A stretch of 64,000 nucleotides of DNA, taken from IMG/VR virus record IMGVR_UViG_3300032092_000001; one strand, given 5' to 3'. Shown here in pieces: positions 1-64,000 of this stretch. Numbering within the stretch: position 1 is the stretch's first letter; each line of letters starts with the position of its first letter. The position numbers were made by a program, and so were the translations under genes. Below the pieces are notes generated by a model. It did not search any database, had not been told where the DNA came from, and worked only from the letters and a program-made list of their open reading frames with translations. This DNA is from a virus (Duplodnaviria > Caudoviricetes).

Positions 1-704
1 TATCAACATCAAACATCATAAACCAATGCATTCAAAATAATGTTAAACGTTTGATTTTTACATCAAGTTTAGCAGTATATGGGCATGGTTATGGAGGAGT
101 TTTTGATGAAAACCAAATTCCAAAACCTATTGACCCATATGGAGTGGCCAAATACGCATGTGAAATGGATATTCAGATTGCCGGAGAGCAACACGGTTTA
201 GATTGGTGTATCATTAGACCACATAATGTTTATGGAATTAAACAAAATATTTGGGATAAATATCGTAATGTTTTAGGAATATGGATGTACCAATATCTAA
301 ATAATGAACCGATGACAATTTTTGGCGATGGGGAACAGACTAGAGCTTTTAGTTATATTGATGATTGTTTAGAACCTCTTTGGAATTCATGTATCTTACC
401 TGAAGCATCAAAACAAATTATTAATTTAGGGGGTATTGAAGAATATTCTATTAAATATGCGTGTCAAATTTTACAAGAGATTATCGGTTCCGGTAACATT
501 GTATATAAAGAATCAAGACATGAAGTAAAGAATTCAATACCGACCTATCAAAAATCAATTGATATTTTAGGTTTTTCACATAAAACATCATTGAGAGATG
601 GATTGAGTCATATGTGGGAATGGGCGAAAAAACAACCTAAAAGAGATAGATTTATTTGGCCTTCTTATGAGATAAATAAAGGAATATATTCTTTTTGGAA
701 ATGA
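1..704 (+). CDS. NAD-dependent epimerase/dehydratase (extended SDR), 5'-truncated by the window edge
   Basis: FTSSLAVYG, YGVAK (YxxxK) and IRPHNVYG motifs; frame is open from position 3 (STSNIINQCIQNNVKRLIF...), so the true start lies upstream. Confidence 0.85.
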   Translation, partial: STSNIINQCIQNNVKRLIFTSSLAVYGHGYGGVFDENQIPKPIDPYGVAKYACEMDIQIAGEQHGLDWCIIRPHNVYGIKQNIWDKYRNVLGIWMYQYLNNEPMTIFGDGEQTRAFSYIDDCLEPLWNSCILPEASKQIINLGGIEEYSIKYACQILQEIIGSGNIVYKESRHEVKNSIPTYQKSIDILGFSHKTSLRDGLSHMWEWAKKQPKRDRFIWPSYEINKGIYSFWK

Positions 705-1300
705 AAAATACTAATATAGAGTTTATAATACCAACATATAATAGACCGTATCAACTTTTAACAGTTATTGGGTCAATTGCGTCTCAGATAAATCCAAATT
801 GGAGGGTACATGTTGTTGCGGATTGTCATTATGAAGGGTATGATAATATTAAATTTTTCTTTAAAAATGAAAAAAGAATTAAATTTTCGGTATTAGATGG
901 TCCTCATAACGATTGGGGTCATACCCCGAGAATTTATGGTCTACAAAATGCAACCGAAGAATGGGTGGTTATGACAGGGGACGATAATTATTACACACCG
1001 AATTTCGTAGATTCTTTTTTATCGGTAATTGACGATGAGGTTAATTTTGTATACTGTGATATGTTACACAACCATGATACAACTCAATGTAATTCTTATA
1101 GGTATTTTGAATCTTCTCCCAAAATTAACTTTATTGACATAGGAAATTTCGCGTCAAGAACTCACCTTTCAAAATTAATACCCTTTAATAAGGGCTCCTA
1201 TAGTGCGGATGGGGAATTCGTTGAGTCTTATATAAAAAAATTTTGTAATGAAAAAAATAATATAAAAAAAATAAATAAATCACTTTATATCCATAATTAA
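695..1300 (+). CDS. Glycosyltransferase family 2 (GT-A)
   Basis: FIIPTYNR N-terminus, MTGDDNY (DxD-like), DIGN, ADGEF. Confidence 0.8.
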   Translation: MEMKNTNIEFIIPTYNRPYQLLTVIGSIASQINPNWRVHVVADCHYEGYDNIKFFFKNEKRIKFSVLDGPHNDWGHTPRIYGLQNATEEWVVMTGDDNYYTPNFVDSFLSVIDDEVNFVYCDMLHNHDTTQCNSYRYFESSPKINFIDIGNFASRTHLSKLIPFNKGSYSADGEFVESYIKKFCNEKNNIKKINKSLYIHN

Positions 1301-1788
1301 TGAATTTAATAAATTTTAAAAACAAAGACTATCCTTACTTTCAATGTGAGGGATTTGCATCTCAATTCGCATTTCCATATGCTAAAAAATTTTGTGATGG
1401 TGAGGGATACGATATTGGGTGTATGAAAAAAGAATGGTCTTTTCCTGGGTCAATACCAATTGACTTATCTTTTAATGACGGATACCACGCACTAAATTTA
1501 CCAAAAAAAAATGTTGATTATATATTCTCAAGTCATTGTTTAGAACATATTACAGATTGGGTTACAGTTATGGACTATTGGTATGAAAATTTAAAAGACG
1601 GAGGAATTCTATTCTTATATTTACCCGACTATAGTCAAGAGTACTGGAGGCCATGGAACAATAGAAAACATGTTAATATATTTTCACCAAAAATAATTGA
1701 GGATTACTTATCTCATAAAAATTATAAAAACATTTTTGTGAGTGGGATTGATTTGAATAATTCATTTATGGTTGTTTGTGAAAAATGA
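1300..1788 (+). CDS. Class I SAM-dependent methyltransferase
   Basis: GYDIGC motif I, DYIFSSHCLEHI, LKDGGILFLYLP. Confidence 0.8.
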   Translation: MNLINFKNKDYPYFQCEGFASQFAFPYAKKFCDGEGYDIGCMKKEWSFPGSIPIDLSFNDGYHALNLPKKNVDYIFSSHCLEHITDWVTVMDYWYENLKDGGILFLYLPDYSQEYWRPWNNRKHVNIFSPKIIEDYLSHKNYKNIFVSGIDLNNSFMVVCEK

Positions 1789-2492
1789 AATATATAATTA
1801 ATCAATTCCAAGGCATCGGGGATATATTTTTTTGTGAACCGATTGCTCGTCATTTACATAATAATGGCGATAATGAAATCTTATGGCCTGTTTTAGATGA
1901 ATTTATATGGGTAAAGGAGTACATTCCTTATATTAACTTTATTAAAAAAAGTGAATTCGTCTTTAATTATGAAAGTACTTTTTTTGGAAATTTAGATGAT
2001 AACACAATACATGTTCCATTAAGATTTGCTAATCCTATTTTTAGAGGTCTTCACCCTCATGATTATTCTGACCAGTATCATACTATGCTAGACAAATATA
2101 GAATGATGGGTTTACCTGAAAATTTATGGAGGTCTTTATCATGGGTTAGAAACAATAAAAAAGAAAATGAACTTTATAATTTATTAATTAAAAATAAGAA
2201 TTATGTTTTAGTTAATAATTTTTGGAGTGATGGAGTTTTAGACATAAAATTTAATTCCAATGGTAGAGACATTGTTTATATGAATAAAATTAATGGTTAT
2301 ACATTATTTGATTGGTCTAAAATAATTGAGGATGCGGATGAAATACACACGGTATCAACTTCAAATTTATTTATCATTGAATCACTAAAATTAAAAACGG
2401 ACAAAGTTTTTTTATACCCAAGAAGGCCTAGAGAAAATAATTTTGACGGTATTTCTGAGTTTGTGAATAAAAATTTTAATTTGGTTTTGTAG
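1785..2492 (+). CDS. Glycosyltransferase-like protein (GT-B/GT9-like)
   Basis: QFQGIGDIFF N-terminus and IHTVSTS...IESL C-terminus; sits in GT cluster. Confidence 0.5.
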   Translation: MKYIINQFQGIGDIFFCEPIARHLHNNGDNEILWPVLDEFIWVKEYIPYINFIKKSEFVFNYESTFFGNLDDNTIHVPLRFANPIFRGLHPHDYSDQYHTMLDKYRMMGLPENLWRSLSWVRNNKKENELYNLLIKNKNYVLVNNFWSDGVLDIKFNSNGRDIVYMNKINGYTLFDWSKIIEDADEIHTVSTSNLFIIESLKLKTDKVFLYPRRPRENNFDGISEFVNKNFNLVL

Positions 2493-2493
2493 T

Positions 2494-3237
2494 ATGGAAT
2501 TTGTATCATATGGTGAAACATTCATCTTTGATGAAGAAAAACACAATAATATAACAAGTTTTAATTGGTTTGTTGATGTTTTAAAAAATGAGAAATGGGA
2601 GCCACTAACTTTTGAAATATTTAATCAGTTATCTAATAAAGAAAAAATTGCGGTAGATATCGGAGGTTGGATTGGAGTAACGTCCATTTTCTTATCAAAA
2701 AAATTTAAATCAGTTATAACAATTGAACCAGATTTAGTAGCATTTAAAACTCTTTTGGAAAATATTAAAGATAATAAATGTGATAATGTCATTTCATACA
2801 ATAAAGCGTTTTTCAATAGTAGTGTTAAAAATATTTATTTTGGAGTAAATGATTTTGATTTTGACTCATATTTAGGTTCATCAACCAGTCATATTAAGGT
2901 AAATAAAAATAATGTAGAGGATTACCAAATAGAGACTATTAGTATTTTAGATATTATACAGGAAGTCAATCCTTTTGAAATTGGTTTAATTAAAATTGAT
3001 ATTGAGGGTGGTGATGAAGATATTTTAGATGAGGTTATTACTGTAGGTTCAAAATACGGGTGGAAATTATGGATTTCATTTCATTATGGGTGGTGGAAAG
3101 ATAAAAATATTAAGAGGTTTGAGTATTTGATACCATTAATTAAAAAGGTTAGAGTGGATAATACCGAAATACCCCCATATAATTTGTTTTCGGTAATTGA
3201 ACAGAATGTTTCAGAATCGTTTTTAATTGAGTTATAA
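2494..3237 (+). CDS. FkbM family methyltransferase
   Basis: VDIGGWIG, IEPD, LIKIDIEGGD. Confidence 0.85.
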   Translation: MEFVSYGETFIFDEEKHNNITSFNWFVDVLKNEKWEPLTFEIFNQLSNKEKIAVDIGGWIGVTSIFLSKKFKSVITIEPDLVAFKTLLENIKDNKCDNVISYNKAFFNSSVKNIYFGVNDFDFDSYLGSSTSHIKVNKNNVEDYQIETISILDIIQEVNPFEIGLIKIDIEGGDEDILDEVITVGSKYGWKLWISFHYGWWKDKNIKRFEYLIPLIKKVRVDNTEIPPYNLFSVIEQNVSESFLIEL

Positions 3238-3254
3238 AAAAATAATACAGATTT

Positions 3255-3992
3255 ATGAAAATACACGCACACATAATAGCATTTAATGAGGAAAAAATCC
3301 TTCCATTTACATTAGATTACTATTCATCAATATGTGAAAAAATTTTTGTTTACGATAATATGTCAACAGATTCTTCCGATGAGATTTACAAAAAATATGA
3401 AAAGGTTGAGGTCATAAAATGGGATAGTAATAATGAAATTAACGAATTTAATTATACTAAAATCAAATCTTATGAATATAGAAATAGAAGTAGGGGTCAA
3501 AAAGTTGACTGGGTAATTACATGTGACTGTGATGAATTTATATATCACCCTAATTTAATTGATAAACTTAAACACTACTCAAGCGTTGGGGTTACTGTGG
3601 TTAGGACTAGCGGACATGAAATGGTTAGTAATGAATTTCCAAAATATGACAATACACTATTACCAAATAAAATCAAAATTGGTTCGGAAAAATTAAAAAT
3701 GTTATCTAAAAGTATTATTTTTAATCCTGAAATTAATATTGAATTTGATGCCGGTGCCCATAATTTTAGTTCAGATAATACAATACTTTCAGATACTGAC
3801 GAAATAAAAATTTTACATTATAAAGGACTTGGTGAGAATTACGTTAAAGAAATATATGAAAATCGTGCTAAAAGACTCAGCCAAACCAATAAAACTAATG
3901 GATGGGGAACTCACTATTTTGAATCTGAAAAATTTATATTATTAATGAGAGATATTTTAAAGAAAAATAAAAATATTGTTGATGTTATATGA
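3255..3992 (+). CDS. Glycosyltransferase family 2-like
   Basis: AFNEEKILPF, YDNMSTD, WVITCDCDEF, LHYK. Confidence 0.75.
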   Translation: MKIHAHIIAFNEEKILPFTLDYYSSICEKIFVYDNMSTDSSDEIYKKYEKVEVIKWDSNNEINEFNYTKIKSYEYRNRSRGQKVDWVITCDCDEFIYHPNLIDKLKHYSSVGVTVVRTSGHEMVSNEFPKYDNTLLPNKIKIGSEKLKMLSKSIIFNPEINIEFDAGAHNFSSDNTILSDTDEIKILHYKGLGENYVKEIYENRAKRLSQTNKTNGWGTHYFESEKFILLMRDILKKNKNIVDVI

Positions 3993-4657
3993 ATACTCCT
4001 ATTACATTTACTATAACATCTTGTAATAGACTTGATTTATTAGAGAAAACATTATCTAGTTTTATGTTAATTAACAATTATGAAATTGATGAATATCTTA
4101 TGTCTGACGACTCAGGTAATTGCGAAATTTCAGAATTTTTAAATAATAAATATGGTGAAAAATTTAAAATAATATCAAATAAAACACAAGTTGGGTTATC
4201 TAAGAGTATTGATAACCTATTTACATCATCTAAAAATGAATACATATTTCATTGTGAGGACGATTGGTTATTTGACTACAATCCTAATTTTATAAGGGAT
4301 TCGTTGTCAATTTTATCTGAAAGAAATGACATACACCAAGTTAGTGTTAGACACAATTATTGTAATCCCCACAAGCCGATTGGTGAGTTGTTAAAAACTA
4401 ACACTAGTGTTAAATATTGGGAATTAACTCAGGAATTTAAAAGTACCCCAAATCAAATATGGAATGGGTATAGCTGGAATCCCGGATTACGAAGAAAATC
4501 AGATTACCTTAAAATGTTCCCAAATGGGGTTTCTGAATTTGGTGATGAATATGATTGTGCAAATCATGTTAGAAAATATAATTATAAATCTGCGGTTTTG
4601 GAACAAACATCATGTTATCATATAGGGTACAAAAGAACAGAAAATTTTATAATATAA
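3989..4657 (+). CDS. Glycosyltransferase family 2
   Basis: TITSCNRLDLL, SDDS, FHCEDDW, SWNPGLRR. Confidence 0.75.
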   Translation: MNTPITFTITSCNRLDLLEKTLSSFMLINNYEIDEYLMSDDSGNCEISEFLNNKYGEKFKIISNKTQVGLSKSIDNLFTSSKNEYIFHCEDDWLFDYNPNFIRDSLSILSERNDIHQVSVRHNYCNPHKPIGELLKTNTSVKYWELTQEFKSTPNQIWNGYSWNPGLRRKSDYLKMFPNGVSEFGDEYDCANHVRKYNYKSAVLEQTSCYHIGYKRTENFII

Positions 4658-4670
4658 CACATATAATATA

Positions 4671-5402
4671 ATGACAAGAAAAAAAACAACTAAAGACCCC
4701 GTTGATTTCGGGGGAGAAACTAAGGTTTCAAAGAAAGACCAAATCTGTAGAATTATAAAAAAGAGTAAAGACAAATTCCTAACTCAAAGTCAAAGAGAGT
4801 ACTACGATAAATTAAGAAGAAATCAAATCACTGTCTGTTCAGGACCTGCAGGTGTTGGTAAAAGTTTTATAGCTATGAAGGCAGCGGTAGATTTACTCGC
4901 AGAACACGATTCCCCTTATGAGAAGATAATCATTGTAAGACCTGCTGTTGAAGCCGAAGAAAAACTTGGTTCATTACCTGGAAATGTTGAAGAGAAATTA
5001 GACCCATATATCTTCCCATCATATTATCTATTAAATAAAATTATCGGTAAGGAGGCTCGTGAAAAATTAAAGTCCATGGAGGTTATTGAGGTATTTGCAT
5101 TAGCTTATATGAGAGGGATGAATATTGATAACTCCATTCTAATCTTTGAAGAAGCTCAAAACGCAACTCCAAAACAGATGAAACTTTTATTAACCCGTAT
5201 TGGAACCGACAGTAAATTTTTCATATCAGGTGATTTAGAACAAACTGATAGATATAAAGATAAAAAACATTCAGGATTGTGGGATGCTCTTGAGAGATTA
5301 AAAAACATGTCTGAAGTTGGGGTTCATCAATTTGGAGATGAAGATGTGGTTAGAAACCCGATAATAACAGAACTATTGAAAAGGTATGAAGATAGGGATT
5401 GA
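4671..5402 (+). CDS. phoH: PhoH-like ATPase
   Basis: GPAGVGKS Walker A, RPAVE, GSLPG, AYMRG, FEEAQN, GDLEQTD, DVVRN. Confidence 0.95.
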   Translation: MTRKKTTKDPVDFGGETKVSKKDQICRIIKKSKDKFLTQSQREYYDKLRRNQITVCSGPAGVGKSFIAMKAAVDLLAEHDSPYEKIIIVRPAVEAEEKLGSLPGNVEEKLDPYIFPSYYLLNKIIGKEAREKLKSMEVIEVFALAYMRGMNIDNSILIFEEAQNATPKQMKLLLTRIGTDSKFFISGDLEQTDRYKDKKHSGLWDALERLKNMSEVGVHQFGDEDVVRNPIITELLKRYEDRD

Positions 5403-6039
5403 GATTAATGGTGTTCTTAGGGACACCATTTTAAAATTTAGACAGGTATATGAAAAGGTTATGATTGATACTCAGGATGATGAGAATCCTTCGTCTACTT
5501 TTCAAATTGACATGTCAGGTAACACTGAAGAGGAACAAACTAAACCTTCATTTGAATATAAAATAATTAGTGATGTCAACTCTTTAGATTTAATGTCTCA
5601 TTTTTCATTTAGAGATGAAGATGAATTCTTCTCGTTTATGTATGAAGAACACCCAATGGAGATATTCGGTCATTCTCCTTCAACTGAGATGTTAACTTTT
5701 AACATTTTAAATGATTTGTATTTGGAACTTAGAGACAAACATGAAATTCATATAATTTCAGATGAGATTAATAAATCAAAACCTGCTTCTCTATTTTTTC
5801 TTTCAAAATTTGGGTGCTTGGTTGAGCATGTTTCATTTTATAATGAAATTACTAAAAATGATGTTTTATCAAAGTTTGATTTAATAGTTACTTCTAATCC
5901 TGATGTTATTATTAATTATGGAGACAAAATTGATGTAATTAAATTTGATACTTGTTATAATACAAATATTAATTCTAAAAACTCAATTTCGTCAATTAAA
6001 GATTTAAAAGAAAAAATTAAGAAATGCTTAGAATTTTAG
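5386..6039 (+). CDS. HAD-fold 5'(3')-nucleotidase-like protein with degenerate motif I
   Basis: MKIGIEINGVLRD resembles IGIDIDGVLRD of NT5C-like HADs, but DxD is ExN. Confidence 0.5.
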   Translation: MKIGIEINGVLRDTILKFRQVYEKVMIDTQDDENPSSTFQIDMSGNTEEEQTKPSFEYKIISDVNSLDLMSHFSFRDEDEFFSFMYEEHPMEIFGHSPSTEMLTFNILNDLYLELRDKHEIHIISDEINKSKPASLFFLSKFGCLVEHVSFYNEITKNDVLSKFDLIVTSNPDVIINYGDKIDVIKFDTCYNTNINSKNSISSIKDLKEKIKKCLEF

Positions 6040-6287
6040 GAGAATATTATTACATTGACTTGAATAAGATTCAAGAAGATGTGAATTTTAACACTGAGAT
6101 AGTTTCAGGTGAGACTGAGCAACATATTAGTGTTGTAAAGTATGATATGATTAAAATAATGATTGACGTTATTTTAACCGAACAAAATGAAGTTGATGAG
6201 GCTTTGGGTCCAAAATCTGACACCTCAATCCCATTTAAAATCGCATTTAATACTCTATTAAATAATCAAATAATAAAAAAATACTAA
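6024..6287 (+). CDS. Hypothetical protein
   Basis: 87-aa ORF coupled to both neighbours. Confidence 0.7.
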   Translation: MLRILGEYYYIDLNKIQEDVNFNTEIVSGETEQHISVVKYDMIKIMIDVILTEQNEVDEALGPKSDTSIPFKIAFNTLLNNQIIKKY

Positions 6288-6288
6288 T

Positions 6289-7350
6289 ATGGAAGAAAGA
6301 GTTAGTAAAATAGAACAATCTATCAAAAATCTAAAAGAAAAAAACTCAAGAATTTACTTCTTTGTGCAGGACACTAAAGGTAACGCAAGAGCATCTGTAA
6401 GATACATCTATCAGATGGCACACACACTAAAAGAATTGGGATATAACTCAATAATGTTACACGAAAAAAATGATTATTATGGTGTATCTAATTGGTTGGA
6501 TTCTAAATTTATGGAATTACCTCACCAATCAGTTGAAGGTCAAAATTTGGAGATTTCACCTGAGGATGTGATTATTGTCCCTGAAATTTTTGGGTACATT
6601 ATGACGCAAATTTCTAATCTACCATGTGCGAAAATTGTTTTATCTCAAGCTTACGACCACGTATTTGAAACATTACAACCAGGTCAGTCATGGAGTCAAT
6701 TAGGATTCACAAAATGTATTACGACATCTGAAAGACAAAAAGAATATTTGTCATCAGTTATGAGAGGGGTAACTTATGACGTGGTTGAACCCTATATTTC
6801 AACAGTTTTTGAGAAGTCACAGTATCCCGCAAAACCAATTATTACAATCCATTCAAGAGAACAAAGAGATTCAATTAACATTATTAAATCATTCTATCTT
6901 AAATATCCTCAATTCAGATGGATTAGTTTTAGAGATATGAGAGCAATGTCTGAAGAAGAATTCTCAACTCACTTAAAGGAGTCAATGTTATCAGTATGGA
7001 TTGACACAACTAGTTCATTTGGGACATTCCCTCTTGAGTCATTCAAATTAGGGGTTCCAGTTATCGGTAAAGTTCCTAACATGGTTCCAGAATGGATGGA
7101 TGAAAAAAATGGAGTGTGGGTTCAAGACACAATTAAAATGATTGATTATATCGCAGATTTCGTACAGAATTGGCTTGAGGATAACATCTCTGAAGATTTG
7201 TATACCGCAATGTTAGAAACTTCTGAAAAATACTCCGACGAAAACAAATTCAAAAATAAAGTTTCACAATTATTTAATTCATATTTCAATGTAAGAATTT
7301 CAAATTTTGAAACTGAACTAAATAAATTAACATCAAACGTAGAACAATAA
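6289..7350 (+). CDS. GT-B fold glycosyltransferase (GT4-like)
   Basis: YIYQMAHTLKELGY, IIVPE, SFGTFPLESFKLGVPVIG (ExF/GxP.E.. motif). Confidence 0.7.
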   Translation: MEERVSKIEQSIKNLKEKNSRIYFFVQDTKGNARASVRYIYQMAHTLKELGYNSIMLHEKNDYYGVSNWLDSKFMELPHQSVEGQNLEISPEDVIIVPEIFGYIMTQISNLPCAKIVLSQAYDHVFETLQPGQSWSQLGFTKCITTSERQKEYLSSVMRGVTYDVVEPYISTVFEKSQYPAKPIITIHSREQRDSINIIKSFYLKYPQFRWISFRDMRAMSEEEFSTHLKESMLSVWIDTTSSFGTFPLESFKLGVPVIGKVPNMVPEWMDEKNGVWVQDTIKMIDYIADFVQNWLEDNISEDLYTAMLETSEKYSDENKFKNKVSQLFNSYFNVRISNFETELNKLTSNVEQ

Positions 7351-7351
7351 T

Positions 7352-8158
7352 ATGGAAAATATTTTAGATTTAAGTGTAATCTTACCAATTAAAACTTCTT
7401 TGGTTAAGGACTTTGGAGAATTCTTCACAAAGGCAATCCAATCAATCTCTAATCAACATACTAAGGCGAAAGAACTAATTATCGTACATTCATCTGAAGA
7501 AAAATTAGTTGATTTTTTAAGCTCTTATGATTTTGGAGGATTAGAAGTTAAAAAAGTTTTGTTTGACGGGGAACCAAATTATTCAGGTCAAATTAATTTA
7601 GGTGTTAGTAGTTCATCTTGTAAATGGGTAACATTCTTTGAATTTGACGATGAGTATTCTCAAATATGGTTTAAGAATGTAAAAAAATATTCTGAAATTT
7701 ACTCTGATGTTGACGCTTTCTTACCATTAGTTGTAGATGTTGATAATAAATCTGTTTTTGCAGGGTTTACTAATGAAGCAACTTTTGCGGCTAATTTCAG
7801 TCAGGAGATTGGGTATTTAACAAACGAAACTTTGTTAGGTTACCAAAACTTCCAAAGCTCAGGTATGGTTATTAAAAAGTCATCGTTTGAAGATTTTGGA
7901 GGGTTTAAATCAAGTATGAAGTTAACTTTTGTTTATGAGTTTTTACTTAGAATGACATATAATTCAGTTAAAATTATGACAATTCCAAAGATTGGGTATA
8001 AACATGTCAATTTAAGAGAAGAATCAATTTTTTGGGACTACAAAAATGGTTCAAACAAATTGTCTGAAAACGAAGTTAAGTTTTGGGTATCTGCGGCTAA
8101 GAAAGAATATTTCTTCACTAGTGATAGAAACATAAAATTTGCTGAAGAAAATGCTTAA
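7352..8158 (+). CDS. Glycosyltransferase family 2
   Basis: LSVILP, INLG, FFEFDDEY (DDx), EFLLR. Confidence 0.75.
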   Translation: MENILDLSVILPIKTSLVKDFGEFFTKAIQSISNQHTKAKELIIVHSSEEKLVDFLSSYDFGGLEVKKVLFDGEPNYSGQINLGVSSSSCKWVTFFEFDDEYSQIWFKNVKKYSEIYSDVDAFLPLVVDVDNKSVFAGFTNEATFAANFSQEIGYLTNETLLGYQNFQSSGMVIKKSSFEDFGGFKSSMKLTFVYEFLLRMTYNSVKIMTIPKIGYKHVNLREESIFWDYKNGSNKLSENEVKFWVSAAKKEYFFTSDRNIKFAEENA

Positions 8159-8904
8159 TGATTTTAAGCTCATCAACGTCACATACTATTGTAACTCAAA
8201 AAAGAGCCAAAAAAGGTAGTGGTGAAAACTATTTTGATGTTCGGGAGGAGAATGCGGTTAGAATGTTTCTAACCGCTTCTACTTTTGATGAAAAGAATAA
8301 GATATATAACGAGTATCTAAGACACCCGTTAGATAAAATGATTTCATCAATTATTAGAAGGTATAAATTATACCGTAAAGACATGGATTTTATTGAGGTT
8401 CATACCGATACTCATTCATTTCTAATGACTAAGATTGATAAATTCAGCCCATCAAAAGAAAAAAAGGCATATTCGTATTTCGGTACAATATGTAAAAATT
8501 ATTTGATGGGACAAATACTCAAGGACCAAAAAGAACAAAACAGAAAGATATCTTATGAAGACATTTCATCGGATTTAGAAAATGACTCTAAAATGGTTTA
8601 TTATATGGATATTGAACCAACTGAAGAGGTAAATATTATTCCAATATTACAAGATAGTATTAAAGAAACCTTAGAGTCGGGGGATTTGAATGAGAATGAA
8701 ATTAAATTAGGTATCGCACTTAATGACATTTTTGAGAACTACGAGACAATATTTCCAGCCACTGATAATAATAAATTTAATAAAAATGTTATTCTATTAT
8801 CTTTAAGAGAAATGACTAACATGTCAACCAAAGAAATCAGGGCGTCTATTAAAAAGTATAAAAAATTATATATTGGTTTATTAGATAGTGAAGATAATGA
8901 ATAA
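8158..8904 (+). CDS. Phage sigma factor, T4 gp55 (late sigma)-like
   Basis: KFSPSKEKKAYSYFGTICKNYL resembles sigma region 2 of gp55-like proteins (F.P....AF.YF..I..N); no clear region 4. Confidence 0.55.
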   Translation: MILSSSTSHTIVTQKRAKKGSGENYFDVREENAVRMFLTASTFDEKNKIYNEYLRHPLDKMISSIIRRYKLYRKDMDFIEVHTDTHSFLMTKIDKFSPSKEKKAYSYFGTICKNYLMGQILKDQKEQNRKISYEDISSDLENDSKMVYYMDIEPTEEVNIIPILQDSIKETLESGDLNENEIKLGIALNDIFENYETIFPATDNNKFNKNVILLSLREMTNMSTKEIRASIKKYKKLYIGLLDSEDNE

Positions 8905-8933
8905 TTAAAAAAGTAGTTAAAATATTTATCATT

Positions 8934-9296
8934 ATGAGTAAACCAAGAAAAAAACAAATAAATTTTACAAAAGATTCCATTCTAACTCTTATGCAAGAAA
9001 TATATAATGAGTTAGTTGAGCAACGCTCTACCGCAATTAGAATTCAGAATAAAATGATTTCAATGATGAAGGAACCTGAGGATATGACATTAATAGGCCC
9101 TGTTATTGAAAAACAACAAAAGATAATTAATGACTGTGTTGAGAAAAAATTACAATTATCTAAATTACAGTCAGGTATATGGGAAAAACAATCTTCTAAG
9201 GAGGAAGAGTTTGATATTTCTAACATGGATGAAAATGTGTTACAAAGTCTTTTAGAAAAGGACATTGACGCATCAAACGAAAAATTTGAATTGTAA
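8934..9296 (+). CDS. Hypothetical coiled-coil protein, late
   Basis: 120-aa ORF; TATTTAT 4 nt upstream. Confidence 0.7.
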   Translation: MSKPRKKQINFTKDSILTLMQEIYNELVEQRSTAIRIQNKMISMMKEPEDMTLIGPVIEKQQKIINDCVEKKLQLSKLQSGIWEKQSSKEEEFDISNMDENVLQSLLEKDIDASNEKFEL

Positions 9297-11215
9297 TGGG
9301 TATTGATAACGCAAGCGACTTTAATGAATCAAAATCTAAACTGAATGCCTTTAAAGAATTTAATAAGGTTAATCAGTCTATTAAAGACGCTCAGGCAAAA
9401 GTTAATCAATTCCAAAAAAAGGCATCTGATATCCAACAAAGTTTGGATTCTGCCAAAATAGATGAAGCAATTAAAAACAAACTATCATCTTCATTTGAGC
9501 AAATGATAGAGATGATTGCAATGACTAAAGGAGCCTCAATCTCAACATCTGAATTTTTAAGAGCAAAATTTTTAAAGGCAATACAGAAAATTAAACCTGT
9601 ATTAATGGATATTTTAACCCAAGAAATGATTTCGGCTCTTGGGTGTTCTAATGAATCAACTTATTCTCCTGAGGACATTTATATTAAAGTGTCGTCAATT
9701 GATTTGTTTAAGTCGTTAATTATTAATCCTGATACTTCATCGGGTAAGGCATATTACGAGTTAAAAGATGTTAATGATAATACTTTAACTCAAAAATCCA
9801 GGCCAACTAATAAAATGTTATACAAATTATTAGAAAATCCTGGAGTTACTTTATCAGTATTGTACGGTACAAATTATAAAGGTGTGTCCGCACAACCTTT
9901 ATTTGACATATCTCACGTAACTTATAATCCCCAAACAGGTCAAAGTGGTAAATATTTTAAAATAACTCTATTATCTAAAGCAGACGGGATACAAAGAGTT
10001 ACCGACTTTTTAATGGATTATTTAAATACTATTGATTTAATTGATTTGAAAGGATTTATTACAAAATTAATTGATTTGGTTTTAAATATATTCACACTTG
10101 ACGTTGGTTTTGGTTCGGCAACTATAGATGATTCATCAAAGTTCGGACTAATGGTCCAAAGAGTTTTAGGGTTATGTTTTGATTTTGACGAAGAAATTAA
10201 TGTTGGTGGTAGTGTAAAAACTCCTGAGGTTGATAATGTTACAGATACGTTTTTTGAATTTGGTGAAATTGATTTAAGAGCAATAGAACAAAAAACATCA
10301 AACATTAAATTGGGAGTTGTTGAATTTGTTGATTGTAATAATGTTAAACTTCCGATAACTAACACATCTTACGTTTTAGACACAATAAATCAAATAACCG
10401 AAGACACTGATGCAAATTCTTCAGTCGGTAGTATTATTGACTCTTTGGTTAATGACCCAAGGTGGTCTATGGATTTCCCATACCCAAATGAATTAAAACT
10501 ATCAATCAATAATGATTTGATTAAGAACTTCCCATTAGCAGTTGTTGGGTCATTATTAACTCCAAAAATCTTACTACCTTTTATCCTCATGTATAAAGCA
10601 TTAGGAAGAGTTTTTGATGATACAGCACAAGGTGTTATGGGATTTTTAAAGGAGTTTAAAAAATTCTTTATCAATGTTGCATCAAGAATCGGGGCAATAT
10701 TTGTTGAGGTTTTATTTGAGGAGATAAAAAAAGACATACTTAGGTTAACTAGAAGTATTTTACAGGACATTAAAAACGAAGCGAAATCTTCACAAGCAGC
10801 AATAGTTTTGGCATTATTAGATACTGCAATTTTGATAATAAATACAATAAATGATTTTAGAAAATGTAAAAGTTTATTAGAACTTTTATTACAATTGTTT
10901 AATCTTAAAATACCAAGAGTTGGTAGTATTGTTCCTCCATCATTATTACCATTTTCAGCCGCATTACCAGGGACATCACCAAAAAGACAATTACTTAACA
11001 CAATTGAAGGTATGCAAAAACTTGGATTACCTACAGGTCCAAATAAAGATGGGTCCCCTAATTTAGGTTTACAAGCAATGTTCTCACAATTATCAGGACA
11101 GAAAAAAGACCAAGACCAAAATGGTAAAGTTGAGGTATTCATACCGGCTTTGGCGGTTGCGGCATTTGGAGGGGGTAGTACGATACCCACAACAAGTAGT
11201 GGTAAATTTTTATAA
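9296..11215 (+). CDS. Large hypothetical protein, probable virion/baseplate component
   Basis: 639-aa ORF in late operon just upstream of a gp5-like gene; function inferred from context only. Confidence 0.4.
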   Translation: MGIDNASDFNESKSKLNAFKEFNKVNQSIKDAQAKVNQFQKKASDIQQSLDSAKIDEAIKNKLSSSFEQMIEMIAMTKGASISTSEFLRAKFLKAIQKIKPVLMDILTQEMISALGCSNESTYSPEDIYIKVSSIDLFKSLIINPDTSSGKAYYELKDVNDNTLTQKSRPTNKMLYKLLENPGVTLSVLYGTNYKGVSAQPLFDISHVTYNPQTGQSGKYFKITLLSKADGIQRVTDFLMDYLNTIDLIDLKGFITKLIDLVLNIFTLDVGFGSATIDDSSKFGLMVQRVLGLCFDFDEEINVGGSVKTPEVDNVTDTFFEFGEIDLRAIEQKTSNIKLGVVEFVDCNNVKLPITNTSYVLDTINQITEDTDANSSVGSIIDSLVNDPRWSMDFPYPNELKLSINNDLIKNFPLAVVGSLLTPKILLPFILMYKALGRVFDDTAQGVMGFLKEFKKFFINVASRIGAIFVEVLFEEIKKDILRLTRSILQDIKNEAKSSQAAIVLALLDTAILIINTINDFRKCKSLLELLLQLFNLKIPRVGSIVPPSLLPFSAALPGTSPKRQLLNTIEGMQKLGLPTGPNKDGSPNLGLQAMFSQLSGQKKDQDQNGKVEVFIPALAVAAFGGGSTIPTTSSGKFL

Positions 11216-11217
11216 TT

Positions 11218-11415
11218 ATGAAAGAAGAAGTTTTAGAAATAGTTAAAGATTATAAAAACAAGTCAAATAAAGACTTAATTAAAGCTATGGATTTAATTAT
11301 CCAAGATTTTGAATTTTGTAAAAATAGAATAGTTGAATTAACCGTACAGTTAGACAAATTAGAAAATACATACAATACAATACTTAAAGAATATGACAGA
11401 AGGACAAATTCGTGA
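11218..11415 (+). CDS. Hypothetical small coiled-coil protein
   Basis: 65-aa ORF coupled to neighbours. Confidence 0.6.
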   Translation: MKEEVLEIVKDYKNKSNKDLIKAMDLIIQDFEFCKNRIVELTVQLDKLENTYNTILKEYDRRTNS

Positions 11416-13009
11416 TATAGTTGTTAAAACATTAAGAAGTCAATTTCCTGATATTAGAAGGGTTTTGTATGGTGGTACAGTTAAAGACGTAAAAGACCCA
11501 CTTAATTCAGGTAGGATTAGGGTGGTTCCTGACCCTCCAATTAATGTTCCACAAGTTTTACAGGCTTATGAAAATTTAAAAGATAATAAGGGTAATTCAA
11601 TATTAGATGATACATCTCAGGACGTTAATGAATCTTCTAAGTTCACAGACAACGACCCATTTGTATTTTTACCATTATTACCTTTAAATTTAAATATCAC
11701 TCCATCGGTAGGTGAATACGTTCATATTATTTATATGGATTACGATAATAATCCACAAAAAAGAAATCAGTTTTACATTCCATCATTTAAAGCGTCTCCG
11801 ATGAACTTAAACAAAGAGGTTTCATTAGTAACAAAATCTTTGTTAGGTGAGGGTATGAATTTTTCAAAACCGTTAGAGATAAAAAATAAAACAGGTGAGT
11901 TCAAATCAAATCTTTCAAAAGGAGTTTTTGCTGAGTTAGAGGATGTTGGGATTTATTCAAAAGGTAGGTCGGACATTATTTTAAAAGATAATGAAATTTT
12001 AATTAGAAGTGCTAAAACAAAAAAATTAGACCAAATACAATTACCTGAGGTAAACGATAAACGTTCTTTTTTACAATTATCAAATTTTGATTTATCAACT
12101 CAAAAACAACAACCTTTTACTAAAACTAGTATTGTTCCTGTTAAAAGTTTTGTTTCAAAATTAATTGAGTATGATATTGAAAATATTGAAACTCAATATG
12201 ACGCCTTTACCGGTAATATTAAAATATATGGTTTACCAAACATTCCAATAACAGAAGTTAGTAAATTTAATGAAAATACTGTAATTCCGGCAAGTTTTAG
12301 TACACCGATATTTAATTATAGTTTTTACGCATTACCACTTAGTTCTGTAACATCATTAATAAATGGAGTTATTAAAGGACTGGATAGTGGTAAGGTTGAT
12401 ATTAGTGGAACGACTTACGAACAACCATCTGACTCGTCTCAATTTCCGTTCTACTTTAGACCTTCAAAAAATATAGATAATTACATCAATACCCTGTCAA
12501 ATTATGATTCAGGAATTGCGGCTAATGCAAAATTAAATTTAACCACTCTTAGAACAGGTGTTATGTTTTTAGGTTCTATAGGACTAAATGGTAGTGGTTT
12601 AGTTAGTTCAAAGGGTATTATGGGTTTACCATTTAAACAAGTTAAACAAACCCTACAAACAAATTCAACTGAAGTCGGGAATAGTGGATATTCAATATTA
12701 GGTAGTGATTATGTTTATTTATTATCTCATAATACGGTTATTGACGGAAAACAAAAGGTTGATATTGGTAAAACAACTGTATACGGTATCAATGAAAAAG
12801 AATTAGCAACCTCAATAAAAGCAAATACTGAAGGATTAGTTAGAGGTAGCTCATTGAAGGAATTGTTGAATGCAATTGTTAACTTTTTAATATCTCACGG
12901 ACACCCATATCATCAGTTACCTCCCATACCTCAAGGGGTGGAAGAGATTACAAAACAAATGGCTCAATTTGATACGAAAATTATAAATCAAAATATTCGT
13001 ATAAATTGA
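11393..13009 (+). CDS. Baseplate hub/spike, gp5/VgrG-like
   Basis: N-terminal VKDPLNSGRIRV (gp5 OB-fold DP...GRVRV), P.VGEYVHI, C-terminal HGHPYH metal-binding spike-tip-like motif. Confidence 0.55.
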   Translation: MTEGQIRDIVVKTLRSQFPDIRRVLYGGTVKDVKDPLNSGRIRVVPDPPINVPQVLQAYENLKDNKGNSILDDTSQDVNESSKFTDNDPFVFLPLLPLNLNITPSVGEYVHIIYMDYDNNPQKRNQFYIPSFKASPMNLNKEVSLVTKSLLGEGMNFSKPLEIKNKTGEFKSNLSKGVFAELEDVGIYSKGRSDIILKDNEILIRSAKTKKLDQIQLPEVNDKRSFLQLSNFDLSTQKQQPFTKTSIVPVKSFVSKLIEYDIENIETQYDAFTGNIKIYGLPNIPITEVSKFNENTVIPASFSTPIFNYSFYALPLSSVTSLINGVIKGLDSGKVDISGTTYEQPSDSSQFPFYFRPSKNIDNYINTLSNYDSGIAANAKLNLTTLRTGVMFLGSIGLNGSGLVSSKGIMGLPFKQVKQTLQTNSTEVGNSGYSILGSDYVYLLSHNTVIDGKQKVDIGKTTVYGINEKELATSIKANTEGLVRGSSLKELLNAIVNFLISHGHPYHQLPPIPQGVEEITKQMAQFDTKIINQNIRIN

Positions 13010-13028
13010 TATTTATCTAAAAAAGATA

Positions 13029-14522
13029 ATGTCAATCCATCGTTCATATTTTAAAAAAAACAATACACTTTTATATAACAGTTTTACCAACACTGGTAAA
13101 TCACCGTATACTGAATTGTATTTTGGGTCAGCTAACGACCAAATATCGTCAACAGGATTTAGCCGTTTTATTTTTGACATAGATTTTTCACAACTTGTTT
13201 CTAAAATACAAAACAAAGTAATTTCTACAGGATGTACGTCATTTTCATCAATGACACACACATTACGTATGACAAATACTTCTTCCTTTGACTCAGAATT
13301 ATTAAATTCAACAACTTCTTCAGGTAGAAGGAGAGCGACTTCATTTGATTTAATTTTATTCAGAATACCATTAACAAGTGGAAACACAGGAATTGCTCAA
13401 TCATGGGATGAGGGAGTTGGTTACGATTTTTACGACGTTCAAAGAACAATATCAAAACCAAATGGTTTATTATCACCGGTATTATTACCTGAAGACAAAT
13501 CATACTCACAACGACCATCCAATTGGTTTCAAACAACAACATTATCGGCTTGGACCCAACCTGGAATATATTCAAATACAAACACAGGTAACATAAATTA
13601 TTCAGGTTTAACTATTGTTGACACTCAACATTTTGAATTTGGTAATGAGGACATTGAGTTTGATATGACAAATGAAGTTAACCAATATCTAACAGGGTCT
13701 ACAACAGGTTTCACCGGATGGGGAGTTGCCTTTGTACCTGAATTAGAGAATATTACAGGATTAACCGAAAACTATTCAGTTGGATTTTTTACAAGACATA
13801 CTCAAACATTCTATGAACCATTTTTAGAAACTTCTTATGTTGATTTAATTGAAGATGATAGAAATGCGTTTTATTCCAACAAACAAAATAAATTATACCT
13901 TTATTCTTATATTAACGGTGATTTCCAAAGTTTAGATGAAAATCCAACAGTTGCTATTAGAGACTTATCTGACGATGTTGTAACAACACTAACAGGATGT
14001 CAAATAACAAAAGGTATTTATCAAGTCACAGTTTCCGCAATAACTGCAACTACCCCTTGTATGTTTACTGACACGTGGAGTAACTTAAAGTATAACGGAG
14101 CAACATTACCAACAATTACAAATGACTTAACTATTTTACCTTTCAGTGAATATTTCACATTAGGATATGAGAGTAAGGACCCTGTATTATACGGTTTTGA
14201 TTATTATGGAATTAAACAAAATGAAAGAATTTTAAACACCGAGATAAGAAAAGTTGGGGTAATAATTAAAAGAGCTTATACTGCAAATCAGTCAATTAAA
14301 CCAGTAAATGCTCAATATAGGATATACGTTAAACAAGGACAAACAGAAGTTCAAGTTCAAGACTGGACTCAAATAAATAGAAGTTCAAATGAATATTATT
14401 TCGTGTTTGATACCACAGATAAAATACCTAACGAGTATTTTGTTGATATTAAAGTGTATTCATCAGGTGAAGTTAATACTTATAAAAGAACATTACAGTT
14501 TCAAATAGTTGATAAGATATGA
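13029..14522 (+). CDS. Probable virion structural protein (beta-rich, Thr/Gly-rich)
   Basis: 497-aa ORF, TATTTAT 12 nt upstream, next to gp5-like gene. Confidence 0.45.
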   Translation: MSIHRSYFKKNNTLLYNSFTNTGKSPYTELYFGSANDQISSTGFSRFIFDIDFSQLVSKIQNKVISTGCTSFSSMTHTLRMTNTSSFDSELLNSTTSSGRRRATSFDLILFRIPLTSGNTGIAQSWDEGVGYDFYDVQRTISKPNGLLSPVLLPEDKSYSQRPSNWFQTTTLSAWTQPGIYSNTNTGNINYSGLTIVDTQHFEFGNEDIEFDMTNEVNQYLTGSTTGFTGWGVAFVPELENITGLTENYSVGFFTRHTQTFYEPFLETSYVDLIEDDRNAFYSNKQNKLYLYSYINGDFQSLDENPTVAIRDLSDDVVTTLTGCQITKGIYQVTVSAITATTPCMFTDTWSNLKYNGATLPTITNDLTILPFSEYFTLGYESKDPVLYGFDYYGIKQNERILNTEIRKVGVIIKRAYTANQSIKPVNAQYRIYVKQGQTEVQVQDWTQINRSSNEYYFVFDTTDKIPNEYFVDIKVYSSGEVNTYKRTLQFQIVDKI

Positions 14523-15025
14523 AAAAAATAAGATTAACTGAAAGTCAATTGGTTGGTATAATTAAACAATGTATTAACGAAGGCCAAAAAGAAATTGACT
14601 CAATTTTAGATAAGATAAATAAGGTAGGTGTTGACGGATTATCTAAAAAAGAAAAAGAGTACTTAGATTACCACGCCAACACTGGAGATTACCTAGATGA
14701 CGAGGAGTTGATTACTGCAAATGACAGAGTCCCCTCAGGGGAAATATGGGAATTTGATGGATTCCAAGGAATACCTAAAATGGAGTTTCAATATGAAACA
14801 ACTGAAGAGTCAGTGGATGAGATTATCCATACAGGTTTTTTAACAGTTTCAGATGAACCTTTTTATGGTGAGATATATTGTGATTCAGAAGGTAACTACT
14901 CTGTTTGTAATTTTGAATCTGATGAAGGTGTTAATCTATTTGAGCAATATGAAGGTTTAGAAAGAGAAATTGAGAGTTTTTTATCAATAATATGTAATGA
15001 TTTAAAAGGTGATTTAATGTCGTAA
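14519..15025 (+). CDS. Hypothetical acidic protein with shared N-terminal leader (MKKIRLTESQL...INE)
   Basis: Leader similar to those of 59116..59592 and 55776..56102. Confidence 0.7.
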   Translation: MKKIRLTESQLVGIIKQCINEGQKEIDSILDKINKVGVDGLSKKEKEYLDYHANTGDYLDDEELITANDRVPSGEIWEFDGFQGIPKMEFQYETTEESVDEIIHTGFLTVSDEPFYGEIYCDSEGNYSVCNFESDEGVNLFEQYEGLEREIESFLSIICNDLKGDLMS

Positions 15026-15029
15026 AATT

Positions 15030-15545
15030 ATGGAAAAGTTAATTAAAAAAATTTTAAAAGAAGAATCTGAAAGATATATGTTCTTCAGTAATTTAGAACA
15101 AATGAGAAGACAATGTAATTTGTTACTTGATTTAGATAAAGAAATGGTTGAGAATATCTTAAAGAACGGTCATGACTGGGCTCAGGACCACATTGCCGAA
15201 GCCAAAAATAATATGGACCAAGTATTTGATTTTTTAATGAATGAAACCAAAAGACAAGAGTTTGGACCATCTGAAGATGATATGATGTACGAAACAATGG
15301 ATTTTGAAGATTTAGCAATTGCCGATGAAACTGATGGAATGGACCCAAATAAAGCATTGGCAATGTCTATGATGGAAGGTAGAAAAAAGACTGGTACAAA
15401 GTTATGTTCTCGTGGTAAGTCAGCAGCAAAATCAAAATTCAAAGTTTACCCTTCAGCTTATGCGAACGGTTACGCCGTTCAAGTATGTAAGGGTAGAATG
15501 CCAGGTCTTGACGGGAAGAAAAAATGTTCGTCACCTTATTGTTAA
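15030..15545 (+). CDS. Hypothetical protein with basic Cys-containing C-terminal module (YPSAYANG)
   Basis: MEKLIKKILKE leader; LCSRGK...YPSAYANGYAVQVCKG module. Confidence 0.7.
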   Translation: MEKLIKKILKEESERYMFFSNLEQMRRQCNLLLDLDKEMVENILKNGHDWAQDHIAEAKNNMDQVFDFLMNETKRQEFGPSEDDMMYETMDFEDLAIADETDGMDPNKALAMSMMEGRKKTGTKLCSRGKSAAKSKFKVYPSAYANGYAVQVCKGRMPGLDGKKKCSSPYC

Positions 15546-15588
15546 TACCAAATATTTTTAATACATTTGTCTCATATTCATAAATGAA

Positions 15589-16014
15589 ATGGGACCAATA
15601 AAAAGAAACTACTACAAACTTCGTATATATTTACGAAATAAATTTAACGCACCTGAATACGTAATTGAGCAAAAGAAATATGAGTCTCTTTGTATTAACG
15701 TAGTTCAATCTTTAATACACGACCCATCCTCTATACTCATCTATACACCAAAGACGTTTAAATACTACATTAAAAACGAAAATTTGGGGGTATATGTTGT
15801 AATGATTGATGGAGTACTGTCAGTTACAAACCATAGATACTCCTATGAAATTAAAATCACACCAAAAAATGAAAGAAAATTGGCAAGAATTTTTGACGGT
15901 CAATTAGAAATTCGTGGTGAGAAATTTGATGCGGAAATGATTATCCAAATAAAAGAGTCATTAAGTGATATTTATAATAAAATAAATATTCACAATAAAA
16001 AAGACAATGAGTAA
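15589..16014 (+). CDS. Hypothetical protein
   Basis: 141-aa ORF preceded by TACATTTG (TAnnTTTG). Confidence 0.65.
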   Translation: MGPIKRNYYKLRIYLRNKFNAPEYVIEQKKYESLCINVVQSLIHDPSSILIYTPKTFKYYIKNENLGVYVVMIDGVLSVTNHRYSYEIKITPKNERKLARIFDGQLEIRGEKFDAEMIIQIKESLSDIYNKINIHNKKDNE

Positions 16015-16207
16015 AGTTAGCGACGTACAATTAAAGAAATTACTTAGAAAGAATTTAAATGAAAATTTCTCACAATTCACAATGTTTGAGAGACAAGAAA
16101 TTATTCAAGACGTTCTTGATAGAGTTGGTGAATACGGAATGGATTATGTAAAAGCACTTGCTGAACTTAACATGAATTTCCCATCAACAAAATATAAAAG
16201 AGGTTAA
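16007..16207 (+). CDS. Hypothetical protein (leader ...LRKNLNE)
   Basis: 66-aa ORF overlapping upstream stop. Confidence 0.6.
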   Translation: MSKVSDVQLKKLLRKNLNENFSQFTMFERQEIIQDVLDRVGEYGMDYVKALAELNMNFPSTKYKRG

Positions 16208-17145
16208 TCTAAATACTTTCTTATTAACTGAATTAAGACCGACTCGTTGGTCTTTTTCTTTTTATGACTAACCATTACAGGTTTATTACCCGTACCTGTC
16301 TTATTATGTTTCTTTTCGGCCCTTCTCTTTTGAGCACATGCTGATTTTTTCTGAGCGTCTGACATTTTACCCGCAACTCCCGCAGCTCTGCATTTTGGAT
16401 ACCCCTTTGAATGTGCTTCAGGTCTTCCACAAGGAGGATGTTTACCATCTTTATCTTTTCTACAAATATTAACCCACGGTCCCTTTGGTTGTTTACTACC
16501 TTTTGGTTTTTTCTTTGTCCCAAACCAAACCGCTAAATCTTCATTAATCGTATCAACTTCATGTGTTGGGATTTCATATCCGTCTTCAGGATGTTTTTCC
16601 CAAACTCCAACTGTTTTTTTAATATTATTTTTTAAAGTTTTTTGTTTTTTTGTTAAATTCACAGGATTATCTGAAAATTCGGTAAAAGGACCCAATTCAC
16701 TTTTTCTCCATTTTTTTAAACCAATTTCTAAAGGTCCATTGTACATTCCTGCGGTAATAGACGTATCAGCTTCGCTAACAAATGGTTTAGATATATTATT
16801 TTTAATACGAGTTTTATTAAAATATTGATTTAAAATATCACCGTCATCGTCATTTAATGACGGATGTTTTTCATTATATAAAGAAATCTTCTCAGCACTA
16901 ACTTCTTTTTTCCTCGCATCCACAGTTTCAATATCGCCATCTAAACTATCATAATTTAATTCCGCATCGTAATAGTTACTTAACTCATCTACAAATGGGG
17001 CTAATGTTTTGTTTTTCCAAATTTTTAAACCCGGACTTAAAGGAGCCCTATAATTACCAACATTTGATGTAACTGTCGCTTCATTTATTTCTCTTTCGTA
17101 CTTTAAATACTCTTCAAAAATTTTTAAAAGATTTTGATTATCCAT
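16204..17145 (-). CDS. Hypothetical multi-module late protein with basic Cys-containing C-terminal module
   Basis: Two similar modules (ATVTSNVGNYRAPL..GLKIWK / ADTSITAGMYNGPL..GLKKW) and a WF...PCGR...YPKC module, each after INE or VSE. Confidence 0.7.
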   Translation of the reverse strand: MDNQNLLKIFEEYLKYEREINEATVTSNVGNYRAPLSPGLKIWKNKTLAPFVDELSNYYDAELNYDSLDGDIETVDARKKEVSAEKISLYNEKHPSLNDDDGDILNQYFNKTRIKNNISKPFVSEADTSITAGMYNGPLEIGLKKWRKSELGPFTEFSDNPVNLTKKQKTLKNNIKKTVGVWEKHPEDGYEIPTHEVDTINEDLAVWFGTKKKPKGSKQPKGPWVNICRKDKDGKHPPCGRPEAHSKGYPKCRAAGVAGKMSDAQKKSACAQKRRAEKKHNKTGTGNKPVMVSHKKKKTNESVLIQLIRKYLD

Positions 17146-17176
17146 ATTCTATTAATTATACTTAACATAAATATCA

Positions 17177-17443
17177 TTGAAAATGGAACATAACATGACT
17201 GAAGACGAATTAAAACAAGATTTAATGGATAAATTAAATGATTTATCCCCATTAGGTTCATTATTTGGTACGATACACTATAATACAAATGAAGATTTAA
17301 ATTTATTTATATCAAATTTAAATGAAGAACAATCCCTTTATTGTATTATTGAGTCAATTAAATATATACAGTCAAAAGGTTTATTCTCCCTTGAGGAATC
17401 CGAATGTCTATCAAAATCAATAAGAGTGATTTCTAATAAATAA
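17177..17443 (+). CDS. Hypothetical protein
   Basis: 88-aa ORF ending at a bidirectional terminator. Confidence 0.6.
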   Translation: MKMEHNMTEDELKQDLMDKLNDLSPLGSLFGTIHYNTNEDLNLFISNLNEEQSLYCIIESIKYIQSKGLFSLEESECLSKSIRVISNK

Positions 17444-17471
17444 AAAAGGTCAGATTTCTCTGACCTTTTTA
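17442..17471. terminator. Bidirectional intrinsic terminator downstream of major capsid gene
   Basis: aaaaaa-ggtcaga-tttc-tctgacc-tttttt. Confidence 0.8.
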
Positions 17472-17489
17472 TTATCCATTAAGATAAGA

Positions 17490-19319
17490 TTATCTCAATT
17501 CTCTTAAATCAAATGTACGTACTCCATCAACTGTGATACGTCCGTAGAAACGGTTGTTAACCATCTTCTTAGCGTAACGTGTCATGATACCTTTGATAGG
17601 TGTGAAGTTGAATGGGTTATACATAGTTGGAGTTAATTGTAGAGGTACGTATGGAGCGTAGATGTAACCAGTATCCAATAAAGATGTACCTTTGTGACCA
17701 ATCAAGATTGTATTTGGTGGGAAGTATGGGTCACGGTACACTTGGTAACGTCCACTCAATGTTCCAACTCTTTCAATACCCATGTTGTATTGGTCTTGCT
17801 CAGGAGCCGCGTTTGATACGTGGAAGTATTCCAAGTCATCAAAAATAGCACTGATTTCAGAAGAAACTACAATCCAGTTAGCTCCACCTCTTAAAGTAGA
17901 CTTGTGAATTTGAGCTGAGATTTGGTTAATCGCAGTAATCAAAGTCTGATTCCAGTCTTTTTGAGTGTATGGAGTAGCTTGGTTGTTCATTCTCTTCCAA
18001 CCGTTGTAATCCCAACGTAATGTCCAAGCCGCACCTTTACGTAAGTCACGTAAGATTTCACGGTCAATTTCTGCCGCAACTTGCTCAGACAATAATGCTG
18101 TCAATTCAGCTTCAGCGTCAATGTTGTGGAATGCCGCAACGTCTTGAGCTAATTCAGGAGACCATTGTGCTCTTAACTTTCTTTCAGTTACAGAAACTGT
18201 TACTGATTGTAAGTCAAAAGAAACTTCACCAATTTTGTCTTCAAATTCCAACTCTTCGTATCTCTTGAAGAATGCAGTAATTGGGTTAGTACCTGTAGTA
18301 CCTGTCATAGCCGCCGCACTAAATGTAATACCGCTATATCCATCAGGAGTTGCTCCACCACATGAAATACATGCTGGTACTTGAGTATCAACTTCTAAAT
18401 AAATAACACCATTAGCATCACATAAGTTATCATATGAACCACCATTACCTGAACCAGGCCATGATGCAGTTGCTTGAGAACCGTACTGAACGATACCTTG
18501 TCCGTATTTTTGAGTAACTACACGGAACAACAATGGAGTTGTTGTAGTAACACCCAAAGCACTTGCAAACGCTGAACTTGGTAACAATGTTAAATCAGAC
18601 AAAAATGCCTCATTATCCATTTCCTGTCCATCAGGACCAATCAATTTACCTGCTCCTGAGTTAGAGAAACCTGACATAGCTACAATAACTTTACGGTATT
18701 CCGCTCCACCATATGCAGATACAGACAATGAACCACCAGTCCATACAACTGTGTTAGTCACAGCAGATAACCACTGATAACGTCCTTTTGAATAGTCAAA
18801 TAAACCTGCTGGGTCTAAACCTGGCTCATTTCCTTCGTAGAATAAATCATACAAATTCTTAGCAATAGCTCCAGTGTCTGAATTATAACCAGCTTCTGAA
18901 GATGAAGGTCCGTTTGGTGCTCCGAATGGTGCGTAGTGACCATTACCATTACCATTTGCAACCGCTGGAGTCGCTCCAGTCCATCCTTGGATTTGAGGTA
19001 CAAAGTAGAACAATTTACCGATTGGTAAGTTCATAGCTTGTACTGATACGATTTCGTTAGCTAACAACTTAGAGAATACACGTCTGATGATTGGGAATAC
19101 AACCGTCTCAAAAGAACCTGAATCCGCAGTAGTTGCAGCTTCGTTAATCAAATGTGACGCTTGGTTTTCATACAACTGAGCTACATTTTCTTTTAGGTGG
19201 CCTTTAAGACCTTCTAGGAACCCTAATTTGTCCCATTTGTTTATAGTGTCTTCTTTGATAACTTTCAAGTGCTTAAGACCGATGTTACCTACTAATCCAC
19301 TTTCTAATAATGCTCCCAT
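17490..19319 (-). CDS. gp23: Major capsid protein, T4 gp23-like
   Basis: VFPIIRRVF, SVQAM..P.G..F, RKLRAQWSPELAQD, EIDREI, YAPYVPL, GIMTRYA; predicted maturation site LINE/A at E60. Confidence 0.95.
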   Translation of the reverse strand: MGALLESGLVGNIGLKHLKVIKEDTINKWDKLGFLEGLKGHLKENVAQLYENQASHLINEAATTADSGSFETVVFPIIRRVFSKLLANEIVSVQAMNLPIGKLFYFVPQIQGWTGATPAVANGNGNGHYAPFGAPNGPSSSEAGYNSDTGAIAKNLYDLFYEGNEPGLDPAGLFDYSKGRYQWLSAVTNTVVWTGGSLSVSAYGGAEYRKVIVAMSGFSNSGAGKLIGPDGQEMDNEAFLSDLTLLPSSAFASALGVTTTTPLLFRVVTQKYGQGIVQYGSQATASWPGSGNGGSYDNLCDANGVIYLEVDTQVPACISCGGATPDGYSGITFSAAAMTGTTGTNPITAFFKRYEELEFEDKIGEVSFDLQSVTVSVTERKLRAQWSPELAQDVAAFHNIDAEAELTALLSEQVAAEIDREILRDLRKGAAWTLRWDYNGWKRMNNQATPYTQKDWNQTLITAINQISAQIHKSTLRGGANWIVVSSEISAIFDDLEYFHVSNAAPEQDQYNMGIERVGTLSGRYQVYRDPYFPPNTILIGHKGTSLLDTGYIYAPYVPLQLTPTMYNPFNFTPIKGIMTRYAKKMVNNRFYGRITVDGVRTFDLRELR

Positions 19320-19355
19320 TTTAATTTTTAGGTTTAATTATTTGTTTGTTTATTT

Positions 19356-20819
19356 TTATTTAATTATTTTTGACATGATGTCTTTCATTCTCATGAATTG
19401 AGGATTCTCATATGTCTTAGATTCAATCAAATTAATTGCTGAACCTGACTGAGGTGCCTTATCAATCGCTTTTTCAAAAGACTCATTCATGAATTGTTGA
19501 GTATTATTTCCACCCAACTCTTCTTTTATTGTTTTATACAAAGCCTTAGATTCTTTTAAAGATTCTGCAGAATCAAATCTTCTCAAAATGTTAATTTTTT
19601 CTTGCTTAGATGTAGAATGTTCTGTAAACAATCTTGTAGCATATGCTAAATTTGAATTAAATACAGCAACTTCGTTAAGTTTGTCTCTGAAAATATTCAA
19701 AGCCTTTCTGTATTCTTCGTTTTTAGCTCTTAACATTCCAACTTCTTCTTCAACACTCTCTTTGAAAACAAGGTTTCTGTTAGGAGTAATTCCTTTTCTT
19801 AATCCTCTACCTTCTTTAGAACCAAACCCATAAGTACGAGCCGCTTCTTTAGCTTCTTCTTTACTCATTTTTGGAGTTCTACCTTCCATACCGATAACCT
19901 CTTCTTTGAATTCAAATTTTGGTTTACCAGTACCCATAGTAGGATTACCTTTTTTCATTGTTTCTTTAAATCCGCCTTTAGATTTCTTGTAAGAGAATTT
20001 TGAAGCCGAACCTGTTTTAGCACCCTTACCAACTTTTGGTTTAGATGTTAATTTTGATTCCATCATATAATCTTCTTCATCCATCTCATCAGCTTCGTCC
20101 ATTTCAATTTCGTAAACTACTTCATCAGACTCTTCTTCTAAGTTTGACATTGCGTCTGAACCTGACATGAATAATACGTCTTCATCATCTGAATCCATAT
20201 CCATTTCATTGTCTGTTCCCATTTCATCATCAAATTCTAAGTCATACATGATTTCGTCTCCGTCATCATCTACATCATCAAATTCAAATTCAGAAGTGTG
20301 TGGAACTTTCTCAGATTCAAAATCTTCTTCAATCTCTTCAGTCCATTCTTCGTCCATTTCTTCTTCAGACTCAGTTTGGATTAAATACTCAGTATCTTCA
20401 TTGTCATCATTCAAATGAATATAATCATCATCCTGAACAACTGTGATACCATCTTCTGAAGACATTGCTTTGAAAACCTTCAATACCTCTTCATCAGAAG
20501 CGTCAGTTAAATCAATAGTTTCTTCGTCATCTGAATCCATGTCAATATCCATATCCATGTCATCGTCGTCATCGGCGATATCCATATCCATGTCTACATC
20601 CATATCCATGTCATCAGTATCAACTTGCATATCGTCACTGTCATCAGTGTCAATATCAAGTTCATCCTCGTCAGCCTCGTTTTTCATAGACTCTTTTACT
20701 AATTCGCTAATTTCTTCCTTCATAGTAGAAGCAAGTATTTCTTTTGCGTTTTCATTGATAGCTTCTTCCAAATTTTGGATTTGTACGATAGCTTCCTCAA
20801 CTAAGTTTTTTTCACTCAT
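19356..20819 (-). CDS. Prohead core scaffold, gp22-like, with long acidic region
   Basis: Lies between protease and MCP; LNEVAVFNSNLAYATRLF...K..ILRRFD C-terminus; very D/E/M-rich middle. Confidence 0.7.
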   Translation of the reverse strand: MSEKNLVEEAIVQIQNLEEAINENAKEILASTMKEEISELVKESMKNEADEDELDIDTDDSDDMQVDTDDMDMDVDMDMDIADDDDDMDMDIDMDSDDEETIDLTDASDEEVLKVFKAMSSEDGITVVQDDDYIHLNDDNEDTEYLIQTESEEEMDEEWTEEIEEDFESEKVPHTSEFEFDDVDDDGDEIMYDLEFDDEMGTDNEMDMDSDDEDVLFMSGSDAMSNLEEESDEVVYEIEMDEADEMDEEDYMMESKLTSKPKVGKGAKTGSASKFSYKKSKGGFKETMKKGNPTMGTGKPKFEFKEEVIGMEGRTPKMSKEEAKEAARTYGFGSKEGRGLRKGITPNRNLVFKESVEEEVGMLRAKNEEYRKALNIFRDKLNEVAVFNSNLAYATRLFTEHSTSKQEKINILRRFDSAESLKESKALYKTIKEELGGNNTQQFMNESFEKAIDKAPQSGSAINLIESKTYENPQFMRMKDIMSKIIK

Positions 20820-20887
20820 TATAGTATTTTATTGATAAATATATCATAGTGTGAAAAAATCTTATTTTTTAATGTTTAGGCATAAAT

Positions 20888-20909
20888 AAAGGGAGATTTC
20901 TCTCCCTTT
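20888..20909. terminator. Intrinsic terminator hairpin
   Basis: aaagggaga-tttc-tctcccttt. Confidence 0.7.
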
Positions 20910-20931
20910 ATTTTTTAAAATTGTTTTTTAA

Positions 20932-21147
20932 TTACTCAAAAATTTCATCAATTTTACTTTCAGCTACTGAGGTAATTCTCCAATCATAACTAAAAGACTC
21001 GTAAGCCTTTGTAACTTTTGCTTCAACATCGGTTACATTATAACCTTTAACAAGTTTTTCTTCTCTTACTTTTTTAATTTTTCCTGAGTTCTCATCTGGC
21101 AAGTCATATTGTACTTTTGCCACAAAATATTTTTCGTCTAGTTCCAT
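20932..21147 (-). CDS. Hypothetical protein in head module
   Basis: 71-aa ORF directly after the protease. Confidence 0.65.
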   Translation of the reverse strand: MELDEKYFVAKVQYDLPDENSGKIKKVREEKLVKGYNVTDVEAKVTKAYESFSYDWRITSVAESKIDEIFE

Positions 21148-21153
21148 AATATA

Positions 21154-21873
21154 TTATTTTCCTAAATAATCGGAAAGTTTACTCATTAAATCAAGCGATT
21201 TGTTTAAACCTCTAGCCGCTTTTTCTTCTTTTTCTTCCTGAAGGTTTTCTTCGTACTTATATCTGTCATTCGGGTCCGAAAAAAGATATGCCCCAGGAGT
21301 TGACGGAGACGACACTAAGTCAAAACAGATTAATTCAAAATCATCTTGAACTTCATTTCTATCTCCAACTTTTTTTAATGAACCAACACCTCTTGATGAT
21401 ATACCTAATGTAACACCAAGTCTTAATAAGTTAGCCGCTTGGTCTCCTTTAGTTGATACAATTCCTCTCTCATGGAATCCTGGTGAAGTAAGTAATAATA
21501 ATTTACCTAATAGTACATTACCGTCCCACCACATATCTGTAATAATGTGAGATACTCTATCTAAGTCAATCAAAGAAGATTCAGGGTGATTTAGTTCGGA
21601 TAATGCAGTTTTTCTACCAATATAATTTTTCTTATAATTTTCTGACTCTCTCTTTAATATTCTTTCAGGATATATTCTACCATTTCTATTTGGGGTGTCG
21701 TATTTTTGAAGTACCGCATAAAACTCAAAAGGTTTTGAGTAATCTTTAAAATCTTTACTCTCTTGTAAAAATTTTAAATTATTCATCTCACTTGGGGATA
21801 CATACCCCGCATCCATTTCAATTAGAATTCCTCTACCAATCTCAGTTGGACCTAATATCTTATAATTTTGCAT
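21154..21873 (-). CDS. gp21: Prohead core protease, T4 gp21-like
   Basis: NRNGRIYP, ELNHP, VSH.I, GISSRGVGS, DLVSSPS.PGA. Confidence 0.92.
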   Translation of the reverse strand: MQNYKILGPTEIGRGILIEMDAGYVSPSEMNNLKFLQESKDFKDYSKPFEFYAVLQKYDTPNRNGRIYPERILKRESENYKKNYIGRKTALSELNHPESSLIDLDRVSHIITDMWWDGNVLLGKLLLLTSPGFHERGIVSTKGDQAANLLRLGVTLGISSRGVGSLKKVGDRNEVQDDFELICFDLVSSPSTPGAYLFSDPNDRYKYEENLQEEKEEKAARGLNKSLDLMSKLSDYLGK

Positions 21874-21895
21874 TTTATCGTTTTATAGATAAATA

Positions 21896-22360
21896 CTAAT
21901 TATTTTCTATTTTTACTGTTTTTTGAGATTTAATTGTTTTAGTCAAATGAAATGTAAAACACCTGTTATATTTGAAATTATCTTTTTCAACTCCGTCAAT
22001 AATTGTTTTGACAAAGTTTCTAACTTCTTGTGATTTGAAATCTAATTGCTTTTTAACGAAGAAAGTAATTTCTAAATTCATAAATGACTTTTTATGAATT
22101 GAGATTCCGCTAGTTCTTAAATCTAAATCTACTATTGTCTTTGTTTCAAATAATAATGTATCAATTAATTCGTTAACTGTTGATTTAATGTTTTTTAATA
22201 ATATTGAGACGTGTCTATCCCAATTAAGTTCATCAGATATTGGTTCAACCCAAGTCTGTAAGTTTAAATAAATTGATTTTAAATTTTTTGAATCTACTGT
22301 TCCGTATCTACATTTGAAATTTTTATATCCCTTCAATTCACAAGATTTCCCTTTTTTCAT
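21896..22360 (-). CDS. Hypothetical protein in head module
   Basis: 154-aa ORF between portal and protease. Confidence 0.65.
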   Translation of the reverse strand: MKKGKSCELKGYKNFKCRYGTVDSKNLKSIYLNLQTWVEPISDELNWDRHVSILLKNIKSTVNELIDTLLFETKTIVDLDLRTSGISIHKKSFMNLEITFFVKKQLDFKSQEVRNFVKTIIDGVEKDNFKYNRCFTFHLTKTIKSQKTVKIENN

Positions 22361-22426
22361 CTATTCTTTTCATATACCGTTTATTTCTGTTAAAGTATAA
22401 TCCCCATTTGGTTTTCAGTCAAAAAA

Positions 22427-22449
22427 AAATCCGACATCTAGTCGGATTT
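22427..22449. terminator. Intrinsic terminator hairpin
   Basis: aaatccgac-atcta-gtcggattt with A-run on the left (T-run on minus strand). Confidence 0.65.
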
Positions 22450-22471
22450 ATAAAATTATTTTATATCTTTG

Positions 22472-23182
22472 TTAGATATTTTGGTTTAACTTCCAAAGTT
22501 TAACATACTCATCTTTTGAAATAATAGTTTTTTGAATTCTATCTTTAGTTTCTGTAAGTCTTTTATTTAATTCCTCGTCAGATTCATTAATTAGATTATC
22601 TAATTTTGAAATTGTATTCTCTTTAAGTTCCTCAAATTTAACTTTAAGAGTTTTATCGTCAACTGAAATTACATCTAAAACTTTTTGTCTATCTGATTCT
22701 GTTAGTGTTTCAAGATATTTTTTAGCGGTGTTATTAGCGACTTTCAATAATGTACTGATTGGAACCTTCGGTGTCTTATTTTCTTTAATAACTGAAATTT
22801 TATTTAATGACTCAACAATCTCCTTTCTAGCAATTGATTTCTTTTCAGGTTTAATTGTGTCACCGTAAATTAAATCGTCTATTTTACTATACTTATTTTC
22901 CTTTACAACATCACTAGTCCAAGACTTAATAAATTTAATAGTATTCTCATTTAACTTAACTGAATTAAATTCTTTTACTAAATCATCAATTAAATAATTT
23001 GCTGACTCTTTATCCAAACCTTTATTTTCATTTAGATTATCGTAAACGCTCATCATTTTACAAAAATCTTTATTTTTCAATAACTTAGTATTTAATAGTC
23101 TCATATCCTCTTTCAAATTATTCTTTTTGAAAGATTCCACTAATTTTGACTCAACCAATGTTTTTATTACTCCGAATCTCAT
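22472..23182 (-). CDS. Hypothetical helical protein, possible prohead core component
   Basis: Position after portal; several LVE/LNE/IKE sites; TATTTAT upstream. Confidence 0.5.
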   Translation of the reverse strand: MRFGVIKTLVESKLVESFKKNNLKEDMRLLNTKLLKNKDFCKMMSVYDNLNENKGLDKESANYLIDDLVKEFNSVKLNENTIKFIKSWTSDVVKENKYSKIDDLIYGDTIKPEKKSIARKEIVESLNKISVIKENKTPKVPISTLLKVANNTAKKYLETLTESDRQKVLDVISVDDKTLKVKFEELKENTISKLDNLINESDEELNKRLTETKDRIQKTIISKDEYVKLWKLNQNI

Positions 23183-23202
23183 TTTCTTTTTTATTATAAA
23201 TA

Positions 23203-25044
23203 CTAATTACGAAGTAGTTTATTCAATTCATTTTCCATTTCACCTAAAGATTTTTTTGCTTTAGATAAATCAATCACCTCATCTTCACCTAACATCCCTG
23301 TATTCTCTAATAAAATATTTAAACTTTCTTTATTAAAATCACTTTCAGGTACTGTTTCGCCTGCGGGTGCTTCGGCCGGTGCCGGTTCTTCAGATGGGGA
23401 TTCTAAACCTCCACCTAAATCACCAAAATCTGATGATGGTGGTGTTGGACCTCCATATGGTTCAGAACCACCCTCTGCAGGTTTAACTTCCTCAGTGTCT
23501 TTTTTACCATACAATTTGTCAATATTATCAAATAAACCTGTATGTGTAATAACTTCAGCAGTCTTTTTAAGTTCCTCACCAACAGCTTTTTCAATTCTTT
23601 GTTGTTGTAAATCAAGTTTAATTTCTTCATCTGAGAAACCAAGAATATGTTTTTTAGCCCATGATACTGATACAGGAGCAATACCATTTCCAGTATCTGC
23701 AACCATATCCTTATATAATAAGACTTTTTCTTTCCATACATCAATCTTCATCAAATCAGCCTGAGTTGATGGGTTTGTTAGACTTAGTTGGAAATTAGAA
23801 ATTTCATCTTCAAATCCTTTAATAAACAAATGTATGATTGCAATCTTATTTAATTCTTGCAACATACTTTTTTGAATTCTGTTGATGGTTCTTGCGAAAC
23901 GAATATCTTGTAAGGATAAGTTTTTACCGTCCCCAACAGTTTCTTCAAAACCTAAGAATGCTTTAGGTACTCTTAATGCTGTCAATAATTTCTTTTGAAT
24001 ATATTCAATATCCGCAATTTCTGATAAGTTTTGAGCTCCTGCCAATGTTTCAATCGGGGATGCTTGAGCTGGGTCCCTTACAGGTACAAAGAAGTCTTGG
24101 TCTACGGCCATTTGATTAAATCTCATGTCTACGTTACCTGTTTGATGGTCCACAACTTGAGAACGTTTAAACTTATTTGCAAATCTTTGGATATATGGTT
24201 CAACATCGGCGTCGTCCATATTACCAACAAATACTTTGAAAATTCTTCTTTCAGGTGCTCTTGATGTTCTATAGATTAACATAGCGTCTTCAGAAAGTAG
24301 TAACTGTTTCCAAATACGTCTAGCCTTTTCTAACATAGAAGTACCATACGGTAATCTTCTATCATCACCTAACAATCTAAAGTGAGCAACCTCCCATGTA
24401 TTAAATTCTAAATCTTTTTGCTTCCATTTAAATTTTAAATGTTTTTTTGTTGGGTCTGTTGTTGAATCGGTAGAGTGAGACCCCATACCCGCCTCCAATC
24501 TTTCAATTTCAACAATTGGCATTTGCATACATCCAACAATACCTTTTTCCGGGTCTAATTTTAAGTAAACAAAATTATCCCCATACTTACATGTGTTTCT
24601 AGTCCACATTGGTAGGTTTGTATTGATATCTAAAATATTGTTAAATAAGTCAGCAAGTATTGATTTAATTCGTCTTGATTCAGAATATATTTGTAACATA
24701 TATCCATCTTGATTGATGGTAGTTGACTCCTCAGCGTATATGTCTAATGCCGCTGAGATTTCAGGTGTAAACTCCATAGACTCATAATCATAAAACGATG
24801 CCAATCTTGTTGGTTCGTAATACGTGGCTTGAGTATATAAATTATTCTCAATCTTAGCCCATTGATTCGCTAAATAATAGGTTTGTTGGGCTTGTAATTT
24901 TTCTCTTTCGTAATCTTGTTTAGACGGAGTTTTTAATAACTCTTTCTTATCATATTTGTATGTAGGATAATCCTGACCCAAAAGAGAATTGGGTCCGAAT
25001 GTTTGTGATAACCTTTGCCAAACTGTTAGTTTATTTTCACTCAT
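23203..25044 (-). CDS. gp20: Portal protein, T4 gp20-like
   Basis: PEISAALDIYAEE, EDAMLIYRTSRAPERRIFKVFVGN, IETLAGAQNL, ALRVPKAFL, IRFARTINRIQ. Confidence 0.95.
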   Translation of the reverse strand: MSENKLTVWQRLSQTFGPNSLLGQDYPTYKYDKKELLKTPSKQDYEREKLQAQQTYYLANQWAKIENNLYTQATYYEPTRLASFYDYESMEFTPEISAALDIYAEESTTINQDGYMLQIYSESRRIKSILADLFNNILDINTNLPMWTRNTCKYGDNFVYLKLDPEKGIVGCMQMPIVEIERLEAGMGSHSTDSTTDPTKKHLKFKWKQKDLEFNTWEVAHFRLLGDDRRLPYGTSMLEKARRIWKQLLLSEDAMLIYRTSRAPERRIFKVFVGNMDDADVEPYIQRFANKFKRSQVVDHQTGNVDMRFNQMAVDQDFFVPVRDPAQASPIETLAGAQNLSEIADIEYIQKKLLTALRVPKAFLGFEETVGDGKNLSLQDIRFARTINRIQKSMLQELNKIAIIHLFIKGFEDEISNFQLSLTNPSTQADLMKIDVWKEKVLLYKDMVADTGNGIAPVSVSWAKKHILGFSDEEIKLDLQQQRIEKAVGEELKKTAEVITHTGLFDNIDKLYGKKDTEEVKPAEGGSEPYGGPTPPSSDFGDLGGGLESPSEEPAPAEAPAGETVPESDFNKESLNILLENTGMLGEDEVIDLSKAKKSLGEMENELNKLLRN

Positions 25045-25079
25045 ATCTAATTATAACTCATTAAAGTTCCCAATAAACC

Positions 25080-25196
25080 TTATTTTGAACTTTTTTTATC
25101 GCCTTCGGGTTTTTTTACCGAATTAACTCCTTGTCCAGGGACAACTAACTTAGTTGTCTGTATTTTACCTGATTTTCTTCTTTTTATGAATCCCAT
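25080..25196 (-). CDS. Small basic protein (38 aa, MGFIKRRKSGK...)
   Basis: ATG 1 nt after terminase stop; shorter than the ORF in the supplied track. Confidence 0.55.
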   Translation of the reverse strand: MGFIKRRKSGKIQTTKLVVPGQGVNSVKKPEGDKKSSK

Positions 25197-25197
25197 A

Positions 25198-26940
25198 TTA
25201 TAATCCTTTGAATAACCATAAATAGTTTTCATAATCCTTTTTTGTTGGTTGATTTCTATGTTGTTTGTTATCAACACCAACAATTGGATTAAAATATGAT
25301 GTTTGTTGTACGTCATTTGTATTAACAGTCCATGATTCCATCATTACCTTCGCTTGGTTCATATTCTTAGAAAGTTGGGTAAATGAAGACTCCCCAACGT
25401 ATATTGCCATTGCAGTTGACATAATTAAATCATCATGTTGTCCTTTTTGATGGTCCGGTCTCCCATTAATATACACAAAGGTGTGCATTTCGCCAAGTAA
25501 TCGTTTAGACCTAATTATAAAACCATGTCTTAAATATTCCTCATATGTTGCAATAATTTGAACCCTTTTAGCGTTAAAGTTAATTCCCGGAATCTTATCA
25601 TTTATTTTTGGGTCAAACTTCCATTTATTTGACATATCCACACCGTCAACATACATGTTTCTATAACCTAATTCTCTCAATCTTAATGAAGTTGTAACAC
25701 CCATACCACCTGTAATATCAATTACAATAAAGGCATTATACATATTACCCCATTTAAAACACACTTCTGCTAAAGTATCGGGAGGTAATTTACCAATAAA
25801 TTCGGCAACTTGTTCCCTACTATCAAAATCAATTATTTGAAATGTTGAAAAGTCCTCACTATCACCTCTACTCACGTCAACCCCCATAATATATTTTTTA
25901 CCAACTTCAGGTTCTTTCCAAATCCATAAACCTCCACCCATCATTGTAGTTTCAGGGTCTCTTAAATCGTCATTTTTAATCTTTTCAAGTAAATTTGAAT
26001 CAAATACGTTGTCACCAGAACCCAAGAATGCACATTCCAATTCCTGATTAACCTTTCTTTTGTCGTATTTTAACTTTTTAACCATTGACTCATACCAAGA
26101 TGAGGATGGTTTATACCCCTTATTAATTAATTCTCTAATCTCGTCAAATTTCTTTTCTTTCCCATTATAATCAATAATTTCAGTTTCTTGATATTCATGA
26201 CGATTTAAATAATAATGGATAATGTCTTTAACATTAATTAATTGTAAGTCCTTAGCATATCTTGGGTCTTTCCACCAAACCATTTCAGAGATTTTAAACT
26301 CATTCATACCTTTTAAGGCTTGGTCGTAAATTTCATAATAAATTGGGTCAAATCCATTTGGAGTTGATACTACAATTACTTTACCTCCAGTGGATAATGA
26401 CGCCATACAAGCCGCCCAAAAATCTTCATCAGCATCAATATATGCCGCCTCATCAAATATTAATATTGTTGGAGTATAACCACGTAAAGCATCTTTTGAT
26501 GTCGCAACGGCTTTAACCTCACATCCGTTTGTTAATTTGAAGTGTCTTTGTGAATTCTTCTCCACAGAGAAACCAACCCCAACCCAGCTCGGCCATTGGT
26601 CCGTAAACCCTCTAATTTTATTTGCAACTTCAACCGCAGTATCTAATTTATTCGCAATAATTAGAATCTTCTCAGGTTTATTTTTTTTAGCAAAAACTAA
26701 TCTTTTTGAAGACCAAGCAGCAGTAACTGTGGATACACCGGCTTGTCGGTATTTTAAAGCAATGTTTTCATTGTAATTTTCATAGTCCTCAACCAAACTA
26801 ACTTGGTCGGGAAATAGTTCTAATGGGACATATTTTTGTTGTGTATTATCATACGTCTGTAGATAAGTTTTCAAAGCATATGGTGTTGATTTCATACACT
26901 TTGCATATTCCATTAAAACAGCTTCTTTAGTTAAACTCAT
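25198..26940 (-). CDS. gp17: Terminase large subunit, gp17-like
   Basis: LKYRQAGVST, ILIFDEAA Walker B, STPNG, QELEC.F, MGVDVSRG, HDDLIMS; no intein seen. Confidence 0.93.
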   Translation of the reverse strand: MSLTKEAVLMEYAKCMKSTPYALKTYLQTYDNTQQKYVPLELFPDQVSLVEDYENYNENIALKYRQAGVSTVTAAWSSKRLVFAKKNKPEKILIIANKLDTAVEVANKIRGFTDQWPSWVGVGFSVEKNSQRHFKLTNGCEVKAVATSKDALRGYTPTILIFDEAAYIDADEDFWAACMASLSTGGKVIVVSTPNGFDPIYYEIYDQALKGMNEFKISEMVWWKDPRYAKDLQLINVKDIIHYYLNRHEYQETEIIDYNGKEKKFDEIRELINKGYKPSSSWYESMVKKLKYDKRKVNQELECAFLGSGDNVFDSNLLEKIKNDDLRDPETTMMGGGLWIWKEPEVGKKYIMGVDVSRGDSEDFSTFQIIDFDSREQVAEFIGKLPPDTLAEVCFKWGNMYNAFIVIDITGGMGVTTSLRLRELGYRNMYVDGVDMSNKWKFDPKINDKIPGINFNAKRVQIIATYEEYLRHGFIIRSKRLLGEMHTFVYINGRPDHQKGQHDDLIMSTAMAIYVGESSFTQLSKNMNQAKVMMESWTVNTNDVQQTSYFNPIVGVDNKQHRNQPTKKDYENYLWLFKGL

Positions 26941-26970
26941 ATAAAATAAATATACTAACCTGTTTTAAAT

Positions 26971-26998
26971 AATAAACCCCTCTATTGAGGGGTTTATT
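26971..26998. terminator. Intrinsic terminator hairpin
   Basis: aataaacccctc-tatt-gaggggtttatt. Confidence 0.7.
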
Positions 26999-28276
26999 CT
27001 ATCCTATTCCTAAACTCTTTAAGAAGTCGTCCATGTCGTCGTCATCATCATCTTCACCACCTATAGCATCTTCAAAGTCTTGTTGTTGTAACTCGTCTTT
27101 AATTTCTTGAACCATGTTAGCGACCATTTTCTTACCTCTTGCACTTCCTGACATAATTTCTTTTGCCATTTTGAAGAACTCAGTCGGTGTTAATTCCGCA
27201 AATTTAACCATGAAATATTGTTGTAAGTTTTTCTTATCGTCTTCAAATAACTCATCAGGATAAGCTTCTCTGAATTTTTCCCAAATAACAGGACCTAATC
27301 TCATATCCCAAATCTCACCAACAATTGTATCTTCAGATTTAAGAACCGCTTCTTGTCTTCTTTTATCTTGAGGTAATCCGTAAGTACCAGCAATTTCCAT
27401 AACACCTTTTGCCAATTCGTGAATTAAAATTGGTAAGTTAACACCACGAGCCTTAACAGTTGGTGGGTCAGTTTTAGCATCAAGTTCAGATTTACCATAT
27501 GTTGCTTGACCGCTACCTGCCATTCCTTGTACCATTGAGTCCGGCATTAACCAATATAATGAATCGGCAAATGACATAAACACACCATAAAGATTCAATA
27601 ATCTTGGGTTGATAGCATTTAATTCTCTATTTAACAACTCAAACATATATGAGGACTTTTTAGCCGCTCCTTGAATCAACGAGTTAATAAATCTTCTTTT
27701 CGCCTTTTCTAAATCAAATTTTTCAAACGCATCCATGAAGTCGTCAAGTTCTTCTTCATTTTCACCAAACATATCTTCAACTTCTTCTTCAGATGGTTGT
27801 TCTCCTTTTTGTTTAAATCCTTCAGAGTCAATATCACCAGGTTTTGTTAACTTGGCATCAAATTGCAATGCCCCTTCAGGTATTCCAAATTCTTTCTTAA
27901 TCAACTCAACGGCTAATTCCTCAAGATATTCTTGGTTTTCACTTTCAATCTGAGCAATCTCCTGCATACCTCTCATCACCATCATCTGTAATTGCATCAT
28001 TGCATTTTGAGATGTAATGTCTTGCATTCCTGTATATCTTTTAAGATTATTAACTACGTCTTTAAATCTTTTAGACGCAATTAATTCCTCAAATGAAGAT
28101 GGTGTGTTAGGACCTTCAGGGGTAATTTCAGGGAAACCTTTCATTGATGAAAAAGGAGTTTCTTTCTTTTCTATTTTTGATTGGATATCCGGTGACATTT
28201 TTTCAGGTCCCTCATAATCAATCGGAGCCTCATTAAGTCTTCTTCGTAATCTATTAACTAAATCTGTCTTATTCAT
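26999..28276 (-). CDS. Hypothetical acidic late protein (leader ...RRRLNE)
   Basis: 425-aa ORF; contains ILIHELAKG (HE-like motif, second His absent). Confidence 0.7.
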   Translation of the reverse strand: MNKTDLVNRLRRRLNEAPIDYEGPEKMSPDIQSKIEKKETPFSSMKGFPEITPEGPNTPSSFEELIASKRFKDVVNNLKRYTGMQDITSQNAMMQLQMMVMRGMQEIAQIESENQEYLEELAVELIKKEFGIPEGALQFDAKLTKPGDIDSEGFKQKGEQPSEEEVEDMFGENEEELDDFMDAFEKFDLEKAKRRFINSLIQGAAKKSSYMFELLNRELNAINPRLLNLYGVFMSFADSLYWLMPDSMVQGMAGSGQATYGKSELDAKTDPPTVKARGVNLPILIHELAKGVMEIAGTYGLPQDKRRQEAVLKSEDTIVGEIWDMRLGPVIWEKFREAYPDELFEDDKKNLQQYFMVKFAELTPTEFFKMAKEIMSGSARGKKMVANMVQEIKDELQQQDFEDAIGGEDDDDDDMDDFLKSLGIG

Positions 28277-28280
28277 CTTA

Positions 28281-29282
28281 TTAATCTTCCTTTAATTTTA
28301 TATTCATAGTATCAAACTTCAAAAAGTTTGGCAACTCACCTTTAGGTGATGGGTCAGTGTTCGGAGCTGGTTTAAATGGACTCTTTCTTTGTGGTGTTGT
28401 AGTTTTTTCCTTTTCCTTTGTTCTTTCTTTTTCTTTAGTCTTAGAACCTTTAGGTGCCGGGTCAGTGTTTGGTGCCGGTTTGAACGGACTTTTTCTCTGA
28501 GGAGTAGTCGTCTTTTCCTTTTCTTTAGTTCTTTCTTTTTCTTTAGTCTTAGAGTCTTCAGAAATCATTTTTTGATTTTTAATTGTTTCAAGTAAATCTT
28601 TCTTTGACATTTTAGGTCTCAAAGCATTTTCAACTAATTCCTCCATTTTCATTTCCAAAATGAATTCAAACGGATTTTTACCTTCTTTAATTTTTTCTTT
28701 AACACCTAAAACACATTTTTCGTATTTGTCAGTTTGTTTTTTAGTCCACTCACTTCTTTCAGTGGTACCAAACTTTTCACCCATAGTTGAGGTACAAATC
28801 GCCCAAGGGTTTTTCTTTTTATTCTTTTTATTTTCCATAATTCTTGATTCAGCAGCAACTTTAACTGAGCCACCCTCATACCTACCTCCCATAGCTTCTG
28901 CGGCTTTTATTTTATCTTTATCGTTACCAAAATTATATTCTAAATAACTACCATCCTGATTAACAGTTCTACATGTAGAACCATCAAATTTATTACCTCC
29001 GATGCTGGTACAAATCACTTCACCTGCTGATGAAAAAGGATAAACAGTGTCCGCTTCTCCTAATTCGGCAGAAACCTTTATTTTTCCATCACTAGAAACT
29101 TCATTACCTGTTTTTTCTTTGTAAAGTTTTCTATCTTCTTCTTTACTTAAATCATATTCGGTAGTCGCCTCTTTTATTACTTTTCTGTAAAGCAAATTTA
29201 ATTGAGATTCTGTTAACTTACTTAAAGTTTTTTTACTAAATCCCTCATTTAACATTTTTTGAATTTTAATTTTTGTACTCAT
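28281..29282 (-). CDS. Hypothetical multi-module protein with tandem 36-aa basic repeat
   Basis: LTESQL...IKE leader-like segment; NPWAIC and YEKCV module; two copies of SKTKEKERTKEKEKTTTPQRKSPFKPAPNTDP(A/S)PKG. Confidence 0.7.
   Translation of the reverse strand: MSTKIKIQKMLNEGFSKKTLSKLTESQLNLLYRKVIKEATTEYDLSKEEDRKLYKEKTGNEVSSDGKIKVSAELGEADTVYPFSSAGEVICTSIGGNKFDGSTCRTVNQDGSYLEYNFGNDKDKIKAAEAMGGRYEGGSVKVAAESRIMENKKNKKKNPWAICTSTMGEKFGTTERSEWTKKQTDKYEKCVLGVKEKIKEGKNPFEFILEMKMEELVENALRPKMSKKDLLETIKNQKMISEDSKTKEKERTKEKEKTTTPQRKSPFKPAPNTDPAPKGSKTKEKERTKEKEKTTTPQRKSPFKPAPNTDPSPKGELPNFLKFDTMNIKLKED
28338..28553. repeat. Tandem 108-bp coding repeat (2 copies)
   Basis: 28338-28445 vs 28446-28553: 16 differing codons, 15 synonymous by manual alignment. 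Confidence 0.9.
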
Positions 29283-29668
29283 CTTTTTTCAAATTCTTTA
29301 TAAAATTCAAGGATAATATCCTTTTCATATAATTTATCTTTAACTTCATCCTCAGTCATTCCATAATGAAAGACTAACCTATCCTCAATGTCTCTATCAC
29401 TCTCCCAAGCCAATGCAATTACATTATCAACCGCATCTTTCATACAAAAAAAATCGGAGTTCTGAATGAGCTCCATTTCTATGTCTTCTCTATTCAAAAC
29501 TCCAACTCTTCTAATTTTTTCAATCTCCGGTGAAGTTGGGTTTCCGTTTGCGGGATTTGTATCCCAATCGTCACCCCACACATCATTATTGTCTGAGAAA
29601 ATAAATTCATAAATTTTATTTCCTCTATAATTTGAACCTAATCCATTAACGAAAACTAAAAAACTCAT
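29279..29668 (-). CDS. Hypothetical protein
   Basis: 129-aa ORF with 4-nt overlaps on both sides. Confidence 0.7.
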   Translation of the reverse strand: MSFLVFVNGLGSNYRGNKIYEFIFSDNNDVWGDDWDTNPANGNPTSPEIEKIRRVGVLNREDIEMELIQNSDFFCMKDAVDNVIALAWESDRDIEDRLVFHYGMTEDEVKDKLYEKDIILEFYKEFEKR

Positions 29669-30882
29669 AGTATCTGCCCATTACGTCCCACCTTGAGTTG
29701 CTTATTGTTGTTTTCAAAAACCAAATTACCTTTGTTTGTTTTCCCAACAAAATTAACTTTTGGGAATTTTAACATGATATCTTTAGCCACTTTTCTTTGT
29801 TCTTTAGATTCACTTAATCTGTTGATTTCATTAACTGAATTTTGAACCTTACTCTTTAATTGTGTTTTGTTATTTTCTTTCTTTTCGTTAATGAATTTTT
29901 TTTCATTTTCGTTAATCACAAAGTAACCTTTCAAAATTTTATCAACCTGACTTTCTTTGAAGATGTTATTAAACACTCCACTTAAAAAGTCTTCTTCTTT
30001 AACTTCACCTTCATTCCAATTCTCAGTCATTTCTGAATCAACAGGTAACTCTTCATCTCCAACTGGTAATTCTTCATCACCCATCTCATCTTCCATCCCT
30101 CCCATATCCTCAACATCTTCATCTTCACCTTCTAATTTACCAATAATGTCCTCTTTATCGTCTTCATCTAAGTTATCACTTATTGCCGACAATATAGAGT
30201 TAATTACGTATTTAGCGTCTTTTGATGAGATATCTTCTTCATTATCTTGTAAATCTCTAATTTTTTGAGCTAATTTACCTGTTAATTTTTGAATAGTTTT
30301 GAAAGAAACATCTTCGTTATCTTCCATATCATTATCTGACGGCATTTCATCAGATGGTTCAGGTAAATCCATTGGTTCTTCAGGACCCATTTCATCATCC
30401 ATAGATGGCATCTCAGGCTCTGCAGGTGATGGTGTGGGTTCCGGCATCGGAGCGTCAATAGGTTCTTCCATTGGTGATGGTTCCTCAGCAGATACCTCAG
30501 GTTTTGGAGTTCTTAATGTATATTTCTTTTGCTCACTAAATAATGAAATACCCTCAACAGTTTCTGTCAATGTATTAACTTCTTTAGCAATTAAATTTAA
30601 TCTTTTGAAGGCTGCAGAATAAGAAGTATAATGTCTTCTATTTTTCATAGGTTCAATATAGTCAGAAACTGATTCATTAATTTGTTTCTTAATAACGTAA
30701 CCCATTTTTTCTTTAGCTATTTCATAGGTATACCCATCAGCTAATTTTACTTGGTATTCAGTTGATGACGATTCATTAATGTTTTGCTTTGGAGTTTCTT
30801 TGTACTTGGCAATTTCCAAAATTCTTTTTAATTTGTCATCTCCTTGTAGTTTTTCACTACCTATTGGTTTTAATTTACTCAT
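29665..30882 (-). CDS. Hypothetical acidic, Pro-rich late protein, probable prohead core/internal protein
   Basis: Many INE/FSE/MTE/FKE/LSE sites; PEEPM-type low-complexity stretch. Confidence 0.55.
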   Translation of the reverse strand: MSKLKPIGSEKLQGDDKLKRILEIAKYKETPKQNINESSSTEYQVKLADGYTYEIAKEKMGYVIKKQINESVSDYIEPMKNRRHYTSYSAAFKRLNLIAKEVNTLTETVEGISLFSEQKKYTLRTPKPEVSAEEPSPMEEPIDAPMPEPTPSPAEPEMPSMDDEMGPEEPMDLPEPSDEMPSDNDMEDNEDVSFKTIQKLTGKLAQKIRDLQDNEEDISSKDAKYVINSILSAISDNLDEDDKEDIIGKLEGEDEDVEDMGGMEDEMGDEELPVGDEELPVDSEMTENWNEGEVKEEDFLSGVFNNIFKESQVDKILKGYFVINENEKKFINEKKENNKTQLKSKVQNSVNEINRLSESKEQRKVAKDIMLKFPKVNFVGKTNKGNLVFENNNKQLKVGRNGQIL

Positions 30883-30897
30883 TTTTTTATAAAAATT

Positions 30898-31077
30898 TTA
30901 GCTATTTAATCCGTTAAATCCACCGATAGTTACGGCTTGTAATTGAACTACAGTGTCAGTACCATTATCTTTAGTGTAAATTGGGTGTGGTTGTAATGTT
31001 GACGAACAAGTCGCGCATGACCCAGTTGTTGCATTTATAACAACATAAGTGTAAGTACCTGAAGAATATTGTGCCAT
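30898..31077 (-). CDS. Small 59-aa protein missed by ORF track (MAQYSSGTYTYVVINATTGSCATCSS...GGFNGLNS)
   Basis: Hand translation; TATTTAT 14 nt upstream; fills an otherwise empty gap. Confidence 0.7.
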   Translation of the reverse strand: MAQYSSGTYTYVVINATTGSCATCSSTLQPHPIYTKDNGTDTVVQLQAVTIGGFNGLNS

Positions 31078-31144
31078 AGTAGTTTTTCTTAATAAATATA
31101 TTAATGTTACGGATTTTTTTTAAATATCTTAAAATAACAAAAAA

Positions 31145-31867
31145 TTAGTCTAATGATAATTCTTTATCTATTAGATTATTTTCTAAATCAAATAATTTTT
31201 CAAGGTAGTTACTCCTTCTAAGATATTTGAAAACGAGATTTTCATATGAATATTCCCCACCTTCTTTTAATCCTGAACTTCTATATTTTTTAAGTTTTTC
31301 TTTAAACTTTTTAATATATTCTCTTGCTTCATCAATTTCCTTTAGAGATGCATTTTCAACTACAGTATCTATCTGAGATGTCCAGTTTGAAATTTTTGAT
31401 TTTAATAACTCAGTATCAATCTTTGGATTTTCTTTCTCGGGTTTTACTTCCCACTCGTCAAACATTACTGAATAAACACCAGAACTAAAGTGAGCTTCAG
31501 AAGCATTCTGTACGTATAACTCAACTTCATATCCAAACATTCTTATGTCGTGATTATTATTGAATATTGTTTTTTTAACTTTAAATAACTCTTCATATAA
31601 CGGTAATGTCTCTTTATCAAATTGCTCAAAGTCACATACAACGTGTAAATCAATGTCAGAAAACTCGGACCAATTATAATTGGCTAACGACCCTGTAAAA
31701 ATAATGTCCTCAACAAGTAATGGAATACCAATAAAGTCAATAAATTCATTAGATACCTCTAATAACTTTTCACGTACAGTTTCATTTAAACTTAAATCCT
31801 CATTCCAAATTTTAGGATTTAGTTCATTTTTACCAAAAAAACTTTTTATAATTTTGTTGTTACTCAC
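31145..31867 (-). CDS. Nucleotidyltransferase, DNA pol beta superfamily
   Basis: FTGSLANYNWSEFSDIDLHV (GS...DxD), third acidic strand VELYVQ. Confidence 0.8.
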   Translation of the reverse strand: MSNNKIIKSFFGKNELNPKIWNEDLSLNETVREKLLEVSNEFIDFIGIPLLVEDIIFTGSLANYNWSEFSDIDLHVVCDFEQFDKETLPLYEELFKVKKTIFNNNHDIRMFGYEVELYVQNASEAHFSSGVYSVMFDEWEVKPEKENPKIDTELLKSKISNWTSQIDTVVENASLKEIDEAREYIKKFKEKLKKYRSSGLKEGGEYSYENLVFKYLRRSNYLEKLFDLENNLIDKELSLD

Positions 31868-31887
31868 ATTAATAAATATATTAAGAG

Positions 31888-32130
31888 TTACAATCTTTTA
31901 TACTTATATTTTTTTGAAATTTCCTTACTGAAAAATGAACCTTGTGATTCCGACATTCTAAATCTTGTGAAAATTTGAATTGGAACATCTTCATATTCAT
32001 ATTGAGCATTGTTTTTAAATCCAATTACTAATTTGCTAGTCGCAGTATCAAATTCCGCACTGTTAATATTTGACGACTCAACCTCACAAATAATTTTAGT
32101 TCCATTGATAGTTTCTTTTTTGATTGCCAT
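31888..32130 (-). CDS. KTSC domain protein
   Basis: VESSNINSAEFD...LVIGFKNN..YEYEDVP......SQGSFF; start trimmed to MAIKKE. Confidence 0.85.
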   Translation of the reverse strand: MAIKKETINGTKIICEVESSNINSAEFDTATSKLVIGFKNNAQYEYEDVPIQIFTRFRMSESQGSFFSKEISKKYKYKRL

Positions 32131-32213
32131 ATTTTTTAATTTTATATCGTTAAACATAAACCAAAAATGTTGAATTTTAAATATTTTAATATTACACTTA
32201 AAAAAAAATAGAT

Positions 32214-34253
32214 ATGATAGAATCCGCAGACGACAGTGCAAAAAATCCAAAAAAGGTTGAGACTTCATCCAATACTCCAGTTTTAGATAACTTTAGCCGA
32301 GATTTAATAAAATTGGCTGAAGAAGGTAAATTAGACCCAGTTGTTGGTAGGGAGAATGAAATTCTAAGAATCGCTCAAATCCTTTCAAGAAGAAAGAAAA
32401 ATAATCCAATTATTATTGGTGAACCTGGTTGTGGTAAAACCGCAATTGTTGAAGGCTTGGCAATGAAAATCTTTGAGGGTGATTGCCCAAGGAATCTTTT
32501 AGATAAAAGAATTCTTTCATTGGAGATTAATTCAATTGTTGCTGGTACAAAATATCGCGGTCAATTTGAAGAGAGATTAAAGGTTATTTTGGAAGAAATA
32601 CAATCAAACCCAAATGTAATATTATTCATTGATGAGATTCACACTATTGTAGGTGCAGGAAATGCATCAGGTTCATTAGACGCCTCAAATATTTTAAAAC
32701 CAGCGTTATCAAGAGGTGAAATTCAATGTATTGGAGCAACAACTTTAGATGAGTATAAGAAACAAATTGAAAAGGACGGGGCATTAGATAGACGATTCCA
32801 AAAAGTAGTAGTTAGTTCCTCAACCAAAGATGAAACCTTACAGATTTTAAAGAATGTTAAAGACAAATACGAAACTTACCATAGAGTTAGTTATCCTGAT
32901 ACTATTCTTCAAATTTGTGTTGATTTGGCAGAACGTTATATCACCGACAGAGAATTTCCAGATAAAGCTTTTGATATTTTAGATGAAGTCGGAGCAAGAG
33001 CTCAAGTAGATGTTAAAAACCCTGAGATTATTGAGGACTTAAAAAAACAAGCTCAAGATATCCGTAATCAAAAATTACTTGTAGTTAAGAAGCAAAACTA
33101 CGAGGAAGCTGCGAATTTGAGGGATAAGGAAAAAAAGATTATGACTCAACTTGACACTGAGAAAAAGAAGTTTGAGCAAGAATTATTAAATAATAGAAAA
33201 GAAGTAATGGAAGATTTAGTCTATGAGGTAGTATCAACTATGACAAAAATACCTCTAACTAAATTAAGTTTGGATGATAAGAATGTTTTAATAAATCTTG
33301 AGGATGAATTATCTAAATCAGTTATCGGACAAGTAGAAGCGATTCAGAAAATTTCAAAATCAATTAGAAGAAATCGTTTAGGTATTAAAGACCCAAACAA
33401 ACCAATCGGTTCATTTATTTTCTTGGGGTCAACAGGTGTTGGTAAAACATTGTTGGCTAAGGAATTGGCAAAACAAATATTTGGAAGTGAAGATAATTTA
33501 ATCCGTGTTGACATGAGTGAATTCCAAGAGAAACATTCAGTGTCACGACTAATTGGTTCTCCTCCCGGATACGTTGGGTATGATGAGGGGGGTCAATTGA
33601 CCGAACAGGTTAAAACAAAACCATATTCAGTTGTATTATTTGATGAGGTAGAAAAGGCCCACAAAGATATTTTCTCAGCACTTCTTCAACTTTTAGATGA
33701 AGGGTATATGACCGACAGTTTTGGTAGAAAAATTAACTTCAAAAATTGTTTGATTATCATGACATCTAATTTAGGGGTTAAGAAAATGCAAGAATTTGGT
33801 AGTGGTATTGGATTTAGTAAAACTAATAACGTTTACGCAAATGAGGAGTTTAAGAAAAATATGTTAAATAAAGAACTAAAGACCCACTTCGCACCTGAGT
33901 TCATTAACCGATTAGATGAAGTCATCGTATTCAACACACTTCAAAATGAAGATGTTAAAAAAATTGTAGTGGTTGAGATGTCAAAATTAACTAAAAGATT
34001 AAATGATTTAGGTTATAAGATATTGTTTGATGAAAGTGTAATTGAATTTATCACTAAGGTTGGGTTTGATGATGTTTACGGAGCCCGTCCACTAAAGAGA
34101 GCAATTCAAGAAAAACTTGAGGACTTTATATCAGACGAAGTTCTTAGGGGAACTATCACTGAAGATAAAGAGTATCAAATATCAATTAAAGATGAATTAG
34201 TCCTAATTGATGAGATTAAGAAAAAAGTAACAAGAAAGAAAAAGGGAGAATAA
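32214..34253 (+). CDS. clpC: ClpC-type AAA+ ATPase lacking the N-terminal domain
   Basis: GKLDPVVGRE, GEPGCGKT, GTKYRGQFEER, FIDEIH, GSTGVGKT, RLIGSPPGYVG, FDEVEKAH, UVR-like YEEAANLRD, IGF loop (GSGIGFS), GARPLKR. Confidence 0.9.
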   Translation: MIESADDSAKNPKKVETSSNTPVLDNFSRDLIKLAEEGKLDPVVGRENEILRIAQILSRRKKNNPIIIGEPGCGKTAIVEGLAMKIFEGDCPRNLLDKRILSLEINSIVAGTKYRGQFEERLKVILEEIQSNPNVILFIDEIHTIVGAGNASGSLDASNILKPALSRGEIQCIGATTLDEYKKQIEKDGALDRRFQKVVVSSSTKDETLQILKNVKDKYETYHRVSYPDTILQICVDLAERYITDREFPDKAFDILDEVGARAQVDVKNPEIIEDLKKQAQDIRNQKLLVVKKQNYEEAANLRDKEKKIMTQLDTEKKKFEQELLNNRKEVMEDLVYEVVSTMTKIPLTKLSLDDKNVLINLEDELSKSVIGQVEAIQKISKSIRRNRLGIKDPNKPIGSFIFLGSTGVGKTLLAKELAKQIFGSEDNLIRVDMSEFQEKHSVSRLIGSPPGYVGYDEGGQLTEQVKTKPYSVVLFDEVEKAHKDIFSALLQLLDEGYMTDSFGRKINFKNCLIIMTSNLGVKKMQEFGSGIGFSKTNNVYANEEFKKNMLNKELKTHFAPEFINRLDEVIVFNTLQNEDVKKIVVVEMSKLTKRLNDLGYKILFDESVIEFITKVGFDDVYGARPLKRAIQEKLEDFISDEVLRGTITEDKEYQISIKDELVLIDEIKKKVTRKKKGE

Positions 34254-34268
34254 ATCTCCCTTTTTTTT
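34241..34268. terminator. Bidirectional terminator between clpC and peptidase
   Basis: aaagggaga-ataaa-tctccc-tttttttt. Confidence 0.75.
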
Positions 34269-34270
34269 AT

Positions 34271-35089
34271 TTAGAACATTCCTTTCGGATAATCTTGTTT
34301 GAATTTATACTTGGTATTCCCAAGTTCCTCAATCAGTTTCATACCCGACTTTACACCTGCAAATACTTCATCAACCACAACATATTCATTCTTTGTATGA
34401 TAACTGTGGTACCCCACAGAGATATTAATACATGAAAAATCAAATTGTTTCTTTAACTGCCAAACATCAGTAAATGGATGTTGCATAAATTTTGGTTCTG
34501 ATAACATATTTTCATTCAACACTTGTTTTGATGTGTTGTGAAATATAGAATCAGTTTCAAACAATTTAACACCATAACAATACTCTGTAACCATGTAATC
34601 ACCAGGAGCATCAAATTGAATTGCATAACCCACGTTACTAAAGAAATTCGCATCCGCACTTTTAGAACCAATACATCCAACTTCTTCAGATACAAAAAAT
34701 GCCGCTTTAATTACGTCAAACTCTTCCAATAGTTGCAAACATGCAAATACCCCACATTTGTCATCACCACCAATTCCTGTGGGTAGACCTTCGTCATTGT
34801 AAGCTTTTAGTGAAAAAGATTTCTCTCCTTTAGAGTTCGGTAGATATTCCTCACGGATATTAATTGTGTCAAGGTGATGTACCGTATCAGTGTGAGCTAC
34901 AACACATGGATAAGATTCTCCATCATTAATGGTTCCTTTTACTACATAGATATTCCCAAGTTCATCTATCTTATATTCATATCCTTTATCAAACAAATAG
35001 TTGATAAGATATTCAATCATTTCATCTTCTTGAAACGAATGGGTCGGTACAGATAGTACCGATTTAAGGAAATCTATATTTTCAATCAT
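34271..35089 (-). CDS. Zn metallopeptidase, M20/M28/M42 clan
   Basis: VAHTDTV, GGDDKCG, SEEVG, QFDAPG, SVGYH..HT. Confidence 0.85.
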   Translation of the reverse strand: MIENIDFLKSVLSVPTHSFQEDEMIEYLINYLFDKGYEYKIDELGNIYVVKGTINDGESYPCVVAHTDTVHHLDTINIREEYLPNSKGEKSFSLKAYNDEGLPTGIGGDDKCGVFACLQLLEEFDVIKAAFFVSEEVGCIGSKSADANFFSNVGYAIQFDAPGDYMVTEYCYGVKLFETDSIFHNTSKQVLNENMLSEPKFMQHPFTDVWQLKKQFDFSCINISVGYHSYHTKNEYVVVDEVFAGVKSGMKLIEELGNTKYKFKQDYPKGMF

Positions 35090-35094
35090 AACGA

Positions 35095-35124
35095 CAAATA
35101 TAGTAAAGATTATGATTCAAACAA
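35095..35124 (-). promoter_or_regulatory. Bacteroidota-type sigma-A promoter for the peptidase gene
   Basis: Minus strand TTG-N19-TATATTTG, ending a few nt before ATG 35089. Confidence 0.6.
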
Positions 35125-36180
35125 TGTTGGATGGTATAAATAATTTAAAAAATTATCGTATGTAAATGTCCTTTTTTTACTCATATAAGTATTTCTATCC
35201 CTTTCGTGTAGAATAATATGCCCGTTAACTACATCAACCACTTTAAATTCCATATTGGACTCCTTACCAAAATTCTTTCTTGATGGAATTTTAGTCCAAT
35301 TACCTAACTGAATACCTAATTTATCTAATTGTTTATATACTTCAGCATTTTTAGTTAATTCTCCTTCCTCATTCATTTCCTCAACTTTCTCCTCAATCTT
35401 ATCTAATTGTCTACTAACTTCTTTTTGGAAACCTTCGTTATCAAAGTTCATATCATCGTAATAAGCGTAATAATCTTCGTATAAATCTTCATCTAAACCT
35501 AAATCATGGTCTTTAACAAATTTCTTCAATACTTCTAATAAATTATCATCTTCACCAGAGTTTGTTTTTTTCCAAAATGAAATTAATAAATTAACTGTGG
35601 TAAAATATTTGTAAGCACAAGTTTTTTCATAAATCCCATAATCATCAAATTTTTTACAAAATTTATTATCTAAATACTGTCTAAGTCCACTAACTAACGC
35701 ATCGTCAAATTTTGCGGCGTAGTCATAAACTATCTCAGATATTTCTCTATCAAAAGTATCTTGCATGAACTCAAAAACTTTTCTATTGTTTTCATCTTTC
35801 AAATACTCTGAATAAAGAGTTGGATTTACTTGTCTTAATAACTCCTCAAATTTGGTTTTATTTTCTTCACTAAAGTATCTAATTAGATAGCCTTCTTTCC
35901 AATCATCTTGCATTGAATACGAATCTATAAAAACATAATCTCCGCCATAATAATTACTAAACACAACATTAAGTAGATATGAATTATTCGTATCTTCATC
36001 TTTGTTAGTGAATATACTAAGGTAATCGTCTTTGTCAAAAGTTAGAGTAACTAATGACTTACCAAGATTTTCAGAGTTAACTCTACTAACTTTAATGATT
36101 CCATCTTCGTCCAAGTATTCTAATTGTCTTGAATCAATTTTACCTTCGGAAAACTCTTTTAACGCATCTAATAATGACAT
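35110..36180 (-). CDS. Hypothetical acidic late protein
   Basis: 356-aa ORF; TATTTAT 14 nt upstream. Confidence 0.7.
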   Translation of the reverse strand: MSLLDALKEFSEGKIDSRQLEYLDEDGIIKVSRVNSENLGKSLVTLTFDKDDYLSIFTNKDEDTNNSYLLNVVFSNYYGGDYVFIDSYSMQDDWKEGYLIRYFSEENKTKFEELLRQVNPTLYSEYLKDENNRKVFEFMQDTFDREISEIVYDYAAKFDDALVSGLRQYLDNKFCKKFDDYGIYEKTCAYKYFTTVNLLISFWKKTNSGEDDNLLEVLKKFVKDHDLGLDEDLYEDYYAYYDDMNFDNEGFQKEVSRQLDKIEEKVEEMNEEGELTKNAEVYKQLDKLGIQLGNWTKIPSRKNFGKESNMEFKVVDVVNGHIILHERDRNTYMSKKRTFTYDNFLNYLYHPTLFES

Positions 36181-36202
36181 AAAAACTTTTTATTATAAAT
36201 AC

Positions 36203-36233
36203 TTGTGTATTAGAGAATATATTTATATCTTTG
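36203..36233 (+). promoter_or_regulatory. Bacteroidota-type promoter for tmRNA
   Basis: TTG(36203)-N20-TATCTTTG(36226-36233). Confidence 0.65.
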
Positions 36234-36254
36234 TATCATAGTTCTTTGATTTAT

Positions 36255-36647
36255 GGGGATGTTTTTGGCTTTGACAGGAATGGATTTGTCATAAAACGCA
36301 CGTCGGGGCTAAGCTAACCCTGTAGAACTGGCTTAAATAGTAAACGGCAACGTTATCAACAAACTTTCTTCAATCGGTTTAATCCGTACTGAAGAAGTAT
36401 CTGTAGCTTAATCTAGGATTAACCTACTAGGGGTCGGCAGACATACAACCTTGCAACAGAAGTCGTAGTAGTGGTGTGGTTTCTACCCAAAAAGAAACAA
36501 GTGGAGGATTAGTTCTCAGTAAACCGAACCACTATAAAATAAGGGAATTGTGAAGTTTCGGATTGTTTAGAAAAACAATGACCTAAGCGTGTAGTGTTTT
36601 ATGGTAGACATTTTTGGACCCGGGTTCGACCCCCGGCATCTCCACCA
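36255..36647 (+). ncRNA. ssrA: tmRNA; tag ORF 36346-36411 = (A)GNVINKLSSIGLIRTEEVSVA*
   Basis: 5' GGGGATGTTTTTGGCTTTGAC; 3' GGACCCGGGTTCGACCCCCGGCATCTCCACCA; acceptor GGGGATG/CATCTCC with G3.U; resume context TAAAC-GGC. Confidence 0.92.
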
Positions 36648-36653
36648 AATAAT

Positions 36654-36674
36654 AAAGGGACTTAATGTCCCTTT
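36654..36674. terminator. Terminator after tmRNA
   Basis: aaagggac-ttaat-gtcccttt. Confidence 0.7.
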
Positions 36675-36676
36675 AT

Positions 36677-37504
36677 TTATTTTATAATTTTTTTCTTTTT
36701 TTGAATGTCTTCAAATAGCGAATCTTTAGCTGTAGATATTAAATCTTTTAATTTAAACCCAGCTATGGATATTTCCCCTGTATTATCTTTACTAACAGAA
36801 TCTCCACCAAATAAATTAGTTACCTCTTGTGTAAATTTTTCTCCGTCGTTATCTAAATCTAAATTTGCAATAAAACCTAACCCAAAAATATTTAAAATTT
36901 TAGATAATTTATCAGTGTTCTGTATTGGGGTTTCTTCAGTATCATCAAATTTGATATTACCTAAAGAACTTTCATCATAATTAGTTTTACAAAAACTATC
37001 AACATGTCTACTTTCATCTTTTGCAACTTCAGAATATGATAAATGAAAATGTCCTCCAGTTGAGTGAGCACTTGGATGTCTATACTCATCAATAAATGTA
37101 AACCCATTCATCTCATTTCTGGCCGAACATAAAATAATTGATATTTCATCTAAGGTTTTATTTTTATCTGAACCCCCACCACTAAATGTCACATCAATTG
37201 CATTTCCTTTTGTATGTCGACTATTGCCGAATTTTCTATGGAAATTATCGTTACCTGAACCAAATGTGAATTTAATATCCGGTAAATTTTCTTTAAAAGA
37301 TTTTGCAACTTTTTTAATTATATCCGCAAATTTGGAAGTCAGGTCTCCATAATCATCCATATTTGATTGTGTTTTATAACCTAATCCCGAAAGATAACTT
37401 TTCAAATTATTCGCATTAACATGGTTTTCCATAGACTCATTAATTTTCTCAATACCTGAGTTTTTTTTAAAGCTGTATATTTCCTCTAATAATTCTTTTT
37501 GCAT
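36677..37504 (-). CDS. Peptidase M15 (LAS)-like peptidoglycan hydrolase with N-terminal leader
   Basis: SRHTKGNAID (Hx6D) and GHFHLS (HxH); start trimmed to MQKELLEEI...KINE. Confidence 0.7.
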   Translation of the reverse strand: MQKELLEEIYSFKKNSGIEKINESMENHVNANNLKSYLSGLGYKTQSNMDDYGDLTSKFADIIKKVAKSFKENLPDIKFTFGSGNDNFHRKFGNSRHTKGNAIDVTFSGGGSDKNKTLDEISIILCSARNEMNGFTFIDEYRHPSAHSTGGHFHLSYSEVAKDESRHVDSFCKTNYDESSLGNIKFDDTEETPIQNTDKLSKILNIFGLGFIANLDLDNDGEKFTQEVTNLFGGDSVSKDNTGEISIAGFKLKDLISTAKDSLFEDIQKKKKIIK

Positions 37505-37517
37505 ATTTATAAATATG
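37502..37517. promoter_or_regulatory. Perfect 16-bp palindrome holding both divergent start codons and late motif
   Basis: CATATTTATAAATATG. Confidence 0.75.
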
Positions 37518-38285
37518 GATAAAAATAAATTAATCTCACTGTCAAATAGATTAGGGAGAACTATTCTAAAGAAATATTCGGGTAAAATGAAACCTGGAGA
37601 TGCATATAATGAACTAAGAAAGGAAGAACAATATAGTTTTTTATTTAAACAACCAAATGGGCACATTGTTATTATCTGTTTTTTAGTTTCAATACCTGAA
37701 AGTCAAAGAGAGACTCAATTTGATAATATAGTGTCAAATTTATTCACATTTACATATTATACAATTGAATCTGACGAAGTTGATGAGGAGTGTGGTGATT
37801 GTTACGGTAATGGAACGGTCGATTGTAGTAATTGTGATGGTAATGGTAAGGTTGATTGTGATGAATGTGGGGGTGATGGTGAAGATTCAGATGGTGATAC
37901 TTGTAACAGATGTGATGGTGAAGGTGATTTTGAATGTGACTATTGTGGTAGTAGTGGACAAGAGACTTGTGACAGATGTGACGGACAAGGTTATATCAAA
38001 TTAGACGATACTTATGAAATTGAACAGTATTATTGCACATCATACGACCCAAATATACTTGAAGTTTGTGAAATGTATGACGAAGATGAGATTGTGGTAT
38101 CAGGTGATATTAATACTATTGAGAATAGAAAAAAAACAATAGTATTATATACCGATACGAGAAATATTGAGGAAAACAGTGAGTTATATAGGGGTGATAT
38201 CCATTTTTACGAATATAATAGGGACCCTGAATTTTATGGTAACGGTAACTATATTTCCGACACCCACATTAATGATAAAGATTAA
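37515..38285 (+). CDS. Protein with DnaJ-type CxxCxGxG zinc-finger repeats, no J domain
   Basis: Six CxxCxGxG repeats (CGDCYGNG...CDRCDGQG); no HPD motif. Confidence 0.7.
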   Translation: MDKNKLISLSNRLGRTILKKYSGKMKPGDAYNELRKEEQYSFLFKQPNGHIVIICFLVSIPESQRETQFDNIVSNLFTFTYYTIESDEVDEECGDCYGNGTVDCSNCDGNGKVDCDECGGDGEDSDGDTCNRCDGEGDFECDYCGSSGQETCDRCDGQGYIKLDDTYEIEQYYCTSYDPNILEVCEMYDEDEIVVSGDINTIENRKKTIVLYTDTRNIEENSELYRGDIHFYEYNRDPEFYGNGNYISDTHINDKD

Positions 38286-38312
38286 AAAAAGAGGACTTTT
38301 GTCCTCTTTTTT
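38284..38312. terminator. Bidirectional terminator
   Basis: aaaaaaagaggac-tttt-gtcctctttttt. Confidence 0.8.
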
Positions 38313-38316
38313 ATTA

Positions 38317-38393
38317 TGGTACCCCCGACAGGATTCAAACCTGTGACCGCAAAATTAGAAATTTTGTGCTCTGTTCTGCTGAGCTACGGAGGC
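38317..38393 (-). tRNA. tRNA-Arg(UCU) with encoded CCA
   Basis: GCCTCCG acceptor, GCTC/GAGC D stem, CAAAA-TTTCTAA-TTTTG anticodon arm, ACAGG-TTTGAAT-CCTGT T arm, ACCA end; 77 nt. Confidence 0.9.
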
Positions 38394-38405
38394 ATTTATC
38401 TGTTA

Positions 38406-38437
38406 CAAATATAGACAAAATTTGTTACAAAATCAAA
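38406..38437 (-). promoter_or_regulatory. Bacteroidota-type promoter for tRNA-Arg
   Basis: Minus strand TTTG-N20-TATATTTG. Confidence 0.65.
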
Positions 38438-38606
38438 TCTTTTTTACGACGTATCTATATCCCGAATCGGAATTCATCTGAAGAATGTTTTTAAAATCTT
38501 CAGCTTTAACTTCAGTGTCAAACTCTAAAACCTCATCTTGTGAATTAAGAATTATAACAGGTAATTCTTTTTTATCTAACTTAATATATTTTATAATACA
38601 ATACAT
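38433..38606 (-). CDS. Small 57-aa hypothetical protein missed by ORF track (MYCIIKYIKLDKKELPV...)
   Basis: Hand translation; starts 2 nt after upstream stop. Confidence 0.6.
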   Translation of the reverse strand: MYCIIKYIKLDKKELPVIILNSQDEVLEFDTEVKAEDFKNILQMNSDSGYRYVVKKI

Positions 38607-38608
38607 AA

Positions 38609-38836
38609 TTAATAACCGAAATGTGTCCCACTAAAATTATCCCAAGGGTCCTCAACGTGGATTTGTTTTTTATCTTCTTTTATAATTTTACAACCTCTAC
38701 TAATTAAAAAATCAGGAGTATTTTTAAATTCTTTCCAAGTATCAAAGTCCTTTAGTTCTTCAATCAATTCTAATGGAATTAATATACTATCAACTTCTTG
38801 ATTAAATAATACTTTGTTTTTGTCACTTGGGAACAT
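38609..38836 (-). CDS. Hypothetical protein
   Basis: 75-aa ORF. Confidence 0.6.
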   Translation of the reverse strand: MFPSDKNKVLFNQEVDSILIPLELIEELKDFDTWKEFKNTPDFLISRGCKIIKEDKKQIHVEDPWDNFSGTHFGY

Positions 38837-38951
38837 AATTAAATATGAATATTTTTTTGGTTAATGTCAACTTACAGATATAAATAATTAGAGAATTTTT
38901 TTTGACTAAAAAAGTTTGGTTTTTTGTCAATTAATATTTAATTTTGTTACT

Positions 38952-39443
38952 ATGATACAAGGAGTATTAGTTTTAAATGCGGATTATAACCCAATCAATG
39001 TAACATCCCTACAAAGGGGATTTAATTTGGTATATAAGGGTAAAGCTGAGATTGTTAAATCGGCTGATAATCCTATTGTGTCAAGTTTTGGTAAATTTGT
39101 TCGTCCGTTAATTATCCGTTTATTAAACTATGTATCGGTTAAATCAAGAAAGATAAGAGTTAATCGTAATAGAATAATGAGACGTGATGGTTATACTTGT
39201 GTATATTGTGGAAGTAAGAAAAATTTAACCATTGACCACATTATACCCAAATCAAAAGGGGGTGATAATACTTGGAAGAATTTGGTTACCTGTTGTTCTC
39301 CTTGTAATTTGAAAAAAGGGGATAAGTCACTTGAGGAGATTGGAATGAAGTTAATAAAAAAACCCACAGAACCTAATATATTTTCAGATGCTGTGGGTCA
39401 GGGACTTCAAAAGATTTGGCAAGATTACCAAAACAACTTTTAA
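38952..39443 (+). CDS. HNH endonuclease (McrA-like)
   Basis: VLNADY.P, RDGYTCVYCG, LTIDHIIPKSKGG, WKNLVTCCSPCN..KG; start trimmed to ATG. Confidence 0.9.
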   Translation: MIQGVLVLNADYNPINVTSLQRGFNLVYKGKAEIVKSADNPIVSSFGKFVRPLIIRLLNYVSVKSRKIRVNRNRIMRRDGYTCVYCGSKKNLTIDHIIPKSKGGDNTWKNLVTCCSPCNLKKGDKSLEEIGMKLIKKPTEPNIFSDAVGQGLQKIWQDYQNNF

Positions 39444-41206
39444 AATTCTGCTATTTTACTTGATAACTTATCAATAAAAGACTGCTTAACTTCATTTGAA
39501 GTTCTCTCAACATTTTGTCTTGCTGAGTCTAAAACTGAAGTTAATCTATTTGCAATTTTAAATTTAACGTCATCCATTGTAGACCTCATTTTGTTTACGG
39601 TGGATGATTTTAACATACTTTCTAAACTATCATCAGTTACATTATCAGACTCAATACTTTTGTCAATTGCCGAACTAATTTTATCAGCAACAAACGTTGG
39701 GTCGGACAATAATCTTGTAACCTCTGAATCAGGCACACTATTTAATTCATTAGTGATTTCAATTCCAATCTTAGAAGAAGGTTCTACTTTAAGTTCTCTT
39801 AGAATGTGATTGATTGTTTGTTCTTTCATCTTTGACTCATTCCCTAAAAATAAACTGTTAAATGCTTTCTCAAAAGTCGCTTCAATGTTCTCAGTTATAA
39901 TTCCATTAGAATTTTGTAATGATTTTGTATGTTCCATTATTTGAGTTAAGAATTTTCTATAGTTTTGTGAATAGAAGTTCTCAGCGATTTCATTTAATGA
40001 TTTTTTGTGTATTTCAACTTTAAGAGATTTAACCATCTTAGTTTCAACCAATTTAGTTCTTAAAGAATTTTCAATAGATTTCATTTTATTTTCAGTTAAT
40101 TTATTTGCAGTTCTACTTGACAAATTAATTGCCCAATCACGGTCCGCGATTCTTTGGAACTTTCTTATTTTATTGGTTAATCCAGGATGATATTTCACAC
40201 AATAAAAAACTGCGTCTTTGGTTGAGTTCATTTTATTTATGAAATTATTTCTTGTCATTCCATAACTGTCAGTATCATATTTGTTATATGCACTATCATA
40301 CATGTCAAGCAAATCTTTACACGCACTTCTTTCAGGTTGTTTAGCTCCTGTCTTAGACAATAATGACATGATATTAGTACCCTTATCAAACAAATTACTT
40401 AATTCGGCAATTACAGGTGCTCCTGATTCTATTTTTTGATAATCGGAAACAACACTATCTTGTTTACCTTGTTGGTATACATTATTGTACCAAAAATCAA
40501 ATGCTTCTTTATAGACAACTTTTTTATCCTTACCCATAAATGAGTCTCTTTTTGTTGCCATGTATTTAACTAAAGGACTCTGATGAATTGGGTCAGTTGT
40601 AATATATGGTTGAGATTCAATTGAACCGCATAATCCATGTAAAACTCCACCAGGACTAAAATAAAACTTCTTTGAGTTTATCCAATTGATAAATTCAGAA
40701 ACACTACTTTCAATTCCGTATGTCTCAAAATAGTTCCCACTAGTCCATTTATCATCACAATTAATTTGTAATTTTGATGGTGTAGTTGTTGTTTGATTTG
40801 TCCCACCACCTTGCTGAGTTGTGTTTGTTTGATTGGACCCTCCAGTACTTTGTTGAGATGATGGTTTATTAATCTCATCTTGATATATTTTACCGAACTC
40901 TTTCCACGCCTTTCTAATACAACTATTATCAGGTTTACCTGTTACAGATAAAGAAGAACCGTCATCACATTTAAAATCTGAATTATTTTTTTTCATCCAT
41001 CCTCTAAACTCATTACCTTTAGTATCATCTAATCCTGTCGCTGGATATGATGAACCTCCTCCACCACCTCCTGATGTTTTTTTCTTCGCATACCATTTAC
41101 CGTCAGCACCCTTTCTAACAGTATGAGTTCCAGCAGCATCTAATTGAGCTGCTTTATTTTTACTTACTTCTTCTTCACCTGATTTGGCCGGTTCATTTAA
41201 CATCAT
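39440..41206 (-). CDS. Large hypothetical late protein
   Basis: 588 aa; MMLNE start; FRGWMKKNN motif; internal LTE, LNE, ITE sites. Confidence 0.7.
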   Translation of the reverse strand: MMLNEPAKSGEEEVSKNKAAQLDAAGTHTVRKGADGKWYAKKKTSGGGGGGSSYPATGLDDTKGNEFRGWMKKNNSDFKCDDGSSLSVTGKPDNSCIRKAWKEFGKIYQDEINKPSSQQSTGGSNQTNTTQQGGGTNQTTTTPSKLQINCDDKWTSGNYFETYGIESSVSEFINWINSKKFYFSPGGVLHGLCGSIESQPYITTDPIHQSPLVKYMATKRDSFMGKDKKVVYKEAFDFWYNNVYQQGKQDSVVSDYQKIESGAPVIAELSNLFDKGTNIMSLLSKTGAKQPERSACKDLLDMYDSAYNKYDTDSYGMTRNNFINKMNSTKDAVFYCVKYHPGLTNKIRKFQRIADRDWAINLSSRTANKLTENKMKSIENSLRTKLVETKMVKSLKVEIHKKSLNEIAENFYSQNYRKFLTQIMEHTKSLQNSNGIITENIEATFEKAFNSLFLGNESKMKEQTINHILRELKVEPSSKIGIEITNELNSVPDSEVTRLLSDPTFVADKISSAIDKSIESDNVTDDSLESMLKSSTVNKMRSTMDDVKFKIANRLTSVLDSARQNVERTSNEVKQSFIDKLSSKIAEF

Positions 41207-42675
41207 TACTTAAATGTTTTAGTTTTTTTATCATATTCATATCCAACAGTTGAATTTTCTGATGCGTAATAAAATCCATCTTCCTTCTTAACTCCATTTT
41301 CACCAACCTTATTACCCGGGGTTAGTTCATAAGATTTCCATTTTGATAAAATTTGGTCTTCAGTCTCCTCACCACTTTGTGATTCTCCTCCAAAATTTAA
41401 TTCACTAGTTGGCAATCCCGCTTCTTCAAAATCTTTAATAGTTGCACCTTGTTTAATTAGTTCATTTGCGAATTTGATGTAGTCAGAATTGTTTTGGTCA
41501 TTATTTAACATTTCTTGTAGTTTCGCTTTAACTTCTTCGTCCTGTGGGGTTAATTGTGAAACAAATTGAGCTCCGTCAAGTAATTCCATAACCCCATTAA
41601 TAGGTAATGTAATACACCCACCTAAATCTTTAATTTGGCTTGATAATTCCCCATACATTGTTTTATATATCTCAAAGTCGGCACCTGATTTAACAGCATA
41701 ATCCCAAAGAACTTTCACTACCTTAACTATTAAACACATTTTAATTATAAAAATAGAATATGCCGCGATAACAAAAACTGATTTTGACGGTTGTCCTTTA
41801 TATAATTTAAGTAAACGTTCATATAGTTTAAATCTGTTAGCACTTTTAGTTACCATAGTCTGAACATTTGGTATCACATCAAAATATGGGTTACTTTCAG
41901 AAATTGAATTTTTAATAGTATTTAATTGATTTGTAATATTCTCAGGGCTCCACAATTTAGGATTAGAAACTGCGGAATCATATAAACCAACTAATTCATC
42001 ATATTTAATATTTTTACCTTTGATTTTTCTTGAAAGTTCAGAAAATGCTGTGTCAATTTCAGGTTGTACCGATTTTTTAGGTATAGAACTTAAATTAAGT
42101 TTATTAGTTATAATTTTTTTTAATTCATCGTCCATAGTTGATGAATTAATTGCATTTCTTAATTCAGTTAAATTATCAATCTGTTGGTTATATAATTTAG
42201 GATTTTTTACACTGTCAATATTTTTAAAACCCTGTACTGATGATAATAATTGAGATACTTCTTTAAACTCACCAGAAGTAATCATATCATCAACTAATTT
42301 TGAATAAAATGAGTCGTTTCGTTTAATAACGTCATCTAATAACGAATACCAATTAACCCCACCACCAATATTTGACAATGACTCACCTGAAATTAATTCA
42401 TCATTAATTGTTCTTAAATAACTATCAATATCTTGTGGAGACGCACTGGATAAATTAAATTCCTTAGTTATCCACGGTCTAACCGCATCATACGCAGCTT
42501 CATCCATGATATCGTCTGAAACTCCATCCATATTTCTAGTTGCACTTTCAATAATGTCTTTCATTAATGATTCAAACCATGGCTGTCCGATACTTTCTAA
42601 AATTACATTTTTAGGAGATACTCCCATTATTTCATGTAATCTTTTTATTTCTTCAAATAATAAATTTGTATTCAT
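41206..42675 (-). CDS. Large hypothetical late protein with one hydrophobic segment
   Basis: MNTNLLFEEIKRLHEIMG...ILE leader; SVFVIAAYSIFIIKMCLIV segment. Confidence 0.7.
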   Translation of the reverse strand: MNTNLLFEEIKRLHEIMGVSPKNVILESIGQPWFESLMKDIIESATRNMDGVSDDIMDEAAYDAVRPWITKEFNLSSASPQDIDSYLRTINDELISGESLSNIGGGVNWYSLLDDVIKRNDSFYSKLVDDMITSGEFKEVSQLLSSVQGFKNIDSVKNPKLYNQQIDNLTELRNAINSSTMDDELKKIITNKLNLSSIPKKSVQPEIDTAFSELSRKIKGKNIKYDELVGLYDSAVSNPKLWSPENITNQLNTIKNSISESNPYFDVIPNVQTMVTKSANRFKLYERLLKLYKGQPSKSVFVIAAYSIFIIKMCLIVKVVKVLWDYAVKSGADFEIYKTMYGELSSQIKDLGGCITLPINGVMELLDGAQFVSQLTPQDEEVKAKLQEMLNNDQNNSDYIKFANELIKQGATIKDFEEAGLPTSELNFGGESQSGEETEDQILSKWKSYELTPGNKVGENGVKKEDGFYYASENSTVGYEYDKKTKTFK

Positions 42676-42701
42676 AATATATTAATATTTAGATAAATAT
42701 T

Positions 42702-45050
42702 TTAGTCCACAGGAATATCACTGATTTCATCAAGTAATTTTTCTTGTTCCTCATATTCTTGGTTTAATTTGTCAATTTTTTCTTTTAGTTTAACACAATA
42801 ACTTTGTAAATTTACTTTTTGTCCTGTTTTAGGGTCAATTGTTTCATATTTACCAAATTTTTCTCTTTCTTGTTTTGTTACAGTACCTAAAGCTTCTTGA
42901 TATAAACTTGGGTTATTCATTATTTCATCCGCAACTACATCATAATCAACTCCACTTCTATTCTTTTTTACCCACGAATTCCATCTTTCAAACTCAGTCT
43001 CAGTTATTTCTCTACCGTATATTTTTTTATGTAAATCACTAATTGTTGCAATTAATTTAAACCCATAATACCCTATCATTGGTGATAATGTTAAAATACC
43101 CTTCGTCCCCGCTTCTCTAAGCATTGATTTGATTAAATTAGTTTTTGCGGACCCAATGTCTTTAGCTAAAGCTTGTTGCATTTTACCTCTAGCAAACGTG
43201 CTCAACTGTTGTTGAAACTCACTATTTGACAGTAACTCTTGGAATAGTTTTTGTTCGGTTGTTGTTAAATTTGAATTAAAATTAACTAAATCTTGGTATG
43301 AGCTTAGATTTGCCTCTCTCATTTTCTGAGTAAACGATTTTCTTGTCCAATCATCAATTCCACCAGTTAAGAACTTAGATATTACTGGTAATTCGGCAAA
43401 CACCCCTAAAAACGCAATTGCAACATCTAATTTAGCCTCATCATACTTCCCGGCTTTATAATTTTGATTTGCTGAAACAAGGTTAATTCCAACGTCTGCC
43501 GCGGTTGCCGCTAATGTTACTGATAAGGCACTTCCACCTAAAACCGCCGCCGCACCTCCACTAACAATTGTCGCTAATATTATTCCTCCAATTTGTATTA
43601 AAGCTCCGTATTCATCCCAAAAAGTAGTGTCTTCAGGTATAGTATCATAAACACCTTTTTGAATTTTTACTGACCCGTCTTTATCTCTATATCTACCACC
43701 AAGAGTATGTCCTTTATATCTAATTTTACCATCAGCAACATCAAGCAAGAATTCAATTGCTCTCATACCCTTTTCATTTATTGCTCTGTCAATTTCCTCA
43801 TCAGTAAATGCGTTTGTTACAAAAGAACTCATTTTCAATTCTTTTTTTACCTTTTCAATCCATTTTAAATTTTCAGAAGCCTTTGAAATTGAGTCAAAAT
43901 TAATGTTAGAGTATTTTGTATTAGTAACATCAGGTGACTGAGTGATGTCTATTTTGAATAGGTTATCTGATATTTTTTTACCTTCACCTGACTCTATATC
44001 TTTAGGTTTGAACTGTTCAATCCCATAAAATTCATCAAAACCATTCATTAAGTTCCATTCCCTTATTGACATTTGAACAGATTCGTTATTAATATCCCAT
44101 TTTAAATTTTTAGCGTCTTTATAACTAACAGGTGGGAAGTCTCCACTCGGTTCTTTAATTTTTAATCTTGTAACTTTATCATATTCAGTTGGGGTCCCCT
44201 CAAAAGTGAACTTGTCAACATTTTTTGAAGCCGTACTTAAATTTCCGAATGAGATGTCATAATTCCATCTATTAAATACTATTCCCCACCCGCATTTAGT
44301 ATTGTGATTTACCGCCAATGACATGTTTTGATTCCACATTGGTCCTGTTTGAGATAGGTTATATGTTTTAGCAACTGATGGATAATTAACTCTAAACCAC
44401 TGTCTAAATGAGTCAGACCCATTTTCACCTGTTTTATCTTTAAATGGATTTTTACCAACACTCCCCATTAAATTAAATCCTTTTGATTTTTCACATTTTT
44501 GATTTTTTTCTAAACTTTGTTGTGTGTCTATTTTTTTTGAATTTTCATATCCTTTTATGATACGACTTGCGGGCTCTAAAAATCTGAAATAATTTGCGGA
44601 TACTAAATTTGAGGGGATGTCCTCAGGTTGTTTTAACCTAACGTCAATACCAAACTCATTTTTAGTTGTTGTAATCCCTTTTGATTTTTTATCATTAAAA
44701 TCTTTCAATTCTTTTTGATAAATTGTCTTGTCAAGTATTAATGACGCTGGGGTATATGATTTACTACCCATAAGGGCAACACTTCTGTTTAAAAGTTTGT
44801 CTCTTCTCAATTTATATAATTGAGGTAGGGACATTGTATTAATTAATTGTGCAAACTGATAAATTTTGTCATCAATATTAGGAACCCTTTTAGGGTCTCT
44901 CCAATCATATTTATTAATTTCATCAATTAATGTATTAACATTATATTGTTCTAAAATTAACGTTCCAACATTTTCAGATAAAGTTTTTTTATTGTCATAT
45001 TTCATTAACAATAAAACTCTTTCTAATATTTCCTGTTTGTTTTCTCCCAT
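42702..45050 (-). CDS. Large hypothetical late protein with Gly/Ala-rich hydrophobic hairpin
   Basis: ATG overlaps upstream TAA; ALIQIGGIILATIVSGGAAAVLGGSALSVTLAA segment; FRQWFRVNYP motif. Confidence 0.7.
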   Translation of the reverse strand: MGENKQEILERVLLLMKYDNKKTLSENVGTLILEQYNVNTLIDEINKYDWRDPKRVPNIDDKIYQFAQLINTMSLPQLYKLRRDKLLNRSVALMGSKSYTPASLILDKTIYQKELKDFNDKKSKGITTTKNEFGIDVRLKQPEDIPSNLVSANYFRFLEPASRIIKGYENSKKIDTQQSLEKNQKCEKSKGFNLMGSVGKNPFKDKTGENGSDSFRQWFRVNYPSVAKTYNLSQTGPMWNQNMSLAVNHNTKCGWGIVFNRWNYDISFGNLSTASKNVDKFTFEGTPTEYDKVTRLKIKEPSGDFPPVSYKDAKNLKWDINNESVQMSIREWNLMNGFDEFYGIEQFKPKDIESGEGKKISDNLFKIDITQSPDVTNTKYSNINFDSISKASENLKWIEKVKKELKMSSFVTNAFTDEEIDRAINEKGMRAIEFLLDVADGKIRYKGHTLGGRYRDKDGSVKIQKGVYDTIPEDTTFWDEYGALIQIGGIILATIVSGGAAAVLGGSALSVTLAATAADVGINLVSANQNYKAGKYDEAKLDVAIAFLGVFAELPVISKFLTGGIDDWTRKSFTQKMREANLSSYQDLVNFNSNLTTTEQKLFQELLSNSEFQQQLSTFARGKMQQALAKDIGSAKTNLIKSMLREAGTKGILTLSPMIGYYGFKLIATISDLHKKIYGREITETEFERWNSWVKKNRSGVDYDVVADEIMNNPSLYQEALGTVTKQEREKFGKYETIDPKTGQKVNLQSYCVKLKEKIDKLNQEYEEQEKLLDEISDIPVD

Positions 45051-45295
45051 TACCAAATTTGATTTGCAACCCCTCTACCAATACCTGTAGACCACACTTC
45101 ACCTTTTTTACCTAACATATTCGCCTTACCTCTTTTAGTAACATATAAGTCGGACCACTTAGGCATTGCCTTCGCACCCCCTCCTCCACCAGCCGCAGCA
45201 TCCTGTTCGTCAATTTCACCGCTAGACTTTTTGGAATCATTTGTGAAAGTATAAGACTTTAACAAATCAATTATGTCATCAATATCGTTAGTCAT
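45050..45295 (-). CDS. Hypothetical protein with two RGxAN motifs
   Basis: KRGKANML and GRGVANQI after IDE/Q; TATTTAT 8 nt upstream. Confidence 0.65.
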   Translation of the reverse strand: MTNDIDDIIDLLKSYTFTNDSKKSSGEIDEQDAAAGGGGGAKAMPKWSDLYVTKRGKANMLGKKGEVWSTGIGRGVANQIW

Positions 45296-45345
45296 TTTTA
45301 ATGATAAATATCTATACTAAATCAAATTTTGTGTATATTAGCAAT

Positions 45346-45807
45346 ATGAAAAATCTATTTGTTGTTTTATTCTCAATTTTATTATTAACTTCTTGTGAAG
45401 TTTATGAAGAACCAACATATCCAACTTTAAGTGGTGAATATGTAATTGATTTAGTCACAGTAGATGATATGTCACTTACTCAATATCTTTCTGGAGATAC
45501 TTTAGAGATTGAGGCTAATGAGTTTCCAATTGACACACTAATTGTTGGGATAACTAAGATTAAATTTTCAAATGATAGGATTTTCTTCAACCCTTATTTA
45601 AATCAATACGGAAACACTCAATGGGAGAATGAATTTTTCTACGTAACAAGAAATTACGAATATCACGGTTCGGGACATTTTTTAGTGGATATGAATGGTA
45701 AGACATTCATATTTGATATAGTTGAGGATGGTTTGACAAATCTTGTTATTAAAAGTAACTCATTTAACAAAACAATTACTTTTAACCTAACGATGGTTGG
45801 CCATTAA
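45346..45807 (+). CDS. Lipoprotein (signal peptidase II type)
   Basis: MKNLFVVLFSILLLTSC lipobox followed by EVYEE; start trimmed. Confidence 0.75.
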   Translation: MKNLFVVLFSILLLTSCEVYEEPTYPTLSGEYVIDLVTVDDMSLTQYLSGDTLEIEANEFPIDTLIVGITKIKFSNDRIFFNPYLNQYGNTQWENEFFYVTRNYEYHGSGHFLVDMNGKTFIFDIVEDGLTNLVIKSNSFNKTITFNLTMVGH

Positions 45808-46127
45808 AATAATTCTGACGGTGGGATTTTTTTTGGATTTGTCTCGTAGTACTCTGATAAAAAATTGGATAATTCCGACTCGTCAATACTACAATCATCA
45901 TTAATGTAGTCGTCGTTTAAAATAATGTCGTCAGTATCCTCTTCATAAGTTATGGGGTATTCATCATCGTTTAAACCTTCAATGACATAATACCCCATAC
46001 CTTCAATAATATCAATTTCAAATTCATCTTCTCTGATATAATCATCAGAGTCGTCCTTCATCCTAAAGGAAACCTGTATTGCTTGAGTCTTTTGATTATA
46101 ATATGACTCTACAATTTCTTTAATCAT
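45804..46127 (-). CDS. Hypothetical acidic protein
   Basis: 107-aa ORF. Confidence 0.65.
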   Translation of the reverse strand: MIKEIVESYYNQKTQAIQVSFRMKDDSDDYIREDEFEIDIIEGMGYYVIEGLNDDEYPITYEEDTDDIILNDDYINDDCSIDESELSNFLSEYYETNPKKIPPSELF

Positions 46128-46129
46128 CT

Positions 46130-46594
46130 TTAGATAATCTTCTTAAACCACTTTAGTGACTCTTGTATTTGTTCTGAGACTAATGGAGCCTTTGATTTTA
46201 GGTTAACGTTCTCCTCAATCTCTTCCATTGTATACATTTTGTTTGAGCATTCACATGTTTCACCTTCATACATCTCACCACACTCGTTACACTCTTTTTT
46301 AGATTCACTCATTTTACCTGACATACATTCACAAGTTTCAGCTTCATAAATCTCGCCACACTCATTACAAGTTTTCATTAATTTTTTATTAATGTTTGTA
46401 TGTTTGTATTCCATTACTTCACCTTTATTATTAACCGTAATTCCACCTTCATCTAATGCGTAATTACCGACAGTCAGAGGTGTCTCACTAGGTCCTTTAC
46501 CTTCACGAGTCACATAACCATCATATAGTTTAGTGTGTTTTTCCTTAATGGAATTTTTTTCTTCTTCAGATATGTTTAAAAAATAAGCTCTCAT
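46130..46594 (-). CDS. Hypothetical late protein with two CNECGExYExETCEC repeats
   Basis: ISEEEKNSIKEKH leader; duplicated Cys motif. Confidence 0.7.
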   Translation of the reverse strand: MRAYFLNISEEEKNSIKEKHTKLYDGYVTREGKGPSETPLTVGNYALDEGGITVNNKGEVMEYKHTNINKKLMKTCNECGEIYEAETCECMSGKMSESKKECNECGEMYEGETCECSNKMYTMEEIEENVNLKSKAPLVSEQIQESLKWFKKII

Positions 46595-46660
46595 AATTTA
46601 ATTTTCTTATAAATATATTGACATTACCATTTGACAAAAAAAGATAATTAATTTAAATTT

Positions 46661-47167
46661 ATGGTTATGACACCTGAATTAAAAAAACAACCGGTATTCA
46701 AGGACCACAGAGGTTCATTCACACCAATCAAATTATCCAATAAATGGGTCCAATCCAACATTAGTATTAACGATGATATTTTTGTTTTTCGTGGATTACA
46801 TTTACAGAAATATCCAAAGTCACAAGCCAAACAAGTGATGGTTATTCAGGGTAAATTGATTGATTTTTGTGTATGTGTTGACAAACTCAACCCAAATTTT
46901 GGAAAAGTTTTTGAATATATGATGAATGAAGGAGATGTTCTATATGTACCTCATGGATATGCTCACGGATTTTTAACTCTACAAAGTGGAACTATTGTCA
47001 ACTATTTGGTTGATGAAATGTATTCTCCCGAACATGAACTATGTGTTAAATGGGATTCGGTTGAAGAGGTTAGAGAAACTATTACAAAATTAACCTCAGG
47101 GTTTACATTCAAACTTAAAATGAGCGATAAAGATAATGAAGGTATTCATTTTACAAATTTGGTATGA
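46661..47167 (+). CDS. rmlC: dTDP-4-dehydrorhamnose 3,5-epimerase
   Basis: FKDHRGSF, FRGLHLQ, QAK.V, YVPHGYAHGFLTL, Y.VDEMYSPEHE, MSDKD. Confidence 0.9.
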   Translation: MVMTPELKKQPVFKDHRGSFTPIKLSNKWVQSNISINDDIFVFRGLHLQKYPKSQAKQVMVIQGKLIDFCVCVDKLNPNFGKVFEYMMNEGDVLYVPHGYAHGFLTLQSGTIVNYLVDEMYSPEHELCVKWDSVEEVRETITKLTSGFTFKLKMSDKDNEGIHFTNLV

Positions 47168-47400
47168 CAAGGGAAGAGGTTGAAGAACTATACGAAGGAG
47201 CAATACTACTTGAGGGATTTGACGATTGTATTGTTGGAGTTACTGAGGAATTTGGTAATGGGATTAGAATACTATACTCAAGAGACAAAATTTTAGAGTC
47301 CCTACAAAAAGATATGTCCGAAGAAGATGCTATTGAGTATTATTACTATAATATAGTAGGTGGTCATTTTGGAGACAGGAATCCAGTATTTCTGGTTTAA
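47164..47400 (+). CDS. Conserved phage hypothetical protein
   Basis: EGFDDCIVG...YS..KI...EDAIEY..YNI.G pattern. Confidence 0.7.
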   Translation: MTREEVEELYEGAILLEGFDDCIVGVTEEFGNGIRILYSRDKILESLQKDMSEEDAIEYYYYNIVGGHFGDRNPVFLV

Positions 47401-47984
47401 TAATGTCTCATCCAAAAATTTAAAACTTTTGGGGCCATTCTTTTAACCATTCCTCCCACTGAACTAGGGGTAACTTCTCTACCTTCTTTTTCTAATATTG
47501 TCATTGCTCCACGAATCATTATGTGTTTAACCTCATCGGCCATTGATGCCGCTTCTTCAAACTCATCACTTTCTTCATTATAATGTTCTTTCCTTAAAAT
47601 ATCTTCACCAATATAAAGATATGGTGACGCTCCAAACATGTTAGCAACACCTGACTCTCTTATCTTATCCAAGTATTTTTTAATTGGTAACATTTTAAAA
47701 TACTTTAGGATTTTGGCATCATCAGATAATTGGTTCACATCACTGGATTCATTAATCTTCCTTTTACTTCCCTTCCAATCTTCCTCATACATCCATTTAT
47801 CAGTATCGGACAATAAAAATAATGAACCACCATCATCCCATTTGATGTCGTATTGGTGTCCTGTCGGTTGTTTTGAAATTCTCCTAACAGTTCCTTTATT
47901 TCCGGTGTATCTAGGCTCACCGTCCATATCAATACAAACTATTCTATCACCAATTTTTAATTCGGGATTAATTTTCTTACTCAT
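47397..47984 (-). CDS. Two-domain protein, DUF4314-like plus DUF5049-like
   Basis: GDRIVCIDMDG...GTV...IKWDDGGSL.L and IRESGVANMF; INE between them; start trimmed to MSKKIN. Confidence 0.55.
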   Translation of the reverse strand: MSKKINPELKIGDRIVCIDMDGEPRYTGNKGTVRRISKQPTGHQYDIKWDDGGSLFLLSDTDKWMYEEDWKGSKRKINESSDVNQLSDDAKILKYFKMLPIKKYLDKIRESGVANMFGASPYLYIGEDILRKEHYNEESDEFEEAASMADEVKHIMIRGAMTILEKEGREVTPSSVGGMVKRMAPKVLNFWMRHY

Positions 47985-47999
47985 ATATTTATAAATATG
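47982..47999. promoter_or_regulatory. Palindromic divergent late motif
   Basis: ATATTTATAAATAT (47985-47998) between CAT 47982 and ATG 47997. Confidence 0.7.
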
Positions 48000-48623
48000 A
48001 AGATAATGATTAATGAAACTCAGAAAAGACTTATAACTGAATCTATCAATGATAGAATCAAGAATATTCAAGAAGAGTCAGTTAATATTACAAAACAAGT
48101 AATTGAATCCACCGCAACTCAGACAGGTATTAATTTATCTATGTTGTTAACTTGGGGTACATCAATTGGGGGTTTCATATCTCCTGTTATTCAATGGTTA
48201 CAAGGTAAGAACCCTCAACTAAGTGACATGGATATATCATTAATTATGACGGCAGTTATTGCTGTGATTTTTTATGATAACAAAAAAGTAATTACAGATT
48301 TAGTTAACGAAATTAAAAAAAGAGGTCTTGAAGATTACTTTAAAAATTCATTAAAGAAATCAATTGACTTAAAAAAGACGTTGATAAATTTCCTAAGGAG
48401 TTTAAATATTTCATCATTCAACTTACTTAGTATGTTAAGTTACGCATTTTTGGTGCCTCTACTTCAGATTTTCTATAATATGGCTCACGAAGGTCATTTT
48501 AATTCTCATGATGCTGAAATGATTGCCAAAGCAGTTACGTCGTTTGGTTTAATAACTGTGGGTAGTAATTACCTGAAAGTTTTGATTGAAAAGATTTTAA
48601 ATAGATTTTCTAGCAAAAAGTAA
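47997..48623 (+). CDS. Membrane protein with N-terminal leader (MKIMINETQKRLITE)
   Basis: Three to four hydrophobic segments. Confidence 0.7.
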   Translation: MKIMINETQKRLITESINDRIKNIQEESVNITKQVIESTATQTGINLSMLLTWGTSIGGFISPVIQWLQGKNPQLSDMDISLIMTAVIAVIFYDNKKVITDLVNEIKKRGLEDYFKNSLKKSIDLKKTLINFLRSLNISSFNLLSMLSYAFLVPLLQIFYNMAHEGHFNSHDAEMIAKAVTSFGLITVGSNYLKVLIEKILNRFSSKK

Positions 48624-48876
48624 TTTTAATCTTCAAACTATCTTCTCCTTTTATTGTTCTATGATAAACTCCTTCAGGAATAGTGTACTTACCACCTTTC
48701 TTCATTTCAATGGGTAATTCGTTATCCAATTGTAATTGCCACCCATTACCCTCAATGACCTCAATTAATCTTGTTTCTCGGTCTCTATGCCAATGAAGTT
48801 CTCCTGAATCAACATTTGATTCAAATATTCTAATTTTAGATTTTTCTGTAACTTCTAAATCTTTGTATGGTTTCAT
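48610..48876 (-). CDS. Cupin-like protein
   Basis: LHWHRD, IEGNGW, YTIPEGVYHR cupin motifs; start trimmed. Confidence 0.65.
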   Translation of the reverse strand: MKPYKDLEVTEKSKIRIFESNVDSGELHWHRDRETRLIEVIEGNGWQLQLDNELPIEMKKGGKYTIPEGVYHRTIKGEDSLKIKITFC

Positions 48877-48877
48877 A

Positions 48878-49474
48878 TTACCAATAACCTGGATATGTTT
48901 TTCCACCCCACAAATGTCCAAAACGATTAAGACGACATGCCCAATAACCTGCGGTCATTCTATCTTTCTTGTCTTTACAGTTATGTCTTGATGCAAACGC
49001 CTTACGAGCTTTAGGGTTAGATACTTTAGCGGTTAGACCACCCTTAACATCTCCAAATGATATTTTTTTAACTCTTCCTGTAGATGGGTTTTTAACGTAT
49101 ACTACATATTTTTTTCCACCACCTGTATTTCTTCTTGGTTTACCCAATTCCACTTTTTTACCATTATATTCCGCCTCATTAATAAATTCCTCAGATAATG
49201 GTATGTCTAAATAAACTTCTTTTCCACTTGATAATCTAACCTTTGCACCCAAATCGGTCTCAATTAATTCAACCTCTTCATCACTTAATTCAATATTACC
49301 ATTCTCATATAAATCACGAACTTCGTTAATTAAACTAAAGAAAGAATCGGAATGTGGACGATATATGTTTTCAGTTAATGGTATATTGTTTTTTAAATGG
49401 TAATTCAAACCTTCAGAAACTAATAATTCATTACTTTCCTTTAACACTTTTTTAATCAAATTATCAATTCTCAT
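48878..49474 (-). CDS. Hypothetical late protein with basic C-terminal module
   Basis: LIKKVLKE leader; INE/AEYNGKKV...KKISFGD...ARKAFASRHNC...YWACR. Confidence 0.7.
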   Translation of the reverse strand: MRIDNLIKKVLKESNELLVSEGLNYHLKNNIPLTENIYRPHSDSFFSLINEVRDLYENGNIELSDEEVELIETDLGAKVRLSSGKEVYLDIPLSEEFINEAEYNGKKVELGKPRRNTGGGKKYVVYVKNPSTGRVKKISFGDVKGGLTAKVSNPKARKAFASRHNCKDKKDRMTAGYWACRLNRFGHLWGGKTYPGYW

Positions 49475-49674
49475 TTTTTCTCACGAAATAAAAAATACAA
49501 CCCAAAGAATGATAGTGCAATACCATAAAAAATTGCGGTGGTAGTCCAATAGGAATTCGTAGCATCTAAAATCATCTTGAAGATTACGTCGAAACCTAAA
49601 GGGTTGAAAAACATTCCAGCCATCAGACAGAAAGTCGCTATGTTTTTGCGAAATAATTGTCTCCAAGTCATCAC
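49471..49674 (-). CDS. Small two-TM membrane protein
   Basis: IATFCLMAGMFFNPLG and TTAIFYGIALSFFGLYFLF. Confidence 0.6.
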   Translation of the reverse strand: MMTWRQLFRKNIATFCLMAGMFFNPLGFDVIFKMILDATNSYWTTTAIFYGIALSFFGLYFLFREKK

Positions 49675-49737
49675 TATCCATTTATTTGGGGTTAAAGTTT
49701 ATGAATCTGAAAAAAATCAAATTCTTTATCATAAATA

Positions 49738-49768
49738 TTTGTGGGAATCAATATTTGTCGTATATTTG
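49738..49768 (+). promoter_or_regulatory. Consensus Bacteroidota sigma-A promoter
   Basis: TTTG(49738-41)-N19-TATATTTG(49761-68). Confidence 0.75.
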
Positions 49769-49794
49769 TAGAAATAATTAAATAATCAAGTCCT

Positions 49795-50337
49795 ATGAAA
49801 AACTTATTCCTTTCTTTAGTGTTAGTTTTAACAAGTTTATGTTCATTTGGGCAAGTTAAAAAAGAATTTGTTGCATTGACTGAGGTTGAGCAATTAGTCT
49901 TCAAAAAAATAAATGACTATCGAGTTAAAAACGGATTAAAGTCAATTATTTGGTGTCCTAACTCATACAAATCAGCATACCATCACTCCTACTACTTGTC
50001 AGACCCAAATGTTGAAATTTCACACTTTGAGCCGGAAGATGTTGAAGGTATTGATGAAATTAACACTCATAACGACAGAATTTGTGGGGTTTTAAATTCA
50101 CCTGGGGTTGTTAGTGTTGAAAACGTAATGACAGTCCAAGCGTCCGACCGTTGGCTTAATAGAAAAGATTGTGATGGTAAAAAAACAACATCCGATTTTA
50201 TTTTTAAAGCTTGGTATGAATCTGATAGTCATAACAAGGCAATGTTAAATCCGTCTATGACACATGGGTCAATTGCTATTGTTAGAGAAAAGGATGGTAA
50301 TTATTGCAGACCTGTAATGGTATTCTATAAAAAATAA
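49795..50337 (+). CDS. Secreted CAP/SCP domain protein
   Basis: Signal peptide MKNLFLSLVLVLTSLCSFG; KINDYRVKNGL, AYHHS, EN, WYES..HNKAML. Confidence 0.8.
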   Translation: MKNLFLSLVLVLTSLCSFGQVKKEFVALTEVEQLVFKKINDYRVKNGLKSIIWCPNSYKSAYHHSYYLSDPNVEISHFEPEDVEGIDEINTHNDRICGVLNSPGVVSVENVMTVQASDRWLNRKDCDGKKTTSDFIFKAWYESDSHNKAMLNPSMTHGSIAIVREKDGNYCRPVMVFYKK

Positions 50338-50361
50338 AAATGGGGATTACTCCCCATTTTT
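50336..50361. terminator. Bidirectional terminator
   Basis: aaaaatgggga-ttac-tccccattttt. Confidence 0.8.
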
Positions 50362-50364
50362 ATT

Positions 50365-51495
50365 TTATTGTCCTTTAGTCTTATATGATGACCAATTCTT
50401 CGCAATTTTTTCAGCTGTGGTCCTCGGTACTTCATTTCCAGGGACACTCCAATCACTACCTGAACCTCCGTATCTGTATCGATACGAATAATTTGGCCAT
50501 TTTTTAAAGTAATCTTGACATTTTGGTTCTTTTCCCGCTCCGTGATACTCATATTGGAAACACCAACGTGCGGTCTCATCACTCCACATACCCTTACCAA
50601 GTACAAAATCTGAATTTGAAACACTTTCACCTGCCAAATCACCTTCTTGTACAGGTATCCATCTTACTTTACCTGCAACTTGATTGTCATCACCATTTGA
50701 GTAATATACTGACGCATAATTAGGTTTCTGCACCTTACATCTATAAATCCCTTGAGCATCTGTTGCGAACCCATCCGCACAAAATGTGATAATTCTAGTA
50801 TGAGGCGCATTCCATGCCAATATTCTATACGGCTGAAATGAGTAAGTTTGACTTGATTTTGTTTCAACCTCACCTTTAGCTTGTATTGTTATAGTTACAA
50901 ATTGATATGGCTGATATTGAGGTTCCGTAGATTTATTAACATTAGGAGTATAATCAGGTCCCGCAAATGCTTGTGAGATATCGGTAATATATTTAACCTT
51001 ATCTAATGATATTCCTGGAATTGTAGATAAATAATTTTTAATTGAACTAAACGCAGTATCCGCTCTTTTTTGAGCTAAATCAATATTAAAGGCCTTTCTT
51101 TCTTCTTCGGTTTTTCCTGGTCCTGATTTTGAACTACCTGCGGTAACAATAACTTCGGTTTCAACATTTTTTAACCCCTGATTATTATACCAATTACTAA
51201 TTTTTGTTTTTTCATCATCTGTTAAACTCCATGGTTGTGACTTACCTGGAGCAAATTTAGTTTCGGCTTTTATAATCAAAGGTTTAACTTTAGATGTTTC
51301 ATTCCTAACTAATTTAGTTCCATCAGGAGAAATAAAAGTCCCAGGCGTTGGATTTGGTGGTTGATGTTGCTCATTTACCAACTCTGTATATTTTTTTTCA
51401 AGAACGTTAAAGTAATTAATTTCCGTTTTTTGATTTTCATGAAGAGAACGAATTTTTTCTTTTTCGTTTTCTGATATAATAATTCTTTTTCCCAT
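50365..51495 (-). CDS. OmpA-C-like domain protein with N-terminal leader and extra C-terminal domain
   Basis: FAPGKS, FNIDLAQKRADTA, YQFVTITI; start trimmed to MGKRIIISENEK. Confidence 0.55.
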   Translation of the reverse strand: MGKRIIISENEKEKIRSLHENQKTEINYFNVLEKKYTELVNEQHQPPNPTPGTFISPDGTKLVRNETSKVKPLIIKAETKFAPGKSQPWSLTDDEKTKISNWYNNQGLKNVETEVIVTAGSSKSGPGKTEEERKAFNIDLAQKRADTAFSSIKNYLSTIPGISLDKVKYITDISQAFAGPDYTPNVNKSTEPQYQPYQFVTITIQAKGEVETKSSQTYSFQPYRILAWNAPHTRIITFCADGFATDAQGIYRCKVQKPNYASVYYSNGDDNQVAGKVRWIPVQEGDLAGESVSNSDFVLGKGMWSDETARWCFQYEYHGAGKEPKCQDYFKKWPNYSYRYRYGGSGSDWSVPGNEVPRTTAEKIAKNWSSYKTKGQ

Positions 51496-51523
51496 ATTAC
51501 ATTTTAGTTTTTTTATAAATATA

Positions 51524-52129
51524 TTAATTAGTCCAAATATTAATTTCAACCCATTGGTCATTTAAATATTTTGGGTCCTGTGGGTTATCAACACCTTGTT
51601 TATAAGGTATTGAACCTTGTTTATATCTCCCACTTACTGATGACATTCCTTTTGGCCAAGATGGTAACTTTTCTAATTGACTTCTAAAGTAATCTCCAAG
51701 TGTCCCCCCTCTTTTTTGAGATAAAGTATTAACATCTGAACCTGTCTTAGGAGTCTGTGACTCTGAAGCCACCCAACTAATTTGAAATGGTTTGTTTGAT
51801 TTCGATAAATATTCTTTAGCCTTTGTTAAAAAGTTTTGAACTTCCTGAAAGTTTCTAATGGAATCTTTATCAAGTCCTGTTTTACCCGTATTAAAATAAA
51901 ATTTATTATTTAACTTTAAAACATCTTTTAGATTTTGTTTACTAGCAGCCGATGACGTGCCGGTCTTAACATCCACACTTGTGTTTGGCGTTACCGGTCC
52001 TCCAGTTGACGGGGGGTCCGTTTCATTAATTTGGGACTCTGAAATCAAATATCCATTTTTTGTTGCGGACAAATGCATTTCAATAATTCGTTGTCTTTCA
52101 CTATCGTCAATTGTAAATAAATTTTTCAT
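51524..52129 (-). CDS. OmpA-C-like domain protein with N-terminal leader, paralog of neighbour
   Basis: FNTGKTGL, NTLSQKRG, DQWVEINI; start trimmed to MKNLFTIDDSER. Confidence 0.55.
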   Translation of the reverse strand: MKNLFTIDDSERQRIIEMHLSATKNGYLISESQINETDPPSTGGPVTPNTSVDVKTGTSSAASKQNLKDVLKLNNKFYFNTGKTGLDKDSIRNFQEVQNFLTKAKEYLSKSNKPFQISWVASESQTPKTGSDVNTLSQKRGGTLGDYFRSQLEKLPSWPKGMSSVSGRYKQGSIPYKQGVDNPQDPKYLNDQWVEINIWTN

Positions 52130-52190
52130 ATTAAAACATTTTATAATAAATATATGACAAAAGAGAATACTTATTAGCAAACATAAAAAT

Positions 52191-52331
52191 ATGGCTGCAA
52201 AAACATCAAAATCAACAGGAGCAACAAAGGTTACCTTTGGGACTAAAAAAACTGGAAGATATTCCAAAAAACAATCAACAAATAAGAGGTCTAAAAACTA
52301 TAAGAAATCATATAGAGGACAAGGTAGGTAA
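52191..52331 (+). CDS. Small very basic protein (46 aa, ends YRGQGR) missed by ORF track
   Basis: MAAKTSKSTGATKVTFGTKKTGRYSKKQSTNKRSKNYKKSYRGQGR, hand translation. Confidence 0.7.
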   Translation: MAAKTSKSTGATKVTFGTKKTGRYSKKQSTNKRSKNYKKSYRGQGR

Positions 52332-52332
52332 T

Positions 52333-52629
52333 ATGAAACAATTTATTAAAAAACAAATTGCAGATATAAAAAAATTCTCATTTGCTGAAATGACTTCCAA
52401 TAGCAATGGGAAAACATCTAGCAGTGGAACTATGGGGGTTTATGTAATCATTATTGGAGGACTTTGTTTTCTACTTGGTAGTATTGATAAAATGTTTCTA
52501 AATAAAGATATTGATGTGATGACACAATCAATAATCTTTACAGGCATCGGAGCAGCATTACTTGGTTACAGAAAATCAAAAGATAATACTGAAATTATAT
52601 CTGAAGAGGTTAAAAATGAAGAAAACTAA
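52333..52629 (+). CDS. Two-TM membrane protein, holin candidate
   Basis: MGVYVIIIGGLCFLLG and IIFTGIGAALLG; adjacent to a lysozyme-like gene; start trimmed. Confidence 0.5.
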   Translation: MKQFIKKQIADIKKFSFAEMTSNSNGKTSSSGTMGVYVIIIGGLCFLLGSIDKMFLNKDIDVMTQSIIFTGIGAALLGYRKSKDNTEIISEEVKNEEN

Positions 52630-52652
52630 CATTTAGATATATTTATAATATT

Positions 52653-53414
52653 ATGACACGAAAAGAAAAACAAGTTGACAAAGTTTTAAAAACAATAACT
52701 GAAGGTAAACAACATCTTTTAGTTGAGAATCCATTACTTATGGGTTTATTAAGAATGGGATTAATGAATTACTTATTTGGTGATGCGGTTAAAACACAAG
52801 TAGATAAAGTAATTCAAAAATATCCTGAATTATCTCCAACCGAGTTATTAAAAAAGGCAGGGTTAGATGTTACCGCTTCTGACAAAGATGTTGAGGAGTA
52901 CACAAAAGATAGTTATTTAAGTAAATCTGAAAAAGAAAAATTAGGACTTGGTGATACTTCTTATGGTGTCGGAGCAATGAGTTCAAATAATGATAACAAA
53001 TTTTATGAAAGAGTTTTGAAGGATTTAGGAGCACCTGTCACTGATGGGAACATTACATTCTTAAAGGCAATTAGACAGGCGGAAGGAGCTAAAGCAAGAT
53101 ACAATCCATTTAATACAACTATGAAAAAAATGGGGTCATCTTGTTATAATGTCTTAAAGAGAGATAATTTTGGTGGATGTAAATCAGGAGTTCAAAATTA
53201 TATGAGTGAGGAGGATGGAATTGACGCAACTGTTGAGACTTTAAAATTGGGTTACTATAAAGATATTGTTAACGGATTTAAAAATGACGTAGGTCCTAAG
53301 GAATTATCAAAAAGATGGGCGTCATCACCATGGGGAACAGGAGACTTAGTTAAAAAAGTTGTTGATTCCTACTTAAAGGGTGCTAAACCATCTCCACCAC
53401 CTATTGCTCGTTAA
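52653..53414 (+). CDS. Lysozyme-like (glucosaminidase/transglycosylase-like) domain protein with leader
   Basis: AIRQAEG...NPFNTT...VQNY.S.EDGIDAT..TL..GYY..I...SPWG pattern. Confidence 0.5.
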   Translation: MTRKEKQVDKVLKTITEGKQHLLVENPLLMGLLRMGLMNYLFGDAVKTQVDKVIQKYPELSPTELLKKAGLDVTASDKDVEEYTKDSYLSKSEKEKLGLGDTSYGVGAMSSNNDNKFYERVLKDLGAPVTDGNITFLKAIRQAEGAKARYNPFNTTMKKMGSSCYNVLKRDNFGGCKSGVQNYMSEEDGIDATVETLKLGYYKDIVNGFKNDVGPKELSKRWASSPWGTGDLVKKVVDSYLKGAKPSPPPIAR

Positions 53415-53637
53415 TTAACGAATATTTCTTAATTTTTCTATCAAGATGTTGATTTAATTGGTCTACAAAAAAATTAAATCCGTCTTCATTGACTGAATCA
53501 AAATCATCGGACCAATGTTTGTTCTTATACTGTTTAATTAAATTTTCACAACATTCAATTTGAGTATACGATGTTACAGAGTCAATTATTTTTTTAACCC
53601 ATTCAAAATCTTTTTCCATTGGGCTAATATAAGTCAT
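53401..53637 (-). CDS. Hypothetical protein
   Basis: 78-aa ORF coupled to upstream gene. Confidence 0.6.
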   Translation of the reverse strand: MTYISPMEKDFEWVKKIIDSVTSYTQIECCENLIKQYKNKHWSDDFDSVNEDGFNFFVDQLNQHLDRKIKKYSLINEQ

Positions 53638-54020
53638 TAGTTATATAACAAAGCAACGTACTGAGGATATTTTTTCTCAAATACTCTTGCCATAATTCCG
53701 GCTTCAGTATTTGCATAATCTTCTTGTGATTGAGTATTATACCCTTGTAACTTTATTTTTCTTTGTCTTGCAAATTCATGAGTCCATTCATGAGCAATTG
53801 TTCTAATAATATCAAGTAACATTCTATTATCCGCCAAAACCTTAATTAAACCCGTTATCTCGCTACCGGTTGACATAGCCCCCATTCTCTCACTCATTAA
53901 AATAATCTCAACGTCTCTTTTAAGTGGTGAGTTTTCTTGGGCGAATTTTAAAAAATCTCTAATAACCTGAATCTTATCTTGCCCTAAATCTTTTACTCTA
54001 TTTACAATTTTAACTTTCAT
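53637..54020 (-). CDS. HExxH metallopeptidase-like protein
   Basis: RTIAHEWTH and downstream EDYAN; TATTTAT 4 nt upstream. Confidence 0.6.
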   Translation of the reverse strand: MKVKIVNRVKDLGQDKIQVIRDFLKFAQENSPLKRDVEIILMSERMGAMSTGSEITGLIKVLADNRMLLDIIRTIAHEWTHEFARQRKIKLQGYNTQSQEDYANTEAGIMARVFEKKYPQYVALLYN

Positions 54021-54082
54021 ACTGATAAATATTTGTCTTAGTTGATTAAATTTACTATATTTAATTGTAAAGAAAACTAATC

Positions 54083-54433
54083 ATGCGGAAAGATTTAAGT
54101 TTAGTTGATATTCTTAATAAAACAATCACATCTGAATTTCCTGTAATAAAAAAAGTGGAAATGACAAATAAAAAAATCTATGACGGATTCATTGATTTTA
54201 AATTTGTTCTTTTTTTAACTAAAGATGATTTATTTAAAATATTAGGAGTCACTGATGATTCATTAATACTTGATTTAATTTTTAAAAATGATGAAGTGAA
54301 TGATTTTTGGTTCAAGTATAAAGTGACCGATAATTTTGATTACAAGACAATAAGACACAGACTAAAAAATATTTGTAAGTTCTATTATAACGAAAAGATA
54401 CAAAATTTTGACGTGGTTATTAAACTTTTATGA
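54083..54433 (+). CDS. Hypothetical protein
   Basis: 116-aa ORF. Confidence 0.6.
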   Translation: MRKDLSLVDILNKTITSEFPVIKKVEMTNKKIYDGFIDFKFVLFLTKDDLFKILGVTDDSLILDLIFKNDEVNDFWFKYKVTDNFDYKTIRHRLKNICKFYYNEKIQNFDVVIKLL

Positions 54434-54702
54434 TGAAAAAATTCTATGAGGCGTATCTGAATAAACTTTATAAAAAGGACATTGACATTTTTTTTGGTGA
54501 GGGTTCAAAAATTGTAATTACTAGTTTAGGATACTCAACAAATTTAAAACAGATTCATATGTCGGCAAAGTTATTTCCAACTAACTCAGAATTTGCAGTT
54601 GAGATTTTTCCTGAAGGTTTGGAAATGTTAATTACGGAATCTTGGAAATTTATGGGAATTGATGAATTTGAAATAATGTTAACTAGCTCAATGGAACACT
54701 AA
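54430..54702 (+). CDS. Hypothetical protein
   Basis: 90-aa ORF with 4-nt overlap. Confidence 0.6.
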   Translation: MMKKFYEAYLNKLYKKDIDIFFGEGSKIVITSLGYSTNLKQIHMSAKLFPTNSEFAVEIFPEGLEMLITESWKFMGIDEFEIMLTSSMEH

Positions 54703-54703
54703 T

Positions 54704-55057
54704 ATGGCACATCCAATTTTACATTCCAAATCATCCGCAAAAAAGTTTGGGGGAATATGGGAAGATTATATACACCTACACGAATGGATGGATGAAACTA
54801 AGGGTTGGTACGGGCACTCAACTCATAGAATGTTTAGACATCATTCTGAAGGTATTTTTGAAATGGAGAAAAGGTTCGGACCTGAATTTAAAAATAGTGA
54901 AGGAAAGACTGTGTATACCAGATATGTTGGAGAGCAACATGTTAGAGAAGACTGCAATAACTACATCCCAACGGCAAAGGAGTGGATTGATGCAATTGAA
55001 TCAAAGTCAAGACCGTTATGGATGATGAAAACTATGAAATTAGAATTTGAAGACTAA
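54704..55057 (+). CDS. DUF6915-like His-rich protein
   Basis: MAHPILH..SS.KKFGG..EDY..H.W.D..K...HR..RHH.EGIF...EQHV.ED...IP. Confidence 0.65.
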   Translation: MAHPILHSKSSAKKFGGIWEDYIHLHEWMDETKGWYGHSTHRMFRHHSEGIFEMEKRFGPEFKNSEGKTVYTRYVGEQHVREDCNNYIPTAKEWIDAIESKSRPLWMMKTMKLEFED

Positions 55058-55068
55058 TATTTATTAAT

Positions 55069-55779
55069 ATGGGAATATCAGAATTGAGAGATTATTTGGA
55101 AACCGAGGTTTCAAAAAAGATGATAAAATTATTATCTAAAATCATGAAGAGTTATAATAGAGAACGTCTCTATCAAACAATTACAATATATAATGGTGAT
55201 GATGTTAATTATTATTTTTCACCTCATACAGAATCGGGCTCAATTGAACTTCCTCCATCTATAACAAATTATTTAGACAATCTTTATGAAAAAATATCTA
55301 ATATGGATATTGAAAGTAATGAAGATGATGTTAACTATTCAACAATAGAAGTTATTTTTGATTTTGATGACGACGTGTTTAAAGTATGGATGACTGATTA
55401 CGTATACGAAACTCAATCGTTTTCAACTGAAAGTGAGTTAGATGAAAACGATGAAAAAGAAATTATTGAAACTTTAAACCAATGGTTGAGTGAAGGTCAT
55501 AAATTTGTTAAAGTTGATTATAGTGGAGGTGGTGATAGTGGATATATTGAAAGTAATGGATATGGTGAAGGTGGGATTAATGATATTGGAATTCCAGCAG
55601 GTTTTGAGGACTATATCTATCAAATGCTTGAATCAAATTACGGTGGGTGGGAAATAAATGAAGGTTCTCAAGGAACCTTCATAATTAATACTGAAGAAAA
55701 GACTGTTACTTTAGAACACAACATGAACGATGAACGTCCTGTTGATAGTGAGTTACTAAAAGTACATTTAAACTATTAA
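55069..55779 (+). CDS. Hypothetical protein with DUF6878-like C-terminal domain
   Basis: YSGGGDSGYIE and GWEINEGSQG.F.I. Confidence 0.55.
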   Translation: MGISELRDYLETEVSKKMIKLLSKIMKSYNRERLYQTITIYNGDDVNYYFSPHTESGSIELPPSITNYLDNLYEKISNMDIESNEDDVNYSTIEVIFDFDDDVFKVWMTDYVYETQSFSTESELDENDEKEIIETLNQWLSEGHKFVKVDYSGGGDSGYIESNGYGEGGINDIGIPAGFEDYIYQMLESNYGGWEINEGSQGTFIINTEEKTVTLEHNMNDERPVDSELLKVHLNY

Positions 55780-56102
55780 TAAACTTGTATTGTTCTTTGT
55801 GGTCTGTCATCACCAAAATCAGGACAGAAATATACATTTACTCCGTCGTGATAGATTGCACCACCAACACCATTAGGTATCTTGTGTTTCTCATGGAATT
55901 TATCACCTAAGTCAATTTGATAATTTCCATCAGCAACTTTTATACACTTATTTTCCATTTCGTAACCACAATGATATTGTTGGTTTTTATTTTTATGTTT
56001 CATAAATTCATCAAATGACATTACAAATGATGCATTTTCATTCATTACTTTTTTAACAACTTTTCCTAATTGTCTTTCTGTTATCAAAATATTCTTTTTC
56101 AT
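55776..56102 (-). CDS. Hypothetical late protein with leader (MKKNILITERQL...MNE)
   Basis: TATTTAT 6 nt upstream. Confidence 0.65.
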   Translation of the reverse strand: MKKNILITERQLGKVVKKVMNENASFVMSFDEFMKHKNKNQQYHCGYEMENKCIKVADGNYQIDLGDKFHEKHKIPNGVGGAIYHDGVNVYFCPDFGDDRPQRTIQVY

Positions 56103-56115
56103 ATTACTATAAATA

Positions 56116-57834
56116 TTAACTTATATTATAATTACCATTAAGATACATTTCCGCTTCAGAATTTCTTCTGTTAACTAATCCCTGTAATCCTAATGTTTTA
56201 AAATTTCTAATCTGTTCCGCAGCCCTTTTATGGTCTCCTTTCTTAACTGACTGAATGAAGTCAGATTGTCTAACCCCACCACATCCAGCATTAAACGCTA
56301 ATGACACTAATGCGTCAAATTGACCCTGAGTTATCATATAACTTTTAAGTCCTTTTGATTTCCATTCAGATAAAAAATTCCTAACACAGTCCGCAAACTC
56401 TTTAGCATCATTGTATAGTAATTTTAAAGCCCTTGTTTCATCTATAGTCATTCCCATTCTAACATCATCACCAGTGTGACCCCATCCAATAGTTGCAACA
56501 CCAACGCTGTCTTTATATGCTTGTAATGCCGGCTTGCCCTTTAATTTTGCCAATCCCTCGGCGTACTTAATATGGTCCCAAAAATCCTGACTAACTTTCA
56601 TTTTAGTACCATCTTGTAAATTACTTTCCTCAGGTACGTCTACAGGTTTTACAATTGGTTGTGGTTTATCATACTTTGTCATAGTACTATCCGACGCTGC
56701 GGTAATATCAGGCATTTTTATTTTTTGCTCATTAACTTCAGGTTTCAATACCGTCATGGACTCAGGAAATTCTTTACTTAAAAATTCTCTGTTTTTACCC
56801 TTATATGGAATATTTTGTAAAACGTATCTAATTGCATTTAAACCTGATACTCTCTTATCATTGGCATCCAATATTACCCAAGGGTGATTAACCGTTGAGG
56901 TTTTGTCAAATAATTTTTGTTTAAACTCTGAGAATCGGTCCCACATGTCTTGCATTTTCTCGTCATTAGGGGAGTATTTCCAATACTTTAATGGTGACGC
57001 TTGTCTCATCTGAAATCTAGTTGCCTGAGTCTCCTTATCAATTGAGAACCATAATTTAAACAAATAATCTCCATCTTTAACTAAGTCTTTTTCAAAGTCT
57101 TCAACGTTTTCCATAAAGTCTTCATATTCCTCTGGAGAACCGTATCCCATCACTGGTTCAACAAGTCCTCTATTATACCAACTTCTATCAAAGAAATTAA
57201 TCATTCCTTTTCTAATTTGACTTCTATATCTATCCCACCATGCTTTTCTCTCCTCAGGTGTTGGTATTCCCAATGCAATGATGTTGTAATATCTTGGATT
57301 TAAATTCTCAGTGTACTTTTTAATAGTTGAACCCTTACCCGCAGAATCTCTACCCTCAAAAACAATTATGACAGTTTTACCGGTACTTTTAATCCACTCT
57401 TGCATTTTAAGTAACTCAACTTGTAAATGATATAACTCCTCGTTATAAACTTTCTTTTTAATTAATGAAGGTTCTTGTGGTTCAAATGAAAACTCTTCAA
57501 AATCAGGTTCGTTACTTATGAAATCTTCTTTTTTTCTTTTCTTTAATACCTTTATAATATTTTCAAAATACTTGGTAATGTTTTTTTCTTTATTACCTTT
57601 TTTCATTAAAACATTTCTAACATTTCTCTCAAGTAAGTCAAAATTAATGGTTTGATTAAAACCCATATCCATAATATCATACAATAGAATCTCAAGGTTC
57701 TTTGTGTAGATATTATATTGTTTTAGAATATCCGCAATCTCATTCTCATATTGTTCTGTCGGTTTCTCCTCTTCGTTTAATTGAGTTCCGAGTAATTGTT
57801 TGTATCTGCTGATTTCAGAAATTAATTTTTTCAT
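56116..57834 (-). CDS. ppk2: Polyphosphate kinase 2 fused to GH24 phage lysozyme
   Basis: PPK2: FEGRDSAGKG, FDRSWYNR, KLWFSI, WKYSPND, DANDKR; lysozyme: EG...YKDSVGVATIGWGH, QFDALVSLAFNAG, GLVNRR.E; single continuous frame. Confidence 0.9.
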   Translation of the reverse strand: MKKLISEISRYKQLLGTQLNEEEKPTEQYENEIADILKQYNIYTKNLEILLYDIMDMGFNQTINFDLLERNVRNVLMKKGNKEKNITKYFENIIKVLKKRKKEDFISNEPDFEEFSFEPQEPSLIKKKVYNEELYHLQVELLKMQEWIKSTGKTVIIVFEGRDSAGKGSTIKKYTENLNPRYYNIIALGIPTPEERKAWWDRYRSQIRKGMINFFDRSWYNRGLVEPVMGYGSPEEYEDFMENVEDFEKDLVKDGDYLFKLWFSIDKETQATRFQMRQASPLKYWKYSPNDEKMQDMWDRFSEFKQKLFDKTSTVNHPWVILDANDKRVSGLNAIRYVLQNIPYKGKNREFLSKEFPESMTVLKPEVNEQKIKMPDITAASDSTMTKYDKPQPIVKPVDVPEESNLQDGTKMKVSQDFWDHIKYAEGLAKLKGKPALQAYKDSVGVATIGWGHTGDDVRMGMTIDETRALKLLYNDAKEFADCVRNFLSEWKSKGLKSYMITQGQFDALVSLAFNAGCGGVRQSDFIQSVKKGDHKRAAEQIRNFKTLGLQGLVNRRNSEAEMYLNGNYNIS

Positions 57835-57860
57835 ATAATATAAATATTACGAAAAAATAA

Positions 57861-57890
57861 TTGATTGTTTTTTAAATTACACTATATTTA
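57861..57890 (+). promoter_or_regulatory. Bacteroidota-type promoter variant upstream of leader peptide
   Basis: TTG-N19-TATATTTA (one mismatch to TAnnTTTG). Confidence 0.5.
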
Positions 57891-57899
57891 ATAAAAAGT

Positions 57900-57967
57900 A
57901 TGAGAAATAAATTGCGAAACATATATAATTTATACAGAATGTCCTGACAATTGTCAGGATTTTTTTT
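57900..57967 (+). promoter_or_regulatory. Attenuator-like leader: 15-aa peptide MRNKLRNIYNLYRMS with overlapping terminator
   Basis: ORF 57900-57947 with three Asn codons; perfect palindrome TCCTGACAATTGTCAGGA (57942-57959) followed by 8 T. Confidence 0.65.
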
Positions 57968-58004
57968 GCCCATACGTTAACAATAAACAAAAAAATAAAA
58001 AAAA

Positions 58005-58832
58005 ATGAAAGACACAAAAACTTATGACGAGTTAGTTCAAAAAATGAGAACATTCTTCCAAGAAAAAGGATTTAAAGAAGTTCCAACACAATCAAGATTG
58101 TCAATTTTGGCAGCATGTGAGAATCCTCACTCAATAACAACATTCAATTATCAAGGAGAAGTTTGGCCGTTACCACAGACAGGTCAAATGTGGTTAGAAT
58201 ACGAACTTCTTAAAAATCCTGAATGGAATGGTGTATATTGTATCTCAACATCATATAGACAAGAGAAGGACCCAATTCCTGGAAGACATGAATTAATTTT
58301 CCCTATGTTTGAATTTGAATCAAAAGGAGGAATGAAAGAAATGATAAAACTTGAATCTGAACTTTTGGATTACTTAGGGTTTGATAAACCAATTGAGGTT
58401 AACTACGATGATGTTTGTGAAGAATATGGTGGAGTCCCAATTTTAGAAAACGAACATGAAACAAGAATGTGGGAAGAGAAAGGTCCTGTTGTTTCTCTTC
58501 AGAATTTCCCATACAGAACCAATCCATTTTGGAATATGCGAGAAAGTGAAAATAGAATATTCAATAAAGTTGATGTGATTCTCTACGGACAAGAAACAAT
58601 TGGTTCGGCAGAAAGAAGTTCTAATGTAGAAGAAATGAGAAATAACTTCTACACTATTGAAAACGGTGGATATTCTGCCAAACTATTTGAACTATTCGGT
58701 AAAGAAAGAGTTGAGAAAGAATTAGAAGAATTCCTATCGTTTGATTTCTTCCCTCGTTTTGGTGGAGGAATCGGAATGACAAGACTCGCAAGAGCTTATC
58801 AGTTAATGATGGAAGAAGTAGAAACTGTATAA
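58005..58832 (+). CDS. Class II aaRS (Asp/Asn/Lys) catalytic-domain-only paralog, probable asparagine synthetase A-like
   Basis: F.EVPT motif 1, QTGQMWLE, SYRQE...GRH..IFPMFEFE motif 2, GGGIGMTRL motif 3; 275 aa, no anticodon-binding domain. Confidence 0.75.
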   Translation: MKDTKTYDELVQKMRTFFQEKGFKEVPTQSRLSILAACENPHSITTFNYQGEVWPLPQTGQMWLEYELLKNPEWNGVYCISTSYRQEKDPIPGRHELIFPMFEFESKGGMKEMIKLESELLDYLGFDKPIEVNYDDVCEEYGGVPILENEHETRMWEEKGPVVSLQNFPYRTNPFWNMRESENRIFNKVDVILYGQETIGSAERSSNVEEMRNNFYTIENGGYSAKLFELFGKERVEKELEEFLSFDFFPRFGGGIGMTRLARAYQLMMEEVETV

Positions 58833-58836
58833 AATG

Positions 58837-58864
58837 AAAATCCCCTCTAATTTGAGGGGATTTT
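58837..58864. terminator. Bidirectional terminator
   Basis: aaaatcccctc-taattt-gaggggatttt. Confidence 0.8.
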
Positions 58865-58865
58865 T

Positions 58866-59030
58866 TTATTCTTTAATTTCCGACATTAAACGTCCCCACA
58901 ACAACATCTGAATAATACCCAAAAGAATTCCAATAGTCAAAATTGACTTATTCGGAGCATTAACAATCAAAATCATATCTACCGCCAAAGCCATCATACA
59001 AGCGGTCATTTTAAGTTTTAAGTTTTTCAT
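58866..59030 (-). CDS. Small two-TM protein (54 aa) missed by ORF track
   Basis: MKNLKLKMTACMMALAVDMILIV...ILTIGILLGIIQMLLWG; TATATTTG upstream. Confidence 0.6.
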   Translation of the reverse strand: MKNLKLKMTACMMALAVDMILIVNAPNKSILTIGILLGIIQMLLWGRLMSEIKE

Positions 59031-59072
59031 AGTTGTGTTGTGGTTTTAATTATTTCTACAAATATAGAATAA

Positions 59073-59096
59073 AAAACCCACATTTCTGTGGGTTTT
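59073..59096. terminator. Intrinsic terminator hairpin
   Basis: aaaacccaca-tttc-tgtgggtttt. Confidence 0.75.
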
Positions 59097-59115
59097 AATA
59101 TTTTTTTATAAGAAA

Positions 59116-59592
59116 TTAAAATCTTACAGGTGGTACCACAACAGTTCCTCCACCGCCACAAGGACATCCGCATTTCTTTTGCCAATATGACGGCCATTTA
59201 CATGGATTAGCACAAGTAGACGCACAATTTCCAGGTGCAATATCTTCTTTTACATCTCCATCGCGTTGTAATCTTTTTTTCTTTCTTTGTTCTCCGATTT
59301 CACCACCATTATCGTTAGATTGCATGTCTTTAATTGCTGACATCATTTCTTTCGCCTCTTTTTTCTTACCTGACTTCATTAATTCTTTAGCGTATGCTTT
59401 AAGGATGTCATACCCGGCAATACCTAATAAACCAATTGTAGTTCCAACAATTGTTAAAATTGCATCACCTGTTTCCAACGCTACCGGTAAATACTCCTGC
59501 TCATTTACTGATTTTTTTCTTTTTGTTTCAGTTACCAAATTTTTGATTAAATCTGTTAATTCAGATTCTGTTAGTCTTATTTTCTTTTTCAT
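59116..59592 (-). CDS. Hypothetical protein with leader, hydrophobic helix and Cys-rich tail
   Basis: MKKKIRLTESEL...VTE; AILTIVGTTIGLLGIAG; CASTCANPC...CGCPC. Confidence 0.7.
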   Translation of the reverse strand: MKKKIRLTESELTDLIKNLVTETKRKKSVNEQEYLPVALETGDAILTIVGTTIGLLGIAGYDILKAYAKELMKSGKKKEAKEMMSAIKDMQSNDNGGEIGEQRKKKRLQRDGDVKEDIAPGNCASTCANPCKWPSYWQKKCGCPCGGGGTVVVPPVRF

Positions 59593-59593
59593 T

Positions 59594-60520
59594 TTATATA
59601 TTATTACAACATTTAGTCTTATTTAATAAATACTTAGATAGTTCACTTTGGTATAAAAAACCTTCATTTGTTTTTCTTTTTTCCTTACTATTTTTTTGGA
59701 AATATTTAAACACCACTCTACCACAATCATATATTACATACGATTTTTCATTACTTTCAACGTCAGTCATTTCCATTTCAACAGTTAAATAATCATCTTC
59801 CTGAATATACGTAGCGTTTACAACTTTAAAAATTTTTGGTTCTTTAATTTTCCTATCTTCAAAAATATAAGTTTTACCAATTAAAAATTCTAATTCTGAC
59901 GGTACCTCTACAATCTTGTCTAATTCTAATGTTAATATTTCCTTATCTTTATTCTCTTTAAATTTATCGTCTATCACATATTGTTTGTCAGTATATCCGT
60001 CTTTAGTTATTATAATATTAAAGTCGTAGGTACTGTCAAATTTAACTTTCCCATCACTGTTAGTTTTTAAAGTCACATCCTCACCTAATTTATTTTTTGT
60101 TTGTATAACACACTCAGGTAGTGGGGACTTAGACACCGAGTCAACAATCAGTAAATCAAATTGGTTTACCCGTATTTCAAGTGTTTTCAATGACAATGAA
60201 TCTTTAAGTGTCACATTAATTTCAGTTTCGTCAATTTTAGGAGTAATTTCTTGAGGCTCCATTCCAACAAATGTTACGTTTACTGAAGGTCCAACAAAAT
60301 TGTTTAAGATTCCAATTCCATTTACATCCGTCACCGCTCCGTTTGTCCTGTCTCCAGAATCAATCACCGTAACAAATTCTAATGGTTTATTACGTTCATC
60401 AAAAACTTTAATTTTTAATGTTCTTTTTTCCTCAAATAAATATTGCTTATTTAACGCATTAATATGCATTTCTAAAATTCTATCTCTTTCTTCAGATGAA
60501 ATCTCAAATAAATTTTTCAT
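59594..60520 (-). CDS. Protein with leader and two carboxypeptidase-regulatory (SusC-N-like) domains
   Basis: KVFDERNKPLEFVTV...GAVTDVNG...VTFVGM and IVDSVSKSPLPECVI...TNSDG...KDGY. Confidence 0.65.
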   Translation of the reverse strand: MKNLFEISSEERDRILEMHINALNKQYLFEEKRTLKIKVFDERNKPLEFVTVIDSGDRTNGAVTDVNGIGILNNFVGPSVNVTFVGMEPQEITPKIDETEINVTLKDSLSLKTLEIRVNQFDLLIVDSVSKSPLPECVIQTKNKLGEDVTLKTNSDGKVKFDSTYDFNIIITKDGYTDKQYVIDDKFKENKDKEILTLELDKIVEVPSELEFLIGKTYIFEDRKIKEPKIFKVVNATYIQEDDYLTVEMEMTDVESNEKSYVIYDCGRVVFKYFQKNSKEKRKTNEGFLYQSELSKYLLNKTKCCNNI

Positions 60521-60575
60521 AATTCTATTAATAAATATAAAGCTTAGTTGATTATATTAAACTAAAGAATTAATA

Positions 60576-61007
60576 TTGGGTATGAGTACAATTAAAAATG
60601 GAGACCGTGTATCCGTTAACTACACTGGAAAATTAGAAGATGGTTCAATTTTTGATTCTTCATTACAAGAAGGACGAACACCATTAGAGGCGACTTTAGG
60701 TCAAGGTATGTTAATTCCTGGTTTTGAAAATGGATTAATTGGCATGTCTATTGGTGAATCTAAAACTGTTGAGATTGAGCCTGAAAATGCTTACGGTACC
60801 TATAATAATGATATGGTACAGGAAGTTCCATTGTCACAGGTTCCTGAAGGAGTTCAAGTCGGTGACATGTTGACCGGTCAGAGTCAGTATGGGCCAATGC
60901 AAGTAACAGTTAAAGAAGTTAGTTCTGAAACTGTTGTATTGGATATGAACCACCCACTAGCGGGAAAGAAACTAATCTTTGATTTGGAAGTAGTTTCAGT
61001 AAACTAA
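60576..61007 (+). CDS. slyD: FKBP-type peptidyl-prolyl isomerase, SlyD-like without His tail
   Basis: VSVNYTGKLEDGSIFDSS, LIPGFENGL, AYG, DMNHPLAGKKLIFDLEV. Confidence 0.9.
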   Translation: MGMSTIKNGDRVSVNYTGKLEDGSIFDSSLQEGRTPLEATLGQGMLIPGFENGLIGMSIGESKTVEIEPENAYGTYNNDMVQEVPLSQVPEGVQVGDMLTGQSQYGPMQVTVKEVSSETVVLDMNHPLAGKKLIFDLEVVSVN

Positions 61008-61008
61008 T

Positions 61009-61035
61009 AAAAAGTCCCCTAATTGGGGACTTTTT
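61009..61035. terminator. Intrinsic terminator
   Basis: aaaaagtcccc-taatt-ggggacttttt. Confidence 0.8.
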
Positions 61036-61076
61036 TTACACTAATTAGTATTTATTAACTATAGATAAAAAGTTTA

Positions 61077-61691
61077 ATGGATTATATGTCACCAGAGATA
61101 ATTGTTGCGTTTATTACAGGGGTTTTGGGTCCAGTTTCTGTAATTCTAATCAAAAGTTTTTTAGATAAAAGAAAGAAAAAACCAGATTTAGTTCATGAAA
61201 CATTAAAAGTTTCAGAATTAGTAACATCAAAGATAGAACACATTAAAGAAGAGTTCGGAGCCGACAGAGTTTGGATTACACAATTTCACAACGGAGGTAA
61301 TTTTTACCCAACAGGAAAATCAATGGCAAAATTCAGTATTATCTATGAATCAGTGAATGTTGGGGTCTCTTCAATACAAAGTAATTTCCACAATATACCT
61401 GTTAATCTTTTTAGTAAATCAATTAATCAGTTATTATTAAATGATGTAATTGAAATCCCTGATTTTAAGGATGATTCAATTTCAACATTCGGTTTAAAAT
61501 ATGTTGCCGAGGAAAACGGATGTAAATCAGGTTATCTATTCGCAATTAAATCAATTGATGAGAGATTTATTGGTACTTTAGGTTTGGATTTTACAAAACG
61601 TAAAACAAAATTAGACATGGAGTCAGTAAATCACCTACAAGTTCATGCGACTTCATTGGGTGGGGTGTTGATGAATCACTTATCTAAGTAA
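61077..61691 (+). CDS. N-terminal TM plus GAF-like domain protein, holin candidate (T4 T-like architecture)
   Basis: IIVAFITGVLGPVSVILI TM; ADRVWITQFHNG...IGTLGLDF GAF-like pattern; TATTTAT upstream. Confidence 0.5.
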   Translation: MDYMSPEIIVAFITGVLGPVSVILIKSFLDKRKKKPDLVHETLKVSELVTSKIEHIKEEFGADRVWITQFHNGGNFYPTGKSMAKFSIIYESVNVGVSSIQSNFHNIPVNLFSKSINQLLLNDVIEIPDFKDDSISTFGLKYVAEENGCKSGYLFAIKSIDERFIGTLGLDFTKRKTKLDMESVNHLQVHATSLGGVLMNHLSK

Positions 61692-61877
61692 TTAATTCAT
61701 TAGTCCTGACATTTCGTTAACAATCACACCTTGTTTCATTTGTAATTGTCTAATACGACTATTTTGAGATTCATTCATCTCCAAACTTTCACCTTTAATT
61801 GACGCTATTTGGTTAGATAATTTATCAAATTCTGATAAAAGATATTGGTATCTTTGAGCTTTTTGTTCGTAATTCAT
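61692..61877 (-). CDS. Hypothetical coiled-coil protein
   Basis: 61-aa ORF. Confidence 0.6.
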   Translation of the reverse strand: MNYEQKAQRYQYLLSEFDKLSNQIASIKGESLEMNESQNSRIRQLQMKQGVIVNEMSGLMN

Positions 61878-61912
61878 TCTAAATTATAATCATTTGTTTA
61901 TATAAATAAACA

Positions 61913-62218
61913 TTACTTTTCACATTCCGATGCGTGACTATATACCTCAAATGGAAATGGTATCATAGATTTTAAATATTCTTTAACATTATCTCTAATA
62001 TACCCTGAACGTAATGATGACCAATTATCATTCAATACCCATTCCTTGTTTAATAGGGTATACACATCAAAAATTGAATCTTCCTCGTCAATTCTATCTT
62101 CATTTAGAAACGCTCTAAAACCACAAATTCTATCATCAGATGAAAAATAACTATTAAGTTGTTCTTCCACCTTTCTGATGATTTTTTTACTTTGTTCTTG
62201 TGTGATTTTATATTTCAT
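61913..62218 (-). CDS. Hypothetical protein (MKYKITQEQ leader-like start)
   Basis: Similar layout to 62223..62525 (ICGF/ICKF, ends in C). Confidence 0.65.
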   Translation of the reverse strand: MKYKITQEQSKKIIRKVEEQLNSYFSSDDRICGFRAFLNEDRIDEEDSIFDVYTLLNKEWVLNDNWSSLRSGYIRDNVKEYLKSMIPFPFEVYSHASECEK

Positions 62219-62222
62219 TAAA

Positions 62223-62525
62223 TTAACATTTGTCAGAATAAGGTAATATTGTCAAATAAATATCATACTTATCTTGTATAAAATTTATAGAATCTTTAAT
62301 TAAAGATTTTAATTCTTCTTTACCCTCAAAACCTTTTTTACTCATTTTACTATTAACCCATTTCTTATCAATTCTAAGTTTAACAGTTGGGTTAATGTCA
62401 AAATCTTCATCAGGAATTACCTCAAATTTACAAATCTCATATCTGTTATGAAATTCTTTATTTAAATCTGAGACAATACCGATAAGTATTTTATTTTTTT
62501 GAGATTCGGTGATTACAAGTTTCAT
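62223..62525 (-). CDS. Hypothetical protein (MKLVITESQ leader-like start)
   Basis: Probable distant paralog of 61913..62218. Confidence 0.65.
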   Translation of the reverse strand: MKLVITESQKNKILIGIVSDLNKEFHNRYEICKFEVIPDEDFDINPTVKLRIDKKWVNSKMSKKGFEGKEELKSLIKDSINFIQDKYDIYLTILPYSDKC

Positions 62526-62638
62526 TTTAATTCCTTAATTTCTCTTAGTACTTTAACGTTATTTGAAATCCTTTTAAGATTTTTTGCGAAGTTACGTCTA
62601 TTACGTTTTGGTTTACCTGCTTTTTTTGCCTTTGCCAT
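62522..62638 (-). CDS. Small very basic protein (38 aa) missed by ORF track
   Basis: MAKAKKAGKPKRNRRNFAKNLKRISNNVKVLREIKELK; ATGA overlap; TATTTAT upstream. Confidence 0.65.
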   Translation of the reverse strand: MAKAKKAGKPKRNRRNFAKNLKRISNNVKVLREIKELK

Positions 62639-62670
62639 GTGAATATTTTATTATAAATATCCATTAAATA

Positions 62671-62694
62671 AAAAACCCCAATTAAGGGGTTTTT
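62671..62694. terminator. Intrinsic terminator
   Basis: aaaaacccc-aattaa-ggggttttt. Confidence 0.75.
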
Positions 62695-62696
62695 AG

Positions 62697-62897
62697 TTAG
62701 TTAATACCTTCGTTGAATTTAGTTTCAATCTCTTCACGTTCTTCATCCGTTAAATCCTCGTCGGTTTCAATTTCTTCAATCCAAGTGTTATAACCATCAC
62801 TACGAGCAACGATTGAAAATTCTCTACCGTCTTCTGTTGTTCCATCATATTTTTTTAGACAGAACATCAACATTTCATTTTCAAAATCAATATTCAT
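62697..62897 (-). CDS. Hypothetical acidic protein
   Basis: 66-aa ORF. Confidence 0.6.
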   Translation of the reverse strand: MNIDFENEMLMFCLKKYDGTTEDGREFSIVARSDGYNTWIEEIETDEDLTDEEREEIETKFNEGIN

Positions 62898-62899
62898 AA

Positions 62900-63178
62900 T
62901 TAGTCAAATCTACATTCTTGTTCTTCACCTGTAATTTTTTCTCTAACTACATCAGACTCACTACATTCTTCTCTTAAACTTTCAAGATACTCGTCATCGG
63001 TTGGCTTCATTTCATTCCAATTTTCTGAGATGTAATCTTGTATTTCTTCTTCGGTCATTCCATTAAGTTCGGGATAGTCCTCAACATTAATTTCAACCGA
63101 TTCTCTTACAACCATTGTGTTGTAATACTCTACCATTCTGACTGAAATGGTCTTTGGCGTTTCGTTTGTATTTTCCAT
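62900..63178 (-). CDS. Hypothetical acidic protein
   Basis: 92-aa ORF. Confidence 0.6.
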   Translation of the reverse strand: MENTNETPKTISVRMVEYYNTMVVRESVEINVEDYPELNGMTEEEIQDYISENWNEMKPTDDEYLESLREECSESDVVREKITGEEQECRFD

Positions 63179-63219
63179 AATAATATTTTTAATAAAAATA
63201 CATTAGGGAAATTATATTG

Positions 63220-63699
63220 TCAAACGTCTTTTATTTTTTTGGGTGAATAATAATTCCAATCATATGATTCACTATCATGATTAATAGTATCAATTACTTC
63301 TCCGTCATAAACTGAAGTAAATCCTTCATTTTCCTCAAATCTAAACTTTTCAGTTACGATACTCATATCGTATGAATAGACAATATTTTTATATACTTCT
63401 GTTTGGATAACTCTCATCTCAATTCCAACGTTTTGAGAGTATTTCGCAAGAGTTGGTCTATTTAGAGGAGTTTTAAAATCGTCTCTAATATTTAATTTAA
63501 TCAACGAATACATGTAATCCACGTCAATTGTTTCAACATTAATCCCAAGAGCACTGATATTTGACACATAATTTTCGTAATATTCTGATGACTCATCAAA
63601 CGGATTTTCCCATTCATCACCATCAAAATCTTTTAATATGTTGTCAATGATTTTAATTAATATCTTATCATTAAATCTTTCTAACTTACTTTTTTCCAT
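63220..63699 (-). CDS. Hypothetical protein
   Basis: 159-aa ORF. Confidence 0.65.
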   Translation of the reverse strand: MEKSKLERFNDKILIKIIDNILKDFDGDEWENPFDESSEYYENYVSNISALGINVETIDVDYMYSLIKLNIRDDFKTPLNRPTLAKYSQNVGIEMRVIQTEVYKNIVYSYDMSIVTEKFRFEENEGFTSVYDGEVIDTINHDSESYDWNYYSPKKIKDV

Positions 63700-63700
63700 A

Positions 63701-64000
63701 TTATATTTCGTATTTGTCAGGAATTATTCTTTCAACTTCTTCTCCTGTTGTATTAATCAATCGGTTCATATCTGACCAATTAATACCATTGATTGAAACA
63801 ACGTGTGTCATCGTATCAGAATTAAATTTCCTATCATTAAAGTACGCCCAATCACCGGCATCATCAGGTTCTAAATAATGTAGATAATTGAATAGTATTG
63901 AAATATGAGACTCATCTTTAACTTCAGGTATTATGACATCAACATAAATGTCATACGTCCCTCCAAAGTAGTCGTCATCTTTTTCAATTTCAGTTATTTG
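63701..64000 (-). CDS. Hypothetical protein, 5'-truncated by window edge
   Basis: Frame open from 64000 to TAA at 63701 (QITEIEKDDDYFGG...IIPDKYEI). Confidence 0.6.
   Translation of the reverse strand, partial: QITEIEKDDDYFGGTYDIYVDVIIPEVKDESHISILFNYLHYLEPDDAGDWAYFNDRKFNSDTMTHVVSINGINWSDMNRLINTTGEEVERIIPDKYEI

What the first reader, a model, noticed from the sequence alone, without database searches (positions are those of the whole stretch)
14519..62525. About 20 unrelated late proteins share N-terminal leaders, most ending in prohead-protease-like sites: candidate large capsid-cargo system
Seen, four leader types. A: MKKIRLTESQL..IIK..INE (14519, 59592, 56102, 47997, 62525, 62218, internal in 29282). 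B: MKNLF.IS.EER.RI.EMH (60520, 52129, 51495, 46594). C: L.EEI.R...LM....(I/L)xE (57834, 42675, 45050, 37504, 30882). D: LIKK(I/V)LKE (15030, 49474, 28276, 52653). Most end in (I/L/V/M)-x-E, like the predicted MCP site LINE/A at E60. Downstream domains are unrelated: PPK2-lysozyme, M15 peptidase, OmpA-like, SusC-N-like, membrane proteins. Nearly all follow the late motif or sit in late operons. Known: T4 internal proteins carry a capsid-targeting leader (MKTYQEFIAE) removed by gp21 after (I/L)-x-E and are injected with DNA. Inference: this phage packages a much larger, modular cargo set, with leaders acting as shuffled address tags.
Basis: partly seen in the sequence, partly recalled or inferred. 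Interest (0 to 1): 0.85.

Follow-up and report, generated by a model that had tools for sequence, protein, structure and literature searches.

The report
Shared leader tags on phage proteins
An uncultured ~300-kb T4-like phage, probably of Bacteroidota, puts one of two conserved 20-30-residue N-terminal tags on about ten unrelated late proteins in this window; the tags most likely load these proteins into the capsid and are then cut off by the head protease, as T4 does for a few proteins, but this rests on sequence comparison only.

Summary
Partly confirmed. Ten of the roughly 20 listed proteins carry a statistically solid shared leader:
- Type A (M-K-K-x-I-K-L-T-E-S-D-L-x-R-I-V-K-K-V-L-x-E): 14519, 59592, 56102, and internally in 29282.
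- Type B: 60520, 52129, 51495, 46594.

The other claims (47997, 62525, 62218, most of C, 52653) are not supported as family members.

The bare statement that most leaders end in (I/L/V/M)-x-E is close to chance. The support for processing comes from elsewhere:
- The only two invariant residues of leader A are glutamates, each in an [IL]-x-E context.
- The capsid protein propeptide is packed with such sites and ends in a conserved LINE|A.
- Two head-module families have hypervariable N-terminal extensions that always end in [IL]-x-E.
- The phage has a T4 gp21-type protease.
- Leader genes sit behind the late-promoter motif.

Leader A occurs in 6,566 protein clusters worldwide, almost only in viral contigs. 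Complete relatives carry 12-24 A or B leader genes each.

Best reading: a T4-style capsid-targeting propeptide system, enlarged and with a longer tag (about 0.55). No virion data exist.

This scan has noted similar leader systems before on other DNA and in neighbouring windows of this genome.

The parts
14519..14581 (+). Leader A, 21 aa ending INE|G, on a 168-aa protein (DUF6576 helix plus a beta domain)
   Evidence: HMM E 1e-11. In the orthologue alignment E8 and E21 are invariant and there is an indel right after E21. AF2 gives a low-confidence helix at 8-20, a break at 21-23 and a body with pLDDT about 90. Translation checked.
59527..59592 (-). Leader A, 22 aa ending VTE|T, on a 158-aa protein with a hydrophobic segment
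   Evidence: HMM E 2e-7; pair score 62 with 14519.
56037..56102 (-). Leader A, 22 aa ending MNE|N, on a 108-aa protein
   Evidence: HMM E 4e-5 to 5e-9. The late motif lies 6 nt upstream.
29169..29282 (-). 38-aa N-terminal region of a scaffold-like, cleavage-site-rich protein. It contains an internal A-like module (KLTESQL..VIKE|A).
   Evidence: HMM E 0.003. The module is conserved in 78 orthologues. The protein has 3.3 [IL]xE sites per 100 aa against a mean of 1.66.
15030..15062 (+).
   Evidence: Orthologues in relatives carry a full A leader before the same body. The C-terminal domain matches phrog_27331.
49436..49474 (-). Half-A leader, 13 aa ending LKE|S (marginal)
   Evidence: HMM E 0.09-0.2; pair score 43 with 15030.
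60431..60520 (-). Leader B, about 30 aa, on a 308-aa protein with a weak CarboxypepD_reg match
   Evidence: HMM E 1e-11; late motif 10 nt upstream.
52037..52129 (-). Leader B, about 31 aa, on a 201-aa protein
   Evidence: HMM E 1e-13; late motif 16 nt upstream.
51436..51495 (-). Leader B, 20 aa ending LHE|N, on a 376-aa protein (OmpA-like, lead only)
   Evidence: HMM E 3e-10; late motif 19 nt upstream.
46535..46594 (-). Leader B on a 154-aa Cys-containing protein
   Evidence: HMM E 9e-12; orthologue in L166; late motif 14 nt upstream.
17080..17145 (-).
   Evidence: In 53 homologues the extension runs from 6 to about 30 aa. It can be minimal, half-A or B type, but it always ends in [ILV]-x-E followed by A/G/S-T.
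28229..28276 (-). 16-aa extension ending LNE|APIDY on a 425-aa protein beside the terminase gene
   Evidence: In 79 orthologues the extension runs from 6 to about 50 aa and always ends in [IL]-x-E before a conserved (A/Q)-(P/I)-(I/D)-Y-G.
30772..30882 (-). 37-aa conserved N-terminal region ending INE|SSS on a 405-aa protein
   Evidence: (I/L/V)-N-E then S/T/D/N is kept in nearly all of 80 orthologues.
42595..42675 (-). Rare 'C' dialect (..EEIKRLHEIMGV..ILE|S) on a 489-aa protein
   Evidence: Found on one orthologue (L166) and on one different, 258-aa protein (L181) in 3.2 Mb of related DNA.
19140..19319 (-). Predicted 60-aa propeptide of the major capsid protein, ending LINE|A
   Evidence: MCP identified by phrog_138 and T4 gp23. 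The junction is conserved in relatives, with a variable stretch after it. There are 5 [IL]xE sites in 60 aa against 3 in the other 549 (p 0.003).
21154..21873 (-). Prohead protease, homologue of T4 gp21
   Evidence: phrog_207 E 3e-44; PDB 5JBL E 3e-18. H96, S160 and an N-terminal ILIE19 are invariant in 19 relatives. T4 gp21 has LIE-9 (PMC9026906).
19356..20819 (-). Scaffold-position protein (487 aa) between the protease and MCP genes
   Evidence: Assigned by gene order. The late motif lies 15 nt upstream. It has no family match.
22472..23182 (-). 236-aa protein between the portal and protease genes, the richest in [IL]xE sites (candidate core protein)
   Evidence: 4.66 sites per 100 aa against a mean of 1.66; conserved in relatives.

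Best explanation
The window comes from a roughly 300-kb T4-like myovirus. About ten unrelated late proteins here (12-24 per complete genome in relatives) begin with a portable tag of type A or B. Each tag is a short hydrophobic stretch followed by an S/T-x-x-E cap and an amphipathic helix.

Inferred mechanism: the tag binds the scaffolding core of the prohead, so the attached protein is built into the capsid. The gp21-type protease then cuts after Glu in [IL]-x-E. In leader A these are L6-T7-E8 and h19-x-E21. The cut frees the mature protein, which stays in the head and probably leaves with the DNA.

What is shown:
- The tags are real, specific to the N-terminus, and shuffled among unrelated bodies.
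- They end in conserved [IL]-x-E sites.
- The protease and MCP propeptide have T4-like features.
- The tagged genes lie behind the late promoter.

What is inferred: targeting, cleavage and injection.
For: 1. T4-type head module: MCP, gp21-like protease, portal and TerL.

2. Protease specificity, inferred from the phage's own substrates:
- The MCP propeptide holds 5 [IL]xE sites in 60 aa against 3 in the other 549 (p 0.003), and ends at a conserved LINE|A.
- The protease keeps ILIE19, the counterpart of T4 gp21's LIE-9.

3. Leader A: the only invariant residues among 19-34 diverse copies are E8 and E21, with L/I at position 6 and L/I/V/M at position 19. In the 14519 family, indels fall right after E21. 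AF2 breaks the helix at 21-23.

4. Two head-module families (17145 and 28276) have N-terminal extensions of 6 to about 50 aa of several kinds: minimal M-K-K-I-K-E, half-A, or B. All end in [IL]-x-E before a conserved start of the body. This is what a disposable propeptide looks like.

5. The tags behave like signal peptides. A heads 13 body families and B heads 11 in 928 kb, with no hits in reversed or shuffled controls.

6. Late expression:
- ATATTTAT is the top upstream 8-mer in complete relative G010: 71 genes against 3.2 expected.
- It precedes the terminase, protease, scaffold, sheath and tube genes, but not the DNA polymerase or RNR genes.
- It precedes 15 of 24 leader genes against 72 of 373 others (p 1e-5).
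- In the window it lies 4-37 nt upstream of 22 gene starts.

7. Virus specificity:
- Five complete relatives of 296-322 kb each have 10-18 A leaders and 2-6 B leaders, and one protease of this family.

8. T4 precedent: 10-19-residue propeptides target unrelated internal proteins to the core and are removed by gp21. Alt is cut at ITE-6 and also C-terminally (PMC9026906, PMC5694885, PMC3012670).
Against: - There is no virion proteome, no N-terminal sequence and no cultured relative. Nothing was found in 50,697 deposited phage records.
- Bare [ILVM]-x-E is nearly as common inside proteins as in leaders.
- Leader B has no strictly conserved terminal site: E20 in 18 of 23 copies, then a Y-L-x-(x)-E.
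- The module also sits at C-termini, sometimes without the final Glu, and between domains. So it is a position-independent helix rather than only a leader.
- Two loci are true Bacteroidota chromosomal contexts, and no gp21-like protease was detected anywhere in the four MAG genomes searched, which include these two.
- Some tagged proteins have hydrophobic or membrane-type segments.
- There is no detectable sequence similarity to the T4 CTS.
Confidence: 0.55

Rival explanations
1. The module is a portable docking helix for some other late partner, not the prohead core. One candidate is the ClpB/ClpC-like double AAA+ ATPase that this phage clade conserves near the head genes, which could recognise terminal tags for unfolding, delivery or turnover. 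Another possibility is a self-association or coiled-coil element. On this reading the module need not be removed.
For: - The module occurs at N-termini, at C-termini and between domains. Some C-terminal copies lack the final Glu.
- It occurs in two genuine bacterial chromosomal contexts; the four MAG genomes searched, which include these two, show no gp21-like protease.
- A ClpB-like ATPase (32214-34253) is conserved at 67-75% identity in all five complete relatives, 12-15 kb from the protease gene.
- AAA+ unfoldases are known to read short terminal tags (general knowledge).
Against: - It does not explain why the only invariant residues of leader A are two Glu in [IL]-x-E contexts.
- It does not explain why orthologues replace the long tag by a 6-8-residue M-K-K-I-K-E that keeps only the site.
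- It does not explain why head-module proteins and a scaffold-like protein carry the module.
- No test links the tag to the ATPase.
Confidence: 0.2
2. Mixed case. [IL]-x-E processing is real for the core head-module proteins (MCP, 17145, 28276, 30882, 29282). The long A and B tags on the many small accessory proteins serve another purpose, and those proteins are not packaged.
For: - The strongest junction evidence comes from head-module families.
- Accessory tagged genes lie in tandem arrays far from the head genes.
- Tagged bodies include cell-wall-type domains and membrane segments, which could act at lysis.
Against: - The same A and B tags appear on the head-module families themselves. One 17145-family member carries a B leader. 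The YMFF and 14519 families next to the MCP gene carry A.
- The accessory genes share the late promoter.
Confidence: 0.12
3. The tag is a recognition sequence for a modifying enzyme, in the manner of RiPP precursors or radical-SAM clients. An earlier follow-up in this scan argued this for a different phage tag.
For: - Some multi-module proteins elsewhere carry repeated tags between small Cys-rich segments. This recalls multi-core precursors.
Against: - There is no radical-SAM domain in the complete relative G010, while the control search hit 14 of 14 reference genomes.
- Tags sit on enzymes and structural-module proteins of 100-600 aa.
- No enzyme gene is consistently adjacent in 928 kb of related loci.
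Confidence: 0.03
4. The resemblances are compositional chance in an AT-rich, Lys/Glu/Ile-rich proteome, plus a few paralogues.
For: - This holds for part of the list. Types C and D score no better than internal segments.
- 62525 and 62218 are adjacent paralogues.
- Bare [ILVM]-x-E is near chance.
Against: - For A and B there are 0 hits in reversed or shuffled ORFs, against 19-36 and 18-24 real hits.
- 6,566 clusters match at library-wide E<=1e-3.
- The hits are strictly N-terminal.
Confidence: 0.03

Closest known systems
Phage T4 capsid targeting sequence (CTS) of internal proteins IPI/IPII/IPIII and Alt, removed by prohead protease gp21
   Same: - An N-terminal propeptide on otherwise unrelated proteins.
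- It ends in (L/I)-x-E.
- The genome encodes a gp21 homologue.
- The MCP and the protease carry matching sites.
- The tagged genes are late and sit in variable gene arrays.
- The first 8-9 residues of leader A (M-K-K-x-x-L-T-E) have the size and form of a T4 CTS or of Alt's ITE-6 propeptide (PMC9026906, PMC5694885).
   Different: - The tag is 21-31 residues with two sub-sites and a predicted helix, not 10.
- There is no detectable sequence similarity to the T4 CTS.
- There are two main dialects plus half forms.
- A genome carries 12-24 tagged genes instead of about 4-8.
- Copies also occur at C-termini and between domains.
- Nothing has been verified experimentally.
Processed head and ejection proteins of giant phages phiKZ, 201phi2-1 and SPN3US
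   Same: - Large capsids hold many different internal proteins.
- Propeptides are cut after Glu by a protease related to gp21.
- Propeptides contain several sites.
- N-termini are shared between diverged paralogues (PMC5694885).
   Different: - The motif there is A/S/G-x-E, not I/L-x-E.
- The propeptides are long and not a common portable tag.
- The lineage and head module are different.
Encapsulin cargo-loading peptides
   Same: A short portable peptide at either terminus directs unrelated cargo into an HK97-fold shell (my own knowledge, not tested here).
   Different: - Encapsulin peptides bind the shell protein directly and are not cleaved.
- There is no scaffold or protease.
- There is no sequence relation.
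- The binding partner here is unknown.
Sec/lipoprotein signal peptides on phage proteins in the same loci
   Same: They form N-terminal clusters on unrelated bodies in the same analysis, which gives an internal yardstick.
   Different: The A and B tags are charged and amphipathic, not hydrophobic, so they are not export signals.

Membership tests
T4-type capsid targeting propeptide (CTS) system | A short N-terminal peptide shared by proteins whose mature parts are unrelated | tested here: met
   A heads 13 body families and B heads 11. Hits start at Met. Reversed and shuffled controls give 0.
T4-type capsid targeting propeptide (CTS) system | The peptide ends in the prohead-protease site (L/I)-x-E | tested here: met
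   Leader A has E21 invariant with L/I/V/M at P3, and E8 invariant with L/I at P3. Leader B meets this only in part (E20 in 18 of 23 copies).
T4-type capsid targeting propeptide (CTS) system | The genome encodes a gp21-family prohead protease with catalytic residues | tested here: met
   phrog_207 and PDB 5JBL match. His96 and Ser160 are invariant in 19 relatives. There is one copy in each of 5 complete relatives.
T4-type capsid targeting propeptide (CTS) system | The MCP and core proteins carry the same site and are processed | tested here: inconclusive
   Site enrichment in the MCP propeptide and a conserved LINE|A. Core-like proteins are site-rich. Processing itself was not observed.
T4-type capsid targeting propeptide (CTS) system | Tagged proteins are found in proheads or virions with the tag removed | not testable with these tools
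   There is no cultured relative and no proteome.
T4-type capsid targeting propeptide (CTS) system | Sequence relation to the T4 CTS (M-K-T-Y-Q-E-F-I-A-E, as quoted in the finding) | tested here: not met
   By inspection only the M-K start and the terminal hydrophobic-x-E are shared, and the tag is 21-31 aa. The system works like a CTS, but homology of the tag is not shown.
Giant-phage (phiKZ/SPN3US) propeptides | Cleavage motif A/S/G-x-E | tested here: not met
   P3 is L/I/V/M in leader A, in the MCP and in the junction families.
RiPP-like or radical-SAM client tag | A maturase (radical SAM/SPASM) gene co-occurs with tagged genes | tested here: not met
   No PF04055 match in complete relative G010, while the control hit 14 of 14 genomes.
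Pfam/PHROG families | The tag is covered by a curated model | tested here: not met
   No Pfam or PHROG model matches the leader region of window proteins or of multi-module proteins.

The most novel reading that the evidence does not exclude
The 21-residue A module (with B as a sister dialect) is a position-independent cargo-loading peptide of a large group of uncultured jumbo T4-like phages. It works at the N-terminus, at the C-terminus or between domains. Phages therefore build multi-cargo precursor polyproteins, which the prohead protease cuts apart inside the capsid at flanking [IL]-x-E sites. With 6,566 protein clusters, the tag would amount to a ready-made catalogue of the proteins these phages inject, including cell-wall enzymes, membrane-active segments and Cys-rich mini-domains.
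Probability: 0.3. Interest if true: 0.8.

Novelty: new variant of a known kind. Interest (0 to 1): 0.6.

Why it matters
If the tags do load proteins into the capsid, a simple profile search lists the injected-protein repertoire of an abundant, uncultured group of ~300-kb freshwater phages. That means 12-24 genes per genome and thousands of families overall. Such proteins are the first to meet the host and are prime candidates for counter-defence and cell-envelope functions.

It would also show that the T4 CTS principle scales to dozens of cargoes. It would show that the principle uses a longer, structured tag with two sites, possibly in polyprotein form.

Finally, it would supply a natural tag for packaging foreign proteins in phages of Bacteroidota.

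Tried and rejected
- Complex prediction of the protease (alignment A4) with leader A (alignment A1) gave no verdict: score 0.00, controls not run. This is neither support nor evidence against.
- Profile-profile comparison of A and B was not significant (probability 5.5%). Hybrids exist in other contigs, but common origin is not shown.
- A word-based search of the 5.8-billion-protein set with residues 1-40 of a leader protein found only orthologues.
- tblastn of leader segments against 50,697 deposited phage records found nothing meaningful. Full-text search for the motif strings found no relevant paper.
A narrower alignment worked.
- PDB sequence searches of three bodies and a Foldseek PDB search of the 14519 model gave no match.
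- A mobile DNA cassette (promoter plus first codons copied as DNA) was considered and rejected, because synonymous codons differ between copies.
- Export signal was rejected, because the tags are charged rather than hydrophobic.

Full report
WHAT THE WINDOW IS

The window is AT-rich (GC about 0.30) and carries a T4-type head module on the minus strand:
- major capsid protein, 17490-19319 (phrog_138; T4 gp23 in the PDB at E 5e-24)
- a 487-aa scaffold-position protein, 19356-20819
- prohead protease, 21154-21873 (phrog_207; T4 gp21 structure 5JBL at E 3e-18)
- portal, 23203-25044
- large terminase, 25198-26940

No whole genome is held. More than 596 IMG/VR contigs encode an MCP 75-82% identical to this one. 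Five complete relatives are 296-322 kb long. The nearest cultured phages share only a few percent of the DNA; these are Flavobacterium phage immuto and the cyanomyoviruses. Genes lack Shine-Dalgarno-like spacing, and the few cellular look-alikes are Bacteroidota. I therefore read the host as Bacteroidota, which is an inference.

CHECKING THE OBSERVATION

All listed coordinates are real ORF starts. An unbiased all-against-all comparison shows that the first 30 residues give more high-scoring pairs than internal 30-residue segments: 12 pairs at a score of 35 or more, against 4 and 3. Nearly all the excess comes from types A and B.

Profiles made only from the window's seeds recover 19 (A) and 18 (B) ORFs at E<=1e-3. 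This is among 6,940 ORFs of the window plus 80 related loci. None are recovered from the same ORFs reversed or shuffled.

After iteration, 33 of 37 A matches start within two residues of an ATG, and all B matches are N-terminal. With body homology excluded, A heads 13 unrelated families and B heads 11. Classical hydrophobic signal peptides form smaller clusters in the same analysis. Codons differ between copies (AGT against TCT for Ser, TTA against CTA for Leu), so selection acts on the peptide, not on a DNA cassette.

Window membership:
- Type A: 14519, 59592, 56102, plus the internal copy in 29282.
- Type B: 60520, 52129, 51495, 46594.
- Type D is the second half of A. 15030 is the orthologue of proteins that carry the full A leader before the same body. 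49474 is marginal.
- Not supported as members: 47997, 62525, 62218, 57834, 45050, 37504, 52653.
- 42675 has a rare dialect of its own.

THE CLEAVAGE-SITE CLAIM

A bare [ILVM]-x-E occurs in residues 6-45 of 48 of 70 proteins, and in 35 of 70 over the next 40 residues. The case rests on conservation instead.

First, the only invariant residues of leader A across diverse bodies are E8 and E21. Position 6 is L or I, and position 19 is L, I, V or M. That makes two [IL]-x-E sites. In the 14519 family, insertions fall immediately after E21. The AF2 model has a low-confidence helix at 8-20, a break at 21-23 and a confident body.

Second, the MCP propeptide has five [IL]-x-E sites in 60 residues, against three in the remaining 549 (p 0.003). 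It ends in LINE|A, which is conserved in relatives and followed by a variable stretch.

Third, the protease keeps an N-terminal ILIE19, the counterpart of the LIE-9 noted for T4 gp21.

Fourth, two head-module families give comparative evidence: the protein encoded next to the MCP gene (16204-17145) and the 425-aa protein beside the terminase gene (26999-28276). Their N-terminal extensions vary from 6 to about 50 residues. They may be minimal (M-K-K-I-K-E), half-A or B type. They always end in [IL]-x-E before a conserved start of the body. That is the signature of a disposable propeptide with a conserved cut site.

The proteins at 22472-23182 and 28281-29282 are two- to three-fold enriched in such sites, as expected for core proteins that are degraded. 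This last point is inference.

EXPRESSION CLASS

ATATTTAT lies 4-37 nt upstream of 22 gene starts in the window. These include the scaffold and terminase genes and 12 of the claimed leader genes.

In the complete relative G010:
- It is the most enriched upstream 8-mer: 71 genes against 3.2 expected.
- It precedes the terminase, protease, scaffold, sheath, tube and baseplate-type genes, but not the DNA polymerase or ribonucleotide reductase genes.
- It precedes 15 of 24 A or B leader genes against 72 of 373 others (odds ratio 7, p 1e-5).

DISTRIBUTION

A 30-column profile of leader A finds 6,566 cluster representatives at library-wide E<=1e-3 among 1.84 billion proteins. No Pfam or PHROG model covers it.

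In 185,579 cellular species genomes the corresponding scan gives 8 loci. Flavobacterium phage immuto and a 642-kb huge phage have none. Five complete relatives have 10-18 A and 2-6 B leader ORFs each, often in tandem arrays of genes of 90-180 codons, and one protease of this family.

COMPLICATIONS

Among the 150 best global hits, 147 have an N-terminal module. But 58 have two or three modules, with 51 internal and 14 C-terminal copies. One protein starts with a B leader and has three internal A modules. Relatives of the window show the same thing:
- fusions of the 17145-family protein with an internal A module and a second body (L014; G010 at 141671)
- C-terminal copies, one with Asp in place of E21

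In T4, Asp at the last CTS position blocks processing but not targeting, and Alt is trimmed at both ends. These forms are therefore compatible with a targeting helix flanked by cut sites, but they were not predicted by the simple leader model.

Two of the eight cellular loci are true chromosomal contexts: a Prevotellaceae polysaccharide-utilisation locus beside an IS1595 transposase, and a Bacteroidota locus between CysRS and PolA. No gp21-like protease was detected in the four MAG genomes searched, which include these two. The others are short phage-like contigs binned into MAGs. They carry a gut dialect with an inserted E-S, and one of these contigs also encodes a terminase-like ORF, recognised by eye only.

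RIVALS

It finds no radical-SAM gene in complete relative G010, while the control search hit 14 of 14 genomes.

A docking helix for another partner cannot be excluded. The clade conserves a ClpB/ClpC-like double AAA+ ATPase near the head genes. This rival does not explain the invariant Glu sites or the minimal leaders.

The protease-leader complex prediction returned no verdict.

COMPARISON WITH WHAT IS KNOWN

The system works like the T4 CTS. In T4, unrelated internal proteins share only a 10-19-residue propeptide that takes them into the core and is removed by gp21 (PMC3012670, PMC9026906, PMC5694885). The review by Black's colleagues already suggests that the CTS is a general way for T4-like phages to package varied proteins.

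The differences here:
- tag length and structure
- two sub-sites within the tag
- several dialects
- scale: 12-24 genes per genome and thousands of families
- internal and C-terminal copies

Homology of the tag to the T4 CTS is not shown. I rate this a new variant of a known kind.

This scan has noted similar leader systems on other DNA and in neighbouring windows of this genome. I did not use those notes as evidence.

VERDICT

- Observation: partly confirmed.
- Interpretation: partly supported.
- Best explanation (capsid-targeting propeptides cut by the gp21-type protease): 0.55.
- Interest: 0.6.

Noticed in passing
window 32214-34253 (+) and 34271-35089 (-): The phage encodes a ClpB/ClpC-like double AAA+ ATPase (AAA, AAA_lid_9, AAA_2, ClpB_D2-small) next to an M42/M20-like peptidase. 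The ATPase is conserved at 67-75% identity in all five complete relatives. In G012 it is split by an insertion of about 1.6 kb near residue 70.
   Followed up: partly
window, 22 sites such as 20842 (-), 26953 (-), 56116 (-); relative G010 genome-wide: ATATTTAT lies 4-37 nt upstream of start codons and is the dominant upstream motif. It marks virion genes, so it is a candidate late promoter that differs from T4's TATAAATA.
   Followed up: yes
L168:5995-6594 and L171 around 5971-6141: Small ORFs with the A-type tag (gut dialect ..L-T-E-S-D-L-H-K-I-V-K-E-S-V..) sit in genuine Bacteroidota chromosomal contexts. One is beside an IS1595 transposase in a polysaccharide-utilisation locus. The other lies between the CysRS and PolA genes.
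   Followed up: partly
P0029, P0030, P0035, P0046, P0048, P0170 (global hits); L163: These proteins have two or three A modules separating small, often Cys-rich segments. One starts with a B leader. They look like precursor polyproteins.
   Followed up: partly
window 15030-15545 (+), residues 122-165: The C-terminal Cys/Lys-rich domain (phrog_27331) also occurs in Pelagibacter and Prochlorococcus podophages, in one case beside the scaffolding gene. Residues 16-69 match a 642-kb uncultured phage (LR756502).
   Followed up: partly
window 56116-57834 (-): A polyphosphate kinase 2 is fused to a phage lysozyme in one 572-aa protein, with the late motif 5 nt upstream. Its N-terminus is not a member of the A or B leader families.
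   Followed up: partly
window 58005-58832 (+), 60576-61007 (+), 49795-50337 (+), 46661-47167 (+): Accessory genes lie among the leader genes: a truncated class II aaRS-like protein (tRNA-synt_2), an FKBP-type prolyl isomerase, a CAP-family protein with a signal peptide, and a dTDP-sugar epimerase-like cupin. The contig that carries P0030 also holds a 272-aa tRNA-synt_2 gene.
   Followed up: no
window 38317-38393 (-) and 38916-39443 (+): A tRNA-Arg(TCT) gene and an HNH endonuclease gene lie in a gene-poor stretch between the two late gene blocks.
   Followed up: no
window 695-8158 (+): A run of overlapping ORFs upstream of the baseplate or fibre-type genes looks by eye like glycosyltransferases. 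It was not checked here and was noted by another reader of this genome.
   Followed up: no

Follow-up and report, generated by a model that had tools for sequence, protein, structure and literature searches.

The 64,000-nucleotide stretch of phage DNA analyzed here (hereafter the window) contains, on the minus strand at positions 56116–57834 including the stop codon, one gene for a 572-aa protein of 66.9 kDa in which a polyphosphate kinase 2 (PPK2) is followed by a GH24 lysozyme. The gene is real and intact, and the catalytic motifs have been kept in both domains. On balance, we favor the view, suggested by comparison with relatives, that its product is a precursor of head cargo, which would be targeted by a leader, cut by a protease of the T4 gp21 type, and ejected into the next host as PPK2 and lysozyme. 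Comparative support for this view comes from a gp21-type protease encoded in the window, from the conservation of candidate sites at module boundaries, from the leaders of related lysins, from the permutation of modules around such sites, from the disorder predicted next to them, and from an upstream motif found also before head genes. All features for which coordinates are given below lie on the minus strand.

Architecture of the PPK2–Lysozyme Fusion

An earlier note, made from the DNA sequence without database searches, had described a single 572-aa frame at positions 56116–57834, leaving its strand unstated. This frame is confirmed, and it has no internal stop. When the 572-aa protein is compared with Pfam, only PPK2 and Phage_lysozyme score above the cut-off. 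A match to Aromatic_hydrox (E value of 0.0065) falls below it and was dismissed.

The PPK2 catalytic core, as delimited by Pfam, alignment, and structure prediction with AlphaFold2, comprises residues 122–366 (56737–57471). The match to PF03976 extends over residues 126–348, with an E value of 5.7e-71 and a score of 239.2 bits against a cut-off of 22.3, and covers positions 3–227 of the 229 in the profile. The Walker A (GRDSAGKGS, residues 161–169) and Walker B (FDRSWYNR, residues 215–222) motifs are invariant in 25 relatives and align to those of the Francisella enzyme 4YEG. The profile and the intact motifs thus confirm the earlier identification of a complete PPK2. Residues 124–351 match class I structures from Francisella tularensis (4YEG/5LL0) and Sinorhizobium meliloti (3CZQ) with an E value of about 2e-63, whereas the match to the class III structure 5LC9 is far poorer (8e-26). 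By sequence similarity, the PPK2 half is closest to class I enzymes, which convert NDP to NTP. Cellular class I PPK2s resemble the phage protein over residues 124–351 and in the Walker A and B motifs, but have no leader, helical N-domain, acidic linker, or C-terminal lysin, all of which are present here.

The GH24 lysozyme domain occupies residues 410–572 (56119–56607) and spans approximately residues 410–568 in the AlphaFold2 model. Residues 437–560 match PF00959 (Phage_lysozyme) with an E value of 5e-30 and 104.8 bits against a cut-off of 22.3, and comparison with PHROGs likewise points to an endolysin (phrog_7, E value of 2.5e-40). The E-D-T triad reported in the earlier note corresponds to E426, D442, and T448, which align with identical residues of the endolysin 7M5I and are conserved in three relatives sharing the fusion (P0002–P0004). 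The domain belongs to the same GH24 fold family as the endolysins 7M5I, 9KBS, and 8B2S and as the tail lysozyme gp5 of T4, with matching Glu, Asp, and Thr positions. It differs from the GH24 endolysins, however, in that it is not a free gene beside a holin gene. The features of a canonical endolysin are absent at the locus: the lysin is fused behind PPK2, there is no adjacent holin or spanin gene, and the N terminus is not hydrophobic. The fusion gene is instead flanked by a gene whose 108-aa product bears a leader and by a divergent gene of aaRS-like type.

The remaining parts of the protein can be read from an AlphaFold2 model built from an alignment of 25 relatives. The first 21 residues (57772–57834), which end in L19-N20-E21, form a leader that conservation and prediction mark as a candidate capsid-targeting and cleavage signal; residues 1–22 have low confidence in the model and are predicted to be disordered. 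The earlier note had considered the next 110 or so residues to be a spacer. In the model, however, residues 23–99 are predicted with confidence (pLDDT up to 91) to form a bundle of helices, and this "spacer" is therefore a predicted domain, followed by an acidic linker predicted to be disordered (residues 100–121, 57472–57537), both of them conserved in the family. This helical N-domain, placed by the model and the alignment at residues 22–99 (57538–57771), is specific to the family and evolves fast, with 25–88% identity among relatives vs. 78–94% for the PPK2 core. A search of the ESM Atlas with residues 22–124 returned only weak matches to generic helical proteins (features of at most 0.77 and TM of at most 0.53), and we have therefore left the domain without assignment.

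The junction between the two enzymes is marked by the triplet V367-N368-E369, which is followed by Q370 and which lies exactly where the earlier note had placed it (56728–56736). It is a candidate site for the prohead protease. In the model, a disordered segment (residues 367–394) begins exactly at V367. Each of the two candidate sites, after E21 and after E369, lies at the margin of a stretch predicted to be disordered. A Pro-containing linker, delimited by alignment and AlphaFold2 (residues 370–409, 56608–56727), then leads to the lysozyme.

A T4-Type Head Module in the Same Phage

The window comes from a large tailed phage of lake water. Its T4-type head module is complete and consists of a portal (Portal_T4), a prohead protease (Peptidase_S77), an acidic scaffold-like protein, a Gp23-type major capsid protein (MCP), and a T4-type large terminase. 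The phage thus has both the gp21-family protease and the T4-type head module that are expected where there is head cargo. The protease, of the T4 gp21 type (21154–21873; Peptidase_S77, E value of 1e-25; phrog_207, 3e-44), is the enzyme that we propose for processing of the fusion protein. The MCP (17490–19319) displays conserved [LIM]-x-E sites in its propeptide region, the last of which is INE at residues 58–60. T4 gp23 aligns to this protein from residue 71, and LKE at residues 42–44 is the site that matches the T4 cut by position. All five candidate [LIM]xE sites are equally conserved in 120 homologs, and the propeptide therefore cannot be used to calibrate the specificity of the protease. 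Relatives of the MCP lie on contigs of about 294–329 kb. No cultured close relative was found in the phage collection, in which the best matches to the terminase are only about 27–30% identical.

The late motif that the earlier note had seen 5 nt upstream of the fusion gene is real. The sequence AATATTTAT (57840–57848), which belongs to the class WRTATTTAT, ends 5 nt before the ATG. This class is found 28 times in the window vs. 15.2 ± 4.0 expected, a number reached by 0 of 100 shuffles, and most copies are located just upstream of gene starts, in the orientation of the gene. The pattern AKTATTTAT is not enriched in the window (9 copies vs. 8.0 expected). WRTATTTAT is likewise found before the genes for the scaffold-like protein, the protease, orf236, and the terminase, and the fusion gene thus has this promoter-like motif in common with head genes. 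Another copy (56109–56117) lies upstream of the gene that follows the fusion (55776–56102), which is syntenic in relatives and whose 108-aa product has a leader ending in MNE22.

Candidate Sites at Both Boundaries of PPK2

The triplet [LIVM]xE occurs within the first 28 residues of every one of the 85 phage-type relatives of PPK2. It ends at residues 18–25 in 72 of them, while the remaining 13 have a shorter leader in which LSE or IIE ends at residue 11. For comparison, an N-terminal [LIVM]xE is present in 12 of 41 PPK2s with a short N terminus, and the Asp variant of the triplet in 17 of the 85 phage-type relatives. A standalone PPK2 from a 642-kb huge phage has an 11-residue leader that ends in I-N-E.

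At the other end of the core, [LIVM]xE is found 8–17 residues past the C-terminal anchor in each of the 30 relatives whose C terminus is extended, whatever module follows, and standalone PPK2s end just short of this position. The junction (the slash marks the candidate cut) reads EVNE/Q or NINE/Q before GH24, EVNE/Q before PF18013, and again EVNE/Q before the SleB-type module PF07486 (as in the SleB fusion P0007). Before unknown modules, in proteins of 558–1430 aa, it reads ELNE/Q, KLNE/E, ILNE/S, TINE/S, TVNE/D, or TVTE/G. The boundary Glu is therefore kept at both sites (85/85 and 30/30) while the residues that flank it vary.

Such triplets are enriched near the N termini of proteins encoded in the window. 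Across the 84 open reading frames of the window, [LIVM]NE is 2.2-fold enriched at residues 8–40 (p 0.009) and [LIVM]xE 1.4-fold (p 4e-4), whereas control motifs in which Asp or Gln replaces Glu show no enrichment at these residues. The proteins with such N-terminal sites include the scaffold-like protein and the products of genes flanking the head module.

Three States of the Locus

The conserved locus has three states: PPK2 alone, PPK2 with a separate lysin, and the fusion. The split state is represented by three loci (L001–L003) in which PPK2 is 70% identical to that of the fusion and the next gene, for a GH24 lysin of 298 aa, has an ATG that overlaps the PPK2 stop codon. These loci show the same order of a divergent aaRS-like gene, PPK2, the lysin, an approximately 107-aa leader-bearing protein, DUF6878, and DUF6915. 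Where PPK2 is alone, the locus has no lysin. In two other loci (L007 and L009), PPK2 is followed by leader-bearing proteins of 186–206 aa that belong to no Pfam family.

The free 298-aa lysin begins with a 13-residue leader ending in I-L-E/Q. Within the lysin family sharing an N-module that starts with SDPxNP, [LI]-x-E is located at residues 11–13 in 20 of 24 members and at residues 12–14, 14–16, or 25–27 in the other four. The same putative mature start, SDPxNP, is preceded by unrelated types of leader, and in one protein (P0011) a whole PPK2 followed by INE stands before it. A lysin on its own therefore has a leader, and a lysin behind PPK2 has the site only.

The linker (residues 370–409) is conserved together with the lysin as a single unit. 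This is best seen in P0004, which has the N-domain of another clade (25% identity) and yet is 82% identical to the fusion protein in the junction and linker and 77% identical in the lysin, regions in which its clade-mates show about 40% identity. Conversely, P0005 has a PPK2 core that is 94% identical and a C-terminal module that is unrelated. Judging from these identities, site, linker, and lysin are exchanged as one cassette. Modules have also changed places in two distant putative polyproteins, one and the same module being found after PPK2 in P0127 (1430 aa) and before PPK2 in P0128 (1116 aa). The ends of the BLAST segments coincide with [LIVM]NE sites, of which there are eight in P0127 (2.2 expected) and six in P0128 (1.9 expected), that is, three to four times the expectation from composition.

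A Possible Cargo Polyprotein

The internal proteins of T4 reach the prohead core by means of a 10–20-residue capsid-targeting sequence (CTS), which is removed by gp21; this protease always cuts after Glu, and Asp at that position blocks processing (PMC9026906, PMC5694885, PMC3012670). Foreign proteins fused to the T4 CTS are packaged and delivered into cells, and the ejected T4 enzyme Alt is cut at both of its ends, at ITE-6 and LTE-619 (PMC9026906, PMC5694885, PMC3012670). In giant phages, many ejection proteins are processed in the same manner as in T4 (PMC10052503). The window phage shares the Peptidase_S77 protease family and the Gp23/Gp20 head module with T4, the phage of IPI, IPII, IPIII, and Alt. 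Like these internal proteins, the fusion protein starts with a short leader ending in hydrophobic-x-Glu, here LNE at residues 19–21, close to the length of about 10–20 aa expected for head cargo. T4 leaders can be exchanged before unrelated cargo (PMC9026906, PMC5694885), which is reminiscent of the leaders in the phage family described here. In contrast to T4 cargo, the putative cargo here is a PPK2 joined to a peptidoglycan hydrolase within a single precursor, which has a candidate site internally, and the leaders in the family are about 13–21 aa long and of several types.

In the giant phages phiKZ, 201phi2-1, and SPN3US, the large heads carry many ejection and inner-body proteins as cargo, which a protease related to gp21 cleaves after Glu, and the propeptides hold several sites (PMC10052503, PMC5694885). 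These phages are of a different lineage, the motif is not [LIVM]-x-E but (S/A/G)-x-E or A-x-E, and neither PPK2 nor lysin has been reported among their cargo. A wall hydrolase is carried in the capsid of T7, whose internal core protein gp16 has a lytic transglycosylase domain and is ejected at infection. However, gp16 belongs to a podovirus core stack, does not undergo CTS or gp21-type processing, has another hydrolase fold, and is not fused to a metabolic enzyme.

We picture the life of the fusion protein as follows. The precursor would be made late in infection, and its 21-residue leader would target it to the prohead core as the CTS does in T4. The gp21-type protease would cut after E21 (LNE/E) and after E369 (VNE/Q), releasing a PPK2 of 41.8 kDa and a lysozyme of 22.6 kDa (computed masses), and both products would stay in the DNA-filled head and leave it with the DNA at the next infection. 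There, the lysozyme may act on the wall at entry and help passage, while the PPK2 may use host polyphosphate to make NTPs from NDPs ahead of phage gene expression. The polyprotein put forward in the earlier note fits every comparative test that we ran, and it is from these comparisons that we infer targeting, cleavage, packaging, ejection, and an advantage for the phage. It is also plausible, although we advance this only tentatively, that an abundant clade of freshwater T4-type jumbo phages of about 300 kb has a modular "cargo code," made of swappable short leaders and of [LIVM]-x-E at each boundary between modules. Enzymes would be loaded by it into the head either one by one or as shuffled polyproteins, so that PPK2 would be injected, to act on the polyphosphate store of the host from the very start of infection, and a wall hydrolase often co-delivered. 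Some considerations speak against head cargo. We know of no lysozyme that is carried inside a T4-type head, and the entry lysozyme of T4 sits on the baseplate. Moreover, a folded PPK2 oligomer would need to be unfolded to pass the tail tube.

Other Readings of the Fusion

A different, and in our judgment unlikely, reading is that the fusion is a bifunctional late protein that is never cleaved and acts as a tail-associated lysin or in the producing cell, where action is possible because a late gene product is also present there. The leaders and x-E triplets would then be recombination cassettes, signals for translation or assembly, or elements recognized by the ClpB-like AAA+ ATPase that is encoded in the window. 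In favor of this reading, [LIVM]xE is short and common in the AT-rich, Glu/Lys-rich proteome of this phage, occurring about once per 40 residues, which is also a point against head cargo. Among endolysins and virion lysins alike, lysin domains are commonly swapped as modules, and one of the alternative modules, PF18013, is a family named phage tail lysozyme. An uncleaved protein nevertheless leaves unexplained that Glu is kept amid varying flanks at the leader site of all 85 relatives and at the junction of all 30, that a free lysin gains a leader exactly when it is not fused, that site, linker, and lysin move as one cassette, and that [LIVM]NE still marks the boundaries of modules that have been permuted. 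As for a tail lysin, the OB-fold and β-helix of a gp5-type hub were not found flanking the lysozyme in Pfam and PHROGs searches with the 572-aa protein, and the match to phrog_13211 is weak (E value of 1e-7) and covers only the lysozyme part (residues 410–545).

Internal initiation is a further alternative, which we consider improbable and which could coexist with head cargo. Translation from M374 would produce a free, leaderless 22-kDa endolysin, and the full-length protein would supply PPK2. The internal ATG pointed out in the earlier note is exactly in place (56713–56715), and its context is indeed A-rich: of the 19 Met codons in frame, none has a 20-nt upstream context as A-rich and GC-poor as that of M374 (65% A). 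A Met is also found 1–4 residues after NEQ in the group of relatives P0001–P0012, and the 25 families listed for the window include no second peptidoglycan hydrolase. Yet M374 is not preceded by WRTATTTAT, the clade of fusions with NINEQ has no conserved Met near the junction, and a holin or spanin gene is not adjacent. Besides, the window represents only about a fifth of the genome, and an endolysin may therefore lie elsewhere.

That assembly or sequencing has artificially joined two neighboring genes, an idea to which relatives with separate, overlapping PPK2 and lysin genes might lend some color, can be dismissed because contigs from three other lake metagenome studies (X6, 56160–57052; X8, 56222–56893; X4, 56639–56895) bridge the junction at 56728–56736, the spot where the earlier note had envisaged a stop or misassembly, with zero indels, and because the architecture, which that note had suggested searching for, recurs in independent JGI, ENA, and Logan assemblies (P0002, P0003, and P0004, with 90%, 85%, and 67% identity, respectively).

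Novelty and Implications

Our literature search returned nothing on PPK2 in virions or in jumbo phages, nor on a PPK2–lysozyme fusion. The assertion of the earlier note that no such fusion has been described thus holds in the literature that was searched, but the fusion itself is common in lake metagenomes. The principle of a CTS and of processing by gp21 is known; what is new is the putative PPK2 and lysin cargo, its proposed arrangement as a polyprotein whose lysin cassettes can be exchanged, and how widely the leader system extends.

If the proposed head cargo is real, it would provide the first example of an injected energy-regenerating enzyme and the first lysin borne in a T4-type head, and the proteins delivered by phage heads would not be limited to anti-restriction proteins and polymerases. 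A polyphosphate-mobilizing enzyme would supply NTPs before any phage gene is expressed. Such a role is plausible in lake bacteria that are starved or limited by phosphorus, and would possibly be useful against defenses that deplete nucleotides. The family would also constitute a natural catalog of rules, on leaders and on sites, by which foreign proteins might be loaded into capsids of the T4 type. The mechanism would, if true, matter ecologically, since this clade of phages abounds in lake metagenomes: relatives of the MCP number more than 7,800, and the fusion gene is present in lake and freshwater metagenome runs from 16 studies.

PPK2 and Lysin Modules Occur in Varied Architectures

Among the relatives, the PPK2 module is also embedded in big multi-module proteins, namely P0127 (1430 aa), P0128 (1116 aa), P0129-P0132, and P0136, two of which open with MK[IV]KLTESQI-type leaders. 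When P0127 is compared with P0128, the order of the modules is permuted, and their boundaries are marked by [LIVM]NE. The family of lysins encoded separately from PPK2 (P0270, P0272-P0295; locus L001 7101-7997) exhibits a module of ~100 aa behind the leader, with the pattern SDPxNP..SYP..DEW..DWKTYY..KKW..FLRYWEPIY. This N-terminal module is common to GH24 lysins and to proteins without PF00959 (P0285, P0286, P0288, P0289, and P0294), is also found in P0292 alongside MORN and PG_binding_1, and is a putative docking or wall-binding module.

Genes Surrounding the PPK2-Lysozyme Gene

A leader of type A is displayed by a 158-aa protein encoded nearby on the minus strand (59116-59592). Its leader, which begins MKKKIRLTESELT and contains VTE and VNE sites, is followed by a predicted membrane-spanning stretch and then by a Cys/Gly-rich C terminus, and relatives keep a counterpart (L004 4257-4679). 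Provided that the leaders act as capsid-targeting signals, the head would carry this putative membrane protein. A 54-aa ORF (58866-59030, minus strand) lies some 1 kb from the gene for the lysin and contains two hydrophobic segments; it possibly encodes a small membrane or holin-like protein and has 54-aa gene counterparts in relatives (L004 4783-4947 and L001 4762-4926). On the plus strand, a truncated class II aaRS-like gene (tRNA-synt_2, 275 aa; 58005-58832; phrog_29758, E 4e-97) adjoins PPK2 divergently in close relatives, both fused and split (L001-L005 and the P0007 contig). In another relative, the PPK2 neighbor at L007 525-2426 (minus strand) carries a Por_Secre_tail domain of T9SS sorting, a hint at Bacteroidota as the hosts.

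Chaperone-Like Proteins and the Major Capsid Protein

The phage encodes a ClpB-like AAA+ protein (32214-34253, plus strand; phrog_4871, E 4e-235; AAA_2 and ClpB_D2-small), and the window contains an FKBP-type PPIase gene, which in relatives lies near PPK2. Both could be cargo chaperones, for folding or unfolding. The major capsid protein (17490-19319, minus strand) is 609 aa long compared with 521 in T4. When the two are aligned, T4 gp23 has nothing to match residues ~120-290 of the phage protein, which suggests a large insertion domain.

A Motif Upstream of Many Starts

WRTATTTAT occurs at 28 sites in the window (e.g., 20835, 21889, 23196, 26946, 47984, 52146, 55056, 56109, 57840, and 60531), and many starts have it 4-25 nt upstream, with no space in which a Shine-Dalgarno sequence could fit. 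The motif probably serves as the late promoter element of this phage, with mRNA leaders that are very short or absent. At 57851, in the intergenic A-run 5' of the PPK2-lysozyme gene, contigs of three runs exhibit a one-base deletion polymorphism.

Follow-up and report, generated by a model that had tools for sequence, protein, structure and literature searches.

What does a 15-codon reading frame do when it is wedged between a promoter and a terminator, directly upstream of a phage gene resembling asparaginyl-tRNA synthetase (AsnRS)? The locus lies in a 64,000-nt stretch of viral DNA, referred to here as the window. The window belongs to a large phage encoding a T4-type major head protein, a portal and a terminase, and has a G+C content of 31%. 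Contigs of up to 285 kb also encode a protein identical to the AsnRS-like gene product, and the metagenomes containing this stretch come mostly from lakes and other freshwater. A preliminary description proposed that the phage senses Asn-tRNA supply with an amino-acid attenuator and expresses the enzyme only on starvation. The ORF, the palindrome, the run of eight T and the gene start were all recovered where that description had placed them, and the locus is laid out as follows:

57861-57890, + strand: promoter of the leader, with TTGATT at 57861-57866, a T-rich spacer and TATATTTA at 57883-57890.
57900-57947, + strand: leader ORF of 15 sense codons encoding MRNKLRNIYNLYRMS, with TGA at 57945-57947.
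57941-57967, + strand: intrinsic terminator, with a stem-loop at 57941-57960 followed by T8 at 57960-57967.
57968-58004, + strand: spacer, with GCCC right after the T run and then an A-rich tract up to the gene ATG.
58005-58832, + strand: AsnRS-like gene of 275 aa, matching PF00152, phrog_29758 and AsnRS structures.
58836-58865, two-way and assigned to neither strand: closing terminator hairpin, 4 nt past the stop of the AsnRS-like gene, ending the transcription unit.
56116-57834, opposite strand: upstream neighbour, encoding a PPK2-lysozyme fusion.

The leader hairpin thus sits in a divergent intergenic region and cannot serve to terminate a long upstream gene. In one lake sample, contigs break at the leader, and one of them runs into a different leader hairpin, of the type found at locus L057, with the same downstream sequence.

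The gene product is predicted to be a class IIb catalytic core of the AsnRS/AspRS type. It matches PF00152 (class II D/K/N synthetases) at 1e-13 and phrog_29758 at 4e-97, and it contains class II motif 2 (SYRQE...GRHELIFPMFEFE) and motif 3 (GGGIGMTRL). A profile built from 48 homologues recovers AsnRS and AspRS among solved structures at 1e-14 to 1e-12 (AsnRS at 1e-14). The AlphaFold2 model of the product (pLDDT 96.4) finds its best structural matches in the catalytic domains of AsnRS (1x54 and others) and AspRS, and superposes end to end on the archaeal asparagine synthetase A 3rl6 with a TM score of 0.73 (query) and 0.71 (target). The product has no anticodon-binding domain, and the matches span only the catalytic part of AsnRS (approximately residues 131-409 of 430). 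Archaeal asparagine synthetase A (AsnRS2 / AS-AR, 3P8T, 3RL6) is likewise a class IIb core of about 280 residues without an anticodon-binding domain, but shares only about 21% identity with the phage enzyme, whose sequence is closer to true AsnRS and AspRS. Among the NCBIfam curated families, the product scores below every cut-off, including that of asparagine synthetase A NF005053 (20.2 bits vs 322). The initial label of an "Asn-synthetase-like" gene is therefore fair in that the product is AsnRS-like by sequence and structure, but asparagine synthesis is only one of several possible activities of the enzyme. In the Prochlorococcus phages P-SSM7 and P-SSM2, an exceptionally long tRNA-Asn(GTT) lies no more than about 10 nt behind a homologue ("tRNA ligase") with 54% identity, which provides an independent link between the enzyme family and asparagine.

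Related phage loci retain the arrangement of promoter, short ORF and intrinsic terminator that had been described for the window. The comparison covered 80 viral loci from IMG/VR with products 75-98% identical, of which 79 were usable. A G+C-containing hairpin followed by T7-9 occurs within 60 nt 5' of the gene in 72 of these 79, and the loci carrying it reduce to 51 distinct leaders. In 47 of the 51, there is exactly one ATG ORF of 8-26 codons starting 6-10 nt past a TATTTA(T/A) box, and its stop falls between 9 nt before and 15 nt after the start of the hairpin 5' arm; the other two frames of these 47 leaders hold no comparable ORF. The stems comprise eleven different sequences, every one of which folds into a perfect hairpin (-10 to -15 kcal/mol) with T7-9 behind it, and their variation appears compensatory by inspection. 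Stems were judged per sequence; a MAFFT alignment misaligned stems of unequal length and was too ragged for a formal covariation count. This pattern indicates that selection acts on the structure of the leader and not on its sequence. Different loci have different genes upstream of the module, a divergent one in the case of the window; the module thus travels together with the AsnRS-like gene. A pattern scan for GGATTTTTTTTGCCC in viral contigs was discarded as a way of finding leaders, with mostly unrelated terminators recovered and an AsnRS-like gene present in 17 of 119 cases.

Departures from this arrangement are few and of three kinds. The ORF of the L037-L040 family runs through the terminator, ends just before the gene and is not Asn-rich. 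At L032, L035 and L042, the place of the small ORF is taken by an ordinary upstream gene, whose end is 12-15 nt short of the hairpin. [quoted passage not shown] Taken across these loci, the comparison identifies the leader as a real, conserved feature, and its regulatory nature is almost certain on the sequence evidence.

The promoter of the leader is recognizable by conservation. As a sigma-70 match, TTGATT-16-TATATT (57861-57888) does not rise above chance, with 50 such sites in the window against 57 in shuffles, and the sigma-70 consensus was dropped as promoter evidence since its count is below the shuffle expectation. Conservation was used instead. All 25 distinct homologous leaders compared have the TATTTA(T/A) box unchanged, 22-25 of them have a TTTT block 14 nt 5' of the box, and most have TTG(A) some 19 nt ahead of TAnnTTTA. 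Of the 64 gene starts in the window, 23 have the same box 0-30 nt on their 5' side, preferentially at a distance of 5-7 nt from the start codon, and the tmRNA gene is preceded by it too. Many transcripts of the phage should therefore be near-leaderless. The leader ATG follows its box by 9 nt in the window, and transcription is predicted to start about 3-5 nt before this ATG, a spacing that would make the leader transcript near-leaderless as well. TTG-N19-TAnnTTTG is the promoter type of Bacteroidota, to which the leader promoter plausibly conforms. The notion of a host-type promoter variant thus remains plausible on the strength of the box conserved in homologues, but not as a sigma-70 match, which shows no excess over shuffles. 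In Flavobacterium and Bacteroides, short 5' UTRs are rare yet present (PMC9723704, PMC7366714).

The palindrome at 57942-57959 is a perfect 18 bp with a 7-bp stem and a 4-nt loop (8 pairs counting 57941/57960), folds at -11.3 kcal/mol and holds the leader stop codon (TGA) in its 5' arm. Stop codons inside or beside a terminator hairpin are normal for ordinary genes of the window phage too, so this geometry alone is no sign of design. Between 54 and 64 kb, a terminator scan found 11 terminator-like sites including the leader hairpin, against 3.4 +/- 2.0 in shuffles. Nearly all strong terminators of the 64-kb window are placed 0-23 nt past the end of a same-strand gene; there are three exceptions, and the leader terminator is the sole one of these just upstream of a gene start. 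Nearly all leader families also carry (G/A)CCC after the T run, a motif that follows no other terminator of the window. The T8 run ends 37-38 nt before the ATG of the AsnRS-like gene (58005). No promoter box is present in this spacer (57968-58004), nor in the spacers of relatives, which measure 10-43 nt and in some cases only 10-13 nt. The leader promoter appears to be the sole visible transcription route into the AsnRS-like gene, and with no promoter between terminator and gene, the enzyme would depend on read-through.

The reading frame is preserved, but the peptide is not. Shuffles give a probability of 0.12-0.66 per leader for the frame to be open from ATG to hairpin, and the product over 22 leaders, which are not all independent, is 7.6e-12. 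Related leaders differ in length by whole codons. The ORF region is only 45-68% identical where the AsnRS-like gene is 78-92% identical, and this far greater divergence argues that the peptide itself is not conserved. Homologous leaders hence keep the ATG, the open frame and a bias towards asparagine while the peptide sequence is hypervariable. A fast-diverging open frame is typical of regulatory leader ORFs, for which the act of translation matters and not the product.

Asparagine codons are enriched in these frames beyond what base composition explains. In the window ORF, Asn occupies positions 3, 7 and 10, with the rare Arg codon CGA at position 6, just ahead of AAC. Three Asn residues in a single ORF of this length are no proof alone, but the enrichment becomes significant across leader families. 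Asn accounts for 76 of 349 residues in leader ORFs (21.8%), compared to 6.7% of window proteins and 7.1% of the first 15 residues of window genes. AAY triplets number 76 in frame against 25 and 17 in the other two frames. Open-frame shuffles lead to an expectation of 40-44 Asn codons for the 76 observed (z 5.5-6), although such statistics overstate independence, the leader families being partly kin by descent. When each hairpin class is represented by a single leader, Asn takes 33 of 162 codons (P=2e-4). Of the 29 Arg codons in leaders, 14 are the rare CGA, while window genes use it for 19 of 581; in leaders it usually precedes AAY. Lys is frequent in leaders too, but AAA/AAG are equally frequent out of frame, so the Lys bias is compositional. 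Two later-fetched leaders, L293 and L307, display the same features, and L307 contains CGA-AAT twice.

An alternative RNA structure through which such codons could act was sought by folding. Leaders cut before the 3' arm and folded against shuffles yielded no antiterminator or alternative fold in any leader family; in most families, the cut leaders fold at about 0 to -3 kcal/mol, no better than shuffles, with the 5' arm unpaired. An outer helix between the leader 5' end and the GCCC region amounts to 5 bp in the window (GUAUG/CAUAC) and is not conserved in relatives. Rfam, searched for a T-box or another known riboregulator, returned only chance-level matches for the leader (E 0.14 or worse), all well short of their gathering scores, with Phe_leader at 15.6 bits vs a threshold of 55. 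Folding thus agrees with the earlier impression, gained by eye, that no antiterminator exists. The trp-type attenuator that had been proposed consequently lacks a defining element. Without a competing RNA structure, only the first ribosome on the leader ORF could modulate the terminator. The distance from the Asn codons to the G+C core of the stem, which lies downstream of them, varies by family from 3 to about 30 nt. They abut the stem or form its base in L022, L029/L034 and L072. As most are far from the stem, a ribosome stalled on them would usually leave the terminator free.

We suggest that the leader is a cis-acting, coupling-type attenuator throttling transcription into the AsnRS-like gene, a reading whose chances we consider evenly balanced. 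The conserved promoter would start a near-leaderless RNA, as its spacing from the ATG implies, with the short ORF forming the first codons of this RNA. About 70 nt on, the strong intrinsic terminator would halt most polymerases, and the enzyme would be made from the presumed read-through only. A ribosome close behind the polymerase would cover the hairpin 5' arm during synthesis of the U run, and termination would fail. With a ribosome that is late or slowed, the hairpin would form and transcription would end. By published values for the spacing between ribosome and polymerase, the P site of the closest ribosome would be at about codon 11-12 when the polymerase is on the U run, with the front edge over 57941-57948. 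If the ribosome lagged by two or three codons, the hairpin would be freed. Asn and rare CGA codons, often paired as CGA-AAY, would tie the pace of the ribosome to their decoding, and the leader could thereby report Asn-tRNA supply. Slow decoding would mostly favour termination, and only in L022, L029/L034 and L072 would an Asn-stalled ribosome mask the stem. Poor Asn decoding would accordingly give lower, not higher, expression. The simplest physical reading of the anatomy thus runs opposite in polarity to the earlier proposal of expression only on starvation. Making less enzyme when Asn-tRNA is short would be odd if the enzyme makes asparagine.

Work in E. coli provides a precedent for such coupling. 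Termination at an intrinsic terminator drops from about 90% to below 10%, in a translation-dependent manner, when a stop codon precedes it by a few bp, and this repression fades by about 30 bp (PMC4824070). The stop positions of the leader ORFs fall inside this repressed range. The same study also describes terminators within the first 100 bp of a coding region as working efficiently, the ribosome having not yet caught up (PMC4824070), so the size of the modulation at the leader may be small. Among known systems, pyrBI and rph-pyrE of E. coli come closest. Both have a reading frame that continues up to or into a terminator before the regulated gene, neither needs an antiterminator hairpin because a close ribosome blocks the terminator hairpin, and both share with the phage leader a stop-to-hairpin distance in the termination-repressed range (PMC4824070). 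They differ in their signal, which is UTP-dependent pausing of the polymerase, whereas the only visible bias of the phage leader is in Asn and CGA codons. The phage leader is also far shorter, near-leaderless and phage-borne, and its RNA is A-rich and ends in U8.

If nothing is sensed at all, the terminator could be constitutively leaky and set a fixed low dose of enzyme, with the ORF being a micro-gene or filler. The anatomy of promoter, ORF and terminator does resemble any compact gene of this phage, and a normal upstream gene replaces the small ORF in three loci. The window also contains another such terminator between same-strand genes at about 22421-22449 (-), where the 61-nt gap is devoid of a TATATTTA box. 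We nevertheless consider a merely leaky terminator unlikely. Whereas the peptide has not been conserved, the leaders retain the ATG, an open frame, the Asn bias and the CGA codon. At L072, the Asn-rich ORF persists although an upstream same-strand gene could supply transcription, and conservation of GCCC after the T run is confined to the leader terminator.

The classical amino-acid attenuator, in which an Asn-limited stall prevents the terminator from forming and the enzyme is induced only in starvation, fares somewhat worse and is in our view rather improbable. The attraction of this model lies in an Asn enrichment that is frame-specific and agrees with the AsnRS-like nature of the product. 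The trp, his, pheA and pheST leaders similarly consist of a short ORF rich in the amino acid of the downstream enzyme and then a terminator, although the "cognate" role of Asn in the phage leader is deduced from the similarity of the enzyme to AsnRS. pheST is a precedent for a synthetase gene under leader-peptide attenuation. In L022, L029/L034 and L072, a stalled ribosome would indeed cover the 5' arm, and in Flavobacterium, which is related to the probable host, a published study infers leader-peptide attenuation (PMC9723704). However, the classical leaders have alternative antiterminator and pause hairpins that are absent in the phage leader, so the polarity expected of the latter is not classical. 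The 5' arm is left unpaired in truncated folds, in most families 12-30 nt separate the nearest Asn codon from the stem core downstream, too far for a ribosome stalled there to mask it, and a leader of 27-78 nt is too short for four pairing segments. The phage leader appears to work most like a coupling-type attenuator with an Asn/CGA-biased ORF, and falls outside the classical antiterminator class.

Control by a factor has a very small chance of being correct. A protein might render the polymerase resistant to termination in the manner of lambda Q, or bind the A-rich leader RNA, and so time the expression of the enzyme. Promoter, short terminated RNA and gene reproduce the layout of lambda pR'-6S RNA-tR', where the downstream gene also needs read-through of a promoter-proximal terminator, and a protein could bind at the conserved TTTT and GCCC blocks. 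Unlike in lambda, the short RNA of the phage leader is a conserved ORF, the device serves one gene only, and no antiterminator gene, Q-like factor or site for its binding was noticed, short of a systematic search. A factor gives no reason for keeping an ATG and an open Asn-rich frame. Moreover, the leader terminator is the sole strong one in the 64-kb window that lacks a long same-strand gene ending within 25 nt upstream and directly precedes a gene, hence it is not a general device of the phage. A precursor peptide serving as partner or substrate of a modifying enzyme is hardly credible: ORF and enzyme are tightly linked in many phages and placing a partial terminator behind a precursor gene is an established means of setting stoichiometry, but the peptides vary from 8 to 26 residues, are of low complexity, share no common motif and are missing altogether in some relatives.

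Across this gene family, leaders of an attenuation type seem to recur in varying form. The enzyme family comprises at least 8000 sequence clusters without a named function and occurs in phages as well as in MAGs assigned to CPR bacteria, DPANN archaea and Bacteroidota. The MAGs with homologues of 56-64% identity are assigned to Saccharibacteria, other CPR bacteria, DPANN archaea, Dependentiae, Chlamydiota and Bacteroidota. Among phages, the cyanophage homologues and the viral locus L290 lack a leader and are preceded by a simple T4-type late promoter, TATAAATA. Another clade places a hairpin and then A10 directly before the start codon, with T8 preceding A10 in L202. No leader was seen in the clade of P0003, and the more distant phage query P0009 produced no matches. 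At cellular loci, a hairpin with a T run is found within 70 nt 5' of the start in 38 of 79. Most such hairpins are 50-450 nt from the nearest upstream ORF, which is divergent in 13 cases. Eight cellular loci, mostly assigned to Saccharibacteria or other Patescibacteria, have a common structured leader. Its outer helix pairs AUGCAUAA with UUAUGCAU just after the U run, surrounds both the terminator and a covarying hairpin, and is also where an ORF of 9-10 codons (MH...) starts. Rfam matched no family in 20 cellular loci.

Phages are known to carry riboswitches and protein-dependent antiterminators. A search of the open literature found no phage leader-peptide attenuator. We therefore advance, tentatively and as a proposition that may well prove wrong, that antiterminator-free, near-leaderless leader-ORF attenuators report Asn-tRNA decoding through Asn and CGA-AAY codons, control an AsnRS-derived enzyme and are widespread in freshwater T4-like jumbo phages, with CPR bacteria having different leaders on the same gene. 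The leader would then be the first amino-acid-responsive, ribosome-mediated attenuator to be described in a phage.

Should the 15-codon frame tune the enzyme, the virus would read the translation state of its host directly, via the first ribosome on the RNA. Such control would be workable in about 70 nt and without an alternative RNA fold. The device would evolve fast, keeping only a "grammar" of start codon, open frame, Asn and CGA codons and a stop at the hairpin. The leader also gives a handle on a very abundant family of enzymes that has no named function.

The promoter element TATTTA(T/A), conserved ahead of the 15-codon leader ORF, recurs at gene starts across the window. The box lies 0-30 nt before 23 of the 64 start codons, an approximately 11-fold enrichment, and its distance to the start codon peaks at 5-7 nt. 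Examples are the minus-strand genes at 25198-26940 and 53637-54020 and the gene starts at 37515, 47997 and 55069. Such close spacing implies that leaderless or near-leaderless mRNAs are numerous in this phage. Further features of the window are:

32214-34253, plus strand: phage-encoded ATP-dependent protease (phrog_4871, 4e-235)
36255-36647, plus strand: tmRNA, full-length match to Rfam RF00023 (134.7 bits)
38317-38393, minus strand: tRNA-Arg(TCT), reading AGA
56116-57834, minus strand: single ORF encoding polyphosphate kinase 2 (PF03976, 6e-71) and phage lysozyme (PF00959, 5e-30)
60576-61007, plus strand: phage-encoded FKBP-type prolyl isomerase (PF00254, 1e-21)

Transcription of the kinase-lysozyme ORF diverges from that driven by the leader promoter. 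The tmRNA is preceded by a TATATTTA box at 36218-36225, about 30 nt upstream, and is absent from the ARAGORN output. AGA is the dominant Arg codon of the phage (74% of Arg codons), whereas the leader ORFs favor the rare CGA. The codon pair CGA-AAY (Arg-Asn) is found at 57915-57920, recurs in most families of homologous leaders and occurs twice in the leader of phage locus L307. One possibility is that the pair acts as a programmed slow-decoding site; another is a motif at the nucleotide level (ACGAAA).

Relatives of the AsnRS-type catalytic core are found in other sequence contexts elsewhere. In another phage clade, a G+C hairpin followed by A10 stands immediately 5' of the ATG of the homologue (L202, about 560-600; also L048, L056, L299, L302 and L306), and in L202 the hairpin carries T8 on its 5' side. 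On neither strand is this element a terminator. A possible role is to sequester the A-rich translation start region. In the Prochlorococcus phages P-SSM7 (L081, 2290-2376) and P-SSM2 (L082, 2298-2385), a tRNA-Asn(GTT) of 87-88 nt follows the homologous "tRNA ligase" gene by about 10 nt or less. Judged by its length and sequence, this tRNA seems to carry a long extra arm, and it could be the RNA substrate of an enzyme lacking an anticodon-binding domain.

Eight MAG loci, mostly assigned to Saccharibacteria or other Patescibacteria (L218, L240, L250, L259, L262, L263, L266 and L267), share a structured leader that lies some 110 nt 5' of the homologue. Its outer helix pairs AUGCAUAA with UUAUGCAU, the latter directly 3' of the U run, and encloses two hairpins, one covarying and the other a terminator. 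A conserved ORF of 9-10 codons (MH...) starts within the outer helix. No Rfam family matches the structure, which is a candidate for a new cis-regulatory RNA.
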